Shown piece after piece: positions 1 through 64,000 of a stretch of 64,000 nucleotides of DNA (positions within the stretch are counted from its first letter, which is position 1; every line of letters starts with the position of its first letter). This stretch comes from a virus: positions 64,001-128,000 of the IMG/VR virus record IMGVR_UViG_3300032308_002246; one strand, given 5' to 3'. The notes under the pieces were generated by a model. The model was given only the letters and a program-made list of their open reading frames with translations, had not been told where the DNA came from and made no database searches. Both the position numbers and the translations under genes were made by a program.

Positions 1-2254
1 ATAAGTCAGCGGAAATTACTTCCTCATCATCTGTCCATCTCAATAAATTTTCTTGAGCTGAATCCATCAACATTTCGGTGGTTGCTTCATCCAATCCAAG
101 GAACTTTGCTCTTTTTTCTGGCGTCATTTTTTTTAGAGCGTTGTAAGTTCTTGAGTTTTTGCTAAATTTTAAATACGACTCCCAGGTCTGCGATACACCG
201 TCCCTGTTCATCCAGCCATCAAAGAAATTTTGGGTATAAAGTGCTCCGGCTAAATCCGTAAAATTTATCTTCCCATTTGATAAACCGGTTATTCGTTGCG
301 CTGTTTCAAACGCCCCATCAAGCGAGAGTGGTTGCATTTCATCCAGAAAGCTAATCGCTTGGTTCTTGCGTCTGGCTATTCCACGTCTTCCAAGTTCTTC
401 GGCAAAACCAATCAGTTCATCATCTGAAAGCTTTGACAAAACAGCCAGTCTGCTTGTAATTTTTACATTATCTCTAGAGTCAATATTTTTAACGAACTCA
501 GAGTTTTCAATTGGGAGATTTAGGTCTGTTTCTTGACTCAATCTTTCTTGCGTCTTATCTAGAGCCAATTCCGGGTTTGATGCAATTACTTCTGAACGGG
601 CTCTTCTGAGCGCCTCCTTGTGGTCAACTAACGCCGTATCTAGTGCGTCAGCAATTTCCGCAAATCTAAGCATTGCTACTGATGAATCTTCGTTCGCTGC
701 AAGATTTGGCAAATATGTTTCGTATGCTTCGTTGAAAGTAGGCATACCTCCACGCATGAACATTGACATTGCAAATGCATTAAATACTGAGCCAAGTAGG
801 GATTTGTCTAACTGCGTTCCTGCTTGTTCGTCTGAAAGTTCTCTTGTTTTTTCTGCAAAACCAACAAGACTTCGGAACATTTGATGTCTTGTTAAATCGG
901 TTAATCTTCCTTCTTCGTCTTTTTCACCAAACACTCTGTAAGAAGGAAAATCGTATTCTATTGTTGCATCTTGCATTGACTCGACTATTGCTTTGGCGCC
1001 AAAAGAAGCAAGAGAATCGCCGGATTTCAAAAAATCAACCATCTGTGTTGCGTAGTCAAAACCTATGTTGCTTGGAACATTGTGATTTCCATAATTTGGA
1101 TACAGCCCAGTAAGTGCTGACATCCTTGCGTTTAGTCCATCTTCTATTGATATAGAAGCTATTTTCTGATACTCATTTAGAGCCGCATCAAAATCAATTT
1201 CTTCTAAATCAGATGACCTGAGCTTTTGTAGAAATAGTGATGAAAGTTGTTCAAATTCAGTGTCCCACCATTCTGTGGCTAATTTTGCGGTTTCTTCATC
1301 AAAAAGTTGCCTTGCAAGCCCCTCTCGTCCAATGATTGTTTTGAGTTTTGCAAAATTGGCTTCGTCTACTTCTGCTTTTGTTTTTTCAATATATCTTTCG
1401 TAGAAACCAGACCCTTCTGCGTCTGGTCCGAATATTACTTCTAGTATTTTTTTTCTTAATTCTGAATCTTCTGGGAGGTCAATCTCTCTTGGGACTTCGC
1501 TCATGTAGGAGCCGTATTTTCTTTCACCTACTGACTTGTGTTTCAAAGAAACTGCACCTATAGGGCCACTTGGTTTTTCTTCAGTCGCTTTCGGTGCTGG
1601 GCGAAGCCTATTTGACTCTTTTGGAGCTCTTGGTCTTTCTGTGGCCGATGCTTTGGGTCTTGGGGTTTTATCAATGCTTACTTCTGGCAGTGGCGGGGTT
1701 ATTCTTGGCTGTGGTTTAACAACATCCTGAAGGTTGGTAGTTGCTGCATCGGTAGTAGCTTCAATCTGATTGCCCCCTGGGGTAGGGTCTGGAATTCCGC
1801 GGCCAAAATTTACTTCAGCTACACCCTCAAGAACCAACTTGTCTTTATCTGCGTCGACAGCCGTATTCGGGTCCATATTTCTTGGAGCAACACCAATTGG
1901 CTGACCAACATTTGGTCCAAGGGCTTTTTCTTCTAGTTCTTTTTTGTTGATTACACGTCTTACTCTCTGAGCAAAATCTCTGTCTTGGTTTCTTCTACCA
2001 AGAGGGCTCGCCCCAGTGACTCTTCTATAGTCAGACTCGTTGGTGCATGGCATCCACAGGTATCCGCCAGTGGTTGAGTTGTACTGTCTGACCCCAATGC
2101 ATCCAAGCTGTCTTGCCCTTTGCCTAGCTGATTCTTTATCTGTAAATGAGTCAATAGAGCCTGGTCTTATTGCTCTTGAGCCAAAGCTAAGAGACTTTTC
2201 TTGGTTCCCATTTTCTATTGGGCAACAGTCGCCCTGCTCAAAATCGTTGGTCAT
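1..2254 (-). CDS. Large head-associated protein, partial (>=751 aa, runs off the left edge; missing from the ORF track)
   Basis: Hand translation from ATG at 2254 (GAGGG upstream) gives MTNDFEQGDCCPIENGNQEKS...; the frame is open where checked and in frame at position 2. Contains LGCIGVRQYNSTTGGYLWMPC, KALG...DADKDKLVLEG...DPTPG and GPIGAV motifs shared with neighbouring ORFs. Confidence 0.85.
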   Translation of the reverse strand, partial: MTNDFEQGDCCPIENGNQEKSLSFGSRAIRPGSIDSFTDKESARQRARQLGCIGVRQYNSTTGGYLWMPCTNESDYRRVTGASPLGRRNQDRDFAQRVRRVINKKELEEKALGPNVGQPIGVAPRNMDPNTAVDADKDKLVLEGVAEVNFGRGIPDPTPGGNQIEATTDAATTNLQDVVKPQPRITPPLPEVSIDKTPRPKASATERPRAPKESNRLRPAPKATEEKPSGPIGAVSLKHKSVGERKYGSYMSEVPREIDLPEDSELRKKILEVIFGPDAEGSGFYERYIEKTKAEVDEANFAKLKTIIGREGLARQLFDEETAKLATEWWDTEFEQLSSLFLQKLRSSDLEEIDFDAALNEYQKIASISIEDGLNARMSALTGLYPNYGNHNVPSNIGFDYATQMVDFLKSGDSLASFGAKAIVESMQDATIEYDFPSYRVFGEKDEEGRLTDLTRHQMFRSLVGFAEKTRELSDEQAGTQLDKSLLGSVFNAFAMSMFMRGGMPTFNEAYETYLPNLAANEDSSVAMLRFAEIADALDTALVDHKEALRRARSEVIASNPELALDKTQERLSQETDLNLPIENSEFVKNIDSRDNVKITSRLAVLSKLSDDELIGFAEELGRRGIARRKNQAISFLDEMQPLSLDGAFETAQRITGLSNGKINFTDLAGALYTQNFFDGWMNRDGVSQTWESYLKFSKNSRTYNALKKMTPEKRAKFLGLDEATTEMLMDSAQENLLRWTDDEEVISADL

Positions 2255-2319
2255 TTTCCCTCATGGTCTCACTAATGTGGAGCGCGTTTATCGTACCAAC
2301 AAATATAGCCGACTATTTC

Positions 2320-3153
2320 CTATTCAGGCATAAGCCCCTTATGGGATTTGATTTTTCTGGTTGACGGAACCCTGTGCTCGGTGTCAATTAATTTTGACAA
2401 AATCGGTGCAGAAACAATCCCACCGCCGTCAAGCGAAGATATTCCAACCGGGCCGCGCTCGTTGAGTTTTTCCCAGTTCGCACCACGGACTTTTCTTTTT
2501 GCTTTCCGTGGCGAGCCATTGTCTATTGATTCAAGACGTTCAACTATCTTTGATTTGACCAAGATGATTGGTTGATGAGACTTTGTTGAATTTTTTCTAG
2601 CCCTAGCCGCAGCTTCTGTATTTCTGACAAACTGTTGACCAGAAGCGCTACCTTTTCTTTTCTTATTGTTCGTAGCTCTTTTTTGTCCCGGGGTAAGTTT
2701 TGCCCAAGCTTTTGCTGGCAGGTATCTTCTTGTTCCACCGGTTCTTATTGCTGGTTTCCCGTCAGATGTAGTCCATTTTTCTTTAGTCCATTTAGAAAGA
2801 GACCTTTGTTTTTTGTTTTTGCCGCCTTTATAACCGCCACCTCGTTTTTTGTACTCTTGAGCTACAAGTTGGGCTTTTCTGGCAGACCACTGACCAGGTT
2901 TCCCACCTCTTGAGCCGGCCATGATGCGATTCTTTATTTCTTCTCTTAATCCAGGCTTTGTATAGTTTGAAGATTTTTCCTCTAACTCTGATTTCTTCAA
3001 AAATGATTCATTCTCTGCTTCGTTGCTCAGCCTTTGGAGTGTCTGCATATCGGCGCACGGCATCCATTCGCCTTTTTCATTTTTGTGCGCTCCACGGCAC
3101 CCCATGTATCTAGCAATCTTTAAAACTTGTTTTTTTCTGTCGTCGTCGTTCAT
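2320..3153 (-). CDS. Basic head-associated protein with a DUF5872-like region
   Basis: YTKPGLREEIKNRIMAGSRGGKPGQWSARKAQL and SLSKWTKEKWTT resemble DUF5872 phage proteins; N-terminal MGCRGAHKNEKGEWMPC motif. Confidence 0.7.
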   Translation of the reverse strand: MNDDDRKKQVLKIARYMGCRGAHKNEKGEWMPCADMQTLQRLSNEAENESFLKKSELEEKSSNYTKPGLREEIKNRIMAGSRGGKPGQWSARKAQLVAQEYKKRGGGYKGGKNKKQRSLSKWTKEKWTTSDGKPAIRTGGTRRYLPAKAWAKLTPGQKRATNNKKRKGSASGQQFVRNTEAAARARKNSTKSHQPIILVKSKIVERLESIDNGSPRKAKRKVRGANWEKLNERGPVGISSLDGGGIVSAPILSKLIDTEHRVPSTRKIKSHKGLMPE

Positions 3154-3572
3154 GTTGGAATCTCCGCATCTCCGTCCCAGTATGAAAAAGACTGAAGTAC
3201 AGACCTGTCGTCTCCCATGCCGTAGTCTTTTGAAAACTGTAAAGCAGCTTTTTCTGGGGTAATTGACATTGCCCTATACATGTCTGCTTGTGAGATTTCT
3301 GTATCAAATTTTTCTTCAACATCTGCAAATTTGTTGTAAGCCTTGTCTCCATATGTATAAAGAGACCATTCTTTCTGAAGAGCCCATTTAAAATCTTTTC
3401 CAGCTTTTGAATGCATGTACGATAAAGGCGGAAATTTTGCAAGCTCCATCATTGCTACATAATCTTCTGCAATTTTTTCGACTGCGTTGTCGAGGATTGA
3501 AATCTCTTCTTTGGATAAAGATTTTTTATCTTTTACCGCTTTTTTGAAAAGCTCTTGGGTATCTGTTTCCAT
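3150..3572 (-). CDS. Hypothetical protein (140 aa)
   Basis: Co-oriented, with a 4-bp overlap into the next gene. Confidence 0.7.
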   Translation of the reverse strand: METDTQELFKKAVKDKKSLSKEEISILDNAVEKIAEDYVAMMELAKFPPLSYMHSKAGKDFKWALQKEWSLYTYGDKAYNKFADVEEKFDTEISQADMYRAMSITPEKAALQFSKDYGMGDDRSVLQSFSYWDGDAEIPT

Positions 3573-3587
3573 TATTTATGCCTATCG

Positions 3588-6500
3588 TTAATACGGTTTG
3601 TCTGTTGTTCCATCTTTTTTGGTTACTTCAATGGTGTTCAGCCACTCACGTGCATCGTCAAGAGATGTAGCTTCGTTGAGCAGGATTAGACCAGTTCTGT
3701 TCGTAACCATTATATGGTTCTCGTCATTGTATTTACCAGGCGGAATACGCAAATATTGTTTAACTGGGTCTAGGTTGTATACCGCCGAATTGCTACTCAA
3801 ATAGACATCTACGCCTAGAATTGGGGCAAAAAGAACCTCATCGTCAAGATGGCGAAGATACTGCTGGCCTCTGTAAAGGCGTTTTACCTGCTCGTCTTCA
3901 TCGGTTAAACCCATTGCGTATAGTGCATTTTTTGCAATTTCCAGCTGTACATACCATCCAAATATTTCATTTCTTGTTGCGGCAAACCAATCTGGCCCAC
4001 CAATCTCTCCATCAAGGTAACCAGTTCCGGAGAGGTTTCTAATCATGTAATCAGGAACTTCATATCCAAAGTCATTACCAGAAGGTCTATTTGAGGTCAG
4101 ACCTGCAAGAATTGATGCATAAAGAGACTCAACCGAACCCTGGTCGGACCAGTTTGCATCTTGCGGCATTGGAAGGGCATTGAGCGCTATTTCTCTCCAT
4201 GTATTGTCTATGTCCCTATCGGAGTATCTATCTGCGGTAAAAGCAGATTGTCCATCTCCACGGGTTATCTTTTTGTTAAAAAATGTAGTCAACTGTCTAA
4301 TTTGTGATGCCAGTATGCTCATCTCGGCGCGGCCAATTATTCTTCCAGTGCGTGGGACCAGAGCGAGTATTGCTGATTTTTCTTCGCTGTTTCCATAGTA
4401 ACCAGTTATAGGGGTTTTAGCGGCAGAGAAGTTATCTCCTTCGCCTCCAGCAGAGCCGCCTTCTCCAGAAGGGATGTATCTTTCCCTAAATATGTAGTCC
4501 AACACCATTTCTTTTTGGCTCTTGCCAGTTTTTGCTCTTGAGATTCCCCTAACTATAGGAATAAACATTGGCTGGTCATCATCGTCAAGCATTTTCAAAA
4601 GAGACTCAGCTTCTTCTGGAGAAACGACAACCGTAGGCTCGTTGTAGCCGTTCAAGCCATGTGCTGCGGTGTGCATGGCTTTCTTTTCGTCGCCAATGTT
4701 TTCAAGAGTTGCATAGTTGATACTTTGCTCACGAGACATTTGTACTGTGTTGAAGTAGTCTATTTTGCCATCTGACAAAATAGATGACTGATACTCTTCT
4801 CCTGGTTGCAAGACAAGTGGCTGTTGTTCAAATATGCCCAATGTTCTATTTTTTTCAAGTAGTCCAATAATTTCATCTGGCGTTCTGAGTATTAGGTTTC
4901 CATCTTCGTCTTTTAGAGGAGCCAGCAATGTTGGGTCAACTCCGCCAATAACCCTTGTTCCGTCTTCTTGGGCTTTGACTCTTGCTGCAGCCAATCTGTT
5001 TCTAATCTTTGCTGAATTTTGCATAGTCTCTTTGATGGACTCGGTTATTCTTGGGAAAATAGAAGGGAAAACCCTGTCTGCTATTTCCTCAAGTGATTCT
5101 GCTAATTGAGCATTAAGAACAAATTCTCTTCTCTGTCTTTGATTATTTTTTGGAGTTCTTCTCCAGTCGGACAAAGCTGAATCCCTTGAACTAACAGCGT
5201 CTGAATGTGCTCTCTTGAGTTCTTGCCACGCCTTGTACCAAGCATTGCCGTCATTTGATTCAAGTGCTTGGTTGACTGCCTCCATCACCTTTGCGGCATC
5301 TGTAACCGCATAGCTCCAGCCAACATCTTTGTCTTTTGCAATAAACAGTGGCTGGGATGGGGCTTTATCCCCTTCCATCCCTGAGACAAGAGAGCCAGAA
5401 CGGTAGTAGCTTCTTCTTGGGTTGAAGTACTGGTCTCCATCGGCATTTCTTACAGTGTCTGGTGTACCTGGTGTTCCATCGTCATTTGCTGGGATGTCAA
5501 CAATCACCAAACCTGGATATTCTTTTTTAACTCTGTCTGGCAAGCTTTCCCATATTGCGTCTCTTGCTTGCTTGTATGATGCAACGCTGTTTTCGTGTGT
5601 ACCCGGAGCCAGCGATACGAAGCGGTCTTGACCTCCAGGCCCACCAACATTTGATTTGATTTTTGGATAAGAAACAATCTCTGCACCGGTTTTGCCAGAC
5701 CTCTGCATTGGAGGATAAGGCTGCATAGGGGTGAACTCGGTATCTATCGATATTGGGAAGTCTGAATAATCTTCTCTATATTGACCAGAGATTGGGTCTC
5801 GCAATAGTCCGGTGTATTCCTCGATTACATATTTGGCATTTTCTGAAGCTTCTTGTGTTCCATGCTCTACAGCTGGAATTACAACATTCGTGGCTTCATC
5901 ATTGGTTGGCTCAACAACTGAATCAACATTGAGAGATTCTGGGGTGTCAATTTCTGTAGAAACAGGGTCAATGTCTGCAGGAATTGTTGCCTGTGGAGAA
6001 ACATCTTGAGTTGCTGGCTGGCTTGTGTCAACCGGCAAACTAGGTTGATTTGTTTTTCTTGGTCTCTTTGGCGCAACTGGTGCAGCTGGTTTTTGTCTAG
6101 GAGTTTTGGCTGTGTTCTTTGACAGTAGGCCGGCATCTTCCAGAATCCACTCTCTTAAACCAGGCTTGAGAGACGCCCAGTCTGACTTTTTGTTTTTTGG
6201 ATAAAGCGGTTCTGTTGAATCAAGGAAGTCGTCAATCACAACTATGTTGTGTGCTTGGTTTTTGATTATTGCAGCTTTTCTTGGCTGTGTTTTTGCCAAA
6301 TTTGACATCCACTGCTCAATTGACTCTTCTGTTAGGTCGTCAGATGGATTAAGACCAATTCTCTTTCTCCAACCGTTCTCAAGCCGTGTTCTAGCCTTCT
6401 TCATTGAGTCTTCTATTGAAGCTTGTTCAGTAGGTGTGTAGGCATCCCAGTCTTTTATTGTTTTTGCAACTCTTTGCGATGGAACTATGTTGCCGTACAT

Positions 6501-7988
6501 CAAGCTTCGAGGATTTGTTTTGCTTAAAGAAACAGACCGAGCTCTTTGTCTAACACCAACTGGCTTATTTGCTTTTGGAGATTCATTTGGTAGCACTGAG
6601 TAGTCAGTTTTTGGCTTACTAAGTCTATTGGCGAGTCTGTCTAGTCGTTGAGCGGCTCTTGAGCGCATTGACTCTCCAGAACCATCAGGAGTCTTACCAA
6701 TTTTTTTACGCTTCTTACCTCTTCGTCTATTTGCCTCAAAATCGTCATCTGGAGTTAGTGAACGACTTCTAATCTTCTTGTCAATTGGGGAAATCTTTGG
6801 AGTCTTGCCTTTTTTTACCCTTCTATTTGAGCTTGGCAAAATATTTTGGCTGTCTTCGCTTGTAGCTGCATCTTCTGGTGCTGGAGGTAGCGCAAATTGG
6901 TCACCGGCATTGGAGCGCTCTTCTGCGCGTCTTGCTGTTCTTGAAGTAACAACATCTGCATCAACAAAATCTGGTTCATTTAACTTTGGTGTTACTCTTT
7001 GCCCACTAACGCGGTCAGCAAACTGGGCAAGTCTTTCTGCTCGAGAATTTCTTCTCTTTGAACGTGCTTGGGGCTTTGGCATGTATGTGTCAATGACATC
7101 AGTATCTATTGGCTCTTCTAGTTTTGCAATTCTTCGTTCTATTCTTCTCTGTTCTGAACGAATTTTGTTAGCTTGTCTTCTTGAGGCTCTTGCCAACGAC
7201 TGAGCAGAACGAAGGTCGCCCGTTGCTTCTAGGAGCGCCCCACGTTCTCCAAGAGGCGTGTTTAAATCGCCTCCAGCAAGGTCTATAAGCCTTGAGCCAA
7301 GCCGTCTAGCCATTCCTGGCAGGCATCCACGGCCGAATCTGTTTGTGAACTGTCCTGCGGTATCTCCGCTCGTTGGAGGGCATCTCCAAGCTCCGCCGCC
7401 TGGACTGTCTGGGTCCCAAACTGCTCTTACACCCTTTGCTCCAAGCAATAGTGAAGATGAAGCTTTATCGGATATGAATGCTTTTGCTTTGAAGTTTACG
7501 GCGCTGCGCTTGAATTGAACCTCAATAAGACTCAATGCCACATCTGTTATAGGCCATTCAGATACAAGCTCAAACTCATCTTCTGAATAAAAATCGTCCA
7601 TTTCCTCAGGAAGAGATTTCTTCTCAATCTTTAAAACAGGTGCTTCAATTAAGTCCTTAAGCTTGTTTAGAGTTTTCGGAGAGAGGATGTCTGATACTGC
7701 AGAAATAGAATCGTCATCAAGTATTTTTTCTTTGTCAAAATCTAGTCCAAAATCAAGAGAATCTAGAATTTCCTGAGGAGTAACGCTTGTTCCGTTAGCC
7801 CACGAAGCCCAGTCGTTTGCTTGACTTGTGTTGCCTACGCATGTTTTCCCGTTTTTTGAGATGACAATTGCACCGTATGGCACTTTTGTGTCTGAGTCTC
7901 TAATTAAGATAAATTTACTCATTTGATTGTCCAACGTATTTTTTAAGTAGAGATACCGAAGTTGAAAGTTTTCTAATTCTGTTGTCAT
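3588..7988 (-). CDS. Giant putative virion-internal protein (~1450 aa) with a possible C-terminal ADP-ribosyltransferase-like region; real start probably 7922
   Basis: Long ORF; RCPP..GQFTN..GRGC motif; C-terminal GYNEPTVVVSPEE...IVRG...GEGGSAGGEGDNF resembles MuF-associated ART-like domains. Confidence 0.75.
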   Translation of the reverse strand: MTTELENFQLRYLYLKNTLDNQMSKFILIRDSDTKVPYGAIVISKNGKTCVGNTSQANDWASWANGTSVTPQEILDSLDFGLDFDKEKILDDDSISAVSDILSPKTLNKLKDLIEAPVLKIEKKSLPEEMDDFYSEDEFELVSEWPITDVALSLIEVQFKRSAVNFKAKAFISDKASSSLLLGAKGVRAVWDPDSPGGGAWRCPPTSGDTAGQFTNRFGRGCLPGMARRLGSRLIDLAGGDLNTPLGERGALLEATGDLRSAQSLARASRRQANKIRSEQRRIERRIAKLEEPIDTDVIDTYMPKPQARSKRRNSRAERLAQFADRVSGQRVTPKLNEPDFVDADVVTSRTARRAEERSNAGDQFALPPAPEDAATSEDSQNILPSSNRRVKKGKTPKISPIDKKIRSRSLTPDDDFEANRRRGKKRKKIGKTPDGSGESMRSRAAQRLDRLANRLSKPKTDYSVLPNESPKANKPVGVRQRARSVSLSKTNPRSLMYGNIVPSQRVAKTIKDWDAYTPTEQASIEDSMKKARTRLENGWRKRIGLNPSDDLTEESIEQWMSNLAKTQPRKAAIIKNQAHNIVVIDDFLDSTEPLYPKNKKSDWASLKPGLREWILEDAGLLSKNTAKTPRQKPAAPVAPKRPRKTNQPSLPVDTSQPATQDVSPQATIPADIDPVSTEIDTPESLNVDSVVEPTNDEATNVVIPAVEHGTQEASENAKYVIEEYTGLLRDPISGQYREDYSDFPISIDTEFTPMQPYPPMQRSGKTGAEIVSYPKIKSNVGGPGGQDRFVSLAPGTHENSVASYKQARDAIWESLPDRVKKEYPGLVIVDIPANDDGTPGTPDTVRNADGDQYFNPRRSYYRSGSLVSGMEGDKAPSQPLFIAKDKDVGWSYAVTDAAKVMEAVNQALESNDGNAWYKAWQELKRAHSDAVSSRDSALSDWRRTPKNNQRQRREFVLNAQLAESLEEIADRVFPSIFPRITESIKETMQNSAKIRNRLAAARVKAQEDGTRVIGGVDPTLLAPLKDEDGNLILRTPDEIIGLLEKNRTLGIFEQQPLVLQPGEEYQSSILSDGKIDYFNTVQMSREQSINYATLENIGDEKKAMHTAAHGLNGYNEPTVVVSPEEAESLLKMLDDDDQPMFIPIVRGISRAKTGKSQKEMVLDYIFRERYIPSGEGGSAGGEGDNFSAAKTPITGYYGNSEEKSAILALVPRTGRIIGRAEMSILASQIRQLTTFFNKKITRGDGQSAFTADRYSDRDIDNTWREIALNALPMPQDANWSDQGSVESLYASILAGLTSNRPSGNDFGYEVPDYMIRNLSGTGYLDGEIGGPDWFAATRNEIFGWYVQLEIAKNALYAMGLTDEDEQVKRLYRGQQYLRHLDDEVLFAPILGVDVYLSSNSAVYNLDPVKQYLRIPPGKYNDENHIMVTNRTGLILLNEATSLDDAREWLNTIEVTKKDGTTDKPY

Positions 7989-9978
7989 ATAGAGACTTCA
8001 TAATCTCTATATGCTTTCTTTCAGATTCGCTTATCTGTCCATCAATTGATGCCCTATTAGCAAAATCGTCAAAATTAAAAGACCTTGCTCTTTCCAGCAA
8101 TTCTTTTAACATTGATAAAACTTTGGCTTTTTGATTTTTTCTTAGTTTTTCAAAATAATCCTTATAAGTCAATTTATCACTTTCCTGAAGTATTTCAGCA
8201 ATTGACATGTTTATCCTGTCGGATTGATTTCTTTTACTTAAACCAGAAAGTCCGGAGTATATTGATGGGCTTGCAAATGTTCTTTTTTTGTTGCCTGTTG
8301 AGATTGTGTAGATTGAAGAGGGATTTCTCATCTTGGAGTCGGTTAGCAAATCGGATATAAACAGTCTTGCCATATCAGAAGCGTTTGCCATATCCATTGA
8401 CGCTGTTCTCGTCGAGCGAGATGTTGCTACAGAGTCGTTCGGATATGAGACTAGGTATCTTCTTCTTGAGCCTTCTCCAGAAAACCAAATGTCTGGGGAC
8501 ATCATCCCAAGGTGCGATTGAATTTCCGATGAAAGCATTGCACCTAGATGCTCGTACTCACGGCTTGGAGATACTTCATATATCTTCTGCCTGCCGATTT
8601 CGTGTTCAATCAATCTGTCGTTGATTTTTTTGGTATCTACAGATTTGCTTTTCCCAAGAGCCGTTCCACGTAAACGTGGTTCTATGTTCCCAATTTGTCC
8701 ACCTGAATCAATCAGCTTTATGGCATCTGCAAGTGATTCAACAAAACCCGCTTCATCTTCTATTTGTGTTTTTCTTTCGCTTATAACAGGTTTTGGTGTC
8801 TTTATGAATGCTTCGTAATGCCATCTTCGCATTTGTTTCTTTGTCTTATTGTTTGGTAAAAGAACCTCTATGACATCATTAGGGTTTTTGATGTTTTCAA
8901 ATTTTTGCTCGTAAGCGATTGCACCATTCATTTCGGCTGCTATCATTTCAAGTCTTGAAGCTGGGTTTTGTCCAACTTTCATTTTTTCCGCTTCGGCTAC
9001 TGTTCGACCAAGTTTTCTTCTTTCTCCTGCTGAAAGATTTCTTTTTTTACGAAGCGATATTGTTGAGCCATCCGGCAGTACATAAATAACACTATTTATA
9101 CCAGTATTTGAAAGCATTCCAAGCTCTGTTTTGCCTAGTTCGCTTGCAGAAACTATTTTCTGAATATACGCAGCGCCTTCCATGTCTCTGTTATCTGGAA
9201 CTGTTCTTAGAACACGTGAAGAGACTACTGGCGTTAGTACAACTCCGTCTCTTCTAACAAGCCTTGCTATACCGCCTGAAACCGGCCTCATTTCTTCAAC
9301 AACATTTTCTATTGCTTTTTTGTAAGCAGCAAAGTTCATTCGTGAAACTTTTGGAATTATTATATTTGGCTGTCTCATCAAACTAACTTGGTTGTTTCCA
9401 ATTAGTGGCTTTATAACTCGTCCGGAGGTGCCAATTTGCCGAGGTGTATTTCTTGAGGCAAGCTCTGACACATTTTGCAAACCTGCGGCTATTGACATTG
9501 CAAGTTCAAAAAGTCTTTTCCCGCATGTTGTGTAATACTTGTTTGTAAATCTTCCACCAAACTGAAATCCCTCTGGGCATCTGTATCCACGTTCAGGTTT
9601 TGGAAACCCGCCAGCACTTGCTCTAGCTAGTGGGTTTGGTATTCCACTACCCCCAGGCATCAACATTGACCAAGCAGCTGAACGAAGTGGATTCTTGAGG
9701 TCACCAGGCAAAACAGAGCTAATCAACGATTGAACGCCTTGCCCTATCGGGTTGTCACTGCTTGCTATCCCTGCTTTTACTGAAATCAAACTGTCTTTTG
9801 ATGAGGATATTTGAGCTCTGCATTTAAACTCAATTGCGCTCTGCTTGTCTGTTACAACAATCAATGGTGATTTAACAACATTGGGGCGTGTAACGGCAAT
9901 TGCAGGCATGAGAGTTCTATTTCTAGTCACACCTGTTTTATCGCATGCAGCGCATTCGGCATTTTTTTTACGCATCAA
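7915..9978 (-). CDS. Putative virion-internal protein with a C-terminal HipA/PI3K-like (pseudo)kinase region
   Basis: RCPEGFQFGGRFTN..TTC motif; EHLGAMLSSEIQSHLG..P and ISDLLTDSKMRNPSSI resemble HipA-like kinase motifs with a degenerate catalytic loop. Confidence 0.65.
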   Translation of the reverse strand: MMRKKNAECAACDKTGVTRNRTLMPAIAVTRPNVVKSPLIVVTDKQSAIEFKCRAQISSSKDSLISVKAGIASSDNPIGQGVQSLISSVLPGDLKNPLRSAAWSMLMPGGSGIPNPLARASAGGFPKPERGYRCPEGFQFGGRFTNKYYTTCGKRLFELAMSIAAGLQNVSELASRNTPRQIGTSGRVIKPLIGNNQVSLMRQPNIIIPKVSRMNFAAYKKAIENVVEEMRPVSGGIARLVRRDGVVLTPVVSSRVLRTVPDNRDMEGAAYIQKIVSASELGKTELGMLSNTGINSVIYVLPDGSTISLRKKRNLSAGERRKLGRTVAEAEKMKVGQNPASRLEMIAAEMNGAIAYEQKFENIKNPNDVIEVLLPNNKTKKQMRRWHYEAFIKTPKPVISERKTQIEDEAGFVESLADAIKLIDSGGQIGNIEPRLRGTALGKSKSVDTKKINDRLIEHEIGRQKIYEVSPSREYEHLGAMLSSEIQSHLGMMSPDIWFSGEGSRRRYLVSYPNDSVATSRSTRTASMDMANASDMARLFISDLLTDSKMRNPSSIYTISTGNKKRTFASPSIYSGLSGLSKRNQSDRINMSIAEILQESDKLTYKDYFEKLRKNQKAKVLSMLKELLERARSFNFDDFANRASIDGQISESERKHIEIMKSLYDNRIRKLSTSVSLLKKYVGQSNE

Positions 9979-10573
9979 ATTCTTCTAATTCCCAGTTCTC
10001 GTCGTTTGCTACCCAGCTTGAAAAATCTTGCTCCATGGAGATGAACTGCTCAAGCACCTTGAATGCGTGGTCCCAGTCTTCGTTTGTTACAACAGGGGTG
10101 AATGGTTCGTCGTAAACCGTGCTGCTTCCTGAAGCAATTGCGGTTTTGCGACCAGCGCGAGATGTGATTTTTTTGATTCTGTCATCAAATTCTTGGTCGT
10201 TCCATATTGAGCCCTGAACAACGCCACGAATTTTTTTTCTGCAATTTTTCATTCCTGGATGGTGACATCCTTCATTTGGCCATAGGCCGGTAGTTTCGTG
10301 GTGGAGCCATGCACAAATATTATTCAGCGGATAAAGCTCTGGATGGTCAGCAAGAATTACACGGCATCTTCTAAAACCGCCTGGCTTCCTCATGATTGGG
10401 CGCCAATATCTTAAAAGTCTTTCAAGGTTGCCACGTCTAGGACCACGACCTTTTAACAGGTCGCCAGTGATTCTCTCTTGTGGTATTGCATCTGGTGGGA
10501 CAGCAAGCTTTTCAGATGTGTTACCAAGATTTTTTATGATAAGCCTGTCCGGTATGTAGTTGTTATCACTCAT
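9968..10573 (-). CDS. Head-associated hypothetical protein (Cys/His motif)
   Basis: LLRYW...GGFRRC...ICAWLHHETTGLWP, a motif type seen in actinophage head-region proteins; overlaps its neighbours. Confidence 0.7.
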   Translation of the reverse strand: MSDNNYIPDRLIIKNLGNTSEKLAVPPDAIPQERITGDLLKGRGPRRGNLERLLRYWRPIMRKPGGFRRCRVILADHPELYPLNNICAWLHHETTGLWPNEGCHHPGMKNCRKKIRGVVQGSIWNDQEFDDRIKKITSRAGRKTAIASGSSTVYDEPFTPVVTNEDWDHAFKVLEQFISMEQDFSSWVANDENWELEEFDA

Positions 10574-10991
10574 TGTCTTGACTCTCCAAATTCTTGATTT
10601 CTTCTAAAGCTTTATTTATTTTTTCAAGTGCAGAATCACCAAGCAAAAGCGATTCACCAACATTTATTTTTTTATCTTTAGCCTCAAAGTAGTCGTTCTT
10701 TTCTTTCATTAATCTGTTTGCTTCAATTGAGTTGATTATCTTTTTTGCTGTATCAGATGAATTTTTGTAAACCTCGCTACTTAAGAGATTTTTTATTCTC
10801 TCCCTTGTCGAGTCTGCCGGCTGCCAGTTGTTTGAAAATCTGTCAACAATTCCTATTTTTTCATCAAACTGCCCATGCTGGACCGAACCATCAAATCCAC
10901 TTTGCTCAATCAACTCCTTAATTGGAGTCTTTTTAATTCTGTCAAGCAATTCGACGAAGTCTTTGTCTGCATTTTTACCAGTGTCTTCCAT
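10566..10991 (-). CDS. Hypothetical protein (likely start MEDTGK at 10991)
   Basis: Part of track ORF 10566..11027; the ATG lies directly after the stop of the upstream gene. Confidence 0.6.
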   Translation of the reverse strand: MEDTGKNADKDFVELLDRIKKTPIKELIEQSGFDGSVQHGQFDEKIGIVDRFSNNWQPADSTRERIKNLLSSEVYKNSSDTAKKIINSIEANRLMKEKNDYFEAKDKKINVGESLLLGDSALEKINKALEEIKNLESQDNE

Positions 10992-10992
10992 G

Positions 10993-13900
10993 TTACATCC
11001 CTTCGCCGTTTCCGGTAGCCCATTCAATCATTCTTGAGTGAAGTCTATCAAGAAGGTCTTTCTCCTGTTCTGAGAACTGCGAAAGACCACCAGCATCCTC
11101 GAGCGTCTTTGCAACATGCAACTCTGCGTACCCTTCTGCGTTTGATGCAACATAGTTTTTTGCTGGCTTTGTGCCTGGATAGTATGCCGGCCCTGCATAA
11201 ATGGATATGTAAGGCAAAAGTGCAGAGATTGCACTAATTTCATCATCTGAAAAGTTTTTCCATCCATTGTTGTTTTGTTTATTCATCAGCTCGTTCACAT
11301 ACATCAACAATCTCTGATAAAGAGCATCATCATTTACTTTTTCAATTACGGACGCAACATATTTGGCTTTGTCAAACTTTCCATTTTGGTCAAACCAGCT
11401 GTTTTTTCCGTATACATTTCCTGCAAAATTCTGCATAAACTCGTCAACTGCATTTTTATTCCCGTTTAGGATATCAGTCAAGAGATAATGCATTCTGTCA
11501 AAAGCAAATGTTTGGTTGTTTAGCCACTTTAAAATTGGAACTAGGTTCTGCAGTTTGTTTTGGAATGCTTCCATCATCAGTTGTGCTTGGACAAGCTGAT
11601 TATCCATTATTTCTAAAGTTTCTTTCATTGACTGAAGCTTTTCAAGTGCATCGTCTTGACTTGGTGCCATTATCGAATTCAAAATTGAATTTATTACAGA
11701 TTCAAGACCTGCTCCAGAGTTCAGAGCCTCGTCAATGCCGCTTCTTATATCCAGCTCGCCAACACCAGACATTGATGAAGAAACGGTTTCCTCAAAGGCT
11801 TTTATACTTGCCGCAAGCTCGTTTCTTTGTTCAATCATTTGCGGGATGTCTTGCAACATTCTCTCGTGGGATATCTTTGACTGAATGGCGTCCATAACTT
11901 GTTCAACAACAAATTTTGTAGCGTACATATCTGCAATATCATTCACGAATGGTGAGCTCATCCCAGATTCAATCGCCGAAAGTTCAGCTACTGCAAGCCT
12001 AAATTCTCTTGCTGAATTGAGTCCATTTCCAGAGTTTTTGTTTGCCGCATTTGGAGAATTGCGCCAATCTCCAACACCATCAAGCAAATGTCCAAATTCA
12101 TGAACTCCAACCAAGAATGTAGAAACTTTCAACATTTCGTCAAAACCCTCAATTGCTTTGTTCGTTGCATTTGAGACTATTTGGTTTCTTAGTGCTGGTT
12201 TTTGTTTTGCAAGATTCATTGCTTCTTCGTAGTTATTTGCTATTTCTTGCGAAAGCTGAGATACGGCAGTTGTAATTGTCGTATCCATAATCCCACCGGA
12301 CGAAGCTCTCTTGTTGGTCGCCATTTCAAGCATTTCGTTTATTACGGCATCAACAACTCCGTTTGGAATTTCTTCAAGCTGTAATGAAATAGGTCCAATT
12401 CCAGGAACGAAGAATTCTGGATTCTTCCCCTGATTGTAAGGTATTGATGGGAGCGAAAGCTGTATTGACTTACTGGCTCGACGAAGCTTTGGGTTTATTG
12501 ATACGCCGACTTGGGTCATGTCGTCTAACCCAACTTGAGATACAAGAACACGACCCTCTAGGCCGGGCAGTGATGGATTCTGTCTAATACCCTGAGCCCC
12601 AAGGCCAGCCCTGTTTAGTGTGAACTCCATGAATGTTGGGAGTATTCCAGTTGTCCCTCCTGGAGCGTTTGCAGCTGGTTGGTCGGGCATGTTCAGTGAG
12701 TTAAAGTCCAAAAATACGTCTTTAAATGCTGCCGGATATTCAATTAGGTGATGCATCAATGCGTAGTATGCGCCAAGTTCAGCTGGAGATATAGGAGTGT
12801 CTGGTCCGGAGTATCTTCCGCCAAGAACCTCTTGCAGGGCACCCATTGACGAAAGCACAAAATAGGACGGGGAAACCTCAGTGTTTATCCCAGCATTATT
12901 CATCGTCTCAACAATTGTTTCAATATTTTGAATTGCGTGCCTAATTTTTTTAGGTTTTCCTGGGAAAAATGAATCGACTTTTGCTTCTATCTCATTAATT
13001 TTTTGCCTTAGACCGTTAATATCGTAGAGCCAATCGTTTTCGGTTGGTCTTGGAAGTGGATAGTTCTCAATTTTCCCAAGTGGCCCAGCTGCGTTTTCTC
13101 TCTCAGATGCAATTGTGGATATTGATTGAACAGCCGAGATTCTTTTTTCTGGTTTTTGTTTTTTTAACTTATTTCTTCTTGTGCGTCTATTTTCTATGTT
13201 TGGAGAAAATGAATCCCGCGCTGCTGTATTGGTAGCTGCACGTATTGCCCCAACTGGCGAGCTAGGTCGTTCGTGTATTGTTGCATCCTGAACGCTTCCG
13301 TCGTTATCGCCATCATATGCATTTGCTCTAAATGGCTCAATTCTTCTGCCACGTGATGAACCGATTGGACTTCCAAGTGCTTTTATAGATGACTTGCCTA
13401 CAAAACTTGATATTGATTTTGCTTTAACATTGTTATAGTTATGGAACTTGCTAGGTGCAAGAATCAGGGCCGTATTTCTGACATTTACATTAAGGTGCTT
13501 GAAGTCGTAGGCGTTACTATTCCCTGGGTTCATAAAAGCTTGCTGCACGCGTTCTTCTCCAAGAAAAAGACCCAGTATGTCAATTATTTCACTTTCTGTG
13601 TAATTGGAAAAGTTTGTATTTTCTGATGAATTTAGCCATCTCTTTATTTGTTGAACTCCGTCTCCAGAGAAAACAAAAGCTCCTAATTCGGCCATCGCTT
13701 CATTTGTGCTGCTCTGTCCATATGAGGTTCCAAGTATGTTGTTTATAAGCGCCCATAGTTCTGGTGATGCAACAGCATCTCTAGGTATGGCTCTAAAAGA
13801 CGGGTCTTGTTGTCCAAATGCATTAATAAAAGCTTCGTACCACCAATCAAAATCACCATTTATTCCACGAGCACCCAATGCATCTTTTACGCTATCAAGA

Positions 13901-16239
13901 ACATCCTGTATTGCTCTTTTTGTAAAGCCTTTATTTTTGGCCCATCTCTCGTAAGCTTCTCTTAGTTGCTCTGAATTTGTGTAGTTTTCCATGTACCACT
14001 GCATGATTGTCGAAGCTTTTTCTATATCGTCCCTAGCCGCTCCAACCCTTAGGTCAAGATTTCTTAATTGTGCAGCAAGAATGCTGTCTGGATTGTACGA
14101 TGCAAGTGTGCGGAAATTTAGTGGCTGTCCACTTGAGAGTATTTCCTGCCATTGTTCCTTATCTATCCCAGCTATTGTTCTTATTCTGTTGTAGTAATCA
14201 TTTATATGGTTGAGCTCATGGTCCATCAAGTCCTGTATGAACTGTGATGTTGTTTTTGGTTTGCCATTTACAAAAAAATGGTCTCCTACCGAATTCATAA
14301 AATCCCATAAATTCTCTTCTTTAAAGAGGTCTGGATTTAAAACAAAAACACCATAAGCAGGTGGGTTTAGTTCAGACATTATTGCGCGCAGTGCTTTTGG
14401 ACTTTTTGTTTTCAATCTTTCTAGCTCAGTGTCAATATCGGAGGCAGAAATACCTGGATTCATACGTGAAATATAGTTAATCAATTGAGCATCAAGTATT
14501 TCTGATTCTGCAGATGTCAGAGTTCTGTTCCCAACAATTGATGCTCCTCCGGATGATATTCCAAAAGAATCTGCAAAGTTGTCTGGGTCAATAGCATCTG
14601 GATTTCTAAAAGGGTTTTTTGTCCCAGGTATCATTGCGTACATTAGGGTATTTGGCTTGTACTGGTCATCAGGGTCCAAAATTCCCTCTTGGTTTTTAAA
14701 TTCTTCACTTGAGCCCCAGTACATCCTTAGAGGTATTACTGAAACATCCTCCATTTCTGCAGATGTATCTTGGATATGTATTGAATACGCATCAAGAATA
14801 TCCATTATTGATTCTTCTAGAAGTTTTAGCCTTCTGTCGCTTATTGGGGTTTCTAGTTGTCTTTCAAGTGCTCTTCTTCTTGCTTCTCTTACTGCAGATT
14901 CAGAAACTCCACGGTTCATTAATTGCGAAACTTCTTGGTCGTATCCAAGTAATGTAACTTCAATATTTGTTAAAGGCCTAAAGCCACCAGCTCCATCCGG
15001 AACCACCAGCTGTTGCAGTGTTCCACCAATCATCACCGGAGATGCTTGTTCAAAAAATGTAGTGTCCAGCCTTATGTCGGGTAGGCCTTTTGCCCGACGT
15101 CTTGAATTTATTCTTTCTTCAAGGTCGGAAAGAGCTCGACGCGCAGTTTCAAGAGACTTGTCAAGTCCGCTTCCAGGCATACTTTTTTGAGCAATTTTTA
15201 AATTAGATTTTGCTTTTTCGTATCTAGCTCTTTTGCGGGCTTGTCTTTCTTTTATGTTTGTGCGAGGTATCAACCTTGTAAGACTGCTTACAATTGGTGG
15301 AAACATCCTTCCAATTGCAGAAGACTCAGGCGCATCGGCTCCAGATGCGATAACCGAGCCGTCATCTGTAAATAGGCTTAATGTGTTCTTATCGTATCTA
15401 AGAGGCCTAATACTGCTTGGCATTGAATCAAAAACTGCTGACAATTTTCTAAACTTTGGAACTTCCGGAATTTTATCGTTGTTTAGTTTTGCAACAGCAG
15501 AGCCAACCGAGCCATCTGGTCCATCTGGTGAACCAGGTATATCGCAACCAATTCCAAAAATATTCGTAAATCTATTTGCCCCTGGATTTCCGGGGCCGCA
15601 TCTAAGTTTGTTCTTGCCGTCAAGATAAAGGCCTCTTGCGTTAGCCGCAAGGCCCAAAAGCGACTCGCTGAATTCTCTCAAGGAACGTCCGAGCAGTCCT
15701 TTTTCGGATTCGTTTTTTACCTTGCGCGGGTATTGCATTTTAAACTTGTCTGTTGGCAGTGGGAGATATTTGATTATGTCGTCTAGCTCTTCAAACCTCA
15801 TGTCGTCAATCGGAGTTCCACCTCCATAGTTGTGACACATTCTCATGGATAGACCAGGAGGCATGGCTGGAAGGTCGTCGCCAGGTTTCCATTGTTTGGC
15901 CCACTTAAAGAACTCTGACTCAGGATATGCAGGAACTTCTTTTTTGGGCTTTGATGCCTTAAAATTTATTTGCTTATCAGGTTGTCTCCACCAACTGTCA
16001 AGACTCTTGCCTCTGTATGCAATGATTGCATTTGTTGCCCACTCGGAGTTGTGCCCACCAAATTCTGTAATTGAAACAGATTTCAGTTGAATTTCGTCAG
16101 ATGCTTCAGCTTTCCTTAAATTTCCAGTAGTCGAGTTATAGACAAAACGCCCGCCACTAGGTGTTTGATACATGAATGAGTTGCCATTTTTTGCAACAAT
16201 TCTTGCATTTAGTGGAATGTTTTGGCTTTTGTCGCCCAT
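10993..16239 (-). CDS. Giant polyvalent-type protein (1748 aa) with two zincin metallopeptidase-like domains
   Basis: HELNH...NEAMAE and HEFGH...AEGYAE; also RCGPG..NRFTN..GC, DGDNDGSVQD..ERP and PxGx[IM] motifs. Confidence 0.8.
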   Translation of the reverse strand: MGDKSQNIPLNARIVAKNGNSFMYQTPSGGRFVYNSTTGNLRKAEASDEIQLKSVSITEFGGHNSEWATNAIIAYRGKSLDSWWRQPDKQINFKASKPKKEVPAYPESEFFKWAKQWKPGDDLPAMPPGLSMRMCHNYGGGTPIDDMRFEELDDIIKYLPLPTDKFKMQYPRKVKNESEKGLLGRSLREFSESLLGLAANARGLYLDGKNKLRCGPGNPGANRFTNIFGIGCDIPGSPDGPDGSVGSAVAKLNNDKIPEVPKFRKLSAVFDSMPSSIRPLRYDKNTLSLFTDDGSVIASGADAPESSAIGRMFPPIVSSLTRLIPRTNIKERQARKRARYEKAKSNLKIAQKSMPGSGLDKSLETARRALSDLEERINSRRRAKGLPDIRLDTTFFEQASPVMIGGTLQQLVVPDGAGGFRPLTNIEVTLLGYDQEVSQLMNRGVSESAVREARRRALERQLETPISDRRLKLLEESIMDILDAYSIHIQDTSAEMEDVSVIPLRMYWGSSEEFKNQEGILDPDDQYKPNTLMYAMIPGTKNPFRNPDAIDPDNFADSFGISSGGASIVGNRTLTSAESEILDAQLINYISRMNPGISASDIDTELERLKTKSPKALRAIMSELNPPAYGVFVLNPDLFKEENLWDFMNSVGDHFFVNGKPKTTSQFIQDLMDHELNHINDYYNRIRTIAGIDKEQWQEILSSGQPLNFRTLASYNPDSILAAQLRNLDLRVGAARDDIEKASTIMQWYMENYTNSEQLREAYERWAKNKGFTKRAIQDVLDSVKDALGARGINGDFDWWYEAFINAFGQQDPSFRAIPRDAVASPELWALINNILGTSYGQSSTNEAMAELGAFVFSGDGVQQIKRWLNSSENTNFSNYTESEIIDILGLFLGEERVQQAFMNPGNSNAYDFKHLNVNVRNTALILAPSKFHNYNNVKAKSISSFVGKSSIKALGSPIGSSRGRRIEPFRANAYDGDNDGSVQDATIHERPSSPVGAIRAATNTAARDSFSPNIENRRTRRNKLKKQKPEKRISAVQSISTIASERENAAGPLGKIENYPLPRPTENDWLYDINGLRQKINEIEAKVDSFFPGKPKKIRHAIQNIETIVETMNNAGINTEVSPSYFVLSSMGALQEVLGGRYSGPDTPISPAELGAYYALMHHLIEYPAAFKDVFLDFNSLNMPDQPAANAPGGTTGILPTFMEFTLNRAGLGAQGIRQNPSLPGLEGRVLVSQVGLDDMTQVGVSINPKLRRASKSIQLSLPSIPYNQGKNPEFFVPGIGPISLQLEEIPNGVVDAVINEMLEMATNKRASSGGIMDTTITTAVSQLSQEIANNYEEAMNLAKQKPALRNQIVSNATNKAIEGFDEMLKVSTFLVGVHEFGHLLDGVGDWRNSPNAANKNSGNGLNSAREFRLAVAELSAIESGMSSPFVNDIADMYATKFVVEQVMDAIQSKISHERMLQDIPQMIEQRNELAASIKAFEETVSSSMSGVGELDIRSGIDEALNSGAGLESVINSILNSIMAPSQDDALEKLQSMKETLEIMDNQLVQAQLMMEAFQNKLQNLVPILKWLNNQTFAFDRMHYLLTDILNGNKNAVDEFMQNFAGNVYGKNSWFDQNGKFDKAKYVASVIEKVNDDALYQRLLMYVNELMNKQNNNGWKNFSDDEISAISALLPYISIYAGPAYYPGTKPAKNYVASNAEGYAELHVAKTLEDAGGLSQFSEQEKDLLDRLHSRMIEWATGNGEGM

Positions 16240-16307
16240 GGTGGGTCTTTCTTTAATCTTTGTGATTGCGAGTTATTTGTATGTAAATTATAGACTTATT
16301 ATGATAA

Positions 16308-18866
16308 TTACTGCGAAGGAGACTCTTCGTAGCCGTCAATAATTGAACCAATTCTTGATGTAAGTTTTTCCCCTGTTGTCGACCAACTGTATGTCTTATT
16401 ATTTTTAAAATCTGTATATGTGTAACCAAATGGATTTGAGCGAATACTTGGGTCGTCAATGTTTTTGTCAACTTCAAGCGTTTTCATTACAAGGTCGTAT
16501 CCGGCGGCCCGTATTTTCTTCCTTGTTTTTTCTGAACTTTCGGCAATGTTTTCAGATAGTAGTCTGAGCATTTTTACAGCATTTTCTCTGTTTAGTGAGA
16601 TTCTGTTTGACAAGTAACCATTGTTTATCAACCCAAAATCATTTGCCATAAAAGCAAATCCAAACCAGTCTCGCATCTCTGTGTCAGTCATTGGGCCTTC
16701 TGGGACTCCGTCTGAGCCGTTACTCAAAACACCTGACCCAAGAAGCGAGTTGACCTTGTGAACTGGGTTTGAAAGAGACCCTTTTCCTCCGGAAATTTGC
16801 TCCCACAAAGGCACTCCTGTAGTTTCTGATAGATATCCAGGAAAATTGTTTTCCAATGTTTTGTTGGACATTGAACCAATCGGACCAGGCTCAATAAAAG
16901 GTGCAACGCCGGTTTTTGATTTTGAACCACTAAAGCTGACTTGTCTTTCCTCTAGAAGCTTGAAGAAGTTTTTTAAGTCTTCATAAGCAGGGAACGCTTG
17001 TGCATAGTCTGAATCCTTGCCCAATCTTTCAATCATTTGCTCAGCAACAGATTCTCTTTCGTCTTGCGAGATAGACCAAAGTAGCGGTGGATTTTGTCCT
17101 ATTTCAATTTTCCACCCATCAAGAGTTGATGTTATCTTTACACCGTTGTTTTTGCTGATTTTTTTGTTTGAACCGCTAAAGTAATTTTCAAAATTGTTAT
17201 AATTTATTAGTTCTTCATCTACGCCATTTATCCCCATGAAGTAGATGCCGGCTCTGCGCATATCAAAGGCCTTATATTGTTCTTTTGCTGGATTTTTGCT
17301 ATCGCCCTTTAAGACCAACATCATGTAGTCAGCCGGTGTTCTGCCCAATAGTCCATACCCAGTTTTTTCTAGCAGTTCATTTTTTTTGAAGTTTTCATCA
17401 AGATGATTTTCAATTAATGGCTGTATGTCATTAGCCATTAACCAAAAATCAAACCAGTCAACTGGCTCTCCGTCAGTAAAACTGCTAAATCCAAACACAT
17501 CGCCGTATTGATTGTTTTTCAAAGACTGTCCGTCAGCGTCTGCTCCCTTTGGGCTAGATGAAATCCAGGAATGAAGTGGGTTTGCCGAAATTGATGTTCC
17601 AAATTTTTTTCTTTGGTTCACAACTCCATTTGCAAGGTCGGTATTAAGAAGTTGGTTCAAAGATGAAATTTTGCCAACAGGACTATTTTGTTCTTGTATT
17701 TCGTACTTGAGTTGCTTTATGTTATTTACGTCTCCAGGGTTATCCCAGTAGTCATTGTGGTTAAACTTAATCCCACCATCCGCCAGTGATTGCTGCATAA
17801 GCAATAGGGATTCAAACTCTTTTTTCAGTCCTAGAATTTGGGCGGACCTCGTCATCTTCCATATTCTCGTGGGGTAGGCCAACCAAGGGTCTTGTCCAGC
17901 ATCCCAATTTATGTCTTCAATATACGTGGATGTTTCCACATCCCATCCAAGGGCAAGAGCATTTATTTTTATTGCCTCTGCGACATTTTTCAAAAACCTT
18001 CTATTTTTTTTGAGTCTTTTCAGCGGCTTTCCAGCGATATTGTATTTTTCTCCATAAGCACCACTGCCTCTATCGATTGGGAACATCCACCAGTCGTAGT
18101 GGTCGTTATGTATTTTGCTCCATTGAGAAGAATCTGCTAGCTGTCTGTGTTTGGCTAGTTCAAGGGCTTGGTGGGTTATTACAAACCTGTCACCACCGTA
18201 TGGGGTTGTGTTTATAAATCTTGCTCTTGGAATTGTGCTTTTAGGCAGTATCGAAGACGGTCTTTGGTAATTTGAAAGTATGTCTGACTGTGGTTCAAAG
18301 TCTTCCTGGCTATCCATGGTTTCGTAAAAGTTTGGGGGAGGAAACTCGTACGACTCTTCAAAGTTTGGGTCTAGACCAGCATCCTCAAGATATGCACGCC
18401 AGGCATCGTTGTAGTCAATCTCAAGTTCTTCTTCTTCAAAATCAGTCAAGTTATTTCCAACTTCAAGAGAACTCATATCGTCAAATTCAAAATCGTCAAA
18501 TAGTTCATCTTGCCCAAAAAGCGATGGTTGAGATTGGTCGTCTATATCAAACTCGGCATCAGCTACTGGTTCATCTTTTGAAACTGCACGGTTTACAAAA
18601 TCTCTAGCTTTTCTTCTTTTTGACCTATTGTTCTCCATCTGCCCGACTGGACCGCCTGGGGTTGGGTCAATCACTCCACGTCCACGATTTATGAACGGAA
18701 CACCCTCAAGAACATAGGGGTCGTTGTCTGCGTTTCGTGCAGTACTTGGGTCAAGATTTCTTCCAGCAGAACCTATGGGCATGCCAATAGCTTTAACGCC
18801 TAAGTTGGCATTAATTTTTCTATTTGCTCTGTTTCCAGATTCTCTGATTTCAGTTGGTTCGGCCAT
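16308..18866 (-). CDS. Putative virion-internal protein (852 aa) with an OGFr_N-like domain
   Basis: N-terminal KAIG...NADND..VLEG...DPTPG motif; acidic linker; HYDWWMFP...PTRIWKMTRSAQILG resembles OGFr_N; three PxGx[MI] motifs. Confidence 0.7.
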   Translation of the reverse strand: MAEPTEIRESGNRANRKINANLGVKAIGMPIGSAGRNLDPSTARNADNDPYVLEGVPFINRGRGVIDPTPGGPVGQMENNRSKRRKARDFVNRAVSKDEPVADAEFDIDDQSQPSLFGQDELFDDFEFDDMSSLEVGNNLTDFEEEELEIDYNDAWRAYLEDAGLDPNFEESYEFPPPNFYETMDSQEDFEPQSDILSNYQRPSSILPKSTIPRARFINTTPYGGDRFVITHQALELAKHRQLADSSQWSKIHNDHYDWWMFPIDRGSGAYGEKYNIAGKPLKRLKKNRRFLKNVAEAIKINALALGWDVETSTYIEDINWDAGQDPWLAYPTRIWKMTRSAQILGLKKEFESLLLMQQSLADGGIKFNHNDYWDNPGDVNNIKQLKYEIQEQNSPVGKISSLNQLLNTDLANGVVNQRKKFGTSISANPLHSWISSSPKGADADGQSLKNNQYGDVFGFSSFTDGEPVDWFDFWLMANDIQPLIENHLDENFKKNELLEKTGYGLLGRTPADYMMLVLKGDSKNPAKEQYKAFDMRRAGIYFMGINGVDEELINYNNFENYFSGSNKKISKNNGVKITSTLDGWKIEIGQNPPLLWSISQDERESVAEQMIERLGKDSDYAQAFPAYEDLKNFFKLLEERQVSFSGSKSKTGVAPFIEPGPIGSMSNKTLENNFPGYLSETTGVPLWEQISGGKGSLSNPVHKVNSLLGSGVLSNGSDGVPEGPMTDTEMRDWFGFAFMANDFGLINNGYLSNRISLNRENAVKMLRLLSENIAESSEKTRKKIRAAGYDLVMKTLEVDKNIDDPSIRSNPFGYTYTDFKNNKTYSWSTTGEKLTSRIGSIIDGYEESPSQ

Positions 18867-18880
18867 GCCGCACCACCGAA

Positions 18881-20380
18881 CTAGTTGAGCTCTGTTTGAG
18901 GCTTTGATTCGTCTTGGCTGTTAGAAAAACCCTCTTCAGCCGCAATCATTTCAAACTCAAGAAGCGTTGAAAGGAAATTATCTGCTGCAGACTTTTCTCC
19001 AGTTTCAAATCTCTTTTTAGTTTCTTCATCAACCCAGCCATCTGGAATGATATTTTCAAGACCCAGTGCCATTGCTCTTTTCATGATATGCATCTTTGCA
19101 ACATCACTCTTTGAGCGTTCCCATGCCATGATTGCATTTCTTAGGTCCATCTCGTTAGCAATTGGGAACTTACCGTCTTCCATTGCTTCGCCAGACTCTG
19201 ACATTTCTTTCTTTTGAATGTCGCTATAAGAACGCTTCAGAGCAATTTCAGCAGCTTCGGCTTCGATTGCGAGAGCTTCGTCTTGAGTGTACTCGTCGTA
19301 CCCAAGAACATCGCCATCAAGCGAAACGAACACATCGTAGGACTTTCCGTCAATGCCTTCAATTTCTACTGCGTATGCGTCAAAGCCCTCAAAAATGTCT
19401 GCTTCAACAGCTACAACATCGCCCTGAATGCTCTTTGTTGCGATACCGGCAGCTTCGCTAAATGAAATTAGATTTGTTGGCTGAAAACCAGATTTAACCT
19501 GCAGAACTTCTTCGTTCAACATGTGCCAGCCCATAACTTCGCCGGTTGAACCGTCAAAGAAGATTTCAATTGGCTTTCCGTCTTTTCTTTCAACATCAAC
19601 AACAAACATATCAGCGACATCTGAATAGCCAGAATCAAGAACCTTGCCGCTAAACATGTCTTCAGCTCTACCTTCAATTTCAAGTAAAGCTGGCATGTCG
19701 CCTTCTTTAACACAGCCGCCTGGGCAGTTGTCGCAAATTCCAGATGCACCTGGATAAACCTTACGCTCAATTGCGCATACGAATACATCAGAGCCAAAGT
19801 CTTCAGACTTATAACCCATGCTTCTTAGTCTTCTGTTCTCCATCATCTGACGATTTGGTATTTCGTCTTCTTGCTCTGGCATTTCTTCATCAAGCTCTTC
19901 TTCTTCAACGAGCTCTTCTTCTGCCATCGGAGCCATCTGTCTTTTTCTTTTTGGAGCCGAACGCATGGCGAGCATTTCATCCATGTCGTCGTCCATCTCC
20001 GTTTCGTCGTCTTCAATGTCCATGTCCTCTTCGTCCATGTCCATTTCTTCGTCGTCCATTTCTTCTTCGTCATCTTCTTGGACGTCGTGTTCTTCATCTT
20101 GGTAGACATCGCCATAAGCTCTCATGGCTGCCTTTTCTTCTGCCATTTCCATTTCCATCATTGGCTTCTTTTTCTTTTTTGGCATTGGGGCAGGCATGTC
20201 TTCATCCATTTCCATGACTGCATCGTCCATCATCTTCATGGAAACAGCCATAGCTCCGCATTTGCCACAGACCTTGTCTCCAGCTTTATAACCACACTCG
20301 GAAGAATCAAGACCTTTTGCACACTGAACAAGTTCTCCGTCAGCATCAATTTTTACCATAGGACCGTCACCCATTGCCAT
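18881..20380 (-). CDS. Acidic head protein (possible scaffold): Cys clusters, D/E/M-rich tract, two PepSY-like repeats, DUF6582-like C-terminus
   Basis: ISFSEAAGIA..IQGDVVAVE...AYAVEIEGIDGKSYDVFVSLDGDVLG is PepSY-like; GEAMEDGKFPIANEMDLRNAI is DUF6582-like. Confidence 0.7.
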   Translation of the reverse strand: MAMGDGPMVKIDADGELVQCAKGLDSSECGYKAGDKVCGKCGAMAVSMKMMDDAVMEMDEDMPAPMPKKKKKPMMEMEMAEEKAAMRAYGDVYQDEEHDVQEDDEEEMDDEEMDMDEEDMDIEDDETEMDDDMDEMLAMRSAPKRKRQMAPMAEEELVEEEELDEEMPEQEDEIPNRQMMENRRLRSMGYKSEDFGSDVFVCAIERKVYPGASGICDNCPGGCVKEGDMPALLEIEGRAEDMFSGKVLDSGYSDVADMFVVDVERKDGKPIEIFFDGSTGEVMGWHMLNEEVLQVKSGFQPTNLISFSEAAGIATKSIQGDVVAVEADIFEGFDAYAVEIEGIDGKSYDVFVSLDGDVLGYDEYTQDEALAIEAEAAEIALKRSYSDIQKKEMSESGEAMEDGKFPIANEMDLRNAIMAWERSKSDVAKMHIMKRAMALGLENIIPDGWVDEETKKRFETGEKSAADNFLSTLLEFEMIAAEEGFSNSQDESKPQTELN

Positions 20381-20573
20381 TTTTTTGCTCCTTGTATTGC
20401 ATGGTTGTCGAAAGACAACCCTTTGGGCTCATGCATCCACCACACGGAAACTGGCGCTTTTCGCCAGCAACAATGCACTGATACTTTGCCTTAGAACTGT
20501 TTTCTTTAGTAGGTTTAGCATAACCCATAACAGGGTTCTTGCGGTTGTACCCACTTTTTCTTTCTGTATTCAT
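20367..20573 (-). CDS. Small Cys-rich protein (68 aa)
   Basis: Fills the gap between co-oriented genes; CIVAGEKRQFPCGGCMSPKGC resembles a Cys cluster in the adjacent 499-aa protein. Confidence 0.55.
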   Translation of the reverse strand: MNTERKSGYNRKNPVMGYAKPTKENSSKAKYQCIVAGEKRQFPCGGCMSPKGCLSTTMQYKEQKNGNG

Positions 20574-20577
20574 AAAA

Positions 20578-21078
20578 CTATTTACTTCTGTTTTTCCATT
20601 TTTCCGGAATCATGTCTTGCCGCCCCAAAGATATGGCTCTTTTTATTATGTGCTTTTTTGCTCTGGCCTTGTTTTTTGCTCGACCATAAGCATAAATTGC
20701 GTTCTCTAAATCTGATTCATTTTCAATTGGGTATGAGCCATCAGGTAATGCCATCCCGGTTTTTGCAAGCTTTTCACGTGATTCTTCGCTGAACAATCTT
20801 TTTTCATTTAAGTAAGAAAGCTCGTTCAATTTATTCACAAGTTCGTCAACCAAAAGTGGACCCATTGATTTAGCGTCAACAAGCACTACGCCTTTTTCGT
20901 TTGCAGATGACTCAAATCCGTATTTTTCTAGAATTTGGTCAACTTCTGTTTTGAGATTGAATATCTCCGACAATTCACTTTGGATAACAATTTCTTCTTG
21001 AAGCGTATTGTCAAGAGATTCAAGACTTTTTATTGACATTTCATATTTGTTTGTTTGAGTTGAAGTATATATTTTCAT
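20578..21078 (-). CDS. DUF6582-like head-associated protein
   Basis: GMALPDGSYPIENESDLENAIYAYGRAKNKARAKKHIIKRA motif. Confidence 0.7.
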   Translation of the reverse strand: MKIYTSTQTNKYEMSIKSLESLDNTLQEEIVIQSELSEIFNLKTEVDQILEKYGFESSANEKGVVLVDAKSMGPLLVDELVNKLNELSYLNEKRLFSEESREKLAKTGMALPDGSYPIENESDLENAIYAYGRAKNKARAKKHIIKRAISLGRQDMIPEKWKNRSK

Positions 21079-21084
21079 ATGAAA

Positions 21085-24000
21085 TTACCCTCTATCTCGT
21101 GGAACCGTGATTCCAGGTATGTTGTATCTTGGGAAGTTGGATGAGTAAAGCCTTGTTGGGTCCTCAAGTGACACTCCGCTTCTCGTCTTTTCCATTGCAT
21201 CAATCTGTGAAACACCATCAACATCTCTGTTCTCAAGCATTTGCCTTCTGAGTTGCAGATAGAACCAGTTCCTTCGTTTTTGAAGCTTTGGAAGGTAAGA
21301 CACAAGCTTTCTTACTTCGGCTTTTTTCTTATCACGAGCATCTCCAGCATGTGTCCTCATTCTTGACAAATACTCAAGTCTTCCGATGATTGTGTCAAGG
21401 GCTGCGTCTGAAGCTGTCCATCCAGAGAAAAGCATGTATTCAGAAGCTTCTTCGGCACCACCATATGGAAGAACGGCATCACCTTCTTCGTACTCTCTTA
21501 TGGCGGCTTCCGCGTTGCCCTTTGTCACTCTTGCACCATTTCTTCTAACTGGGTCATTTGATACATATCTGCTCCCAGGTATTCTTCTCATTTCCCCAGC
21601 TGGCCCATCGTCAAATGGGAGTTCTGGCTGTTCGTTTTCAAAAACCCCAGATTCAATGATTGGGTTCTGGGGTTGCTCTTGTCTTTGTGGTGGGTTTTGT
21701 GAAGAAACCCGTGATGGGGCGAATGGATTAAATGTTCTGTCGTTTCTGTCCATTCTCTTAGCACCACTAAGAGCCTCAAGCCTGCTGTCAAAAGGACGGC
21801 TAGCCGTAACATTCCTGTTAGCCGTGTCAATTATCACCCACTTGCCATCTTGGGTTGGTTTTATGTCGTATCTTTGCGGAACAAAACGTCTGCCCATTGC
21901 GCCAACAGGACCACCATCGCCGCCGTCAGAACCATATGGAGGACTGTTGAACAACTTGTTAAGTTCTTCAATTTCACGCGCAGTGTCTACGTCAATGTCC
22001 GGTTCAGTCGTTTCTTGACCATATGAGAAATAACCAGCATAAGGTCCGCCAAGGTCATCTATTTCTTCTACTGAGCGTTCATTGCCATTTGCATCGTAAA
22101 GTATGTTCTTGTTTCTTTCGGTTGCTGATTGGAACCAATCAGAAAATCCATCTCCAAGCTCTGCTCTTCTTCTTGCAATAAGTCTCTCAAATGTCTTGCG
22201 TCTATCGTTCTGAATCATCCGCTCAGCTCTCTCAAACGGGGTCATCAAAGCTGCCATACGTGCCTCAAGTATTTCTTTACCCTTTTTGGAGTAATCAACA
22301 ACTTGATTTGCAGATATATCTAAATCTCCGGCGACAGAAAGAATATCGTAAGGCATTCCATCCATCTCGCCCATTTCATCTCCACTCATTTGTGAGTCAA
22401 ATATTCTTTGCGTGAGGTAGTGATGAATATCAATTAAGTCATCGTCTGTCGGATTTTCCCAATCCCTGTCTTCAATCGTAGAAAATCTTTTTCCAATTTG
22501 TTCTGCAACAATTTTCCAGTTGTCGTCGCCGTAAACCTCGTAGAGCCTTCTGTCAACATGCCTACTACCGCTAATTGGGTTTTCAGGCATTGAACCAGAA
22601 GACATAAGCCCAACTGGACCTTGAGGGGGATTCTGTTGTATTTCTCTAATCGCGGCTTGTGCGTCTTCTGAGTCAAAGTATCTTCTTTGAATTTCTCTAC
22701 CAACAGATTTTAGCTCTTTCATAATTGCAGATTTAGCGGCTCTGTCTTTTCGATGCGGTCTTCCATATGAACCGAATAGCTTTTCCATTGCATCGTTCCA
22801 TGCGCTCACAAGTTCATCATCAGACATATCTGAAACATTTTTGCCAGACATTGCCCCAATAGGTCCAAAATCATCATAAGAAAGATTCATCTCCCTGTAG
22901 GCATAGTCTATATTTTTAATCAACTGCCTTGGGCTCATGTCTGAGTCAATGCGCATTTCAAGTTCATCAAATGTAATGTCTCCAGATTCAAGCTGACTTA
23001 TAATTTCATCAACGGCATCAAGTGAGCGTATTTCATTTGCTCTTTCTCTATCTACAACATTTAGTCTTCGTCTTATATTTTGCTGACTGGTTGAATGTCT
23101 CTGAGCAAGCTGCGCTATTGCTTGTCCCTCTGGCACCGATGAAAGCAAATCTGTCAATTCGTTGTAAATCTGAATGTTGTATGAATCGTCAATTTTTCTT
23201 TCTTCTGTATCTCTAGGTCTTACATACCTTCCCATTTTCCCAAAAGGAGAAGAATTCATTTCTGGGTCAAATGGCATTGTCCCAGAAATCTCGTATTCAC
23301 CATTTTCAAGCCTCGTAATAGAAACACCAAACTCATCCACATATGGACCATTTGCAGTTTTCATTATTCTCTCAAGTGCGGCGTATCTGTCTAAGACATC
23401 GTTAAGCTGCGAGTCATTCCTGTTAGCAGAATTAAGTATTCTAGAAAGCAATCTTTGCGATTCAGCTTTTCTTTGTGCATTCGGCATTGACGCATATGTT
23501 GAATCGTGCTTATTTGGTTTCCAAAATTCAGTTGGAGAATAGTTTGGAACACGTGCGGCGTTCAATCCCAGTGAACCAACCGGGCCGGTATCAAAGCTAT
23601 TAATTTGATTTTGTCTACTTGCTCTAGCAAGTTTTTCTTTGGCTCTGTTGTAGGCTGCAATATCTGAAGCACTTGACACCGCAAAACTTCTTCTGTCTCC
23701 GCCAATTCGACGGCTCAATTCATCTAGTGAATACGGCAGAGATGTTGGTATTGGTTCTGCAGTTGACCTAACGGCAATCATGTATGGGTCAAATATCTTT
23801 CGTTGGCCATCTGCTTTGTCTGTTGCATGTAGAGATACATTGCCGTCTGCATTTTTGACAAACTTGACAAGTTCAACTGCGTAAACTTTATTTCCGTATG
23901 GGAACTCTGCGTCAATCACATCCCTGTCTGCTGTTGCCAGCGTATTTGCAACGGTTCCTTGATTATCGTCAAGAGATATGAACAAAGTTCTGTCTCGTGC

Positions 24001-27000
24001 ACCCCTTCTGAGCGCAGTTGTCTGAGCAACGATATCAGCAGTTCTTTTCTGCCTCTCTGTTTGTCTTTCCTTTGGTCTGGCTTGCTCCTCACGTGGTGGA
24101 GTTCTTTCTTGCTGACCGGGCTGTTCCTCTCTTGGTCTTCTGTTGCCTGAATCCTCTTCAGTGGGTCTGCTAGTTGATTCATTGCGAGGTCTGCGTTCAC
24201 CACGTGGTTCTCTGCGTGGTCTTCTTTGACCCGTCTCGTCTTGCGCCTCCGCCTCTGGTTTTGGTTTCTCAGACTTTCTTCCGTACATTCTGTCAGTTCT
24301 AAAATTCTTTTCCTTACCGTCTTTTTCATCAATGCCGACGATGTATGCGCCAAGAAGTTCGCCGTCTCTGCCAAAACGCTCTTCGTATCTTGGTTCGGTA
24401 ACTGTTCTTTTTTCTGGTCTGTCTGCATCTGGTTTTAGATATTCAAAAGAAATTCCAAGACCGGAATCGCTTGCATCATTTACTGCTTTTTTGATGTCTG
24501 ATTCGGTGAAGTTTTTGCCAAGTATTATTTCGGTATCTGTTTCAATAACAGGAGCAGATGAGTCAGAGCCAAGACCATAAAGGCCAAGCTTTTCATATTC
24601 CGCTTTTATCTCTTGTGCAGTTACTGTTTCCCCAGCCTTTGTCCTTATGTCTGCTTCAATTTCCCATGGCTTTGCCGAAATGAATACGCCATCTGTTGCT
24701 GGATGTCTTCCTCTTTGGGTTCTAATCTTTTCTGTAGTTTCATCAAAGATTTCACCAAGTTCTTCTTGTGGCCAGTCTTCATATGAGAACAGGTCCCCAG
24801 CTACTGGGTGATTCCATTTGACCAGATTGCCATTGTCGTCTTCTGCAACCAAAAATACTGGACCAGTAGAGTTTGAACCAACATTCTTGTGTTGATACTT
24901 AGTTATCTCTCCGGTCAACTTGTTTACATATGTAGAAACAAATTTTCCATCGTCTTCAACTTCTGATTTGTCTATGGCCGGTTCGCTAACTCCAACTGTT
25001 GGAGAGCTTGGTCTTGTAGAAGTTTGTCCAGTTTGTCTGGCAGCACGATTTTCTGCCATTCTTTGTTTTGTTAGGTTTCGTAGTCTGTCCCACTGCTCAG
25101 GCATCAAGCCACCATCAATGTCGTACCTATACAGAATTTTTTCAATCTCTGCATCATCCTGTTCAAGCATTCGTGCAGCATTTACTAAACGTTTTGCATC
25201 TTCTGGGTCTGCGCCAAGCAGTTCTCCAGTTTCCTTATTTACTTTAAGTACAGCTTCTTCTCCTGGCGCAAGAGTGTATCCACCATCTCCGCTTTCGAAC
25301 TTGTCAATCAATGACGATGCGTAAGACCACTGTCTATCTGAAAGACCGCCATTTTTTGCGTACTGGTAGTACATGTCGCTTAGAACTGAATAGTTCTTTT
25401 CTGGGCCAGTAAGGTCTTTTTTATCTTTTGAGTTTACTGTTGCTCTAAGAGCATCAAAATCTGGACTATTTCTAAGCGTGTGAATTTTTTCTATCACCGA
25501 AGGACCGAAGTCTGGAGTGTTTGGACTTTTAGTAACAGACAAGTCATCGCTACCTTGGAATCGCCACTTCCATGAGTCCATGGTCCAGAATTTTTCATCA
25601 GGTCCACTTTCAAGTCTTCTTAACTTTTTATTTCTGGCTACTCGTTTTGCATTTCTTTCATCCTCATCCCAGCTCTCAGACATATCAGAAGTTGCAAAAA
25701 CTGTACCGCCGAGCCTGAAGTAGGAAGGCTCGCCATCGTATCCAGCGCGGTCATTCCAAGAAACAACTCTCAAACCTTCTCTTGGAGAAGTTTGAATTGG
25801 TATAGGACGCAATTCTTCAGTTCCATCTGAGTTAAGGAATAAACCTTGTGGAAACATTTCATCGTCAAGGAACATTCCACGCTCAGCAGCTCTAGCCATT
25901 GCCTGAGCCTCAGTTTGAGTAACAAATGAATACTCTGGAGTATCAACAACCATGTAGTTGTATCCACCATCTTCTGCCAAAAGTTTTCTGCCCAACATTT
26001 CGTGCAGTTCTGGTTGGTTGAATCCACGCACTCTGCGGAGGTATGGCTTCTCCTGCATTGGAACACCGTCGGCAAGGTCTTCTGTAAAGTCGTATTCTTC
26101 TACTATTCCATCGTCTGCATTGGCATAAATTCGTACTTTTTTGTTCTGTCGAATCGCCATTGCACCAATCGGACCATCTGAAAGGTATTCGTTTATTTCA
26201 TTGTCTAGTTCTGTCTTGCCTATGTATTTTCTATACAGGCTGCCGTCGCTTGCATCTGCTTCAACAAAAAATCCTTCGTCGTCAACTCCGTATCTGGTGT
26301 TTGAAACGGATGGCGGCTTTGACGTTGAGCCATCTGCTTTTCTTAGAGTGCGCAAAGACTTTGTCAACCTTGAATCAACATCGTCAATTCTTAAATTGAA
26401 ATCTTTTGCAATATCTGCATTTGTTGCGCCGTAGAGTTTTTGAGACATTATGTCTCTATCTGTTCCATCAAGCAGGTAACCGTGTTCTCTCATCAGGTAG
26501 CGCATCTCAGAGCGCTCTGGGGTCTCTGTAGCAGAGAGAATGGTTGCTTGTGCTTTTACAATCTTTACAACATCATTTCTTGAAATATCGTTGTCTTTTG
26601 CTATTTGCTCAATTGATGAATTTCCAAAACTTGAGTAAACATTTCTCATCAGCTTTTCTGGGTATGAACTCTCTTCATTGTTGTCATTGCTGATGATTCT
26701 GTTTATTGCTTTTACTGCACCAGAAGGACCGTCTGGAGCGTTGATGCCGGAATAGGGTTCTCCGGTTACCGAGAAGTTACTCAAAAAGCTGTTTATTATG
26801 TTTGGAAGATACTCGTCAAGCTCTGCGTCATCAGAGTCGTTTTGTTTTAAGTAGCTCTTCTTACGACCGGTTGAGTCAAAAACTTCAGATGCAAAACCAT
26901 CCGGAAGAGCTCTTTCATACGAAGACATTCTGCCAACAGGGCCTGAGCCCAAACCTCTTTTGGCAATTTCTTTTCTTACTTCTTCTAATGTGTCTTCTCC

Positions 27001-30000
27001 AAGATTTGTTAGTGCAACTGCATAGTTGATTTCTTCTTGCAATTCAGAAACTTTTTCTAAATCTCTTTCAATTCTTGCAATTTTCTTACGCTCAAGTGCG
27101 TCCATGATGTCGTCTTTTATTTCTACAACATACTTATCAAACTTTTGCAGATTTTTTAAAAGTGATTCATCGCTGAGCTTTGGAATTTCTTCTTTAATTT
27201 TTCTGCCAGCTATAGAAGAAATTTTTCTCATTTCTTCTGCTGTATCTATGGAGTCAAGTAAATCAATATCTTCTTTTGTTAGTTCGTCAATCATTGCTCT
27301 CTGTAGAGAGTCGGCAAGCGCATTGTTGGCTTCATCCGAGCCCCTTGGGTACCCAGCAATAGTGTCTGTTTCAGGAGTTAGTTCAAGCCCACTTAGTCTT
27401 GGTCGCTCTGGTGATGGTGCTGCGTCTAGTCCTGTCCCACGAAGTCTTGGGCGCTCAGTCGGTGCTCCTGGTGTTATTGCAGTTCCACGCAATCTAGGTC
27501 TCTCTGCAGGGGTTTCTGTCGTTAAACCAGTCCCACGAAGTCGTGGTCTTTCTGGTGATGATTCTGGTGGAGAAACTCTTATTCTTGGTCTTTCTGTAGG
27601 TGTTTCTGCAGATGTTGTCGGTGGAGAAACTCTTATTCTTGGTCTTTCAATTCTTGATGCAGGGCTTCCGTCGCCACGGTCAAAAACTACACCATCTTCT
27701 CCATCATCAATTGAATCAAAAGATTCATCAAAACCATCAAAATCAACAAAGGAGTCTCCTGTCGACATTCTTCCAACAGGTGCGCTGTAGAAAATCCTGC
27801 TAAAAGGTTTATCTTTTAGAGTCCTATCTTGACCTTTTAAATCGTCGACAGACTCGGCTGCCCTTATTGACTCCGTCCATTTTGCATTGGCCATTGAGCC
27901 AACAGGCCCATTGTCAATCACCATGGAGTCTTGCAACTTTCTCATTGCAATCTGTTCTTGTCTTCTTACAGTTTGTCTATCTGTGCCAAGTCTTGCTGCG
28001 GCTTCTTGGAGAGTCTCCCCATCAAGTCTTCTCTTCATCAAATCTGTTTGTTCGTCGGTAAGAGTTGAAGCAGGGTCATCAAGCATTCTTCTTGTTACTC
28101 TGTTTGGACTGTTCTCATCCATGCCACGAAGTTTTGACATGTGTCTAAGCTCAAGCTGTCTTGCTTTTTGTCTTGAAACTTTGAATCTCGAAGCCGCTTC
28201 TTCAAGTGAAATTCCATCATTTTCTCTTGCAAGGAATATTTGTCGTCCAAGTTTTTCTTCTCTAAGAAGTCTTTTTTCTCTTGCTGTAAGAATCGAGTCG
28301 TTTGGCAAGGAAGACATTGCTCCACGTGGGGAATCAACATCAATTACTCCTGCTTCTTCAGGTCTCATTACATATGGGAGGTCTCTGTTATTTCTTCTTC
28401 CCATTTCATTTATGTATCTCTCAACGGTTCTAGGAGAAATTTTAAACTTACGGGCTACTTGTTCATAAGCTCTTTTTGTATTTTTATCTTTTGATACAGT
28501 ATTGAATTCATTGAATACTTTTTCCGCAGTATCCATGTCAACTGGTCGTTGGTCTTGTGGGAATCTTCTTCCATCAGCCATGCGACCTACAGGACCACTA
28601 GATGCTCTCTGTGGGACTCTTTGTGGAACTGGTGTTCTAGTTGGAACAGGAACTCTCTCAGGTTCTCTCTGTGGCACTCGTTCAGGAACTCGTTGCGGTT
28701 CTCTCTGTGGAACACGCTCAGGAACTCTTTCTGGTTTTCTTTCAGGAACAGTTGCTGGTCTTGCTGGTTTAATTGCTGGCTTGGCTGGTTGTACTTCTGG
28801 AATTTCTTCCGGAACTTCAACTGGTCTTGGGACAGCAGGCATGTCTGCTTCGCCAGGTCTCTTGGCGCGTCTTGGTTTAGATACGCCTCTCTTGCCTCGA
28901 GACCTTGGTGCTTTTGGGATATCAAAATCACTCCCAGGAGTTGGGTCAACTACGCCACGCCCTCTGTTGATAGTTGGAATTCCTTCAAGAACATATAGGT
29001 CGTTATCAGCGTTACGGGCAGTAAACGCATTCATATTTCTTGGTGTTCTCCCAATTGCATTACCAATAGCTTTTTGTTCAAAAGAATCCAATACATTTGA
29101 TAAAGCTTTATAAGCAGCAACACTGACTTTGTCAATGTCTGGAATAACAATTCCGTTTTCTAAAACTTTTACATCAAATGAATGGTATTCAGCAATTGTG
29201 TTGATTATTTCAAAAGCTTCAATTTTCTCTGCATTATCTTCTGGCTCCAAGAAAAGATGTTCGCCTCTATTTGCAGACTTAAACTCTTCAAGTGTGCTTA
29301 GATGATTTGGAACCGAGCATAATGTTTCACCTTTTGCGCAATCGTCACAACATGCTTCATGTGGAACAGCAGCCGAAGACATTGCGTCGTAAAGACTTCC
29401 ATTTGTTTGTGGCATGGATATGACCATTGCACTAGGTGTTCCACTGTCACCGATACGACTTCCGTTTGAATTATTTGTAGGTATATAGACGGTTTCTGGT
29501 TTTACTTGTTGCGCCGTTCCGAACATAAACTCATCACCATCAAAGTGGTAAGCGACTCTTAGTGTCTCAACAGCCTGACCGGCACCCATCTCAAAAATTG
29601 CAATGTCGTTATCGGCGTTAACTAGTCTTACCGCTCCGCCAAAGTGTGAAGCAAGTGCTCTTGTCAGGTCAGCCGCTCTTCCAACTACTGAGTTTTCTGA
29701 ACTGTTCATTGCCTCGTAAATTGCGCTTACATGGTTTTTTGTTTCCGAGCTTTCGCTGTCGTCTTTTTTCTTTGTATTGCTATAACGCTCAAGGAGTCTT
29801 CTTCCTTTTGCAGCAAGTTTTGCAGCGTCTTCCATATTCTTTGGAACTGGCTCACCCCATGCAGCCGCCGAAAGAGCAAGTCTTGTTGGTTCTCCATTTG
29901 GCTTTTTCATTGGGCCAGATGGGTTTGTAAAAAATCTTGTGAGAAATGAACCCTTGCGGCGCATCTTTTCTGGTGTGTCAGCTGGACCCTTAACGCCAGG

Positions 30001-30657
30001 CTTTAGATTTGCTCCTTCTGTTCTCTTGAAATGAGCACGACCGGCTGCGGTTAAACCGCCCTTTGGGTCTCTTAGCGGCTGACGTTTTACATCTATCCCA
30101 TCTTTGTTTTCGTTAACAGCTTCATCCGATTTTATTGAAATAGTGCCGGTCAGCTGGTTTGCTCCATGGAGAACAGGAGAAACTTCGTAAAGCTCAACTT
30201 CTTTTAAGAGATTGGCTTGCTGGGTTGGGTCAAAAACTGCATCAAGAGTTTTGTAGCCTATTGACCACTCCTGCTCAAGACCAAAGAATGACACATTTGC
30301 AAATGCCTCACGGCCTCTTTCGGCTTTGAGGTTAAATTGCACTCTTGCGTAAAGGCCACCTATTCCAGCCTTTCTCATCTTCGCAGGAAGACGAGGGTCA
30401 TTTGGACCAACTTCATAGATTTCTAAAACTTTGCCAATTGGCTCATTCCAATTGTGACCCCATACGACCCGAGGTTTTCTTCTTTTCAGGGAGTTCGTGA
30501 AACATCCTGGAAGGCAAATATCGCCGACGGAGTCCTTGTTGCCAACACCAGCAGCGAAGCACTCGACTATGCCAAGAGCCTCGTCAATATTGAATTGCCC
30601 TGTCAGGGACTTGTATTCGTAGTCAGCTGCTGTTTCGTGTGTGTTAGTCATGGTCAC
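21085..30657 (-). CDS. HK97-family prohead protease fused to a ~3000-aa multidomain extension (DUF6321-like, several sigma-r4-like HTH, two WYL-like domains)
   Basis: First ~175 aa: DSVGD...WGHNWNEPIG (His), WSIGY (Ser), LYEVSPV..GAN; sits directly downstream of the portal gene; DPKGGLTAAGR..RRKGSFLTRF is DUF6321-like. Confidence 0.9.
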   Translation of the reverse strand: MTMTNTHETAADYEYKSLTGQFNIDEALGIVECFAAGVGNKDSVGDICLPGCFTNSLKRRKPRVVWGHNWNEPIGKVLEIYEVGPNDPRLPAKMRKAGIGGLYARVQFNLKAERGREAFANVSFFGLEQEWSIGYKTLDAVFDPTQQANLLKEVELYEVSPVLHGANQLTGTISIKSDEAVNENKDGIDVKRQPLRDPKGGLTAAGRAHFKRTEGANLKPGVKGPADTPEKMRRKGSFLTRFFTNPSGPMKKPNGEPTRLALSAAAWGEPVPKNMEDAAKLAAKGRRLLERYSNTKKKDDSESSETKNHVSAIYEAMNSSENSVVGRAADLTRALASHFGGAVRLVNADNDIAIFEMGAGQAVETLRVAYHFDGDEFMFGTAQQVKPETVYIPTNNSNGSRIGDSGTPSAMVISMPQTNGSLYDAMSSAAVPHEACCDDCAKGETLCSVPNHLSTLEEFKSANRGEHLFLEPEDNAEKIEAFEIINTIAEYHSFDVKVLENGIVIPDIDKVSVAAYKALSNVLDSFEQKAIGNAIGRTPRNMNAFTARNADNDLYVLEGIPTINRGRGVVDPTPGSDFDIPKAPRSRGKRGVSKPRRAKRPGEADMPAVPRPVEVPEEIPEVQPAKPAIKPARPATVPERKPERVPERVPQREPQRVPERVPQREPERVPVPTRTPVPQRVPQRASSGPVGRMADGRRFPQDQRPVDMDTAEKVFNEFNTVSKDKNTKRAYEQVARKFKISPRTVERYINEMGRRNNRDLPYVMRPEEAGVIDVDSPRGAMSSLPNDSILTAREKRLLREEKLGRQIFLARENDGISLEEAASRFKVSRQKARQLELRHMSKLRGMDENSPNRVTRRMLDDPASTLTDEQTDLMKRRLDGETLQEAAARLGTDRQTVRRQEQIAMRKLQDSMVIDNGPVGSMANAKWTESIRAAESVDDLKGQDRTLKDKPFSRIFYSAPVGRMSTGDSFVDFDGFDESFDSIDDGEDGVVFDRGDGSPASRIERPRIRVSPPTTSAETPTERPRIRVSPPESSPERPRLRGTGLTTETPAERPRLRGTAITPGAPTERPRLRGTGLDAAPSPERPRLSGLELTPETDTIAGYPRGSDEANNALADSLQRAMIDELTKEDIDLLDSIDTAEEMRKISSIAGRKIKEEIPKLSDESLLKNLQKFDKYVVEIKDDIMDALERKKIARIERDLEKVSELQEEINYAVALTNLGEDTLEEVRKEIAKRGLGSGPVGRMSSYERALPDGFASEVFDSTGRKKSYLKQNDSDDAELDEYLPNIINSFLSNFSVTGEPYSGINAPDGPSGAVKAINRIISNDNNEESSYPEKLMRNVYSSFGNSSIEQIAKDNDISRNDVVKIVKAQATILSATETPERSEMRYLMREHGYLLDGTDRDIMSQKLYGATNADIAKDFNLRIDDVDSRLTKSLRTLRKADGSTSKPPSVSNTRYGVDDEGFFVEADASDGSLYRKYIGKTELDNEINEYLSDGPIGAMAIRQNKKVRIYANADDGIVEEYDFTEDLADGVPMQEKPYLRRVRGFNQPELHEMLGRKLLAEDGGYNYMVVDTPEYSFVTQTEAQAMARAAERGMFLDDEMFPQGLFLNSDGTEELRPIPIQTSPREGLRVVSWNDRAGYDGEPSYFRLGGTVFATSDMSESWDEDERNAKRVARNKKLRRLESGPDEKFWTMDSWKWRFQGSDDLSVTKSPNTPDFGPSVIEKIHTLRNSPDFDALRATVNSKDKKDLTGPEKNYSVLSDMYYQYAKNGGLSDRQWSYASSLIDKFESGDGGYTLAPGEEAVLKVNKETGELLGADPEDAKRLVNAARMLEQDDAEIEKILYRYDIDGGLMPEQWDRLRNLTKQRMAENRAARQTGQTSTRPSSPTVGVSEPAIDKSEVEDDGKFVSTYVNKLTGEITKYQHKNVGSNSTGPVFLVAEDDNGNLVKWNHPVAGDLFSYEDWPQEELGEIFDETTEKIRTQRGRHPATDGVFISAKPWEIEADIRTKAGETVTAQEIKAEYEKLGLYGLGSDSSAPVIETDTEIILGKNFTESDIKKAVNDASDSGLGISFEYLKPDADRPEKRTVTEPRYEERFGRDGELLGAYIVGIDEKDGKEKNFRTDRMYGRKSEKPKPEAEAQDETGQRRPRREPRGERRPRNESTSRPTEEDSGNRRPREEQPGQQERTPPREEQARPKERQTERQKRTADIVAQTTALRRGARDRTLFISLDDNQGTVANTLATADRDVIDAEFPYGNKVYAVELVKFVKNADGNVSLHATDKADGQRKIFDPYMIAVRSTAEPIPTSLPYSLDELSRRIGGDRRSFAVSSASDIAAYNRAKEKLARASRQNQINSFDTGPVGSLGLNAARVPNYSPTEFWKPNKHDSTYASMPNAQRKAESQRLLSRILNSANRNDSQLNDVLDRYAALERIMKTANGPYVDEFGVSITRLENGEYEISGTMPFDPEMNSSPFGKMGRYVRPRDTEERKIDDSYNIQIYNELTDLLSSVPEGQAIAQLAQRHSTSQQNIRRRLNVVDRERANEIRSLDAVDEIISQLESGDITFDELEMRIDSDMSPRQLIKNIDYAYREMNLSYDDFGPIGAMSGKNVSDMSDDELVSAWNDAMEKLFGSYGRPHRKDRAAKSAIMKELKSVGREIQRRYFDSEDAQAAIREIQQNPPQGPVGLMSSGSMPENPISGSRHVDRRLYEVYGDDNWKIVAEQIGKRFSTIEDRDWENPTDDDLIDIHHYLTQRIFDSQMSGDEMGEMDGMPYDILSVAGDLDISANQVVDYSKKGKEILEARMAALMTPFERAERMIQNDRRKTFERLIARRRAELGDGFSDWFQSATERNKNILYDANGNERSVEEIDDLGGPYAGYFSYGQETTEPDIDVDTAREIEELNKLFNSPPYGSDGGDGGPVGAMGRRFVPQRYDIKPTQDGKWVIIDTANRNVTASRPFDSRLEALSGAKRMDRNDRTFNPFAPSRVSSQNPPQRQEQPQNPIIESGVFENEQPELPFDDGPAGEMRRIPGSRYVSNDPVRRNGARVTKGNAEAAIREYEEGDAVLPYGGAEEASEYMLFSGWTASDAALDTIIGRLEYLSRMRTHAGDARDKKKAEVRKLVSYLPKLQKRRNWFYLQLRRQMLENRDVDGVSQIDAMEKTRSGVSLEDPTRLYSSNFPRYNIPGITVPRDRG
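27390..27650 (-). repeat. Tandem coding repeats ERPRIRVSPP / ERPRLRGT (about 6 copies)
   Basis: Visible in both the protein and the DNA (ggtggagaaactcttattcttggtcttt occurs twice). Confidence 0.8.
28600..28750 (-). repeat. PERVPQRE low-complexity coding repeats
   Basis: PERKPERVPERVPQREPQRVPERVPQREPERVP in the protein. Confidence 0.8.
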
Positions 30658-30710
30658 CTAGTTATCAATGATAAACGAGTCGTATCTGTTTTTGTGAAGC
30701 TATTTGGTTT

Positions 30711-30742
30711 GTTTATATAAACTTAGTTGAATTTATATAAAC
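30711..30742. promoter_or_regulatory. Tandem AT-rich palindromes (GTTTATATAAAC and ATTTATATAAAC) upstream of the protease gene; candidate operator
   Basis: Perfect 12-bp palindrome at 30711-30722 and a near copy at 30731-30742, 20 bp apart. Confidence 0.45.
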
Positions 30743-32985
30743 TAGTCTTTATCAAACCTCAACCTACACCTGCAATTGATTGTTAGGTGCGGTGGGGCAA
30801 ATGGGTCTCCAGGGAATCTGAGCAAGTTGCCACCCATATCAAACGCTTCTAAAACACCAACTGACTTGCCATGTAAACCGGCATGTTCTGGTCTAACTTT
30901 CGGGTCTTTTTCTGTAATCCATGTCTTTGTCATTGCGCCAATTGAACGCCCAGACAAATAGGTTCCTGCGTTGTATGCGGTTTGACCTTCATGCTCGGCG
31001 ATAAGTCTTTTGCGCTTCATCAAAAGATTTATAAAAATTGCTACAAGAGCAGCCTTGAGCATTCCAACTTTGTCTTCCCCGTCGGACATTGATGATGCAA
31101 CAAGAACGGCTGCGGCAACTTCTGCAGCCGTGGTGGAGTTCACATTCTCCATTCGCTCCATCTGTGAATCAAGATGCTCTTTTACCGCATCCTCATCCAT
31201 CTCCGCCTGCATTGATGCTTCCTGAGAAACGACACTTGATGCGTCGTTCATTATTCCGCTGAGAATTGGTCTTATGTCCTCATTGAGTTGCTTGTTCCAT
31301 ACAGCGATGTCAAATATCGCCTCTGGGTCAAGTGACTTTGATTCAATATTCTTTCTTGCTTTGCTTCCAGCAGCTTTTTCCATGATTACTCTCTGCTGTC
31401 TTTCAAAGAATCTTTCAAGTGATGCATCAAGTATTTCAATCCATCTATCAGATGACTCCTCCGCCTTTGAATCCCACTCGTCGGATATATAGGAGCTAGC
31501 CCCTTCGGCTTTTGTTTGTGGCCCACCCATTGCTGTTGCTTGTTGAGCGGCGATTGCTTCTGCAGTCAAAGCCGCAGTCATACCTTCGCCTGGGCCACCT
31601 TGAGGAGCTACTTGAGGACCAAATCCGGGAACTGGCATTTCTTGTGGAGTTGCAGTTGCTCCAGGTGTTGGAGGCATTCCGGGAACTGGTGGCATTCCAG
31701 GAACTGGAGCACCGCCACCCATCATGTCAAGTTGTCCTTGTTGTGCAGGTTCAAACTTTTTGTTTGTGTATCCGATTGGTGTCAAGTTTGGATTAGCAAG
31801 CATTGCGTCCATTAGTTCGGAGTCAATCTTTCCGCGCCCAGCACCTTCTCTATATTCGTTTCCACTTATTAAACCACTCTGGTATTCGTTTAACAAATAT
31901 CTATCTCGTTCTTGCTTGTAGAGAACTAGAACAGGAACATCGGTAACGTCAAAGTCAACATAGTATTTTGAATGAAGTTCGTCTAATCCACGGGCCAGAG
32001 TTTCTAGATGCGGGAGCATCGTCTCATTCCAGAAAACCTTATGCTCTTCTGCTGCGTTGCTAAAAGTTCTTCCTGAAGCATTACCAATAACGGATTCCGG
32101 AACGCCAAAAGCAGCAAGTATTTCTTCTTTTTGTATTTGACGCATTTGCACATAGTTTGCATCTCGTGGTGATTGACCTGTATCAACAAAGTCAACACCT
32201 TCGTCAGAAGAAACAACAGTCACAGCACCAGCCCTGTTTATGTTCCCTCTAAAACGACTTCTCAATTCATCTTTATCATCATCGTCAATTTCTCCTCTAA
32301 CAACAAGGAGGCCGCCTGGTCTTCCGTCATTGAGCAAGAAGTTTCTGTTGTAAATCTTTGACAAGTTTTCAATTTCTATAGCAATACCAGCAGCTTCCAT
32401 TGGGGTTAATGAAAGGTATGGGTCTAGAGGGTGTGGCTTTCTAATCCAAACAACATCTTCTGGTTTTAGAATTACTTTTGTTCCGTTGCGCATATCAACC
32501 TCAAAACCGGAAACAAATTTTCTTGGGTCTGGTATTGGCGCAGTGTGTTGTGGTGGCAAAAGCTGAAGAGCAATCAGCTGACCATCTCTGCCTCTTACTT
32601 TTTCAATGAATGCACCACGAGAAGACATGAGCAGTTGCGAAGAGAGTCTGTACCTAAAAACAAAAGAGTTTTCACCCATGTTTGATTTAGTGTTTAGTAG
32701 GTTGAGAATGCTCTCATCTGACTCTCGAATAATTTTTCCAGTCGGGCTATTGTTTTCACGCAAGATGGCTGGGAGTCTTGATTGGTTTCCTGCAATTGCG
32801 TCAATGCACCTATTGACCCAAGTAACCTTTTGAAAACCCTCGCGGTAAGCTCTTTCTATATCCCAAGAGTCTCTGTATGGCTTTCCAGCCATTGAAGGGT
32901 TGAACGCAACCGGTGCTCCTGGTCCAAGCGCAGACTTCTGCTGTGACTGGTTAATAGACTTATTTTGCGACGAATTCCAAGCCAT
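30742..32985 (-). CDS. HK97-family portal protein fused to a C-terminal MuF (gpF-like head morphogenesis) domain
   Basis: Portal motifs (WVNRCIDAIA, NFLLNDGRPGG, EILAAFGVP, ISGNEYR); C-terminal KTWITEKDPKVRPEH...LRFPGDP...INCRC. Confidence 0.92.
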   Translation of the reverse strand: MAWNSSQNKSINQSQQKSALGPGAPVAFNPSMAGKPYRDSWDIERAYREGFQKVTWVNRCIDAIAGNQSRLPAILRENNSPTGKIIRESDESILNLLNTKSNMGENSFVFRYRLSSQLLMSSRGAFIEKVRGRDGQLIALQLLPPQHTAPIPDPRKFVSGFEVDMRNGTKVILKPEDVVWIRKPHPLDPYLSLTPMEAAGIAIEIENLSKIYNRNFLLNDGRPGGLLVVRGEIDDDDKDELRSRFRGNINRAGAVTVVSSDEGVDFVDTGQSPRDANYVQMRQIQKEEILAAFGVPESVIGNASGRTFSNAAEEHKVFWNETMLPHLETLARGLDELHSKYYVDFDVTDVPVLVLYKQERDRYLLNEYQSGLISGNEYREGAGRGKIDSELMDAMLANPNLTPIGYTNKKFEPAQQGQLDMMGGGAPVPGMPPVPGMPPTPGATATPQEMPVPGFGPQVAPQGGPGEGMTAALTAEAIAAQQATAMGGPQTKAEGASSYISDEWDSKAEESSDRWIEILDASLERFFERQQRVIMEKAAGSKARKNIESKSLDPEAIFDIAVWNKQLNEDIRPILSGIMNDASSVVSQEASMQAEMDEDAVKEHLDSQMERMENVNSTTAAEVAAAVLVASSMSDGEDKVGMLKAALVAIFINLLMKRKRLIAEHEGQTAYNAGTYLSGRSIGAMTKTWITEKDPKVRPEHAGLHGKSVGVLEAFDMGGNLLRFPGDPFAPPHLTINCRCRLRFDKD

Positions 32986-32994
32986 TATGTACTT

Positions 32995-33216
32995 TTACTC
33001 CATCCCAAGTAATATTCCGACTGCACCGCACGCAACACCAAAAGCAATAAAACCAGCTGGTGGAGATATCAAAAATGTTCCGATGCTCACAAATAGTATA
33101 AATGAAGCAATCAATATGTTGGCGATGGTATTCCTCCGGGTCATTTTTGAAAGAAATCTGCCTATTGCTTTTATCATTTTTTTGAACTTTGTTTCGCTAG
33201 GATTATCTTGTGCCAC
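32995..33216 (-). CDS. Small membrane protein upstream of portal
   Basis: Two hydrophobic segments; a usual position in head operons. Confidence 0.7.
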   Translation of the reverse strand: MAQDNPSETKFKKMIKAIGRFLSKMTRRNTIANILIASFILFVSIGTFLISPPAGFIAFGVACGAVGILLGME

Positions 33217-33250
33217 AGTAATCTAAACTTAGCACGACTAATCGATTTGG

Positions 33251-34561
33251 ATGACAATGACTAACTGGCAAAAAGTTTTAGAATACCTAGAACCAAGAAA
33301 ACCTCATTTTTGCCCTGAAACTCCATCTATTACGCAAAAAGTGTTCCTAAGAACTTATGCACTAGAAGCGTTTTTTGGGGGTGCCGCTGGTGGAGGAAAG
33401 AGTAGTGCTCTGCTAATGGCGGCGATGCAATATGTCGATGTGCCTGGATATTCAGCAATTCTTTTTAGAAGAACCTACGCCGACTTATCACTCCCTGGAG
33501 CTTTGATGGACCGTTTCAAGTCCTGGGTTGGCGGGGTGGAGGAGATAAGTTGGAACAACAACACATATGTCGCCACATTCCCATCCGGCGCAAGAATCTC
33601 ATTCGGCTATCTAAACAACACCAATGACTATCTGAGATACAAAGGTTCTGAGTTCCAGTTCATCGGGATGGACGAGGTTACGGAAATACGTGAGTCTGAT
33701 TACAGGTATTTGTTCTCCCGACTCAGAAGACCAAAAAGTGGTGAGCTTTCAAAGGTTCCATTGAGAATGCGTTCTGCTTCAAACCCTGCCCCCAACTGGG
33801 TTAGGCAGAGATTCATTGTTGAAGGCGTAGAAACTGGAAGAATTTTTGTTCCATCCCTCCTTACCGACAACCCAGGAATTGACCCAGAGTCATATCGGCA
33901 GGCACTTGCAGCCCTGGACCCAATTGAGAGAAGAAGACTAGAAGAGGGTGACTGGTGGGCAACGACTCTGGGAAGCCTTTTTGACAGAACCTCATTTGTG
34001 ATAATTGACCAGTCGGAAGTTCCCCCAGTTGGCGGAAACGCTAGGGCGGTGAGGTTTTGGGACCTTGCAGCAACAGAGCCTTCTGGAAATAATCCAAATC
34101 CTGACTGGACGGTAGGAACATTAGTCCTATACGACTCTGGGGTTGCCTATGTCCTAGATGTCAAAAAAGCAAGAGTCAAGGGCGACAAGGTCGAGCAACT
34201 AATAGCCCAGACTGCTTCAGAAGATGGGCCAAATGTCTCGGTCAGAATGGAGCAAGAACCTGGCTCTTCCGGCAAGGCGCTGGTAGACCAATACGCACGA
34301 TACATACTTCCTGGCTATGACTTCATGGGAATTCGCTCAACTGGTGACAAACTCACAAGAGCTAGACCGTTTGCGGCAGCCGTAGCTAACGGCAATGTTC
34401 GGGTTGTTCGTGGTCCATGGCTGAGTGATTGGCTTGATGAAATGTCATCTTTCCCTGAAGCCTGCGACCATGATGACCAAGTTGACTCTGCCGTTGGAGC
34501 TTTTACATTTTTAGCTGGTTTGGGCTTGCCTTATCGTCGCCCAACCAGTATCATCATCTGA
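33251..34561 (+). CDS. terL: Terminase large subunit
   Basis: Walker A GGAAGGGKS, Walker B FIGMDE, ASNP coupling motif, nuclease RFWDLA and HDDQVD. Confidence 0.95.
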   Translation: MTMTNWQKVLEYLEPRKPHFCPETPSITQKVFLRTYALEAFFGGAAGGGKSSALLMAAMQYVDVPGYSAILFRRTYADLSLPGALMDRFKSWVGGVEEISWNNNTYVATFPSGARISFGYLNNTNDYLRYKGSEFQFIGMDEVTEIRESDYRYLFSRLRRPKSGELSKVPLRMRSASNPAPNWVRQRFIVEGVETGRIFVPSLLTDNPGIDPESYRQALAALDPIERRRLEEGDWWATTLGSLFDRTSFVIIDQSEVPPVGGNARAVRFWDLAATEPSGNNPNPDWTVGTLVLYDSGVAYVLDVKKARVKGDKVEQLIAQTASEDGPNVSVRMEQEPGSSGKALVDQYARYILPGYDFMGIRSTGDKLTRARPFAAAVANGNVRVVRGPWLSDWLDEMSSFPEACDHDDQVDSAVGAFTFLAGLGLPYRRPTSIII

Positions 34562-34592
34562 CACCAACCAAACCCCTATTAAAAGAGGAAAA

Positions 34593-35117
34593 ATGAATAC
34601 TGAAGTTATTTTTGATGCAGAAAAGTTTGCTGTGCAGATTGCAGAAATATCCAAACAGCTCATGGATGCAGATAAGACTTTTTCTGCAGCTAGGGAGCAA
34701 GATGTTGACATTGAGGAACTCTGCGAATCGCTTTCTACACTTAACTTCTTGAAGCAAGAACTTGCCTCTGTTTACGACACAGCGGCAAAGATAGTTGCTG
34801 ACAAGATGGGCTCACTCCCAATTGTTTCGCTATCAAATGGCACGACTATTGAGAAGAAGTCAGGAAGCGATAGGAAGTCATGGGACCATGACGCACTGGC
34901 TTCAATCGTCACACGGCGGTTGGTTGAAATGTCGACCGACTTGGACACCGGAGAAATGAAATCAAGCATTGACGACATTGCCTCGCAACTGCTACGTTTT
35001 GTCCAGCCGTCGTACTGGCGCATAAAAGAGCTTTCAAAAATTGGTGTTAACGCAGACAATTACTGCCAGGTTTCAGACGAAGTAAAAACAAGCATAATAA
35101 TCCGAAAGGCAAAATGA
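34593..35117 (+). CDS. Hypothetical protein
   Basis: GAGG RBS; ATGA overlap with the next gene. Confidence 0.75.
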   Translation: MNTEVIFDAEKFAVQIAEISKQLMDADKTFSAAREQDVDIEELCESLSTLNFLKQELASVYDTAAKIVADKMGSLPIVSLSNGTTIEKKSGSDRKSWDHDALASIVTRRLVEMSTDLDTGEMKSSIDDIASQLLRFVQPSYWRIKELSKIGVNADNYCQVSDEVKTSIIIRKAK

Positions 35118-35782
35118 TGAGCAACGAAATTTATCAACTTCTCTCAGAGCAGTTCCCGCAGGAAATGGAGCGCACCCTAAACAAGGGTGGGGCTTCTTTG
35201 ACATACATCCCAGTTAGCGAAGTTGTTAACAGGATGAACAAGGTCATTGGTGTTGGGAAGTGGTCGCTAAAAGTTCAAAGCTTTGTTGAAATTGGAGACT
35301 CAATCGTTGCGCATGTAACGGTTATTGCTTCAATTGATGGCAACGAGGTCACCCGTGATGGAGTTGGTGGCCAGAAAATCAAACGCGTAAAGGCGACTGG
35401 GGTTGCTGTTGATTATGGCGACGAGGTAAAAGGCGCAGTCTCTGATGCCTTCAAGAAAGCAGTTCAGACATTTGGAATCGGTTTGTACCTTGCTCGAAGC
35501 GAAGACGCAATAGAAATTGAACAGGTAATGGACGCTGAAGTTTCACGCCCTGTTGAACCCGTTGATGCCGAGAAGCTTGAGATGTGGAACACATTCATGT
35601 CTGCAACAAAGAAGATGACCCCAGAACAAAAAGCAACGCTTCGCAAGGAGTGGGAGACATACAGCAATAACGCTCCTGTGCCAAGCAATGCAACCAGTCT
35701 CTCAAACGAGCAGATGGTTTTTCTTCTTGAGACGGTTGTGAAGATTGAGTTCAATGCAGAGTCGCAATCAGGCGCGCAGTGA
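35114..35782 (+). CDS. Rad52/Rad22-family single-strand annealing protein
   Basis: LTYIPVSEVVNRMNKVIG...KGAVSDAFKKAVQTFGIGLYL. Confidence 0.88.
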   Translation: MMSNEIYQLLSEQFPQEMERTLNKGGASLTYIPVSEVVNRMNKVIGVGKWSLKVQSFVEIGDSIVAHVTVIASIDGNEVTRDGVGGQKIKRVKATGVAVDYGDEVKGAVSDAFKKAVQTFGIGLYLARSEDAIEIEQVMDAEVSRPVEPVDAEKLEMWNTFMSATKKMTPEQKATLRKEWETYSNNAPVPSNATSLSNEQMVFLLETVVKIEFNAESQSGAQ

Positions 35783-36564
35783 TAGTCGCCTCTGAACTGC
35801 CATACGAGCTTCCCCCGTATCTTTCACCGTCTTCAATATCAACATATGTTCAATGCCCCTTAAAGTACAAATACTCTAGGGTCAATAAGCTTTCAGAGCC
35901 TCCTACTGAGGCAACGCTGATGGGCAACTTTGTTCACGATGTTCTTGAGTATTTCTATCTAAACATTGAACCAGCAGATAGGACTATTGCTTCGTTAAAA
36001 AACGTTAGCTCATCTATCTGGGCTAGTGGAGAGTGGGCGGAAAAAGTAATTCCGTTCATCAAAGACGGACTCAATACTTTTAGGTGGAATTCTTGGTGGT
36101 GCCTTGAGAATATTTTTAAAGTTGAATCTCCAGTGGATGTTGTTCCGGCTGGAGTAGAAACTGAACTGAATGGCAGTATTGGTGGTTTCCAAATCAAGGG
36201 ATACATTGACAGGTGGTCCACACTGGATGGCAAAACAACAATCTCTGATTACAAAACTGGAAAGACCCCAAAAGCCAGGTATGTTGGTGACAAATTTACT
36301 CAGCTGCTTATTTATGCAATCGTTTTGGCCGATACAAAAGATGTTGAGATAGACCTAATTGAGCTTTTGTATCTAAAAGACGGAACTAAGTTTTCTAAAA
36401 AGTACACATCGGAAGACGCTAGCGATGTTTCAAAAATGGTTGAAAATGTGGGTAGTCAGATAGCTGTTTCATTTGAAACGAATCACTGGGAGGCTATTCC
36501 GGCTGTTTTGTGTAATTGGTGTTATTTCAAAAAAGATATGTGTGAGTACTGGAACAATAAATAA
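35779..36564 (+). CDS. PD-(D/E)XK RecB/Cas4-like exonuclease with Fe-S Cys motif
   Basis: LSPSSI..Y.QCP, GYIDR, DYKTG, QLLIY, CNWCYFKKDMC. Confidence 0.9.
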   Translation: MIVASELPYELPPYLSPSSISTYVQCPLKYKYSRVNKLSEPPTEATLMGNFVHDVLEYFYLNIEPADRTIASLKNVSSSIWASGEWAEKVIPFIKDGLNTFRWNSWWCLENIFKVESPVDVVPAGVETELNGSIGGFQIKGYIDRWSTLDGKTTISDYKTGKTPKARYVGDKFTQLLIYAIVLADTKDVEIDLIELLYLKDGTKFSKKYTSEDASDVSKMVENVGSQIAVSFETNHWEAIPAVLCNWCYFKKDMCEYWNNK

Positions 36565-36573
36565 GGAGATTAA

Positions 36574-37113
36574 ATGAGTACCGTCCATTACACGATGAGT
36601 GATGATGCTTTTGCACACTTGGTTGCTCAGGACATTAAGAATAAAGTTAACGATAAGCAGCGTGAGTTTCTGCGTGAATCGCAAAATGTAAACCGTTGGG
36701 CTAGGTGCCTAGATGCACTTCTGCTGAATCTCAATGAGCAAATAGAGGACATTGAAAGCGATATAGAGTCAGATACTGAGCAGTATTCTGCTCTTGGCGA
36801 AGACGGAACCGCTCTTCTTGCAGAGGCAATGCACCATTACCTTGGACAAAAACGCAAGATTGAAAAGTTCAAGGGCTATGTGTCACGGAAGATAAAAGAA
36901 GTAGCAGAGCTTGTTGCAATGCTTGAAAACGGAGTTTCGTCAGAAGACGACATCTTGGTTATGTGCAGGCAAGCAATCATCAGGCACCGGAAAGAGCTAA
37001 ACGACAACGACATTGAACCGACTCCATACGACGAAGCTCTGTGGGAAGTTTTGAATGGACGATGGAACTTTGAAGAAATTGAGTATGACGGAGCGAACCT
37101 AATTGAGATATAG
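36574..37113 (+). CDS. Hypothetical coiled-coil protein
   Basis: AAGGAG RBS; co-oriented. Confidence 0.75.
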   Translation: MSTVHYTMSDDAFAHLVAQDIKNKVNDKQREFLRESQNVNRWARCLDALLLNLNEQIEDIESDIESDTEQYSALGEDGTALLAEAMHHYLGQKRKIEKFKGYVSRKIKEVAELVAMLENGVSSEDDILVMCRQAIIRHRKELNDNDIEPTPYDEALWEVLNGRWNFEEIEYDGANLIEI

Positions 37114-37405
37114 GTCTGCCAAAAAAGAAAAAGAATATGTCGAGAGGAGAAAACTCGTTGCTCGACTTCTTGAAGAAAAACCATGGTGTGAGGCTTGTCC
37201 AGTTTTTGCTGAACACGATGGAAAAAAAATGTACAAACGCAATCAATCATCTGATTTGCATGAACTGAAGAGGCGCTCTCAAGGCGGCTCAATTCTGGAT
37301 GAAGAAAACATAATTTGTGTTTGCAGACCGTGCCATACCAGAATTGGAAATTATCCACAATTAGCTTTTGACCTTGGTCTAGCAAAGCACGGCTGGGAAG
37401 AATAA
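37103..37405 (+). CDS. HNH endonuclease
   Basis: CEAC...DLHELKRRSQGG...ENIICVCRPCH. Confidence 0.8.
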   Translation: MRYRSAKKEKEYVERRKLVARLLEEKPWCEACPVFAEHDGKKMYKRNQSSDLHELKRRSQGGSILDEENIICVCRPCHTRIGNYPQLAFDLGLAKHGWEE

Positions 37406-37492
37406 ATTCTTTTATAAGTTTTATTTCTGTTCTAATAATAATTAACACACAAGATATTTATTACTGGTGTATTGTTGTAATCCTTAGGACCG

Positions 37493-37551
37493 TTATAGGC
37501 GCGAGGGCCGGGTGCACAGGGCAACGTGCGGCACCCGGTTCTTGCGTGTAA
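37493..37551 (+). ncRNA. Candidate structured RNA (long GC-rich hairpin with G-U pairs)
   Basis: CGCGAGGGCCGGGTGC (37500-37515) pairs with GCACCCGGTTCTTGCG (37531-37546) using G-U pairs, inside an AT-rich intergenic gap. Confidence 0.35.
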
Positions 37552-37689
37552 TCAATTAAAAAAATCCACATATTTATTACCAGTTTCTATAAATATAGTT
37601 GGGTATAAAATCTCCTCATACGACTTAGGGAGGGGGTGGTCCATTTCTAAACGGGAAACCGTTGCAAGAAATATCCTTTACCTGGATTT

Positions 37690-37728
37690 GCCACTGTGAG
37701 AAAAAATCACAGTGGCTTCTTGCTTTCT
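37690..37728 (+). terminator. Probable intrinsic terminator hairpin
   Basis: GCCACTGTGA-gaaaaaa-TCACAGTGGC followed by TTCTTGCTTTCT. Confidence 0.55.
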
Positions 37729-37745
37729 GGTGTAGTTTTAATTAA

Positions 37746-38264
37746 GTGAATAGAAAGATAATGGGCTTAGACCTATCGCTGACTTCAACCGGATGGTCGT
37801 GCGATGGTGAGTACGGAGTCATATCTTCAAAGAATAAAAAGACACAAAGACTTGTTGATATATCTGGTGAGATTTTAGAAAAATGCTCAAAGCACAAAGT
37901 TGAAACCGTTGTAATCGAAGGTTATTCTTTTGCTTCTAGAAGTGGCCAGGCGTTCTCCATTGGGGAGCTTGGCGGAGTTGTTAGATTCTGTTTGCTTCAA
38001 TCTGGTTTTGAGTTTGTAGAGGTTCCACCTACGGTTAGGGCAAAATTTGCAACCGGTAGAGGCAATGCAGCTAAGTCAGAAGTTGTTTCAGCAATATCCG
38101 CAAAGACTGGAATTGTCTGGACTGGTTCTGGGGCTGATGACATGTGCGACGCTTGGATATTAGAAGAAATAGGTTTGGTCCACTATGGACAACAACGGTT
38201 TGATTGGCCTAAACTGAACATGTCAGCGCTTGAAAGCCTTGACTGGACACCAACTACTAGATAA
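37746..38264 (+). CDS. ruvC: RuvC-like Holliday junction resolvase
   Basis: MGLDLSLTSTG, VVIEGY, GELGG, KFATGRGNAAK, DDMCDA. Confidence 0.9.
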   Translation: MNRKIMGLDLSLTSTGWSCDGEYGVISSKNKKTQRLVDISGEILEKCSKHKVETVVIEGYSFASRSGQAFSIGELGGVVRFCLLQSGFEFVEVPPTVRAKFATGRGNAAKSEVVSAISAKTGIVWTGSGADDMCDAWILEEIGLVHYGQQRFDWPKLNMSALESLDWTPTTR

Positions 38265-38274
38265 AGGAAGAACT

Positions 38275-38613
38275 TTGAGCAGAAGTAGCCCGATTAGCCA
38301 GGTCGAAGTTGAAGAAGAACTTTTGCGTCTTGTATCTGTTCTTGAAACAGAAACAGAAGCATTTGAGACGCTCGCAGTAGATGCGGCAAAAAAGGAAGCC
38401 GCCTATAAGTCAAACTGGGCAAAATCATACCTTGGAGCGAAAGGCTCAATCAGGGAACGAGAAGCATGGGCCGACTACCAAATGAATGACGAGAATTACG
38501 ATTATAAAATATCGGAAGGTCTTGTAAAAGCAAAACGAGAACAACTTCTATCTCTTCGCACATCAATTGATGCTCTTAGAACGCTCAATGCAAACGTTAG
38601 GTCGCAGGTATGA
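38275..38613 (+). CDS. Hypothetical coiled-coil protein (likely TTG start at 38275)
   Basis: AAGGAAG upstream of the TTG; part of track ORF 38230..38613. Confidence 0.7.
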   Translation: MSRSSPISQVEVEEELLRLVSVLETETEAFETLAVDAAKKEAAYKSNWAKSYLGAKGSIREREAWADYQMNDENYDYKISEGLVKAKREQLLSLRTSIDALRTLNANVRSQV

Positions 38614-38711
38614 GGCTGAGCAAGAAGAATAAAAAGCTGTTCCCAGAAAAACTTACGAACGACAAAAGCTATTCATTTTCAATACTCAAAAAGAAAAAGA
38701 AAAAGAAATGA
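38610..38711 (+). CDS. Small Lys-rich protein (33 aa), not in the ORF track
   Basis: MRLSKKNKKLFPEKLTNDKSYSFSILKKKKKKK*, with ATGA overlaps at both ends. Confidence 0.5.
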   Translation: MRLSKKNKKLFPEKLTNDKSYSFSILKKKKKKK

Positions 38712-39487
38712 CAGAGAACATACATCCATCGCTATCTGGGATGACCATACCAATAAGTCAGCTGCGTCCACTTGAAAATAATCCACGGCGTGGAGATATT
38801 GGTGCGATTATTTCTTCTTTTAGGGAATTTGGACAAGTAACGCCAATAGTTGTTAAAGACAATGGCGATTCAACATTTACCGTCATATCGGGAAACCATA
38901 GGCTTGCGGCTGCAAAACAAATGGGATGGACAGAGCTTGCTTGCATTGATTTTGATGGCAACGATAAATCTGCAATTGCATTTGCCTTAGCCGACAACAA
39001 GACATCAGAGCTTGGAGAAACAGACCAATCAGTATTAATAGAAATGATTAACAGCATTTCATCGGATTATGTCGAGCTTTTTGACAAGCTTGGTTGGGAT
39101 GATTTTGAAATAGCTTCACTTTCGGTTGACGAAATTAGAAGTTCAAAAAACGATAATCGTTCCGGCTATGTTGCTCCACCAGAAGTAAATCCGTTTAAAC
39201 CACAGAATGATGTAGCTCCGTCTGTAGAAAAAAACTCAAACGACGAGAACATCTATGTTGCTTCAGATGAAGTAAACGAGACCGAAGCAGTAACTCGTGG
39301 AAGCTCTGCAGTGAACATCAAGGGTGGAGAAAAAGCTGTAGTCCAATACACGCTTGTTTTTGATGACTCATCACAACAGCGTGACTGGTATGACTTTATT
39401 CGTTACATACGAAATGACCCTGCGTACATGGGTGATACAACAGCTGCCAAGCTGATTGACTTCATTCGTTCTCATGCGGACTTCTAA
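38708..39487 (+). CDS. ParB/Srx-like N-terminal domain protein
   Basis: LRPLENNPRRGD..I..S.REFGQVTPIVV...VISGNHRLAAAK.MGW...ALADNK. Confidence 0.88.
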   Translation: MTENIHPSLSGMTIPISQLRPLENNPRRGDIGAIISSFREFGQVTPIVVKDNGDSTFTVISGNHRLAAAKQMGWTELACIDFDGNDKSAIAFALADNKTSELGETDQSVLIEMINSISSDYVELFDKLGWDDFEIASLSVDEIRSSKNDNRSGYVAPPEVNPFKPQNDVAPSVEKNSNDENIYVASDEVNETEAVTRGSSAVNIKGGEKAVVQYTLVFDDSSQQRDWYDFIRYIRNDPAYMGDTTAAKLIDFIRSHADF

Positions 39488-40650
39488 TGCCTAGACAGCG
39501 GATGTTTTTGTCAATGTCTTGCGTGGACGCTGCCCGTGAGAGGATGCGCCACATATACGACACTTTTGACACTGTGTGCATACAGTTTTCCGGAGGAAAA
39601 GATTCAACAGCAATTCTGTATTTGGCAAAAGAAATACACGAAGAGCGCAATCTTGGTCCTGTAAAAGTTATTTTTAGAGACGAAGAAATGCTGAGCCCAA
39701 CAATTGTCAAGTTTGTTGAAGAAGTACGCAATTATGACTGGGTTGACATGGAGTGGTACTGCTTGCCGATGGGCACGGATGTTTGGGTGCTTGGCAGACG
39801 TCAGTACTGCCTGCTGTGGTCAGCACAGCGCGCCAGAGAAGGCCGTCTAACGAGACAGATGCCAGAATGGGCAATAACAGCCGAGGACTTTGGGCTTGAC
39901 CCAAATAAACCAATACCGCAGACGATTGACTACTACACGATGCAGGGCAAAAAAGGCAAGGTTGCATTTGTAATGGGAGTTAGAGCAAATGAATCAATGA
40001 TTCGTTATCGCTCATTGGTTCAAAAACTGCATGAGAATTATATTGTTGTTCCGTACCGTTCAAAACGAAACATACCCCTTCGTTTTGCAAAGCCGATTTA
40101 CGACTGGACAACCGATGATGTTTTTAAGTTCATCGTCGAGGAACACGGTGGGACATACTGCGAGTACTACGACCTAGCTTCTTCAACAGGAAGCAACACA
40201 CGCGTAGGTATACCTTTGCACGCAGTTGCTGTTAGGCGGATAGGCGATGTTGTTGCAACGGAGCCAGAGTTCTATGACCGGCTGTGGGATATATTTCCCC
40301 ACCTTGATGCGCAGAGGAGAATTTGGCCAGACTACGACATAGAAATGGTCATTATGCGTTATGCCAAAGATGGGTGGGATGGAGTCAGGCGTTGCATTGA
40401 CGAAAACATACTCACAAAAGGCTTAGCTCAACGAGCTCTTGCTTACTCAGCAGAATTTCGTCGAAAGAGCATGAAGGAGCCGCTTTCCTATCCTGTTCAC
40501 TGGTTAATCAGAAATCTTCTAATGCATGAATTCATCGGAACATCTCCGCACCCAATTGGCCCAGGGACAAAAGCGTATTCACTTGCAATGAAAGAAGCTT
40601 CCGAACTTGCAGACATGGATTCACTTGACATAAAAGACGAGAAAATGTAG
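39487..40650 (+). CDS. PAPS reductase-family PP-loop protein (IbrA/DndC-like)
   Basis: FSGGKDS, FRDEE, GVRANES..R, KPIYDWTTDDVF. Confidence 0.88.
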   Translation: MPRQRMFLSMSCVDAARERMRHIYDTFDTVCIQFSGGKDSTAILYLAKEIHEERNLGPVKVIFRDEEMLSPTIVKFVEEVRNYDWVDMEWYCLPMGTDVWVLGRRQYCLLWSAQRAREGRLTRQMPEWAITAEDFGLDPNKPIPQTIDYYTMQGKKGKVAFVMGVRANESMIRYRSLVQKLHENYIVVPYRSKRNIPLRFAKPIYDWTTDDVFKFIVEEHGGTYCEYYDLASSTGSNTRVGIPLHAVAVRRIGDVVATEPEFYDRLWDIFPHLDAQRRIWPDYDIEMVIMRYAKDGWDGVRRCIDENILTKGLAQRALAYSAEFRRKSMKEPLSYPVHWLIRNLLMHEFIGTSPHPIGPGTKAYSLAMKEASELADMDSLDIKDEKM

Positions 40651-40653
40651 GAT

Positions 40654-41217
40654 TTGAAAATGTCTAATTCTCCAATCAACAACATCTCTTGGGTAGAAAT
40701 TGAAAAGCTAAAGCCGGCCGACTGGAGAACCACGCACACTCTCAAGCCAGACCTCAAGGTTCTGGCCGGTTCAATACTAGATTTTGGCTGGACTAGCCCA
40801 ATTGTTGTCCAGAAGGGTTCGTTCAAAATTATTGACGGATTCCACAGGTGGGTTTGTGCTCAATCTGAACCAGTAAAGAAAATGGGGAACGGAAAAGTCC
40901 CAATCGTGATTGTTGATGTTGACGAGATAGACGCAATGCTCATGCACGTGAGGCTGAACCGTGGCAGGGGCGATGTCGTGACGAAGCATCTTTCCAATCT
41001 TGTTCGCTCGGTTGTGCACTCAAAGAAATACTCAATTGAGCAGATAAAAGATTTGCTGACTATGAGCAACTCGGAAATTGCAGCAATGGTTGACGGCACC
41101 GTAATCAAGCAACGCAAAATAAAGGAGCACACGTACTCTAGGGCATGGGTTCCAATTGAGGCTCCGAGCGAGCCAGAAATGCCTTCTCTAGAGCGTCCGC
41201 CAAACGCAGATAGATAA
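40654..41217 (+). CDS. ParB-like protein (IbrB-like)
   Basis: SILDFGWTSPIVV...IIDGFHRW...HVRLNRGRG. Confidence 0.85.
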   Translation: MKMSNSPINNISWVEIEKLKPADWRTTHTLKPDLKVLAGSILDFGWTSPIVVQKGSFKIIDGFHRWVCAQSEPVKKMGNGKVPIVIVDVDEIDAMLMHVRLNRGRGDVVTKHLSNLVRSVVHSKKYSIEQIKDLLTMSNSEIAAMVDGTVIKQRKIKEHTYSRAWVPIEAPSEPEMPSLERPPNADR

Positions 41218-41276
41218 GTTTCGGCGTTATCGGGATAGCTGGTGTAAAATACTCGGTAGTATTTGACCCGGAGGTC

Positions 41277-41552
41277 TTGATGAATTTTCCGTCGGATGTA
41301 GAGGATGAAGAGCTTACAGAAGAAGCTGTAGACATCATCCCAGAGCTTGAGCCAACAGGAACCGAATTGGTCCCTGTGCCCACCCCTACCCCTCAAAGAA
41401 AACCAGCATGGTGGAGAAGAGCTGTTGCGTATTCGGTAAGAAGGCTGGCAGATAGTATCCAGTTTGGCCGTGGCGCAAGACAACGGACTCAGCCTGGCGA
41501 AGGTCGCAATTTGGCTCGGGAGGCAAGAGGCCGAATAACTGGAAGGGGCTAG
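41277..41552 (+). CDS. Hypothetical protein (acidic N-terminus, Arg-rich C-terminus)
   Basis: GGAGG RBS; first gene of the neck/tail block. Confidence 0.65.
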   Translation: MMNFPSDVEDEELTEEAVDIIPELEPTGTELVPVPTPTPQRKPAWWRRAVAYSVRRLADSIQFGRGARQRTQPGEGRNLAREARGRITGRG

Positions 41553-41559
41553 GTTAAAA

Positions 41560-42417
41560 ATGCTAGTCAGCTTGTCAGAATTAAAGACGTACATGGACAT
41601 ATCTCTTACGCAACGGCAACAAGACGCCGTTGAAATGATACTCCTTGGCCTAGAGAGCGAACTTGAAGCGTTCCTTGGTAGACCTGTATCCCAGGAAGAG
41701 GTAACGGAAGAACATGTTATTCCTTCATATTTTCAGGGCGTCCCTGCAACATCTTTTTTTTACGACCACAGTCTTGATTCAACTGAAACCGGGCTCAACT
41801 ATATTCAGCCTTCACAAATAATTTATGCACGAAATTCACCAATAACAAATGTCAGGCAAGTAACAATTAAAAACTTGGCTTCTGTGCCGGTGAACCTTGC
41901 TGAGGCCATGCAGAGAAAAGCCACAATTACATCTGCTTCAGTCAATGGTCCCTCTGTTGTTTTTACTGCGGACAACGACTTCACAATTGGGCAGCGAGTT
42001 ACTGTTTCAAATATAACCCCGTCAACTCTTCAAATTAGCGCAAGAGAAATAACTGCAGTAACTCCAACCACATTTACAGTTGGCGACGCCGCTGGAGCAA
42101 ACGGTTCGTATGTTTCTGGTGGATTGGCTACAGCTACGGGAAATGATTACACCGTGCATAGATACGGAGTTGAACTCTATAGGGGCTTTCCTAACGACGT
42201 TGTGAGTATTACTTATACCGGTGGTCTTGATGGCTCAGCAATAAAAATGTTCAAGTTGATGATTCTTAGAGCTGCTTCTCGTGAAGTTCAAAACATGCAC
42301 GATGATGTCGTTGGCCTAAAAGATTTGAATACAAGAAATGTTGCACCACTTGAAACAGGATTCTTAGAAAAAGAACTTATGGCAATGAAGTCATACAAGA
42401 GAAGACGAATTGCGTAA
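41560..42417 (+). CDS. Head-tail adaptor (gp6/gp15-like) with an inserted beta-rich domain
   Basis: MLVSLSELKTYM...LEAFLGR, ITYTGG, C-terminal L..YKRRRI. Confidence 0.75.
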   Translation: MLVSLSELKTYMDISLTQRQQDAVEMILLGLESELEAFLGRPVSQEEVTEEHVIPSYFQGVPATSFFYDHSLDSTETGLNYIQPSQIIYARNSPITNVRQVTIKNLASVPVNLAEAMQRKATITSASVNGPSVVFTADNDFTIGQRVTVSNITPSTLQISAREITAVTPTTFTVGDAAGANGSYVSGGLATATGNDYTVHRYGVELYRGFPNDVVSITYTGGLDGSAIKMFKLMILRAASREVQNMHDDVVGLKDLNTRNVAPLETGFLEKELMAMKSYKRRRIA

Positions 42418-43013
42418 TGGATGCTCCAAGAGAAATTTATCGTTCTTTAAAAGTTGATACTGATTTTGATAAAAAATCATTGTTAAAAGTAATTGGAGAA
42501 ATAAAAGCTTTAGAAAAATCTATTGATTCTATTGGCTCAAGTTCTCCCGGTGGTTCACGGATTGAATTTGAACCTGATTTTTCTGAAGCATATGAATTGC
42601 TGGCAGAAATAGGTGCTCGAGGTTCGTTTACCGCTCCGGTTTTTCCAGTACTAAAGAAACAAGTACAGGCTATGAATGCTGCAAACTTTGCATCAAACGG
42701 ACTGCCTTCTGGTGGATGGAAACCACTTGATGCAAAATATGCTGCATGGAAGTCAATTCGCTTTCCAGGCGCTCCGCCGATGGTTAGAACTGGAGCATTG
42801 ATGGAGTCGCTGACTACCACTCCTTTGGTGCAAAACGAAACTACAACATCTTTTGAAATTGGAACAGCAATACCGTATGCAAGATTCCATCAAACAGGCA
42901 CTTTCAAAATGCCAAAAAGACAAGTTGTTTACGAGCCAGTTGGTTTTGCTGAATTCGCAAGCGAGATAATTGCTGATTATGTTGCAGGCATAAGTAAGGT
43001 CCCAGGTGTCTAA
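42417..43013 (+). CDS. Virion morphogenesis / tail completion protein (Mu gpG / P2 gpS-like)
   Basis: WKPL...RTGALMESL...IGTAIPYARFHQTGT.KMPKR. Confidence 0.8.
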   Translation: MDAPREIYRSLKVDTDFDKKSLLKVIGEIKALEKSIDSIGSSSPGGSRIEFEPDFSEAYELLAEIGARGSFTAPVFPVLKKQVQAMNAANFASNGLPSGGWKPLDAKYAAWKSIRFPGAPPMVRTGALMESLTTTPLVQNETTTSFEIGTAIPYARFHQTGTFKMPKRQVVYEPVGFAEFASEIIADYVAGISKVPGV

Positions 43014-43609
43014 TGGCTTCAGAGGTAATGTATGGACCGCAGTTTGCGAAGCAATTTGTTAACGAGTATCTAATATCAGAGATGCCACTTAGGCTGACTC
43101 GCTATAGAAACGCATGGAACCTTAGCACTAGCGAGCTTCCTGACATAGAAGACATATTTGCTTTTGAACCATTAGCAATGGATAAATGGCCAACAATAAT
43201 AACTGTTGCAATATCGACTAAGTCTTTGGTTCGCACAGGATTTAATCTCACTAATAATCCTGAATACAATGTCACCTATGCAATGCGTACATATGTGTGG
43301 GCGCGTAGTGATGGCGCTCAAGACACAACACTAATGAGAGACAGGCTGACAACTGTTGTTCGGTCTGCACTCATGGACCATCCATGTCTTCAAAGGTCAA
43401 ATCCCGAGAGAGAAGCGCTTATCGAAGAGTCATCAATCAATGAGGAGTACTCTGAATTGACTTTGCTAAAAGGCGATAGGTATCTTGCTGGTGCATATAT
43501 TGCCTATGACCTCAGAATCGAAGAAGCTATAGAAAGAGACAATTTGGGAACCGTTTCTGAAATTGGCCTTGAGTGGCAAAGTCCTTCAAGTTGGTATCTA
43601 AATGAATAA
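43013..43609 (+). CDS. Putative tail terminator / neck protein
   Basis: Position and size before the sheath gene. Confidence 0.55.
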   Translation: MASEVMYGPQFAKQFVNEYLISEMPLRLTRYRNAWNLSTSELPDIEDIFAFEPLAMDKWPTIITVAISTKSLVRTGFNLTNNPEYNVTYAMRTYVWARSDGAQDTTLMRDRLTTVVRSALMDHPCLQRSNPEREALIEESSINEEYSELTLLKGDRYLAGAYIAYDLRIEEAIERDNLGTVSEIGLEWQSPSSWYLNE

Positions 43610-43940
43610 TTTTGAAAAACTGGACGAAGAAACCCCAGTCCTTCCGCAAAGATTCGCTGGGATGATTCAGGTAAAGAACATCTCTGGTCGTACTGTTGCT
43701 GCTGATTCGCAAGGCAATTATATGACCCCAGACTCCTATGCCGCAGTAAACCCGTTTGATGTGACGGTGATGAAACAACTAGGCAAAGGTATTTTTCAAG
43801 TAATCGAATTTTTAATAGATGAAAGTAATTTATCTTCTAAGACGATTGTCAATAAAATACCTAAAAAGAAAAAGAATAAACCACAAAGCATTCCGGCTGG
43901 AGGGGCACTTCCACCCGGGAAATGCTGCCCAACACGCTAA
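43602..43940 (+). CDS. Hypothetical protein
   Basis: Co-oriented and overlaps the previous gene. Confidence 0.6.
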   Translation: MNNFEKLDEETPVLPQRFAGMIQVKNISGRTVAADSQGNYMTPDSYAAVNPFDVTVMKQLGKGIFQVIEFLIDESNLSSKTIVNKIPKKKKNKPQSIPAGGALPPGKCCPTR

Positions 43941-44065
43941 TATGTATTGGTGACTTTGAAATAAAGTTTATAAAAATAAGTTGCCAAAGAAAGTTCTACT
44001 ATGGTGGTATCATCGCTGTGGTTAAAGAACGTAAAAATTCTAGGCAGGAACCGAAGGAGTGACAA

Positions 44066-45523
44066 ATGGCGGGCATCGTACTCACCACGGCAGTAAGAAC
44101 AGGTCCAGTAACTACTACAACTGCACCTACATCGACGTTGTTTATAGCTGGCGTCACCGAAAAGGGGCCGGAAGGTGATGCAAAGCTAATCACCAGTGTT
44201 GCTGACTACAACGCAATCTACGGTGGATACACATCTGCTGGATATGTGCACGAATCAGTCCAAATGTTTTTTGAAGAAGGTGGCTCACGCGCCTATGTTT
44301 CAAGAGTTATTCCTTCAGATGCAGTTAGTGCATCTTGCACAGTAGCTGATGCATCAGCTGGAACTGTTGTTACACTAATTGCATCTGGTGAGGGTACATG
44401 GCCGCACTCTGGTGCGCTCACAGTTGGTGTAATTCAGCCAACTGGTTCAACATTTAGACTTCGTATTTTCTCGGATGGCGACCTTGTCTACACGACTCCA
44501 ATTTGTACAACCAAGTCAGAACTTGTTGACGAAATTAATAACAGCACAGTTGCTGGTCTTTATGTAACCGCAGTTGCTGGAGCAAGCAGCTTGATTCCAC
44601 AGGTAACAGTTTCAAACTTGAACTTCACCGGTGGCAGCAATGGAACAACAGTAACCGATGCAGATGTTGAAACAGCTTTTGAAGCTTTTGTTCCAACACT
44701 TGGACCAGGAGCTATTGCCGCTCCTGGTTTCTACACACAGACTGTTTATGAAGCATTGATTGACCATGCAAAAGGCAACAACAGAATTGCTTTGCTTGGT
44801 TTTGACAAGGACGATACGGTCAACGATGTTTTGAGCGTAACTTCAAACTATGAGGACAGAGATGGCGCTGAAAGTGCCGCATGGTTTTATCCATGGGTAA
44901 AAATCCCAAGAGGAAACCTGACAATCTCAGTACCTTGCGAAGGTTATGTTGCCGCCAAGAGAGCAGCTGTACACAACAAGCTTGGTTCTTGGCACGCATA
45001 TGCAGGCCTTAAGAGCGAAGCACGTTTTGTTACTGGTGTGCAGACAACAATCTCTTCTACGCAGGCTGATGCATTGGACCTCGTTTACATCAACCCAATT
45101 AGAATCATCAGCGGAACTGTAAGAATTTACGGAGCACGTTCAGCTTCAACCGACACAGTCAACTTCAGATACATCAACTCAAGAGAAGTGCTCAATGACA
45201 TCATTGACAAAGCTCAGAGTGGTCTTGAAGCTCTTGTGTTCTCGGTAATTGATGGTAGAAGAAGCCTCTTCGGAGAAGTTGCTGCTGTGCTCATCAATGT
45301 GCTTGACCCAATTTCAAAAGCTGGTGGACTGTTTGAGTTGTATGACGCAAACGGAAAGCGCCTTGACCCTGGCTACACAATCCAGGTAAACGACGCAATC
45401 AACCCAATTTCACAGCTTGCCACAGGCGTGGTTAAAGCTAAGGTCGGCGCAAGAGTGTCAAGCATAGGTGACACTATTGAAGTCGAAATAACAAAATCAA
45501 ATCTTACGTCTTCGCTAGGCTAA
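44066..45523 (+). CDS. Contractile tail sheath protein
   Basis: FIAGVTEKGP, MFFEEGGSRAYVSRV, AAWFYPW, INPIR..GTVRIYGARS, RYINSR. Confidence 0.93.
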   Translation: MAGIVLTTAVRTGPVTTTTAPTSTLFIAGVTEKGPEGDAKLITSVADYNAIYGGYTSAGYVHESVQMFFEEGGSRAYVSRVIPSDAVSASCTVADASAGTVVTLIASGEGTWPHSGALTVGVIQPTGSTFRLRIFSDGDLVYTTPICTTKSELVDEINNSTVAGLYVTAVAGASSLIPQVTVSNLNFTGGSNGTTVTDADVETAFEAFVPTLGPGAIAAPGFYTQTVYEALIDHAKGNNRIALLGFDKDDTVNDVLSVTSNYEDRDGAESAAWFYPWVKIPRGNLTISVPCEGYVAAKRAAVHNKLGSWHAYAGLKSEARFVTGVQTTISSTQADALDLVYINPIRIISGTVRIYGARSASTDTVNFRYINSREVLNDIIDKAQSGLEALVFSVIDGRRSLFGEVAAVLINVLDPISKAGGLFELYDANGKRLDPGYTIQVNDAINPISQLATGVVKAKVGARVSSIGDTIEVEITKSNLTSSLG

Positions 45524-45539
45524 ACGGAGGAAAATCACA

Positions 45540-45998
45540 ATGGCTAAGCTTTCTCAGCGTCAAATATTGGCAAAAATCGCACCGGTTAACACGCAGGTGC
45601 ACCCAGACCTTTCTGGATATTTTGCCCAAGTGTCGGGTGGGGAGATAACTGCCGCCGTAGAAAAAATCTACGTTGGTGGAGAGAAGTTCCCTGAACTGCT
45701 CTGTGCTCCTTCCGAAGTCGGCGACATCACACTTACTCGTCACTACTCCGAAGAAGATAGAGGCAAATTGAACTCGCTTCGTCAGTATGTCGGCGCAGCG
45801 TTTTATAATGTGACTATTTATTATCTAAACTGTGACATTTCTTCAGGCAAGCCTGACAGAGCTTACGCCAACTGCTTGTTGGTAGGTCTGACAGAACCAG
45901 ATGGAGACTCTTCATCCGGTGCTCCAGCAACATTTGCACTCACGTTCTCGGTGAACAAGGGTCCTGCAGATGTGGCTGATGGAACATTCCAGTTCTAA
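45540..45998 (+). CDS. Tail tube protein
   Basis: Follows the sheath gene; FAQVSGGE...VGDITLTR...PDGDSSS..ATFALTF. Confidence 0.8.
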   Translation: MAKLSQRQILAKIAPVNTQVHPDLSGYFAQVSGGEITAAVEKIYVGGEKFPELLCAPSEVGDITLTRHYSEEDRGKLNSLRQYVGAAFYNVTIYYLNCDISSGKPDRAYANCLLVGLTEPDGDSSSGAPATFALTFSVNKGPADVADGTFQF

Positions 45999-46047
45999 AT
46001 AAAAAATCATCTGCCATCACACATTAAGCGTGTGCTAGGTTTTGGGC

Positions 46048-46533
46048 ATGACAGAAAAATCAGCTCCTAAAGAAATTCAAGAAGAAACAATCCTCAATCA
46101 GTTGAAGTCCGTTATTGCCAAGAAAGTAGAACGGGCAGAAGTTTTTATTGAGGTCCCAGAACGCATCGGCGTAAAATTGCTGGTTAGCCCAAATGTTACT
46201 CAACAACAAATGAGAGCATGGCAGAAGCAGTGTGGCGGAGATTCTCCTAAGGGGATGGACGCAACAAAGTTTGCATGCACAGTTGTTGGACAAACAACAA
46301 AGGGTGTTTTTCTAAACGGCGAAGAAGTTCTTGATGATGGTTGGCCATGCACATTTGGTTCACCAATCATCTTGGAAATGACAGGTACGACAAAAGCAGT
46401 TCCAGACGCAGTTCAAAAGTTTTTTGGTCTGGATGCACATGTTGAAGCAGCAGCTCTTGCAATCATTGAAGCCTGTGGTTTTGGTGACACAATCTCGGCG
46501 GAGGCTACCGAAAACCCTACGAAACGGTCATAG
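46048..46533 (+). CDS. Tail assembly chaperone (G); ATG at 46048
   Basis: Lies between tube and tape measure genes; ends ENPTKRS* with a slippery site. Confidence 0.75.
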   Translation: MTEKSAPKEIQEETILNQLKSVIAKKVERAEVFIEVPERIGVKLLVSPNVTQQQMRAWQKQCGGDSPKGMDATKFACTVVGQTTKGVFLNGEEVLDDGWPCTFGSPIILEMTGTTKAVPDAVQKFFGLDAHVEAAALAIIEACGFGDTISAEATENPTKRS

Positions 46534-46703
46534 AGGAACTTTCCGAAGACCCTCGAGTGGCCGCAGCAGCCAGACTTGGCGAACTGTGGGGAACAGACCC
46601 AATCGTAATACTTAACTCGGAGCCAGATGAATGGCTGATTAGGTATGCATGCGCAAAGGTAATTGAAGCAGACCGTAAACGTGCAGAGAGCGAATCACGC
46701 TAA
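46512..46703 (+). CDS. -1 frameshift extension of the tail assembly chaperone (GT), slippery heptamer A AAC CCT at 46512-46518
   Basis: The -1 frame is open with no ATG: PYETVIEELSEDPRVAAAARLGELWGTDP...RAESESR*, ending just before the tape measure gene. Confidence 0.7.
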   Translation, partial: KPYETVIEELSEDPRVAAAARLGELWGTDPIVILNSEPDEWLIRYACAKVIEADRKRAESESR

Positions 46704-46741
46704 ACTAGTTGTGTCCTCCTATTGCTATTCTGAGGTAATCC

Positions 46742-49700
46742 GTGGCTGACGCACGCGCAACGATAAAAATAAATGTAATCACAGACAAGAAAGATTTTGC
46801 GTCTGCGATTGCACAAATGAACGGGCTAAATAGCGCACTCGGAAACGGCTCAACAAACTCAAATAAATTCACCCAGTCTCTAAATAAGACAACTACTTCT
46901 TTTAAAAGCTACTCTGGTGGCGCAATGGGTGCGGTAAAAGCAACCCGTGGTTTCAATAACCAAACATTGACTTCACAAAAACTTATTGGTGCATTGAATA
47001 AATCCATGAGAGCAATATTCTGGATTGTTATTGCATTGGGTATCGAGTTTGCAATAACAGCAGCCACGCTTGCATCAGTTAATGCAGCATTTACAGTTGG
47101 GAGAATGGCCGTCAAGGCCTACCATGTCTCACTAGGACTGCTCGCCGGCGCTCTAGCTTCAGTTACAGCAGCCATAGGCGTTGGTCTTGCTGCTTTTCAG
47201 GAATACACAGCAGCGATGACTGCGTTTAGCTACAAGGGCGTAAACGAACTTGGTGACGGCATGGAACAGTCATCGAGCGCAATGAGAAATTTTGCAAAAG
47301 ATACATCACTTGCAACCATGGGTGTTGTTGCACTAACTCAAGCTTATTCAACTATGGCAAAACAGGCACCTGTTAGTGCCGCTCAAAGAAAAGCACTTGC
47401 CGGAGCACTTGACTTTACAACTACTGCAGAAGACCCAAAGAAAGCATTCCAGAGTCTTTCTCAGTTTATTGGATTAGTAACAAAAGCAAAAAAAGTTGAC
47501 TCAAAAGCAACAAGAGCAGCTCAATCGGTTAGCCCTGAGTTTGCAAAAGCAGTAGCTGGACAAAAAGATAAATCAGCTGGAGCAATACTTGCGTCTTTGT
47601 CAAGTGGACAGTTGGCCACTTCTGCTGGCGTAAGTGGAAACTACAAGATGCAACAAACACTTGTTGGTCAATTCCAGTCTTTTTTAACAGACCTAGTTGT
47701 TCAGCTAACAGACTTTGGTAGAAAACTTTTAGAGCCAGCAAAAGATGTCCTTGATTCTTTTTACAAAAACTTTAGAAATGCATTCAGAAGAACAGAAGGA
47801 ATAATAAGCGGTTTTGCAACAGGCACAATGATGCCTGGATTGATAACAATCGGAAACACAATTGAAGAATTTTCAGTAAAACTCCTAAGAGATTATTTAC
47901 CAAAAATTAGCGGTGGTGCTGATTGGCTAAGAAAAACATTTAGCGACCTAAAAGCATCATTTGCTCAATTTGTTAATTCCTTAGACAAATTTAGAGCAGG
48001 TTCAAAAATAATTACAGACACCTTTGGAGAACCGTTACTTGCGCTATTTAAAGGATTTGGTAGAAATGCTGAACAACTTGGTTATCTTGCTGAAGACAAC
48101 GAAGAAGCATTTTTGAAGTGGGGTAAAGCTCTTGAAGGATTAGTATTCTCAATCTTTGATTTTTTTGCTGCAATGAAAGTTGCTTTCACAGAGGCACTTC
48201 CAGTGCTAACACAAATCGTAAATGGACTAGCGTCGTTGATTCGTGGTTTGTCTGCAGTTATAAGCCTTACTGGAACTCTTGGTGGCGGTGGAGGAAACAG
48301 CGGCACGGTAAATGCAGGAATGGGACCAGTCCTATCAGCGGCGCTTACGATGGGTCTCATGTATGGAGGATTTAAAGGTAGACGTCGTTTTGGAAGAGGT
48401 GGTGGGATAGGAACAAAAACTGGACCCTCAACTGCAAGCAAATATGGTTATCAGCAAGCCGCAATGAATCAGCCATTGTCCCAGGCTCTATTTGGGCAGT
48501 TGGGTTTTGGTGGAGTTATTGGCAGAACCGGTTCTGCTATCTCAGGGGGAAGGAGTTTTGGTTCAAAAATTTCCGGAGGGTTTACTGCCATGCTGGGTGG
48601 GAATTCACGTTCTGTTGCAAATCAAGGAGCTATAGCAGCTAACACAATGTACAGACAGCAAACCGGAAGAAATGCTACAAGCGGTCTTACTATCCCGAAG
48701 ATTGGGGATTTTGACCCATACACAGGTAAAACCATAACTAGCGCAAAAGATTTGGCAGATGCAAGAAGGGCACGGCGTTCATTAAACCGGCTGACATATA
48801 GAGACCTTTTAAAGACCGCAAGAACTGGCGACGCAAGAAATTTGAGCACAAGTGCCGCTGGTAGCGGTTTTGCAAAAACAACAGTAGGACGAACAAATCC
48901 TCTTACTGGCGCAACAATGAATGCCAGACAAGCTGCAATGTTTGGAATTAGAAGCAAGGTTGGTGGAGCAATGACTGGCCGAGTTGAGGCTATGCAGGCC
49001 GGTCTAAGAGGTTCGTTTACGCCTGGCCTTGGAATGGCTGGTTCACTGATTACGGCTTCTGGTGTTACCTCAAGGATAGGAAATGAAACAGCTCGTTCTG
49101 CTGTTGACATGGGCCTTGCCGGTTCATACTTTGGCAAGCGAGGCGCAATAGTTGGTGCCGGACTTGGTGTTATGTCTAAAACAACAAACTATTTAGCTGG
49201 TTCCATAGCTGGTGGTGCTACAGGCGCACAAATAGCTGGAGTTATAACAGCGGGCCTACCTCCACAAGCTCAAGCAATTGGTAAGGCTTTAGGTTTTGCT
49301 ATTGGTACAGCAGTTGGAATATTTACCGTGCGGGCCAGAAGAACAAAAATAGCAAAAGGTGTAGCTGACGCAATGGTCCAGCAAACTGGAGCGCGCTCTA
49401 TTGAAGCTCTGTTAAAAAGTCCAATATTGAGCACTGTTAGCGCCACTGCGCAAATTACCAAAGACACCAAAATATATGATAAAGCAATAGCTATGTCTAG
49501 AGGAGGCACTAGTGATTCTGCGGTAAGAGACTACCTGCTTTCGACCGGAACAATAACCCAACAGCAAGCACAAGCAATTGACATGAATGACGGTGGTTTT
49601 ATTGACCAACTTGAGTCAAATAATCTTGCTTTAAAAATGCAGGGCGAGTCTTACAAAAAATTTGAAAATAATATCAACGCATTAACCTTATCAACTGGCA

Positions 49701-51121
49701 AATCAAGAGCTGAAATATTCAAACTAGCCAAGGAAACAGGCGTTAATCTTTTTGATGCTACGAAGAGTTTAACTCAGAATTTTTCTGACCTTGGACTATC
49801 AATGAGAAAAACTGCAGAAGATATAAAAAATGCCATGCAGGATATAAGAACTTCAGCTTTAAACGAGCTAGACAAAGTTCGAGCCAGACGTGAGTCTTTT
49901 GAAGCGCTGCAATCAAGCCAAAGAGATTTAGCAGAGCTTGGAGCTGGGGCAACACAAGATGATTTTGCAAACTACCAAAGAACAATGTCTGATTTTGTTG
50001 CTGCTGCATTTCCAGACGACCCAGCAAAACAAATGGCGGTGTTTAGGGGTTTTGCAAGTGGCTCCATGTTTACTGACCCGAGCTCTCCATTTTTTGGTAA
50101 TAAAGGTTTAGAAACAGCATTCAACAGAACTCAAGACATTGGTGGTGGTTTGATGATTAGCGGCAGAAGCGCTGCTCAAGCTGCCGCAAATACGGCATAC
50201 CAGGGATACGCTTCGAAAATTGCTACTCCGGGTATAAGCGGAATGTTAAATCTTAGTGGAGCTCAGTTTGCCAGAGGAGATGTTGCTGGCAATGTTATAA
50301 ATGAAAGAATTGCAGCTGCAATATCTGGTGGAACATTTAACCAAACAGGTTTTGAAGAATTCTTAAAAACTGGGGATATGACAAATATTACCAACTCCGC
50401 AGAAATAATGAAATTGTTAGAAGGTTTTGGTGTTCAGTTTCAGGCAGGAGACGCAACTGCTCTTCAAACTCAAAACAACCTAGAAGCAGCAATACTTGCT
50501 GGAAGCCTCGATAAAGTAGCAACAGAGCTACATCAACAGTTTCTTGATGCTATAGAAACAGGTTTTGACTCAACTCCAGAGTGGTGGGAAACACAACCAA
50601 AGTGGTGGACTGAAATGCTTGCTGCTGGATTTGTTGGTGGTGACACAACTAGTTCAAGACGTGGCATGATTGGGGATACATCTACATCTAGAACCCTTGG
50701 AAGGACTCTTTCAGCGCATTCACGTTTTGATTCAGCTTTAACTGGTTCAAGAAAAATAACAAGTGCTTTTAGAACATTCGGTCTTGGTTCACCAAGCTCG
50801 GACCATGCTGCCGGAAGAGCGTATGACCTAACTGGACAGAATCTTGGACAATATGCGAAGATGATTTCTGACTCTGGAGGATTTGCAGAGTTTCACGGTT
50901 CTGCCAGTTCTAGACACCTCCATGTTGTTCCACCACTTGGCGATACTAGCGTTACAAGGGTTTCTTCAGGTAAGGGTTCCTCTTCAAGTGGTGGGGGAGT
51001 GGCATTAGCTCCTGTGACAGTAAATGTTTATGGAGCTGAAAATCAGTCTCCACAAGACATCGCTAGACAGGTAATTCAGGAAATTGAAAGAGCACAAAGA
51101 AATTGGAGAGAAAGGTACTAG
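46742..51121 (+). CDS. Tape measure protein with a C-terminal Zn peptidase-like (M15/LAS-type) domain
   Basis: 1459 aa, Ala/Gly-rich and helical, after the chaperone genes; SDHAAGRAYDL...RHLHV. Confidence 0.88.
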   Translation: MADARATIKINVITDKKDFASAIAQMNGLNSALGNGSTNSNKFTQSLNKTTTSFKSYSGGAMGAVKATRGFNNQTLTSQKLIGALNKSMRAIFWIVIALGIEFAITAATLASVNAAFTVGRMAVKAYHVSLGLLAGALASVTAAIGVGLAAFQEYTAAMTAFSYKGVNELGDGMEQSSSAMRNFAKDTSLATMGVVALTQAYSTMAKQAPVSAAQRKALAGALDFTTTAEDPKKAFQSLSQFIGLVTKAKKVDSKATRAAQSVSPEFAKAVAGQKDKSAGAILASLSSGQLATSAGVSGNYKMQQTLVGQFQSFLTDLVVQLTDFGRKLLEPAKDVLDSFYKNFRNAFRRTEGIISGFATGTMMPGLITIGNTIEEFSVKLLRDYLPKISGGADWLRKTFSDLKASFAQFVNSLDKFRAGSKIITDTFGEPLLALFKGFGRNAEQLGYLAEDNEEAFLKWGKALEGLVFSIFDFFAAMKVAFTEALPVLTQIVNGLASLIRGLSAVISLTGTLGGGGGNSGTVNAGMGPVLSAALTMGLMYGGFKGRRRFGRGGGIGTKTGPSTASKYGYQQAAMNQPLSQALFGQLGFGGVIGRTGSAISGGRSFGSKISGGFTAMLGGNSRSVANQGAIAANTMYRQQTGRNATSGLTIPKIGDFDPYTGKTITSAKDLADARRARRSLNRLTYRDLLKTARTGDARNLSTSAAGSGFAKTTVGRTNPLTGATMNARQAAMFGIRSKVGGAMTGRVEAMQAGLRGSFTPGLGMAGSLITASGVTSRIGNETARSAVDMGLAGSYFGKRGAIVGAGLGVMSKTTNYLAGSIAGGATGAQIAGVITAGLPPQAQAIGKALGFAIGTAVGIFTVRARRTKIAKGVADAMVQQTGARSIEALLKSPILSTVSATAQITKDTKIYDKAIAMSRGGTSDSAVRDYLLSTGTITQQQAQAIDMNDGGFIDQLESNNLALKMQGESYKKFENNINALTLSTGKSRAEIFKLAKETGVNLFDATKSLTQNFSDLGLSMRKTAEDIKNAMQDIRTSALNELDKVRARRESFEALQSSQRDLAELGAGATQDDFANYQRTMSDFVAAAFPDDPAKQMAVFRGFASGSMFTDPSSPFFGNKGLETAFNRTQDIGGGLMISGRSAAQAAANTAYQGYASKIATPGISGMLNLSGAQFARGDVAGNVINERIAAAISGGTFNQTGFEEFLKTGDMTNITNSAEIMKLLEGFGVQFQAGDATALQTQNNLEAAILAGSLDKVATELHQQFLDAIETGFDSTPEWWETQPKWWTEMLAAGFVGGDTTSSRRGMIGDTSTSRTLGRTLSAHSRFDSALTGSRKITSAFRTFGLGSPSSDHAAGRAYDLTGQNLGQYAKMISDSGGFAEFHGSASSRHLHVVPPLGDTSVTRVSSGKGSSSSGGGVALAPVTVNVYGAENQSPQDIARQVIQEIERAQRNWRERY

Positions 51122-51123
51122 TT

Positions 51124-52380
51124 ATGGCCATCTCTAGAATAAGGCGCTCAACTACCACATCAATAAAAGTTGGAGAGAGAACACCAGTTACAACTGTTTC
51201 CACTGGGACCCTAATACGCTCGATGCAACAAATAAATTTGGGCACCGACACACCACTTCAATACGAGTTTCATTTTGGAATATCAACATTTACTCACGAT
51301 TCAAGTGGCGTTCTTTATACAGAAATTCCAAGGCCATTAAATCTTCCATTAGTTGATGCAACTTCGCAAAAACTTGAAAGATGCAGTTTTGAGTTTTTAA
51401 TAGCAGTTCCATACGATTCACTTGGCAGTTCAATTGATTCGCATATAACACTTTTGCAAGATTTTGCAAATGAAGCACGTCCGGTTCAGTTTTATAATGT
51501 GCATTCTGCTTTGGCCACAAAAACATGGAATATAGATTCGATTACATTTCAAGTAACTAGGGTAAACGAGTCTGGAAAAGCAACCGCAGTTACTTGCAAT
51601 ATGTCATTGGTTGAGTCAATTGCAAGGACCGAAAGATTTATACAACTGCCTAAATTTACATACACAATACCCAAGGGTGTTGGTTTAAGTGGCACTACAG
51701 GAACTGGACCAACTGGAGACAAAACACCACCAGACGGAACAACTAATAGCATAATTAGAATACAAGGAACAAGCGCTGGTATTACAGTTGCAACCACAGC
51801 AACCAACCATGGTTTAAAAAGCGGCACATATGTGAAGATAACAATGATGCAATCGCTTTCGCCATCAATACTTGCGCTAAATGCTGGTGGAGCACCGGTG
51901 CAGATAACCGTAAGTTCAGTGACTCCAACAAAATTTACCTATCGCAGTCCTGGTGGTGGATTTTTAGATGATACAGAAATTGCTGCTGGAGATGCAACAT
52001 ACACTGTTACTTCAGCAGTAGCTTCGTCTAGTGCATGGGTTTTTAGTGCACCTGCAAGCTCATATCAAAATACTGGGAATACCGCTGCATCAACAACAAA
52101 AACTACAAATACAGCAAGTACGACAAAAAAAACAGACGTAGTTGTTACTCTTGACGCAGAAATACTAGCTTACGACGGCGTTGGACCATTAACCAAAGAC
52201 CAAGTTGCCAAATACCTGTATGGTCTAAAATCTAGCAATCAAGATTTGTACAATAGGGAGATAGGCAAAACTGATTCAGCTGCTTATCAAAAAGCAGTAT
52301 CATACTTAACAAAATTGTGGACAGAATACGGTCAAGACATAAGAAAAGTAACACTTCAAGAAATAGTTCAGAATATCTGA
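51124..52380 (+). CDS. Baseplate / tube-initiator-like protein
   Basis: Follows tape measure; WNIDSITFQVTR...AVTCNMSLVE; ATG at 51124 within track ORF 51103..52380. Confidence 0.6.
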   Translation: MAISRIRRSTTTSIKVGERTPVTTVSTGTLIRSMQQINLGTDTPLQYEFHFGISTFTHDSSGVLYTEIPRPLNLPLVDATSQKLERCSFEFLIAVPYDSLGSSIDSHITLLQDFANEARPVQFYNVHSALATKTWNIDSITFQVTRVNESGKATAVTCNMSLVESIARTERFIQLPKFTYTIPKGVGLSGTTGTGPTGDKTPPDGTTNSIIRIQGTSAGITVATTATNHGLKSGTYVKITMMQSLSPSILALNAGGAPVQITVSSVTPTKFTYRSPGGGFLDDTEIAAGDATYTVTSAVASSSAWVFSAPASSYQNTGNTAASTTKTTNTASTTKKTDVVVTLDAEILAYDGVGPLTKDQVAKYLYGLKSSNQDLYNREIGKTDSAAYQKAVSYLTKLWTEYGQDIRKVTLQEIVQNI

Positions 52381-52386
52381 TAGCAA

Positions 52387-53886
52387 ATGGCACAATCAAT
52401 TTATGAAGGATATCCTTCCGAACCAGAACCAATCATCGCTGGAAATATAAATGTACTTGCTAGGCCCCAGATTAGAACACGAAAAAAAACTGATGGCTCA
52501 ATCGTAATTGACCCAGCTGGTCCAGATGTTTCAACTCTAATTACAGCTACTTTAACAAAAAGAATAAACGGCGAACTTCGTGATATAAATTTACCATTAT
52601 TGAGTTCAGACGGCAGGACTGTTTACACAGAAGCTCAAGCTTGGGCTCAGTATCAAAAAGATGGCCTTCATTTGGGCATATTTGAAAAAGTAAAAAAACA
52701 GTATAAATCATCAAACGGAGTATTTGAATCAAAACTCATCGCTGTCATAGCTGCCGAAAAGCTTTCAGAATTAGAACAGGCAAGAGTAAATGCCTTAATC
52801 AAATTAAATTCATCTGCATATAATGGAAATGATTATGCAATATCAGATAGAACAGATATACAAGAAATACTATCAATATTCAACATAACTGGACTTAGGC
52901 AAAGTGAATCAGAAACTCTTGCTAGAAGAATGACATCACTGACAGTAAGTTATTCATCCAATGCATCAACCGAGGTTTCAGTTCAATATTTAGACACAAA
53001 CTACAGTATTTTAGAAAATAGATATTTTGACTTAAGAAGAGATGTCCTCTATCGAGGCAGGTCATACGAGGTTGGCGAGGTTTCAACTTCTCCTGGCTCT
53101 GGCGGGTCACCTGTTGTAAGCATTAGGTGTTGGCCAAAAAATGTTCAGCTGATGAAAAGAGATAAAAAACCTGAACTTATTGCTGGAACAAATGGTTTTG
53201 AATACGCTCAATCTGTTGCAAGACGTTACAGCATGCCTTTTATTGGCCAAAAAACGGGAAAACAACAAGCACTTTTTAAGGCAAGGACATCAAGCGGTGC
53301 AGACAGTTCGGTGTGGAATGTTCTGGGCGAGGCAGCTGGACAAAACCAGTATCAATTATTTGAAGTAGATGGGCAGCTAATTTACGGTTCTCTCCAATGG
53401 ATGCTTTGGAAGTTTGGATTATCTTCAAAACTATCGCCAAAGGGAACAACACAAAAATATATTGATTTGGTCTACAACCCGAATCTACCAAATAACGGTG
53501 CCGTTGATACTGAAGTGGAAACAACAATATATTCATATTCGCCAACCGGCGGCGGCCCGTCATCAATGGTTTATGACGATACTGGAATAGTGGCAGAAAA
53601 GTTAATTACAAAAGTAGAGTCAAAAGCTTTTGAGCTGACAACATGGCCAGAAATAAGAAGGTCAGAAAATGATGGCCTAGAGGGGGATGGTACGGCTACG
53701 TTAAAATCTCCAAATGGAAGATTGATACGACCAGGGCACACTGTTTTCTTTTCGGGAATGCCAGAGTTTTTTAGAGGTGGATATATAGTAAGCGGTGTTT
53801 CATTTTCTGAATTTGATTCTCAACCAGTGCAGATAAATTTTAACACTCCACAAAAACCAAAAGACCAGAAAAAACCAACAGAGTAG
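52387..53886 (+). CDS. Baseplate hub protein (gp27 / Mu gp44-like) with an extra N-terminal domain
   Basis: SVWNVL...YQLFEVDGQLIYG; IRPGHTVFFSG...GYIVSGVS; position in the baseplate block. Confidence 0.65.
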   Translation: MAQSIYEGYPSEPEPIIAGNINVLARPQIRTRKKTDGSIVIDPAGPDVSTLITATLTKRINGELRDINLPLLSSDGRTVYTEAQAWAQYQKDGLHLGIFEKVKKQYKSSNGVFESKLIAVIAAEKLSELEQARVNALIKLNSSAYNGNDYAISDRTDIQEILSIFNITGLRQSESETLARRMTSLTVSYSSNASTEVSVQYLDTNYSILENRYFDLRRDVLYRGRSYEVGEVSTSPGSGGSPVVSIRCWPKNVQLMKRDKKPELIAGTNGFEYAQSVARRYSMPFIGQKTGKQQALFKARTSSGADSSVWNVLGEAAGQNQYQLFEVDGQLIYGSLQWMLWKFGLSSKLSPKGTTQKYIDLVYNPNLPNNGAVDTEVETTIYSYSPTGGGPSSMVYDDTGIVAEKLITKVESKAFELTTWPEIRRSENDGLEGDGTATLKSPNGRLIRPGHTVFFSGMPEFFRGGYIVSGVSFSEFDSQPVQINFNTPQKPKDQKKPTE

Positions 53887-53891
53887 GAAAA

Positions 53892-54272
53892 ATGTTAGTA
53901 CCTTCAACTCCAAGATACTCAGTATCAAACTCTTCTAAAGCAAGCAGTTCTCCATTAATTCCAAATAGCGTTTTTGTTGGTCGGGTTGTTAGAATAAGTG
54001 GAGGAGTTTTTGTAAACGTTCCAAAGCTTGCACAGAACCAGATATTCGGTCCATGTAAAGTTTTTTCAAAATACCCGTCAATTGGCGACAGTGTTTTGGT
54101 GGGTTTTCTTGATGGGGCCAAAACAGAACTTGCAGTTTTTGGTGCTCAGTCAACAAATAAAAGGATTTCCGGCATTGACGACCCAGTATTAGCATCAGAT
54201 GCTGCAACAAAAAAATATGTTGATGACGAAATACTTGAGCTAAAAGCCTGGGTTCAAGCAAACTTTGATTAA
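53892..54272 (+). CDS. Baseplate spike (gpV-like), short
   Basis: VFVGRVV...VNVP...PSIGDSVLVGFLDG; DAATKKYVD. Confidence 0.65.
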   Translation: MLVPSTPRYSVSNSSKASSSPLIPNSVFVGRVVRISGGVFVNVPKLAQNQIFGPCKVFSKYPSIGDSVLVGFLDGAKTELAVFGAQSTNKRISGIDDPVLASDAATKKYVDDEILELKAWVQANFD

Positions 54273-54290
54273 GAATGAGAGAATGTATAT

Positions 54291-54587
54291 ATGCCTTTGC
54301 TAAAATTTCCACTTACATTTGACCAGTCCGGTACAGCTGAGTTAATTGAAGACGGCGACACCGCACAATACGACCAGGTTATAGCGCTTACAATGCGTAC
54401 TATCCCAGGTGAACACCCGCTTGAGCCTGCATATGGGACAATTGACCCAACATTTGAAGCCGGTGAACCGCAGGGTTTTAGACAGTCAATTAATTCTTTT
54501 TGGCCCGAAATAATAGTTACGTCAATTGATAGAGGAAGACCAGATTCAAATGGTACAGATAGAATAAATGTCTCTTATGAATTGTAG
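54291..54587 (+). CDS. Baseplate wedge gp25/gpW-like protein
   Basis: LTMRTIPGEHPLEPAYG. Confidence 0.75.
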   Translation: MPLLKFPLTFDQSGTAELIEDGDTAQYDQVIALTMRTIPGEHPLEPAYGTIDPTFEAGEPQGFRQSINSFWPEIIVTSIDRGRPDSNGTDRINVSYEL

Positions 54588-54592
54588 GGAAA

Positions 54593-56095
54593 ATGCCGTC
54601 GCCTGACTTTAGTACATACATTGATTTTTCTGGTTTTGACGAACAACCAGCTGCTGTTTATCAAGATGCTGTTGCGTATGCTCAAACAGCTTTGCCAGAA
54701 TTCAACCCACGGCCCGGCACGATAGAAGATGCAATTTTGCAGGCCGGAGCGTATGTTGGGGCATTGTCAATAGGCGCAATCAACAGACTCCCAAACGGTT
54801 TGGTTGAAGGCATTTTAAAAATTATGGGTGTTACCAGAATAGAGTCAACTGCTGGAACGGTTGATGTAGAAATTGAATTTTTTGATGCAGGGCAAACTGT
54901 AGATGCTGGAACACTTTTTGTTTACGATTATTTTGATGGCTCACAAGTAATACAATTGCCTTTTGTTTTGACTGATGCGGTAACGGCTGCTGAGGCTGAA
55001 ACAACAGTAACAACAACATTGACATCATTGATAAATGGTGTAATACCATCAATTGCTATAGGCACACAGTTCTTGCCCGCATCTCCTAGCTCTGTAATAT
55101 TTTCTTGCACTACGACATCTGTAGTTTCTCAAGGCGATTCAAGCGAAACAGAAACTCAGTTCCTAAATAGGGCAGCAACATATCTTCAGTCTTTGAGTTC
55201 AACACTCAATACAGCAACACAGATTGAAAACTATGTACTTTTAAATTATTCAAATGTAAAAAGATGCAAAGTTTACGACCTTGTTCGCCCAACCGCTTTT
55301 ACCGCAACATCTGGAAATGGTTACCACTTAGGCACTTCAGCAAGCGCATATGTAAACCCAGCTTTTGCTTCATCTGCTTCTGCTCATCCTGGTACTACAT
55401 ATAGGTTTATAACACCAGAGTTCTATGGAGATACAACATACTCCGACACATTCCCAAGCGGTGTTTACACGACTGTTTCTGACGGCTTAAGTCTAAATGC
55501 GGCACAGTCGCTATTAACATACACTGACAATGTTTCATCAACGGCTTCAGTTGGAGAATATGTTGATGTTGTGATGATGGACACGCTCTTGTCAAGCTAT
55601 ACGGAAAACAACGAAGAGCCTGGATATTTTGCAATTTTTGTAATTGGAGAAGATGGGCTTCCAGTCGGTAGAGAAACAAAAAATATAATCAAATCAGATA
55701 TTAAATCACGGGTTTCAGCTGGATTGATTTTTGATGTGATTGACGCATCCGTTTATTATTTAAATGTTAATGCGACTATTGCAGTAAGGGCTGGTTTTAA
55801 CTCAACGACAGTTTCTACGGATGTCAAAACAGAGATTGAATCTTTTATTTCTCCCAATCAATGGCCTCAATTTGATTCATCCTTAAGAATATTTGACTTA
55901 GTTGGTCGAATACTTTCTGTTGAGGGTGTTCAGTATGTTTCGGCAATTAGTACATCAATTCCAGACTATCCAGATGTGCCGTATGGAAATAATTTATTGG
56001 TTCAAGAAATAACAACCGGGGCAACAGTTACATCCTATGAATCCTTATACGTCGGAACCCTGCCTCAAGCAGTTGTGGAAATTATTGTTTTGTAA
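54593..56095 (+). CDS. Baseplate J-like protein
   Basis: LPEFNPRPGTIEDAIL...GDSSETETQFLNR...ILSVEGVQYV. Confidence 0.85.
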   Translation: MPSPDFSTYIDFSGFDEQPAAVYQDAVAYAQTALPEFNPRPGTIEDAILQAGAYVGALSIGAINRLPNGLVEGILKIMGVTRIESTAGTVDVEIEFFDAGQTVDAGTLFVYDYFDGSQVIQLPFVLTDAVTAAEAETTVTTTLTSLINGVIPSIAIGTQFLPASPSSVIFSCTTTSVVSQGDSSETETQFLNRAATYLQSLSSTLNTATQIENYVLLNYSNVKRCKVYDLVRPTAFTATSGNGYHLGTSASAYVNPAFASSASAHPGTTYRFITPEFYGDTTYSDTFPSGVYTTVSDGLSLNAAQSLLTYTDNVSSTASVGEYVDVVMMDTLLSSYTENNEEPGYFAIFVIGEDGLPVGRETKNIIKSDIKSRVSAGLIFDVIDASVYYLNVNATIAVRAGFNSTTVSTDVKTEIESFISPNQWPQFDSSLRIFDLVGRILSVEGVQYVSAISTSIPDYPDVPYGNNLLVQEITTGATVTSYESLYVGTLPQAVVEIIVL

Positions 56096-57336
56096 TGGCT
56101 TCAGTTTTTAATCGCCTAACTGGTTCTGCTTCAACCCTTTCCTCACTTGGTGGTTCTGAAGAGTGGTATGTTTCCGGTGCGTCATACACAAACTTGTTGA
56201 ATTCAGATATACGAGTTGGAAGTGAATTTAAACAAGTTGAACTAACCCCAACCGCAAGCGCATGCTATTTACGAATTGACTCGGTAAACATGGATGCTTC
56301 CGACTATCAGTACGCTGCCCAAATGACTTTTGGCGTCAACATGCCAGCTGGTGGAGAAATCAATGTAAAAATATTTGATGATGGAAGTCAAATAGAATCT
56401 TATGGTTTAACGAATTTTACAATCCCGCCAACAACAAGCTCCCTTTATTCAAGTTCTCTCCAAAATCCAGCTTGGCGGGTATACAGAACAAACGAAATGT
56501 ATGTTCCAAGCTACAACGGAGCACATCCAGTAGTTTCAATTGAGATTGAATTCATTCCAGATAATCAATCAGACAAGATATATTTTACAAGTCCGATTCT
56601 TTGCAGCTCTACTGATGCTGCAAGATTTGGAGAAGCATTGCTTCAGATGGTCAGGCATATTCCTGTTGAATACCTTGACACAGGAGACATTCAGCAAAAT
56701 CCCGATTATGCTCTGCAACGTTTTGTTGATGTTGCTTTTGAGGGTCTTGATAGAGCCCTTAAGCAGTCTTTTTCTTTTCAACACTACGACATCTCTGAGG
56801 GCTACGACGAAAACGACATCCGGACAAAAAGTTATCTTGTCAATCCAGATGTAGCAGATACAGACGAATTAAAGTGGCTTGCTCAATTCGCCGGCACTGA
56901 ACCAATTTCAAAACTTGAATCAAGCGCTGACCCATCTGACCCATTTATTCTTGGAGAGACTGAGGGAGATGGATTTAGTACTCTTAACGGTGGAGACGCT
57001 TTGAGATTCACCACATCAGCTCTTCTTGAGCCACCCTCAAATACCGCTGAACTACAAAAAGAGTTTTTGCAATGGCAAGCAACAAATGGGTATTACGGAA
57101 TTAACGCAGGTTCGATTACAGCTGTTGAAGAAGCGGTAAAAAGATTGATGATTGGAGAGCAACAGGTATCAATAACCCTCCAGCATGACGGCCCTTTTAC
57201 CGTTTTGATAGAGACCCCATGGGAGCAAACATACGGAGCTTCCGAGGAAAAAGTTGGAGAATCGCTGAGCGTTGTTGAGGAAGCAATTTCTTATGCAAAG
57301 CCAATCGGGGTAAAAGTAACACATGTATTAACATAG
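56095..57336 (+). CDS. Baseplate wedge / gpI-like protein
   Basis: Follows J; LVNPDVA..ELKWLAQFAG; GSITAVEEAV; AKPIGVKV. Confidence 0.7.
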   Translation: MASVFNRLTGSASTLSSLGGSEEWYVSGASYTNLLNSDIRVGSEFKQVELTPTASACYLRIDSVNMDASDYQYAAQMTFGVNMPAGGEINVKIFDDGSQIESYGLTNFTIPPTTSSLYSSSLQNPAWRVYRTNEMYVPSYNGAHPVVSIEIEFIPDNQSDKIYFTSPILCSSTDAARFGEALLQMVRHIPVEYLDTGDIQQNPDYALQRFVDVAFEGLDRALKQSFSFQHYDISEGYDENDIRTKSYLVNPDVADTDELKWLAQFAGTEPISKLESSADPSDPFILGETEGDGFSTLNGGDALRFTTSALLEPPSNTAELQKEFLQWQATNGYYGINAGSITAVEEAVKRLMIGEQQVSITLQHDGPFTVLIETPWEQTYGASEEKVGESLSVVEEAISYAKPIGVKVTHVLT

Positions 57337-57343
57337 GGGGCAC

Positions 57344-57598
57344 ATGGAAGAAGATGACAAGAAAAACATGAAGTACGACTTTGATTCTTTTGTTCGTGAC
57401 TCTCTTCCCAACAAGCTCGTATCCAATTTTATAATTGTTGCCGAAATAGTAAATGAAGCCGGAACGGAACTTTCAATATCTTGCTCGACTTCAATGACCC
57501 CATGGCTTGCTTCTGGCATGCTCAGGTCAGCCGAGGACATGATATTAAGCGGTGAAAACAGCTTTATGGATGAAGGCTTTAGTGAAGAAGAAGAGTAG
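57344..57598 (+). CDS. Hypothetical protein
   Basis: AGGGGG RBS; co-oriented. Confidence 0.65.
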   Translation: MEEDDKKNMKYDFDSFVRDSLPNKLVSNFIIVAEIVNEAGTELSISCSTSMTPWLASGMLRSAEDMILSGENSFMDEGFSEEEE

Positions 57599-57663
57599 GT
57601 CTAGTCGCCTAAAAAGTGCGATTGTTAATCTAAACTCTTAATAGTAAATAATTGGAGTACAAA

Positions 57664-58080
57664 ATGTCAATGGTTGCAGGAAGATACAATATAACTTGTC
57701 AGCAGGGTTCTACTTTTGACATGCAGCTGACCCTTCAGTACACAAATCCCGACTATCCAGCTGAGTGCGCTGATGTCAATGTTTGCCCAGAGTTTCTTGT
57801 TTGGGACCTAACCGGATATACAGCAAGAATGCAGGTAAGAAAGTACATTGATTCTGCAACTGCAATAGCCACACTGAATACGGAAAACCTCTCTAGTTTT
57901 AGAATTACTCTTGGTAATCCAGACCCAGAAGATGGGACTATTTCTCTTTTTATGCGCGCCGAAGACACCAGAGCGATAACCACATCTGGGGTTTATGACA
58001 TTGAAATAATTGCGCCAAATAACGAAGTTGACAGAATACTCCAAGGCGAATTTATTCTTTCACCAGAGGTAACGCGATGA
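57664..58080 (+). CDS. Tail-associated beta-sandwich protein
   Basis: YNITCQQGSTF...DLTGYTARMQVR...GVYDIEI...RILQG.F.LSPEVTR, a common phage tail protein pattern; GGAG before ATG 57664. Confidence 0.7.
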   Translation: MSMVAGRYNITCQQGSTFDMQLTLQYTNPDYPAECADVNVCPEFLVWDLTGYTARMQVRKYIDSATAIATLNTENLSSFRITLGNPDPEDGTISLFMRAEDTRAITTSGVYDIEIIAPNNEVDRILQGEFILSPEVTR

Positions 58081-58511
58081 CCGAAAATGTAGTCCAAGTA
58101 ATAACTACGGAGACCCCCAACAGGGTTCTTATCACCACAACTCGTGCACCAGCTGTACAACAGTTCACCTACCAAGTCCAGGTTTTTACCGTTCCAGGAA
58201 CCCTAAGCGTAGGAACCGGAAGGGCAAAGTTCTATATTCCAGGCCCAATAACACTCGGAAATGTCAGAGCTTCTGTGGGCACAGCCCCAACAGGTGCAGA
58301 CATAACTATAGATGTAAACAAAAACGGAACTACCGTTTTTACAACGCAAACAAACAGGCCAAAAATTTTTGCTGGCCAAACTCTCGTGTCAACATCTACG
58401 CCAAATATTACAGAATTCACTACCGGTGATTTTATAACAGTTGACATTGACTCAATAGGTTCTCTTAACCCTGGGAGCGACCTAACAGTTCAAATAGAAT
58501 TTACTCCTTAG
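58077..58511 (+). CDS. Tail-associated protein
   Basis: VRASVGTAPTGADITIDVNKNG...GDFITVDID.IGS..PGSDLTV. Confidence 0.7.
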   Translation: MTENVVQVITTETPNRVLITTTRAPAVQQFTYQVQVFTVPGTLSVGTGRAKFYIPGPITLGNVRASVGTAPTGADITIDVNKNGTTVFTTQTNRPKIFAGQTLVSTSTPNITEFTTGDFITVDIDSIGSLNPGSDLTVQIEFTP

Positions 58512-58564
58512 GTGTATTCTAGTATCAAGCGGTATTAACCGGTCCCTAGCACAAAGGTGTCATC

Positions 58565-58933
58565 ATGACAATTTCAAATTACTTAGAAGACAAACTACTC
58601 GACACCTTGCGTGGTTCGGGTTTAGCTTACTCGTCTGATTCTACTTGGCTCAAGCTTCATATCGGAGACCCGGGCGAAGATGGTACTGGCAACCCAGCAA
58701 CAGAGGCAACTCGTAAGGCTGTTTATTTTTCTGCTGCTTCAACAGGTTCAATGAGTTCTTCAGCAATAGTTGAATGGACTCTTGTTGCTGCAACAGAAAC
58801 CTACTCACATTGGTCAATGTGGGATGACGAAACAGCAGGAGACTGCCTCTGGTACGGTTCTCTTTCTGCAAGCGCTTCTGTTACCGCAGGCGACACTTTC
58901 GAGATTACTTCTCTTACACTGACACTCGACTAA
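58565..58933 (+). CDS. Tail fibre-associated protein
   Basis: ISNYLEDKLLD...LH.GDPGE.GT...THW.MWD..TAG.CLWYG. Confidence 0.7.
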   Translation: MTISNYLEDKLLDTLRGSGLAYSSDSTWLKLHIGDPGEDGTGNPATEATRKAVYFSAASTGSMSSSAIVEWTLVAATETYSHWSMWDDETAGDCLWYGSLSASASVTAGDTFEITSLTLTLD

Positions 58934-58955
58934 TCCACAAGGGGAGTGACCCCTC

Positions 58956-61900
58956 ATGGATGAACAAGAGATAATTAGTTTCTCGGAGCCGTTCCGAGGG
59001 ACGTCGTCGTTCTATGTAGGATTTAAAACAGTATCGGAGGCTGCCTCCGCTGCAGCAAGTGGTTCTTCGTCTGTATCACAACTTCATACGGCGATAAGAA
59101 CAGCTTCAGCATCTGCTACATCTGGCCACGCCATTGTCTCTGTTCATATTTCACCACGAGGGGCCACTGGCTCTGGTTCTGCAACAGCTGGCGACGAAGC
59201 AATTGGCTTACATACTGCGCCAAGACAAGCTTCGGCTTCTGCTAATGGAAGCAGCACCTCTACTGGTCTACATACAGCACCACGAAGCGCAACAGGAAGT
59301 GGAACAGGCTCTTCAAGCAATATAAGTGAAGTAATAACATTCCTTAGAGCTGCAAGCGCATCAGGTGGTGCAACCGCAAGCGACGAAGCAATTGGCCTTC
59401 ACACGGCCCCAAGAGGGGCAACTGGTTCTGGTCAGTCTAGTGAATCATCAACAAGAGTTAGAACAGCTGTTGTTTCGGCTACCGGTTCTGCAACAAGTGG
59501 TTCAACTGCAATTGGTCTGCACACTGCTCCAAGAACAGCAACTGCAGATGGACAGTCAAGTGAATCTGCAACAAGACTCATCATTTCACCAAGAAGCGTT
59601 ACTGGTTCAGGAAATGGCGATTCATTTGTTTCCGCCCTTCATACACACCTCAGAACTGCTTCGGCTAGCGGTTTAGGTACATCCAATAACTCAATCCTTT
59701 ACTCAAACCTCAGAACTGCTCAAGGTTCAGGTTCCGCAACTGCAGGTGACACTGCATTAATTCTTCATTCGAGTCTCAGAACTGCCAGTGCTTCTGGAAG
59801 CGGTTCTGAAAGTTCATCATCATTCAAGACTTCAGTCAGAACAGGTTCTGCAGCAGGACAATCTTCTGAGTCTTCAAATGGTCTGCATACAGCACCACGA
59901 ACAGCAAGCGGAAATGGTGATGGAGATTCATCGGTTTCTCAACTGTTCACACATCTCAGAACTGCATCTGCTTCTGGAGTCGGTTCGTCGAACAACTCAG
60001 TTCTTTATTCAAATATCAGAACTGCTCAAGGTTCTGGTTCTGCAACCGCCGGAGATGAAGCAACAATTCTTCACTCTTCACTTAGAACAGCATCTGCTAG
60101 TGGGGCAGGTTCAGAAACATCTGAAGAAAAGAGCACATTCTTTAGAACGGCTTCAGCTTCTAGTGATGGTTCTTCAACATCAGAAGAATTGCGAACCATC
60201 TTTAGAACTGGTTCGGCGGCAGGACAGTCTGGCTCGCTTGTATCTTTCAGATACGGAAAAATCAGAACTGCTTCTGCATCTGGTGGGGCGACCGCTAACG
60301 ATGAAGCACTCATCCTTCATACCTCAATCCGAACAGCGAGCGGAGATGGTGATGGCTCTTCAACCTCGTCTTCGTTTAAGACTCCTCTAAGAACAGCAAG
60401 CGCTTCAGGCCAAGGCTCTGATACGGCGCTTGGTCTGCACGTGGCGCCAAGAACTGCTGATGGCTCAGGTTCTGGAGATTCATCAGCTTCTATCGTCACT
60501 ACGTTCATCAGAACTGCAACTGGTTCTGGACTTGGTTCATCCAATAACTCGATTCTGTATTCGAATATCAGGACAGCTCAGGGTTCTGGTTCTGCGACTG
60601 CTGGAGACGAAGCACTCACACTCCATTCCAACCTCAGAACAGCGAGCGCATCTGGCGTTGGCTCATCAAGCGAGTCTTCATTTAAGACTCCTCTTAGAGC
60701 AGCGAGTGCTTCTGGTCAGGGTTCTGAAAGTTCAGACGGACTTCATATTGCACCAAGAACTGCAGATGGTTCTGGCTCTGGAGATTCGTCGACTTCAATT
60801 GTTACTACTTTCATCCGTACGGCATCAGCTGCTGGAATTGGTGGTTCAAACAATACCGTTCTCTACTCGAATATCAGGACTGCAAATGGTTCTGGTTCAG
60901 CAACGGCTGGAGACGAAGCAATTGGATTGCATACTGCTCCACGTTCAGCTGATGGTTCAGGAAGTGGTTCAGAAAATTCCTCATCATTCAAGACCCCTAC
61001 AAGAACAGCAAGTGCTAGTGGAAATGGTTCAAGTTCGTCTGACGGATTGCATATTGCTCCGCGAACAGCAAGTGGTTCTGGAGAGGGTGATTCAACTTCG
61101 CAGATTGTTACCACGTTCATCAGAACTGCTTTGGGTTCTGGAGTTGGAACTTCTAATAACTCAATCCTTTATTCAAACCTTAGAACAGCACAAGGCTCGG
61201 GTTCGGCAACGGCTGGCGATGAAGCAATTGGCCTGCACATCGCACCTCGAACGGCAACCGGTGAAGGAACTGGCAGTTCAAGCGCCTCAATCCTTTATAG
61301 CAATCTTCGTGCCGCAAGTGCATCCGGTGGCGCAACAGCTGGAGACGAAGCAGTTGGCCTGCATACAGCTCCAAGAAGCGCAACTGGTTCTGGAGCTGGC
61401 ACAGAGAGTACTGATGAGTTCAAGATTCTTTACAGAACATCTGTATCTGCTGGAATATCAAGTCAAACAGCAACTGGTCTGCACGTTGCACCAAGAGCTG
61501 CTACTGGTTCTGGTTCTGCCACAGCTGGAGACACCGCACTTGGACTTCATATTGCACCAAGAACGGCAACCGGAAATGGAACAAGCGGTTCAAGCAATAC
61601 AACTCTCCAAAGCAATCTTCGTTCAGCAACTGCTTCTGGCGGTGCAACTGCAGGTGATGCAGCAACTGGTCTTCATATTGCACCAAGAACTGCAGATGGA
61701 AATGGAGCTGGAGATTCGGCGACATCAATCTTCACAACATTTATCAGAACCGCATCTGGTTCTGGTTTTGGGAATTCAAACAACACCATCTTGTACTCAA
61801 ACCTCAGGACAGCTTTGGGTACTGGTTCTGCGACTGCCGGCGATGAAGCAGTTGGATTGCATTCACATCTTCGAAATGCAACCGGCGAAGGAACCAGCGG

Positions 61901-62291
61901 TCAAAGTGCCTCAAGTCTTCAAAGCAATCTCCGTCAGGCAACAGCATCTGGTGGTGCCACGGCTGGCGATGAAGCAATTGGTCTACACATTGCGCCGAGA
62001 GACGCAAGTGGAGATGGAACTGGTTCTTCATCAATAGGTCAATTGCTGTCAGTTCTAAGAACAGCTTCGGCAAACGGTCAAAGCTCGCAGTCAACAACAG
62101 AAAGTAGAAGCGTTCCTCTTTCGGCAACTGGAACTGGTGGAGCAACTGCTGGTGACGAGGCGATTGGACTACACATCGCACCTAGAACCGCAACTGGAAC
62201 TGGTGTATCCGGAGGATTTGCAACTTATGACCAAGACCCAGTATCTGGTATTACAGCTGGATACTGGGGTATTCAAGCCCTTGTTAGTTGA
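58956..62291 (+). CDS. Ser/Thr/Gly/Ala-rich repeat protein (1111 aa, ~20-22-aa repeats), putative fibre or whisker
   Basis: Dozens of repeats such as LHTAPRTASGSG and GSGSATAGDEAIG; located in the tail fibre region. Confidence 0.8.
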   Translation: MDEQEIISFSEPFRGTSSFYVGFKTVSEAASAAASGSSSVSQLHTAIRTASASATSGHAIVSVHISPRGATGSGSATAGDEAIGLHTAPRQASASANGSSTSTGLHTAPRSATGSGTGSSSNISEVITFLRAASASGGATASDEAIGLHTAPRGATGSGQSSESSTRVRTAVVSATGSATSGSTAIGLHTAPRTATADGQSSESATRLIISPRSVTGSGNGDSFVSALHTHLRTASASGLGTSNNSILYSNLRTAQGSGSATAGDTALILHSSLRTASASGSGSESSSSFKTSVRTGSAAGQSSESSNGLHTAPRTASGNGDGDSSVSQLFTHLRTASASGVGSSNNSVLYSNIRTAQGSGSATAGDEATILHSSLRTASASGAGSETSEEKSTFFRTASASSDGSSTSEELRTIFRTGSAAGQSGSLVSFRYGKIRTASASGGATANDEALILHTSIRTASGDGDGSSTSSSFKTPLRTASASGQGSDTALGLHVAPRTADGSGSGDSSASIVTTFIRTATGSGLGSSNNSILYSNIRTAQGSGSATAGDEALTLHSNLRTASASGVGSSSESSFKTPLRAASASGQGSESSDGLHIAPRTADGSGSGDSSTSIVTTFIRTASAAGIGGSNNTVLYSNIRTANGSGSATAGDEAIGLHTAPRSADGSGSGSENSSSFKTPTRTASASGNGSSSSDGLHIAPRTASGSGEGDSTSQIVTTFIRTALGSGVGTSNNSILYSNLRTAQGSGSATAGDEAIGLHIAPRTATGEGTGSSSASILYSNLRAASASGGATAGDEAVGLHTAPRSATGSGAGTESTDEFKILYRTSVSAGISSQTATGLHVAPRAATGSGSATAGDTALGLHIAPRTATGNGTSGSSNTTLQSNLRSATASGGATAGDAATGLHIAPRTADGNGAGDSATSIFTTFIRTASGSGFGNSNNTILYSNLRTALGTGSATAGDEAVGLHSHLRNATGEGTSGQSASSLQSNLRQATASGGATAGDEAIGLHIAPRDASGDGTGSSSIGQLLSVLRTASANGQSSQSTTESRSVPLSATGTGGATAGDEAIGLHIAPRTATGTGVSGGFATYDQDPVSGITAGYWGIQALVS

Positions 62292-62314
62292 GATGAAGTA
62301 AACTAGGAGTAATC

Positions 62315-64000
62315 ATGGCAGCATATACACGCAAACAATATTCGGGCGCTGCTCGTAATACGACTACAACAACACTCTTGACGAATGTTGGAACAACAGT
62401 TGACATTACAGCGACCACTGGATGGCCATCTATTGCTGGCATCCCTTTTTATGTTGTAATCAGCCCATCTTCAATCTACGAAGAAAAGTGTCTTGCAACC
62501 ATATCTGGCTCAACCCTCACTCTTGATAGAGCAAAAGATGACACTACTGCGTCAGAGCACCCAATCGGCTCAGTTATTTACCCAGTATTTACCGCAAACG
62601 ACGCAGATGAAGCAAACGAACTTGTCTCAAAACTTACTACTACAGGCGACCTTCTCACCACGGACGGAACCAATCTGCTCCGTTTGGGAGTTGGCGAAGA
62701 TGGCTACTTTCTAAAAGCAAGTAGTTCTGCATCAGCTGGTATCGAGTGGGCCTCAATCCCGACAATCAACAACCTCAATGACATTGGCGATGTAACAATC
62801 AATGATGTTGAAGAATCAGATTTTCTTGTTTACAAAGCCTCGGCTTCTGCATGGATTAACGAAACAATCCACTTCATCACCGTCTCCGACACAGAGCCAA
62901 CTGATGAAATAAGACAAGGCGACCTGTGGTACAACTCAAGTGAACTTGAGCTTTATACCTATTACTCAAACAATTGGGTGCAAGTAACCCTCACCCCAGA
63001 ATTTCTGAAAGTTGAAGAACTTGACAACGTTTACATTGACAACGCAAATGCTGGCGATGTTCTAACTTTTGACGGCCTTGACTGGTACAACGACAATGTA
63101 GTCAGTCTTTTGGGGCCAGATATATCTGCGGAAACCGTAACGGCTTCAGTATTCACTGGAAACTTAACTGGAAACTCCGACACGGCAACTGCGTTAGAAA
63201 CACCACGGACAATATCCCTATCTGGTGATGTTTCTGGCTCGGTTTCTTTTGACGGCTCACAAGATGTTTCCATATCTGCAACAGTTCAAATAAACTCCAT
63301 AACCCTTGGAACCGACACAACTGGCAACTATGTAAATGATGTCGTAGCTGGAACCGGAATCTCAGTTACTCACACACCTGGAGAAGGTTCATCAGCAACT
63401 GTCGCAATCAATGCAACACTAGACAACCTTTCAGATGTAACTGTTCCATCTCCAACCTCTGGAGATTTCTTGAAGTGGAACGGTACGGCTTGGGTTAATG
63501 ACCCAATCAACCTTGGCACCGATACTGCTGGGAATTACATGTCTGACCTTACACAGGGCACTGGTGTAACGATTACCCACACACCTGGCGAAGGCTCAAA
63601 TGCAACTATCGCAATTGGTCAAGCAGTAGCGACTTCTTCGTCAGTACAGTTTGCTGCTGTTACTGCGCCACTAGTTGGCAATGCATCAACGGCTTCAGCA
63701 TTGCAAACAGCACGGGCTATCTCGTTGACTGGCGATGTTTCTGGTTCTGTTTCATTTGATGGTTCTGCAAATGCAAGCATCACTGCAACGATTCAGCCAA
63801 ACTCCGTAGCTTTGGGCACGGATACAACTGGCAACTATATGTCTGACCTCACACAAGGCACTGGTGTAACGATTACGCACACACCTGGGGAAGGTTCCAA
63901 TGCAACCATTGCGATTGGACAGGCTGTTGCAACTAGTTCTTCAGTTTCGTTTGCAAGACTAGAAACTACGGGAGATGTTTTAGTCGGCGGAAATTTAACC
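62315..64000 (+). CDS. Tail fibre protein, partial (>=562 aa, runs off the right edge; missing from the ORF track)
   Basis: AGGAG RBS; MAAYTRKQYSGAA...; GDLWYNS, GNASTASALQTARAISLTGDVSGSVSFDGS and repeated LGTDT.GNY...GTGVTITHTPGEGS. Confidence 0.85.
   Translation, partial: MAAYTRKQYSGAARNTTTTTLLTNVGTTVDITATTGWPSIAGIPFYVVISPSSIYEEKCLATISGSTLTLDRAKDDTTASEHPIGSVIYPVFTANDADEANELVSKLTTTGDLLTTDGTNLLRLGVGEDGYFLKASSSASAGIEWASIPTINNLNDIGDVTINDVEESDFLVYKASASAWINETIHFITVSDTEPTDEIRQGDLWYNSSELELYTYYSNNWVQVTLTPEFLKVEELDNVYIDNANAGDVLTFDGLDWYNDNVVSLLGPDISAETVTASVFTGNLTGNSDTATALETPRTISLSGDVSGSVSFDGSQDVSISATVQINSITLGTDTTGNYVNDVVAGTGISVTHTPGEGSSATVAINATLDNLSDVTVPSPTSGDFLKWNGTAWVNDPINLGTDTAGNYMSDLTQGTGVTITHTPGEGSNATIAIGQAVATSSSVQFAAVTAPLVGNASTASALQTARAISLTGDVSGSVSFDGSANASITATIQPNSVALGTDTTGNYMSDLTQGTGVTITHTPGEGSNATIAIGQAVATSSSVSFARLETTGDVLVGGNLT
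63510..63955 (+). repeat. Near-identical internal duplication in the tail fibre gene
   Basis: LGTDTxGNYMSDLTQGTGVTITHTPGEGSNATIAIGQAVATSSSV is encoded twice (~63510-63650 and ~63810-63955). Confidence 0.8.

Follow-up and report, generated by a model that had tools for sequence, protein, structure and literature searches.

Four genes of the head module of this uncultured lake phage have one short peptide tag in common. They encode a 3190-aa polyprotein with an S78 prohead protease at its head, a 5345-aa protein and two further head-arm proteins of 852 and 1748 aa (Table 1). Compared at the sequence level, the tag has the consensus [G/S]-P-[V/I/L]-G-x-[M/I], followed by a small residue, and the seven strings listed for the 852-, 1748- and 5345-aa proteins are copies of it. 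Comparison between lineages indicates that the tag is a genuine phage-wide signal, which follows the phage and not the protein. This gene independence is what is new here, and literature searches found no description of the tag. We consider it probable that the tag is a cleavage site at which the head cargo proteins are cut into modules. The window analysed is a 64,000-nucleotide stretch of the phage genome. All seven strings named in the sequence-only reading translate as written from its minus strand at the coordinates given there, and the partial ORF at the left edge does carry GPIGAV, as claimed; this ORF is the N-terminus of the 5345-aa protein.

Table 1. Coordinates, within the 64,000-nucleotide window, of the tagged genes, tag copies and associated motifs.
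Feature	Position	Strand	Residue	Remarks
852-aa tagged head-arm protein gene	16308..18866	-		ORF
GPVGQM, 852-aa tag 1	18636..18653	-	Pro73	matrix 12.0 bits; shared ~50-aa box directly before
SPVGKI, 852-aa tag 2	17667..17684	-	Pro396	<8 bits; immediately past conserved all-helical domain
GPIGSM, 852-aa tag 3	16869..16886	-	Pro662	14.9 bits; within variable-length linker
Shared ~50-aa box, 852-aa protein	18651..18794	-	25-72	contains NADND..VLEG..INRGRGVIDPTPG
1748-aa tagged head-arm protein gene	10993..16239	-		ORF; tags give segments 1-307, 313-994, 1000-1052, 1058-1748
SAIGRM, 1748-aa tag	15304..15321	-	308	degenerate, Ala replaces Pro; <8 bits
SPVGAI, 1748-aa tag	13243..13260	-	Pro995	matrix 11.1 bits
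GPLGKI, 1748-aa tag	13069..13086	-	Pro1053	<8 bits
DGDNDG, 1748-aa protein	13297..13314	-	976-981	14 residues upstream of SPVGAI; DGDGDG at aligned place in G001
HELNH, first candidate zinc-peptidase motif, 1748-aa protein	14206..14220	-	674	
HEFGH, second candidate zinc-peptidase motif, 1748-aa protein	12088..12102	-	1380	
5345-aa tagged protein, N-terminal 751 residues	2..2254	-		gene continues past left window edge; 13 tags in all
GPIGAV, 5345-aa first tag	1550..1567	-	Pro231	matrix 17.5 bits
3190-aa polyprotein, S78 prohead protease at head	21085..30657	-		13 training tag copies

The check proposed in the sequence-only reading, a position-specific matrix scanned against shuffled controls, yielded matches far above background, nearly all of them in the three proteins it had named. 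A 12-column matrix was trained only on the 13 tag copies of the 3190-aa protease protein and run over the 200 ORFs of the whole 174-kb phage genome, with 300 shuffles per protein and a cut-off of ≥10 bits. It returned 19 non-training matches against 1.3 expected (largest shuffle 5), which fall in the 5345-aa (13), 852-aa (three) and 1748-aa (two) proteins and in all other proteins together (one). Two of these matches, PKGAD of the 852-aa and PDGSV of the 1748-aa protein, are unlikely to be tags. GPVGQM, GPIGSM, SPVGAI and GPIGAV are the only ones of the seven strings that pass the matrix; SPVGKI, SAIGRM and GPLGKI fail it at <8 bits and are counted as tags only because orthologues retain them, as S/G-P-[VIL]-G-x-[MI]. 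The regular expression [GS]P.G.[MIV], evaluated with 1000 shuffles, occurs three times in the 852-aa protein (0.08 expected), three times in the 1748-aa protein (0.16 expected), once in the other head-arm genes (0.38 expected) and twice in the remaining 39,500 residues (3.1 expected). Outside the four tagged proteins, the remaining 44,000 residues of the proteome contain no P.G.M, against 3.4 copies expected.

The individual sites are retained in orthologues, with some latitude in spelling. In the 852-aa protein, of which IEPGPIGSMSNK is a tag segment, tag 1 keeps PVG-x-[MVT] in orthologues of 79–94% identity, so that T or V is tolerated for Met; elsewhere it reads PTGSM (in a 37%-identical orthologue), PFGSM (P0034) or ASGEM (P0016). 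Tag 2 appears in orthologues as GP[VI]GK[IM] or as a relaxed SASGNI, which is tolerated even in close ones, and tag 3 as GP[VI]GSM or GAAGAM in close orthologues. In G001, a syntenic phage whose cargo proteins are 34–46% identical to those here, tag 2 is represented by VSGSM in the same linker, 12 alignment columns off, and tag 3 by a degenerate GPLGGS. All three sites of the 1748-aa protein are retained in orthologues of 69–98% identity. The SAIGRM site reads SPVGRM, SPVGEM, SPLGGM, SPIGMM or GPVGRM in relatives, with variable x positions and flanks, and its counterparts are VSGSM, 13 columns away, in G001 and VTGAM at residue 327 in P0031. SPVGAI is SPVGA[IM] or SPVGVM in 12 of 12 orthologues of that same identity range and a degenerate HIGAL in G001. 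GPLGKI is GP[LI]G[KR][IM] in all orthologues and aligns column for column with PTGSM of G001. For GPIGAV of the 5345-aa protein, the aligned place in G001 reads ATGAM.

The strongest argument for a common signal comes from its concerted respelling between lineages. G001 has tags in the same four orthologues and lacks them in the same three, mostly at aligned positions: 8/8, 10/11, 2/2 and 2/2 of its tags fall on tags here. In all four genes the spelling is shifted from P-[VI]-G-x-M to [PV]-[ST]-G-S-M. At the second tag position, 24 of the 32 sites here have V, I or L, and all 23 in G001 have S or T. The pattern [PVA][ST]GSM occurs 8, 2, 2 and 11 times in the four G001 orthologues, with ≤0.02 copies expected in each, and nowhere else in that phage (45 ORFs). 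At 34–41% protein identity, counterparts exist in G001 for five of the seven sites, where ~0.011 per 31-column window would arise by chance; of the six sites that the 852- and 1748-aa proteins contain, two are degenerate there. A third lineage, represented by the polyprotein P0190, spells the tag x-T-G-x-M (TG.M, 13 copies against 0.57 expected). The same spelling is found as VTGAM and STGGM in P0031, a likely orthologue of the 1748-aa protein that we presume to belong to the same lineage as P0190. At least 278 protease-headed polyproteins exist, and among the 120 listed the tags are lineage-specific, mostly with the core G-(x)-[M/L/F]-[A/S/R]-S. As more than 20 sites in four genes changed in concert, one common reader is needed. 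The matrix, the flanks and codons, G001, the third lineage and this concerted change together back the earlier proposal of a signal that separate genes have in common, as opposed to an internal repeat.

Selection acts on the peptide and not on the DNA, since synonymous codons vary at all positions of the 32 tag sites; the tag Ser codons of G001 are a mixture of AGY and TCN. No similarity was found between inter-tag modules or between tag flanks. An internal repeat born of duplication was rejected, as the copies have no common flanks and differ in their synonymous codons, and a DNA repeat or recombination joint was rejected on codon variation. A conserved ATG could also mark internal translation starts for separate modules, given that the last tag residue is Met, or else Ile, Val or Leu with near-start codons, and that the tag sits at module boundaries. 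However, a Shine-Dalgarno match of ≥4 nt precedes only 12% of tag Mets, compared with 17% of other internal Mets and 39% of real starts. Internal starts were rejected because the sequence upstream of tag Mets is no more Shine-Dalgarno-like than that of other internal Mets. Pro and Gly are moreover kept through varied synonymous codons, and Ser through both codon families, which speaks against starts and DNA-level joints alike; we regard either as scarcely credible.

By homology, the tags sit at joints between unrelated modules, in old positions. Homology segments end at tags. The pieces of the 5345-aa protein before its first and after its last tag match free-standing proteins in the phages G002-G004, and the segment ahead of GPIGAV matches free-standing proteins of 209–221 aa in three other phages. 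The 852-aa protein runs from the shared box through a tag, a helical domain (~205–395), a second tag, a DWFDFWLM module and a third tag to a DWFGFAFM module. Nearly all of its 394 representative-library matches are to residues ~205–395, and database domain matches stop at residues 378–404, just ahead of tag 2. The N-terminal ~240 residues of the 1748-aa protein are common to other giant proteins. Each chain holds several unrelated domains, as seen from Pfam for the 3190- and 5345-aa proteins and only from module-wise homology for the 852- and 1748-aa proteins, for which Pfam, PHROGs and PDB sequence searches gave no match. The Pfam modules are Peptidase_S78 (PF04586, residues 30–173), DUF6321 and sigma-70 region 4/HTH in the 3190-aa polyprotein, and DUF3721, HTH, Clp_N, NUDIX and Zeta-toxin in the 5345-aa protein.

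Placement of the tags in disordered linkers is weakly supported, because the AF2 model of the 852-aa protein is confident only at residues 222–369; residues 646–686, around tag 3, are modelled as coil with low confidence. A fold search with the helical domain returned generic helical matches only (best Z 7.9, 7.7 and 7.4, the last to Rv1873, 2jek), all below the level deemed meaningful for helical folds. An indel of ≥3 residues lies within 12 residues of 23 of the 32 tags, compared with a background of 43% (binomial p ~0.001), and flank conservation does not differ significantly between tags and random windows (Mann-Whitney p 0.35). The proximity of tags to indels and their position between modules, together with the degenerate copies, would also suit a passive linker with a structural role, such as a Pro-x-Gly turn with a hydrophobic cap, disseminated through gene fusion and lacking any dedicated reader. 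Such a linker would not change its spelling jointly at more than 20 sites across the four genes, nor does the absence of P.G.M from the rest of the proteome fit; we therefore consider it improbable.

The preferred reading is that the tag is cut. The giant proteins would be loaded into the prohead and then cleaved at the tags into separate modules, among them, from the 852-aa protein, the helical domain and both DWF modules and, from the 1748-aa protein, both HExxH modules. The cut would probably lie next to the Met, since a small residue comes after it. Cleavage is supported by the fusion of an S78 protease to the polyprotein and by the nature of the cargo, which includes Zeta-toxin, NUDIX and HTH domains. 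Candidate readers are the S78 head protease, the HExxH modules of the 1748-aa protein or a host protease. The S78 prohead protease is encoded in the same head module as the tags and fused to the N-terminus of a tag-bearing polyprotein; fused in this way to the most heavily tagged protein, it would be the most economical reader, and it takes up roughly half of the weight that we give to cleavage. In the cultured relative Streptomyces phage Gilgamesh, which has the portal-MuF fusion in common, the following 4624-aa gene has neither an S78 domain nor the tag.

The proposed processing has close parallels in known head proteases. In T4 (gp21) and the phiKZ-like phage SPN3US (gp245), a single short motif directs trans cleavage of many head proteins by the phage enzyme during head maturation (PMC10052503), and in SPN3US 14 cleavage sites have been mapped in nine substrates, with propeptides that hold multiple motifs (PMC10052503). 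The likeness lies in one short linear motif present in many separate head proteins, which is read in trans there and which we infer to be cleaved here. However, the T4 and phiKZ motifs (hydrophobic-x-Glu; Ala/Ser/Gly-x-Glu) have a Glu before the cut, whereas the 32 sites here have no conserved Glu; their conserved residues are Pro, Gly and Met. Further differences are that the protease here is a member of the HK97/S78 Pfam family and that the tag, with Met at its end, punctuates giant multi-module chains, whereas N-terminal propeptides are trimmed in T4 and SPN3US. The capsid protein here also has no tag.

A second parallel is provided by the polyvalent proteins of phages and conjugative elements, whose embedded peptidases were proposed to release modules (Iyer, Burroughs, Anand, de Souza and Aravind 2017; PMC5512222). 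Like these, the tagged proteins are giant chains of unrelated enzymatic or DNA-binding modules encoded beside virion genes and probably delivered with the DNA. Whereas the assemblin-like peptidases described there are only C-terminal, the peptidase here is N-terminal, and no inter-module tag was described there (PMC5512222), whereas here one tag spans four genes with a spelling set by lineage. In Staphylococcus phage 80alpha, the host protease Prp reads a shared F↓A motif of the capsid and scaffolding proteins (PMC5744158). Both systems place the same motif on non-homologous phage proteins, which one enzyme reads in trans in 80alpha. However, Prp is a host enzyme, and its motif is located at the N-terminus and mimics ribosomal protein L27, whereas the tag is internal, has up to 13 copies per chain and differs in its spelling.

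Should the tag prove to be a cutting site, the heads of this phage and of at least 278 relatives would take in giant proteins encoded by tens of kilobases, from which one short code would release dozens of enzymes and DNA-binding modules. Cleavage would extend the RNA-virus polyprotein strategy and T4-like trans-processing to HK97-type phages. The spelling of the tag would then serve as a rule for predicting mature products of uncultured phages from sequence alone.

The capsid protein and the S78 domain itself complicate the assignment of the reader. As in HK97-type phages, the protease family neighbours an HK97-fold capsid protein, whose N-terminal delta-like region is the expected S78 substrate. 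No tag is present in the capsid protein, where the best matrix score is 5.1 bits at a site not conserved as a tag, and this counts against the head protease as reader. In phi12, an example of HK97-type delta-domain removal, gp32 cleaves after K or R (PMC8569155). The predicted delta boundary (RRM-SVG here; AK↓SLG or AK↓TIG in relatives) differs from the P-x-G-x-M tag. The S78 domain is 81–88% identical between phages with differently spelt tags, and also in the tag-poor G002-G004, so a change in specificity would rest on a handful of residues. S78 sub-lineages below ~90% identity each have their own spelling and those at ≥93% have the spelling found here, a pattern that common ancestry explains equally well. 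A complex model of the S78 domain (1–190) with residues 640–690 of the 852-aa protein gave a score of 0.00 without controls, which counts neither way on binding.

These observations leave room for a tag that is read but uncut, namely a docking motif for the capsid-interior surface, the portal-MuF protein, a scaffold or a chaperone, which loads or arranges the giant proteins. Concerted respelling needs a common reader but not necessarily a protease, the expected head-protease substrate carries no tag, and the protease domain hardly differs between spellings. On the other hand, it would be an odd design for one chain to have 13 docking sites that coincide exactly with module joints. Relatives encode as free-standing genes the modules that are joined here, which agrees more with separation than with tethering, and a hydrophobic residue followed by small ones resembles a protease site. 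We thus regard docking as unlikely.

Cleavage by a protease other than S78 is an alternative to which we give a fairly low probability. The reader could be the packaged HExxH modules, perhaps acting post-ejection, or a host protease. The motifs HELNH and HEFGH are the sole HExxH in the entire head arm, and every orthologue, down to 34% identity, retains them. The first retains H-E-x-x-H in 12/12 close orthologues and in G001; the second retains its context, FL[VI]..HEFGH.LD, in all orthologues including the 34%-identical one of G001, and related motifs occur in G-like proteins of G002-G004. Zincin peptidases are the commonest polyvalent-protein domain and proposed module releasers (PMC5512222), and host Prp provides a precedent in cutting non-homologous 80alpha proteins at one shared motif (PMC5744158). 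The HExxH modules diverge far more than the S78 domain, which gives room for co-evolution with the spelling, and the untagged capsid protein would be accounted for. However, the modules have no Pfam match at E up to 5, and their Atlas matches (<0.9) are leads only. The AF2 model of residues 1058–1748 of the 1748-aa protein (mean pLDDT 50, poor around the motif) is too poor to judge a zincin fold. G002-G004 also have HExxH modules yet few tags, and a non-S78 reader leaves unexplained the fusion of S78 to the tag-richest protein, which is found across the 278 polyproteins.

A broader and more speculative view, to which we assign a low probability, treats the tag as a private, evolvable address-and-release code with its own spelling and reader in each lineage, and the whole as a programmable polyprotein delivery system. 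The reader would possibly be the HExxH modules packaged in the capsid, perhaps active only after ejection into the host, and modules could be swapped between genes or phages by keeping their joints in the local spelling. If true, this delivery system would be common to hundreds of uncultured actinobacterial phages.

The sequence-only reading also had the tag directly following a DxDxD tag in two cases, which applies in part. Tag 1 of the 852-aa protein abuts the shared box, the element called a DxDxD tag there. However, NADND lies 24 residues upstream of tag 1 and DGDNDG lies 14 residues upstream of SPVGAI, and the strings quoted, DPTPG and ERPS, are not themselves DxDxD. The box of the 852-aa protein is 72% identical to residues 529–575 of the 3190-aa polyprotein (28933–29073) and 53% identical to residues 92–161 of the 5345-aa protein (1772–1981). 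It is thus present in three of the four tagged proteins, always ahead of the first tag, and it may be the part that anchors or addresses the giant proteins to the capsid. The same three orthologues of G001 contain the box.

The tag, a short peptide of consensus [G/S]-P-[V/I/L]-G-x-[M/I], is carried by four head-module proteins of 3190 (the protease polyprotein), 5345, 852 and 1748 residues. All seven strings named in the sequence-only reading are present as written, with exact translations. That reading regarded PxGx[MIV] as a signal used across separate genes, a claim that would fall if matches to a matrix were no better than background. Such a matrix, covering four residues before Pro to seven after and trained only on the protease protein's 13 copies, was scanned across 200 ORFs from the entire genome; 300 residue shuffles of each protein served as control. 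Excluding the training protein, it returned 19 matches of ≥10 bits where 1.3 were expected and the largest shuffle gave 5. They are distributed over the 5345-aa (13), 852-aa (3) and 1748-aa (2) proteins, with a single match in all remaining proteins together. The expression [GS]P.G.[MIV] occurs three times each in the 852-aa and 1748-aa proteins (0.08 and 0.16 expected) and shows no excess outside them, while P.G.M is absent from all proteins but the four tagged ones (~44,000 residues; 3.4 expected). Since matrix and regular-expression counts both exceed the shuffles, the matches clearly stand far above background. Individually, four of the strings (GPVGQM, GPIGSM, SPVGAI and GPIGAV) pass the matrix; the other three, SPVGKI, SAIGRM and GPLGKI, lie below its threshold.

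Judging by their close orthologues, these three weaker sites are genuine tags. In the 1748-aa family, all three sites are kept in 12 orthologues of 69–98% identity. The SAIGRM site reads SPVGRM, SPVGEM, SPLGGM, SPIGMM or GPVGRM in relatives, with S/G-P-[VIL]-G-x-M constant in the orthologues and the x positions and post-Met residues variable. The other two sites are kept as SPVGA[IM] and GP[LI]G[KR][IM], with Met and Ile interchanging at the last tag position. The 852-aa family retains tags 1 and 3. At tag 2 most orthologues have GP[VI]GK[IM] and some have SASGNI, so this site is under looser constraint.

In the distant syntenic phage G001 (IMGVR_UViG_3300007722_000007), which has the same gene order and cargo orthologues of 34–46% identity, the tag is spelt [P/V]-[S/T]-G-S-M. 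The counts are eight in the protease polyprotein, two each in the 852-aa and 1748-aa orthologues and 11 in the 5437-aa orthologue (≤0.02 expected in every case); no other ORF of the 74-kb contig has it. The three head-arm orthologues that lack the tag are the same in both phages. Pairwise alignment places the G001 tags on ours in 8/8, 10/11, 2/2 and 2/2 cases, mostly with zero columns of offset and otherwise with 3–13 columns in gappy linkers. Five of the seven named sites have a G001 counterpart (chance ~0.011 per 31-column window); degenerate forms, GPLGGS and HIGAL, stand at the other two. V, I or L occupies the second tag position at 24/32 sites here, including all six in the 852-aa and 1748-aa proteins; in G001 it is S or T at 23/23 sites. 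A third spelling, x-T-G-x-M, is found 13 times in the related polyprotein P0190 (0.57 expected). P0031, which is related to the 1748-aa protein and whose contig has the same reported length as that of P0190, carries this spelling as VTGAM and STGGM. The analysis supplies proof that the tag is independent of its carrier gene and that its spelling changes genome-wide.

A P-S-G-P-M string also lies inside DUF6321 of the 3190-aa protein. The surrounding FFTN-PSGPM-KKP is unchanged in both relatives inspected, P0159 (our spelling) and P0190 (x-T-G-x-M); it therefore appears to be part of the folded domain, not a lineage-specific tag.

At our 32 sites, Pro is encoded by CCT, CCA or CCG, Gly by all four of its codons and Val plus Ile by five, and the Ser before Pro uses both TCN and AGY; in G001, AGY and TCN are freely mixed at both Ser positions. 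This variety of synonymous codons rules out a DNA-level feature. Duplication was likewise rejected, as the inter-tag modules share no similarity. The Shine-Dalgarno context of the tag Mets is no better than that of other internal Mets. Together, these results identify the peptide as the unit of selection. The earlier proposal of a system-wide code rather than an internal repeat is supported by the enrichment across genes, the respelling in G001 and the codon variation.

The window spans bases 64001–128000 of a virus contig that is 173,962 bp long and has direct terminal repeats. Two small or medium ORFs separate the 3190-aa and 852-aa genes, and the 5345-aa gene is followed by an HK97-fold capsid protein (PF05065). 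Searches of Pfam, PHROG and PDB sequences gave no match for the 852-aa and 1748-aa proteins. Directly downstream of the capsid gene, a 191-aa gene matches aspartyl/asparaginyl beta-hydroxylases (PF05118, E 4e-14; DNA stretch L032:1944-2519, minus strand, genome 47944-48519, left of the window), an unusual capsid-gene neighbour. The cultured Streptomyces phage Gilgamesh (MN234216.1) has the same portal-MuF fusion, followed immediately by a 4624-aa hypothetical gene (DNA stretch L035:479-14353) with no Pfam domain, S78 protease or repeated tag.

Head-module features in the window, and tag sites with their counterparts in phage G001
Feature	Window position	Strand	Remark
Portal-MuF fusion	30742-32985	minus	first gene of head module
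3190-aa polyprotein	21085-30657	minus	N-terminal S78 prohead protease, then DUF6321 and sigma-70 region 4/HTH domains
P-S-G-P-M, 3190-aa residues 242-246	29920-29934	minus	inside DUF6321
Box, protease polyprotein residues 529-575	28933-29073	minus	72% identity to 852-aa copy
852-aa protein	16308-18866	minus	tagged
Box, 852-aa residues 25-72	18651-18794	minus	reference copy
Helical domain, 852-aa residues ~205-395	17682-18254	minus	
Two C-terminal modules, 852-aa protein	16311-17678	minus	DWF[DG]F[WA][LF]M.ND in each
852-aa tag 1			G001 counterpart PTGSM
852-aa tag 2			G001 counterpart VSGSM
1748-aa protein	10993-16239	minus	tagged; then several ORFs of 140-1466 aa
HELNH, 1748-aa residue 674	14206-14220	minus	conserved motif
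HEFGH, 1748-aa residue 1380	12088-12102	minus	conserved motif
1748-aa site 308			G001 counterpart VSGSM
1748-aa site 1053			G001 counterpart PTGSM
5345-aa protein, first 751 residues	left end of window	minus	module's last gene in window; continues past left edge
Box, 5345-aa residues 92-161	1772-1981	minus	53% identity to 852-aa copy
5345-aa site 231			G001 counterpart ATGAM

In comparisons with related phages, homology segments respect the tag positions. In three other phages (G002–G004), free-standing proteins of 209–221 aa match the segment ahead of the first tag in the 5345-aa protein, and a free-standing 326–333-aa protein just upstream of their capsid gene matches the segment that follows its last tag. 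Similarity of the 852-aa protein to these phages stops at residue 394, two short of tag 2, and nearly all of its 394 representative-library matches are confined to residues ~205–395. In the G001 alignments, 23/32 tags lie ≤12 residues from an indel of ≥3 residues, against a background of 43% (p ~0.001). In a structure model of the 852-aa protein each of the three tags falls in coil, but only residues 222–369 are modelled with confidence, so this placement adds little.

The 'DxDxD tag', which the sequence-only reading had placed directly before two of the strings, is part of a ~50-aa box of the rough pattern K-A-x-G-x-P-I-G...R-N-[ML]-[ND]-P-x-T-A-R-N-A-D-N-D-x-[YF]-V-L-E-G...I-N-R-G-R-G-V-[IV]-D-P-T-P-G. 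Its short form, NADND..VLEG..INRGRGVIDPTPG, is common to three of the four tagged proteins (53–72% identity), and the box also occurs in their three G001 orthologues. It precedes the first tag in every case and abuts it only in the 852-aa family. In the 1748-aa protein, DGDNDG lies 14 residues upstream of SPVGAI. The adjacency is thus loosely right, but not direct. We infer that the box may be an anchoring or capsid-addressing element.

The tag is short, lies at module joints, combines a hydrophobic with a following small residue, occurs in four head genes and is respelt in concert. For these reasons we lean towards a putative cleavage site, at which one reader protease would cut the four head-gene products between modules. 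The head proteases of T4 and SPN3US process many head and ejection proteins in trans at one motif (PMC10052503), and release by embedded peptidases has been proposed for phage polyvalent proteins (PMC5512222).

One candidate reader is the S78 prohead protease, which is fused to the tag-richest protein in an arrangement that recurs in 278 polyproteins of 1754–5583 aa. However, the capsid protein lacks the tag. Its predicted delta-domain boundary, AK|SLG or AK|TIG in relatives, is RRM-SVG here, with Met at or beside the relatives' Lys position (L032:2550-3872, minus strand, genome 48550-49872, left of the window), and is closer to the K/R-type sites described in phi12, an HK97-like phage (PMC8569155), than to the tag. 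Moreover, the S78 domain is 81–88% identical across spellings, also in phages with few tags. It is highly conserved among the 278 polyproteins; those checked have 71–100% identity to ours. Spellings of the repeated tag differ by lineage among the 120 listed (P0180–P0298): P.G.M, A.G.M, PTASM, EAGMA, DTGRM, DSGAM, RGMAS, GMRS, GLAS, GFAS, GLSS, GFSS and R[LF]SSG, mostly with a common core G-(x)-[M/L/F]-[A/S/R]-S. Alternatively, the HExxH modules of the 1748-aa protein may be packaged zinc peptidases that read the tag. Both motifs persist in all orthologues, even at 34% identity, and the head arm has no other HExxH, although no family match was found for these modules and a zinc-peptidase fold was not confirmed. 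A host protease could be a third option, given that Prp of Staphylococcus acts on 80alpha proteins that lack homology to each other, cutting them at a motif they have in common (PMC5744158).

With its putative cleavage, the system resembles the known scheme of one motif, many head proteins and one protease, and it behaves like polyvalent cargo proteins. The tag has no Glu, which places it outside the motif classes of T4 and phiKZ. Unlike in described polyvalent proteins, the assemblin-like peptidase is N-terminal here and the tag is common to several genes. Our literature searches found no paper describing this tag; new here are its independence of the carrier gene and its genome-wide change of spelling.

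A widespread all-helical domain occupies residues ~205–395 of the 852-aa protein; within it, the stretch H-x-x-H-Y-D-W-W-x-F-P contains near-invariant residues. Matches to this domain include many free-standing proteins of 150–290 aa; it has no Pfam family, and the one structural similarity, to M. tuberculosis Rv1873 (2jek, Z 7.4), is weak. The distant orthologue of the 852-aa protein has further DWF-type modules besides the C-terminal pair found here (DWFDFAIM, DWFDYWLM and NFDFLIMLND).

Follow-up and report, generated by a model that had tools for sequence, protein, structure and literature searches.

Why would a prohead protease form the first part of a protein of more than 3000 residues, and what might read the short motif that recurs along the rest of the chain? 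These questions are raised by an open reading frame in a 64,000-nt stretch of viral DNA (henceforth the window; coordinates are window positions unless stated otherwise, and all features given below lie on the minus strand), which is part of a complete 173,962-bp myovirus genome, i.e., that of an uncultured phage of about 174 kb. The original prediction, made from the letters of the window, was that this frame encodes a self-processing polyprotein, and that a repeated P-x-G-x-M motif (which we refer to as the tag) serves either as a cleavage site or as a docking linker for packaged capsid cargo.

The protease and its genomic neighbourhood

The predicted frame is real: it stays open over its full length (21085..30657), uninterrupted across 3190 codons, and homologues of its product (P0001), which measure 1.9-5.5 kaa, have the same N-terminus. 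Judging by sequence homology, P0001 carries an intact HK97-type (S78) prohead protease at its N-terminus. Specifically, residues 30-173 (30139..30570) match Peptidase_S78 (Pfam, 5.2e-11; PF04586 with 43.4 bits, the cut-off being 21) as well as PHROG 80, i.e., head maturation protease (2.7e-30), and the residues that family homology suggests to be the catalytic pair, H68 (in WGHNW) and S132 (in EWSIGY, or WSIGY for short), are without variation across 20 diverse homologues. A DUF6321 domain (aa 196-267; 29857..30072; Pfam 5.6e-29) follows. No other head protease was detectable in the complete genome: the zinc MPTase (MPTase-PolyVal, PF18818), S49 and ClpP gave no match, nor did PF03420 (S77, the T4 gp21 family), for which control genomes were likewise without signal.

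The gene adjoins, on its upstream side, one for a portal protein fused to a MuF domain (30742..32985; Pfam Phage_portal 8.8e-51, Phage_Mu_F 7.6e-10). Two acidic scaffold-like proteins, P0124 (166 aa) and P0123 (499 aa), are encoded at 18881..21078; they have a C-terminal domain of about 70 aa in common and are free of the tag. The capsid gene (PF05065; an HK97-type family with an N-terminal delta domain) lies on the same strand about 35 kb downstream. Sequence searches returned no relative of solved structure for the protease of P0001, for P0123 or for the 852-aa head-arm protein P0122, and a search for the host gave matches only in mis-binned MAG contigs.

The repeated tag, its distribution and its lineage variants

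All 13 predicted copies of the tag were recovered in P0001 at their predicted coordinates. The loose pattern [GSA]P.G.[MLV] likewise gave 13 occurrences in P0001, whereas 5000 residue shuffles averaged 0.44 and never exceeded 4. In the N-terminal half of the cargo, GPVGRM (aa 688; 28579..28596) falls in a linker with pLDDT<50, a confident AF2 domain starting 5 aa later; SPRGAM (aa 776; 28315..28332) lies in a low-pLDDT linker with a confident domain on each side; GPVGSM (aa 917; 27892..27909) stands in a linker 5 aa past a confident domain and is kept in 9/9 close homologues; and a second GPVGRM (aa 1239; 26926..26943) is found 2 aa past a confident helical domain (aa 1098-1237). APVGRM (aa 959; 27766..27783) marks the edge of a deletion described below, and GPIGAM (aa 1495; 26158..26175) is present in the homologue alignment. 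Two further copies are weaker, motif-like and devoid of Met, namely GPSGAV (aa 1310; 26713..26730), kept as GPSGA[VI], where a low-confidence predicted helix begins, and GPVGSL (aa 2358; 23569..23586); both were placed at predicted-helix starts, and they count against reading the tag as a cut site. The latter and the remaining copies, SPFGKM (aa 2470; 23233..23250), GPIGAM (aa 2598; 22849..22866), GPVGLM (aa 2680; 22603..22620), GPVGAM (aa 2916; 21895..21912) and GPAGEM (aa 3018; 21589..21606), are in predicted coil, making 6/6 for residues 2300-3190. Cutting P0001 after each tag would yield pieces of 693, 88, 141, 42, 280, 71, 185, 863, 112, 128, 82, 236, 102 and 167 aa, which agrees with the predicted segment range of about 40-860 aa.

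These pieces form a string of unrelated modules, several of them HTH or sigma region-4 DNA-binding modules. One resembles HTH or sigma-70 region 4 (aa 699-756; 28390..28563; Pfam Mor, HTH_17, GerE and Sigma70_r4 stretches) and coincides with a confident AF2 helical domain (aa 699-772); another is a Sigma70_r4 module (aa 865-909; 27931..28065; Pfam 6.3e-11) within a confident AF2 domain (aa 791-912). No family was recognised for some 1,000 aa of P0001 or for several head-arm giants, which leaves room for a hidden protease, and ESM Atlas gave no usable match for the 857-aa module. All Pfam domains of P0001 and of the second polyprotein described below fall wholly between consecutive tags. The AF2 model of residues 600-1560 contains three confident domains, each flanked at a distance of 2-10 aa by tags in linkers with pLDDT<50; overall confidence of the AF2 models is low (mean pLDDT 49.5 and 41.5). 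The expectation that tags lie between folded domains was thus upheld. So was the expectation that segments are gained or lost at the tag, since each indel of module size in nine close homologues has both its ends within 1-7 aa of one: for example, an extra 100-aa module is inserted at SPRGAM in P0008, and a 295-aa deletion in P0005 and P0009 runs from APVGRM to the second GPVGRM.

The original prediction missed two further proteins that carry the tag. The first, P0122 (852 aa; 16308..18866), contains two strict copies, GPVGQM (18636-18653) and GPIGSM (aa 661; 16869-16886), together with SPVGKI (aa 395). The second is a polyprotein of 5345 aa (50217-66254 of the complete genome, G000), whose first 751 codons are in the window (2..2254); it adjoins the capsid gene, has 13-15 copies in total and includes DUF3721, HTH_23, Clp_N, NUDIX and Zeta_toxin domains, each between tags. 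In the three proteins the consensus is [DS]-[GS]-P-[VI]-G-x-M-[SAG]; the residue after the motif is S, A or G in 25/31 copies, in line with the preference originally noted. The prediction that the tag would be restricted to head-arm proteins also stood, as the strict form occurs 22 times in the 9,387 aa of these three proteins and not once in the 43,915 aa of all other open reading frames of the genome. Head-arm giants of 1748, 1466 and 687 aa in the complete genome are without it, which counts against the cargo reading. Conservation is at the protein level, as had been claimed: the copies draw on all four codons for Gly and on three for Pro, and their 18-nt sequences have a pairwise identity of 62%, which rules out a DNA-level repeat.

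Another feature common to the three tagged proteins is an element of about 60 aa, named here after its DPTPG sequence, which by BLASTP is found in no other protein of the genome. It occurs once in each, near the start of the cargo: at aa 529-599 of P0001 (28861..29073; identified by BLASTP, HMM and alignment), aa 8-72 of P0122 (18651-18845) and aa 92-161 of the 5345-aa polyprotein (1772-1981). An HMM of the element also matched P0001-P0019 and the head-arm giants of three relatives, G001-G003. In three lineages the tag comes directly after the element (DPTPG-GPVGQM, DPTPGGE-ISGRM and DPTPFGA-DSGLM), an order seen in P0122 as well as among the proteins of G001 and G002, which can be read as the layout of a removable targeting peptide. 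We treat the element as a candidate for capsid targeting. Some tagged proteins in the relatives are without it, which we count against a cargo role.

The same protease, about 73% identical, is encoded by >550 viral contigs, with a few substitutions specific to a tag class (e.g., ICLPGCF versus V..PGAF and NVSFFGL versus NVAFFGQ). It is N-terminal in 120/120 homologues listed, of which about 108 have a repeated tag; the expectation that the motif is kept in homologues was borne out by their alignment with P0001, across which orthologous copies are retained. Tags of other lineages include DSGAM, ISGRM, EAGM, GLAS, G[LFM]xS and R[FL]SSG, and on the protease tree these classes fall into contiguous clades. 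In G001-G003 the local tag occurs in 28, 19 and 19 copies, almost confined to head-arm giants (with zero copies in the protease frames of G002 and G003). By sequence, the punctuated architecture is family-wide, each lineage having its own tag. Cargo domains in relatives comprise ArdC-N, MPTase, UvrD, RNase_T, pentapeptide, WYL, KTSC, zeta toxin and NUDIX. Among cultured phages no relative exceeded about 43% identity, a value that applies to the protease domain alone. Both Gordonia phage DalanDe and Microbacterium phage Cece have the protease towards the C-terminus of a long protein, and Gordonia phage GMA6 encodes a protease protein of 484 aa. Literature searches on this architecture or on DUF6321 found no paper describing them.

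We also compared the tag with the maturation boundary of the capsid protein. Alignment of the capsid proteins puts the predicted, conserved start of the mature part between ERRM and SVGD in this clade (Met then Ser, a point in favour of cleavage at the tag), and capsid proteins keep a boundary of K or M before S[IVL]G, with a predicted P1 of K, S or M that does not match the local tag class. In no case do the capsid proteins have the full tag, which, like the mismatch at P1, counts against the cargo reading. The idea that the capsid propeptide boundary is the lineage tag was rejected, as only the Met-Ser pair of this clade agrees.

Alternative readings of the tag

We consider it probable that the tagged proteins are polyvalent cargo chains, packaged in the capsid and cut by the S78 protease at junctions where a hydrophobic residue is followed by a small one; the tag would then probably mark the cut points of the chain within the capsid. 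The DPTPG element (and, in P0001, also the protease itself) would bring the chains into the assembling procapsid, where the protease would cut at every tag both in cis and in trans, the scissile bond likely lying after the Met, with the small residue as P1'. This would produce about 30 separate modules, retained in the head, which may pass to the host together with the DNA and act as early effectors in the fashion of polyvalent proteins. Any cutting must also act in trans because the 5345-aa and 852-aa proteins are tagged but have no protease. Hence, while the computational predictions listed for the cargo reading held, describing the system as self-processing was too narrow. In other lineages, in which the protease is about 73% identical and the tags differ, all tags might be read as Gly or Arg, a large hydrophobic residue and then small residues. 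This unification of the tags as hydrophobic-then-small is our own reading.

Sequence does not decide between such a cleavage site and a docking linker, although we regard the former as probable and the latter as unlikely. As a docking peptide, each copy of the tag would fit a pocket of the HK97-fold capsid protein (on its inner face) or of its scaffold domain, as in encapsulins, and the chain would be pinned at many points, perhaps uncut. Encapsulin peptides are similar in flavour to the PVGSM found here (one copy is literally GPVGSL), the capsid protein is a partner conserved across tag classes as much as the protease, and both the restriction to head-arm proteins and the location in linkers fit docking equally well. 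However, loading one chain needs no tag at every junction, the element present once per protein is a better candidate for docking, and the tag directly after this element and the S/A/G preference after Met are typical of cut sites; moreover, the tags are internal, unlike the C-terminal peptides of encapsulins, and the distant classes GLAS, RFSSG and GMRSR do not look like GSL peptides. A slightly less probable alternative is that the tags are cut by another protease (from the host, in a hidden phage domain or a zinc MPTase), perhaps only after injection. The S78 domain has a mean column identity of 73% across clades with very different-looking tags, and such near-constancy argues against a tag-specific protease, which should vary; another reader would explain it more easily. 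The same reading gains from the capsid proteins being without the tag and from the presence of MPTase-PolyVal in about a third of distant homologues, all of them of the xSSG class. Against this, S78 is the only protease common to all family members, the polyproteins of the GLAS, GFxS, GxRS and PxGxM classes are punctuated by tags but contain no MPTase, and the complete genome lacks matches to the alternative proteases named above; with PF18818 absent from it, a zinc MPTase was rejected as the tag reader in this phage.

Two further explanations need no protease. The tag could be a hinge that provides flexibility, or a scar left when modules are shuffled, i.e., a preferred recombination joint copied along with the modules and read by nothing, and this would suit the indels that start and stop at tags as well as tandem duplicates such as ISGRMTSISGRM and FSSGDRFSSG. 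We find it improbable, given that 62% identity in DNA is too little for homologous recombination, that six tag positions (including the Met and the next small residue) are kept across 31 copies with orthologous copies retained in homologues, and that each lineage homogenises its own tag over several genes; such maintenance argues for a reader acting in trans. Alternatively, the tag Met could be an internal translation start giving nested in-frame products, as in lambda C/Nu3, since most copies end in ATG with the GG of a Gly codon 4-6 nt upstream. This was rejected as highly improbable: an SD-like 4-mer precedes 1/23 tag Mets compared with 35% of real starts and 7% of other internal Mets, conservation of the upstream Pro and Val/Ile is at the amino-acid level, the last residue of some copies is V, L or I, and the tags of distant lineages are Met-free.

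Returning to cleavage by the S78 protease within the capsid, we put at about even the chance of a wider statement, namely that an entire, abundant clade of uncultured large phages (>550 contigs) fills its capsids with swappable effectors, up to about 9,000 residues of them, made as polyproteins, which are addressed by a leader of about 60 aa and cut by a fused HK97-type protease at a code that drifts between lineages (GPVGxM, DSGAM, ISGRM, EAGM, GLAS, RFSSG) even though the protease hardly changes. If true, this would place an HK97-type scheme next to those of T4 and phiKZ as the third by which phage-injected proteins are loaded and released. It would also be a polyprotein strategy of dsDNA phages and a packaging-and-release system that is natural and reprogrammable. 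The processing of polyvalent proteins is still an open question (PMC5512222). The tags would provide a simple rule by which thousands of phage residues are divided into candidate effectors (anti-restriction-like, kinase, NUDIX and DNA-binding modules), and the family would offer a natural series of tag variants set against an almost fixed protease, of use in studying co-evolution of protease and substrate. Leader, tag and protease together could serve to load foreign proteins into HK97-fold capsids.

Comparison with known systems

With HK97 itself the phage has in common a protease of the gp4 family and a capsid family with an N-terminal delta domain. HK97 gp4 is co-assembled in the prohead via a C-terminal targeting segment able to bring in foreign proteins, and gp5 is cut before Ser104 (between K and SLGS). 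However, gp4 is a self-destroying protein of about 225 aa with no cargo, and it is not known to have a multi-site polyprotein substrate. A single chain that contains its own protease and has a short conserved motif at the junctions of its functional units is otherwise typical of the polyproteins of RNA viruses (e.g., picornavirus 3C sites), from which the present case differs in protease fold (unrelated), in genome type and in that the chain would hold accessory cargo of a dsDNA phage rather than a whole proteome.

The polyvalent proteins of phages and conjugative elements are closer in content. As described by Iyer et al. (2017, PMC5512222), they are giant chains of 2-15 unrelated effector, DNA-binding and enzymatic domains in one phage or plasmid polypeptide, whose genes lie among those of the virion and which are predicted to accompany the DNA on delivery and to be cut into units, with the zinc MPTase as the main processing domain and an assemblin-like peptidase, where present, at the C-terminus. 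P0001 likewise unites S78, DUF6321 and two or more sigma-r4/HTH modules, and the repertoire matches (ArdC-N with MPTase, UvrD-type helicases, exonuclease, zeta-toxin-like kinase, NUDIX and HTH). By contrast, here the S78 protease is N-terminal, the genome has no MPTase and a lineage-specific tag punctuates the chain; under protease and cleavage terms, the text of PMC5512222 showed no tag of this kind.

In T4 (IPI-III and Alt, cut by gp21), phiKZ and SPN3US (gp175/gp245), cargo is addressed to the procapsid, cut at a short consensus by a gp21-family protease, retained and ejected, the motif being hydrophobic-x-Glu or A-x-E; the cargo genes are separate, usually with one or few sites, and the protease is unfused (PMC9026906, PMC5694885, PMC10052503). 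The order predicted here for P0122, i.e., targeting element, cut motif and cargo, is similar. By contrast, the tag, [GS]P[VI]GxM[SAG], is of a Gly-x-Met-small type and differs from hydrophobic-x-Glu, the protease is of the S78 family and fused to cargo, and a chain has 13-15 sites. Finally, encapsulins bring cargo inside their HK97-fold shells by short peptides with hydrophobic residues around a Gly hinge (native PLTVGSLRRGG, with a widely conserved GSL motif; PMC7925596). Their TVGSL or GSL resembles PVGSM, the similarity being limited to V-G-S-[ML]; encapsulin peptides are C-terminal, usually single and uncleaved, whereas the tags described here are internal and repeated, up to 15 per chain, with a protease alongside.

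The head arm and its tagged proteins

The source record (G000), of which the window spans bases 64001-128000, is the complete genome of a 173,962-bp virus with direct terminal repeats, and given the presence of a tail sheath gene (window 44066-45523) we consider the virus to be a myovirus. About a quarter of the genome is taken up by the head arm, a single minus-strand block of ~46 kb which includes five proteins longer than 800 aa. It comprises, in order, the portal-MuF fusion (upstream of P0001), the protease-headed polyprotein P0001, two acidic scaffold-like proteins (166 and 499 aa), a protein of 852 aa, others of 1748, 153, 201, 687, 1466, 140 and 277 aa, a 5345-aa ORF (first 751 codons at window 2-2254, minus strand) and an HK97-type capsid gene (PF05065, 2e-43). 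The last lies beyond the window (G000 48550-49872), ~35 kb downstream of the protease gene and on the same strand.

P0001 is encoded by a minus-strand ORF of 3190 open codons (21085-30657), with Pfam matches to Peptidase_S78 at the N-terminus (aa 30-173) and DUF6321 (aa 196-267), followed by at least two sigma-70 region-4/HTH modules. All 13 motif copies listed in the original prediction were found at their coordinates, compared with 0.44 matches to [GSA]P.G.[MLV] on average, and at most 4, in 5000 residue shuffles. The observation is confirmed, and it extends beyond that prediction. Specifically, a whole-genome scan with the strict motif [GSA]P.G.M found 22 copies in the 9,387 aa of the 3190-, 5345- and 852-aa chains and none in the remaining ORFs (43,915 aa, with tail, tape measure, replication and capsid proteins included), as anticipated for a motif of head-arm proteins only. 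Slight loosening of the motif gave 31 copies, with the logo [DS]-[GS]-P-[VI]-G-[ASKR]-M-[SAG]. The copies use every Gly and Pro codon and are just 62% identical over their 18 nt, which points to selection on the peptide and bears out the claim of conservation at the protein level.

BLASTP among head-arm proteins revealed a ~60-aa element (the DPTPG element) common to exactly the same three proteins, with the invariant core T-A-x-x-A-D-x-D-x-x-V-L-E-G-...-N-x-G-R-G-x-x-D-P-T-P. It occupies aa 529-599 of P0001 (C-terminal to the protease, DUF6321 and an uncharacterised domain), aa 92-161 of the 5345-aa chain and aa 8-72 of the 852-aa protein, in which it runs straight into the first tag (DPTPG-GPVGQM).

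Several other features were recorded. The 852-aa protein (window 16308-18866, minus strand) contains an internal duplication (DWFDFWLMANDIQ / DWFGFAFMANDFG, near aa 470 and 725), each segment shortly C-terminal to a tag or tag-like site, and an HNDHYDWWMFP motif of no recognised family; aa ~240-270 were also flagged. The proteins of 1748, 1466 and 687 aa (window 3588-16239, minus strand) had no Pfam or PHROG match, tag or DPTPG element. The 166- and 499-aa proteins (window 18881-21078, minus strand) share a C-terminal domain of ~70 aa (DG.[FY]PI...DL.NAI.A..R...), which may serve in scaffolding or capsid binding. Protease proteins from Gordonia phages GMA6, DalanDe and ChisanaKitsune and Microbacterium phage Cece have this domain close to their C-termini, and it also occurs in annotated-hypothetical proteins of further Microbacterium phages. 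On the plus strand (window 38708-40650), a ParB_N-like gene is directly followed by a PAPS-reductase-like gene (PHROG 2302), a pair kept in the close relative L004 which may act in DNA modification or host takeover.

Tags, domain boundaries and homologues

Pfam domains in P0001 (two sigma-r4) and the 5345-aa chain (HTH_23, Clp_N, NUDIX and Zeta_toxin) each fall entirely within one inter-tag interval. An AF2 model of P0001 aa 600-1560 (mean pLDDT 49.5) contains three confident domains (aa 699-772, 791-912 and 1098-1237). Tags 688, 776, 917, 959 and 1239 lie in linkers with pLDDT<50, all except 959 being 2-10 aa from a domain edge, whereas the two weakest copies, GPSGAV (1310) and GPIGAM (1495), begin low-confidence helices. 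The model of aa 2300-3190 was poor (mean pLDDT 41.5), with 6/6 tags in coil between helices. Apart from the two weakest copies, these placements agree with the expectation that tags separate domains.

A word-indexed search identified 253 proteins (1.9-5.5 kaa) that share the N-terminal protease of P0001. Nine close homologues carry 8-14 tag copies each at orthologous columns, and every module-scale indel among them starts and stops 1-7 aa from a tag; the predicted conservation of the motif and gain or loss of segments at it were both observed. For example, P0008 has an additional 100-aa module between duplicated tags at reference position 776 and an additional C-terminal module behind a new GPTGKM. 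The module between tags 688 and 776 is missing from P0002 and P0003, as is the stretch between tags 959 and 1239 from P0005 and P0009.

The cargo of distant homologues is unrelated (ArdC-N with MPTase-PolyVal, UvrD helicases, RNase_T, pentapeptide repeats, WYL, KTSC, HTH), and their tags, detected de novo in nearly all members, differ as well: GA.G.M, EAGM[AS], DSGAM, DTGRMS, PTSMS, GMRSR, RGM.S, GLAS, GFAS, GF.S.TG, GLRS, GLSSG and [RK][LF]SSG. Tag classes fall into contiguous clades in the protease-domain tree. Seven distant members (P0027, P0038, P0043, P0053, P0075, P0078 and P0089) have a Met/Gly/Pro-rich stretch directly after the protease domain (homologue alignment A3, columns ~180-209; e.g., GMMAVGM, GMMMPHHEGMG, GPGMGMMGQ), absent from P0001, at which these proteins may cut themselves.

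The P0001-type protease occurs on more than 559 IMG/VR contigs, and four long relatives (G001-G004) were compared in full. In G001, 28 copies of DSGAM are spread over four head-arm giants, including a protease-headed one of 3750 aa. G002 and G003 have 19 copies each of ISG[RKQ]M, of which five head-arm giants hold 17 and 19, respectively; the 2 further copies in G002 lie outside them. The ~785-aa protease ORF of G002 and G003 lacks this tag, meaning that any tag reading there must be in trans. The search found no tag in G004 or in the capsid proteins of the compared genomes. Head-arm giants of G001-G003 also carry the DPTPG element, with the local tag directly after it in a 1264-aa protein (G002) and a 2180-aa protein (G001). 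G003 also encodes a very long collagen-like G-x-T-G-x-T repeat (L114-L119; ~75 copies of G.TG.T).

Candidate readers of the tag

S78 is the sole protease common to all members; the complete source genome had no MPTase-PolyVal, S49, S77 or ClpP match, and polyproteins of tag classes other than xSSG had no MPTase. These points favour S78 as the putative reader. A tag-specific enzyme would, however, be expected to change along with its tag, and the constancy of the protease domain (73% mean column identity, with H68 and S132 invariant across all tag classes) counts against S78; the capsid protein is equally constant. The two may be reconciled by a hydrophobic-then-small rule, under which every tag class can be read as M, L or F (large and hydrophobic) and then S, A, G or, in some cases, R, preceded at a distance of one or two positions by Gly or Arg. 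If the cut fell after the hydrophobic residue, the S1 and S1' pockets would need no change between tag classes. In the alignment, the mature part of the capsid protein has its conserved start at S-[IVL]-G, as in HK97 (K|SLGS). This boundary agrees with Ser at P1'; the preceding residue, Met in the source clade (ERRM|SVGD) and mostly Lys elsewhere, does not match tag class. Reading by a host or hidden protease is possible.

The serious rival is that the tag is a docking peptide for the HK97-fold shell, since PVGSM resembles encapsulin targeting peptides (PLTVGSLRRGG, with a conserved GSL), which bind such a shell (PMC7925596). Yet a separate leader occurs once per protein, the tag is placed directly after it, a small residue is preferred after Met and every junction has a tag; these features favour cutting over docking, although sequence alone does not decide. 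The varied codons and the conservation at six positions make a recombination scar unlikely. Internal translation initiation at the tag Met was considered and rejected.

Relation to known systems

The original interpretation, a cleavage site or docking linker in a protease-headed polyprotein, is partly supported: its in-silico predictions all held, and cleavage stays putative. No cultured phage in a 50,697-record collection exceeded ~43% identity, the match being limited to the protease domain, and literature searches gave no account of this architecture or of DUF6321. In kind, the cargo matches that of polyvalent proteins (PMC5512222). In the protease and cleavage passages of that paper, assemblin-like peptidases are always C-terminal and MPTase is mainly relied on for processing, and neither a protease fused at the N-terminus nor a punctuating tag was found there. 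The closest working analogues are T4 (capsid-targeting sequence and gp21) and phiKZ/SPN3US, which differ in protease family and motif, and in having separate cargo genes and a protease unfused to cargo. Judged from its proteins, the system is of the polyvalent-protein and protease-processed capsid-cargo kinds, with a distinct architecture and a putative lineage-specific tag code.
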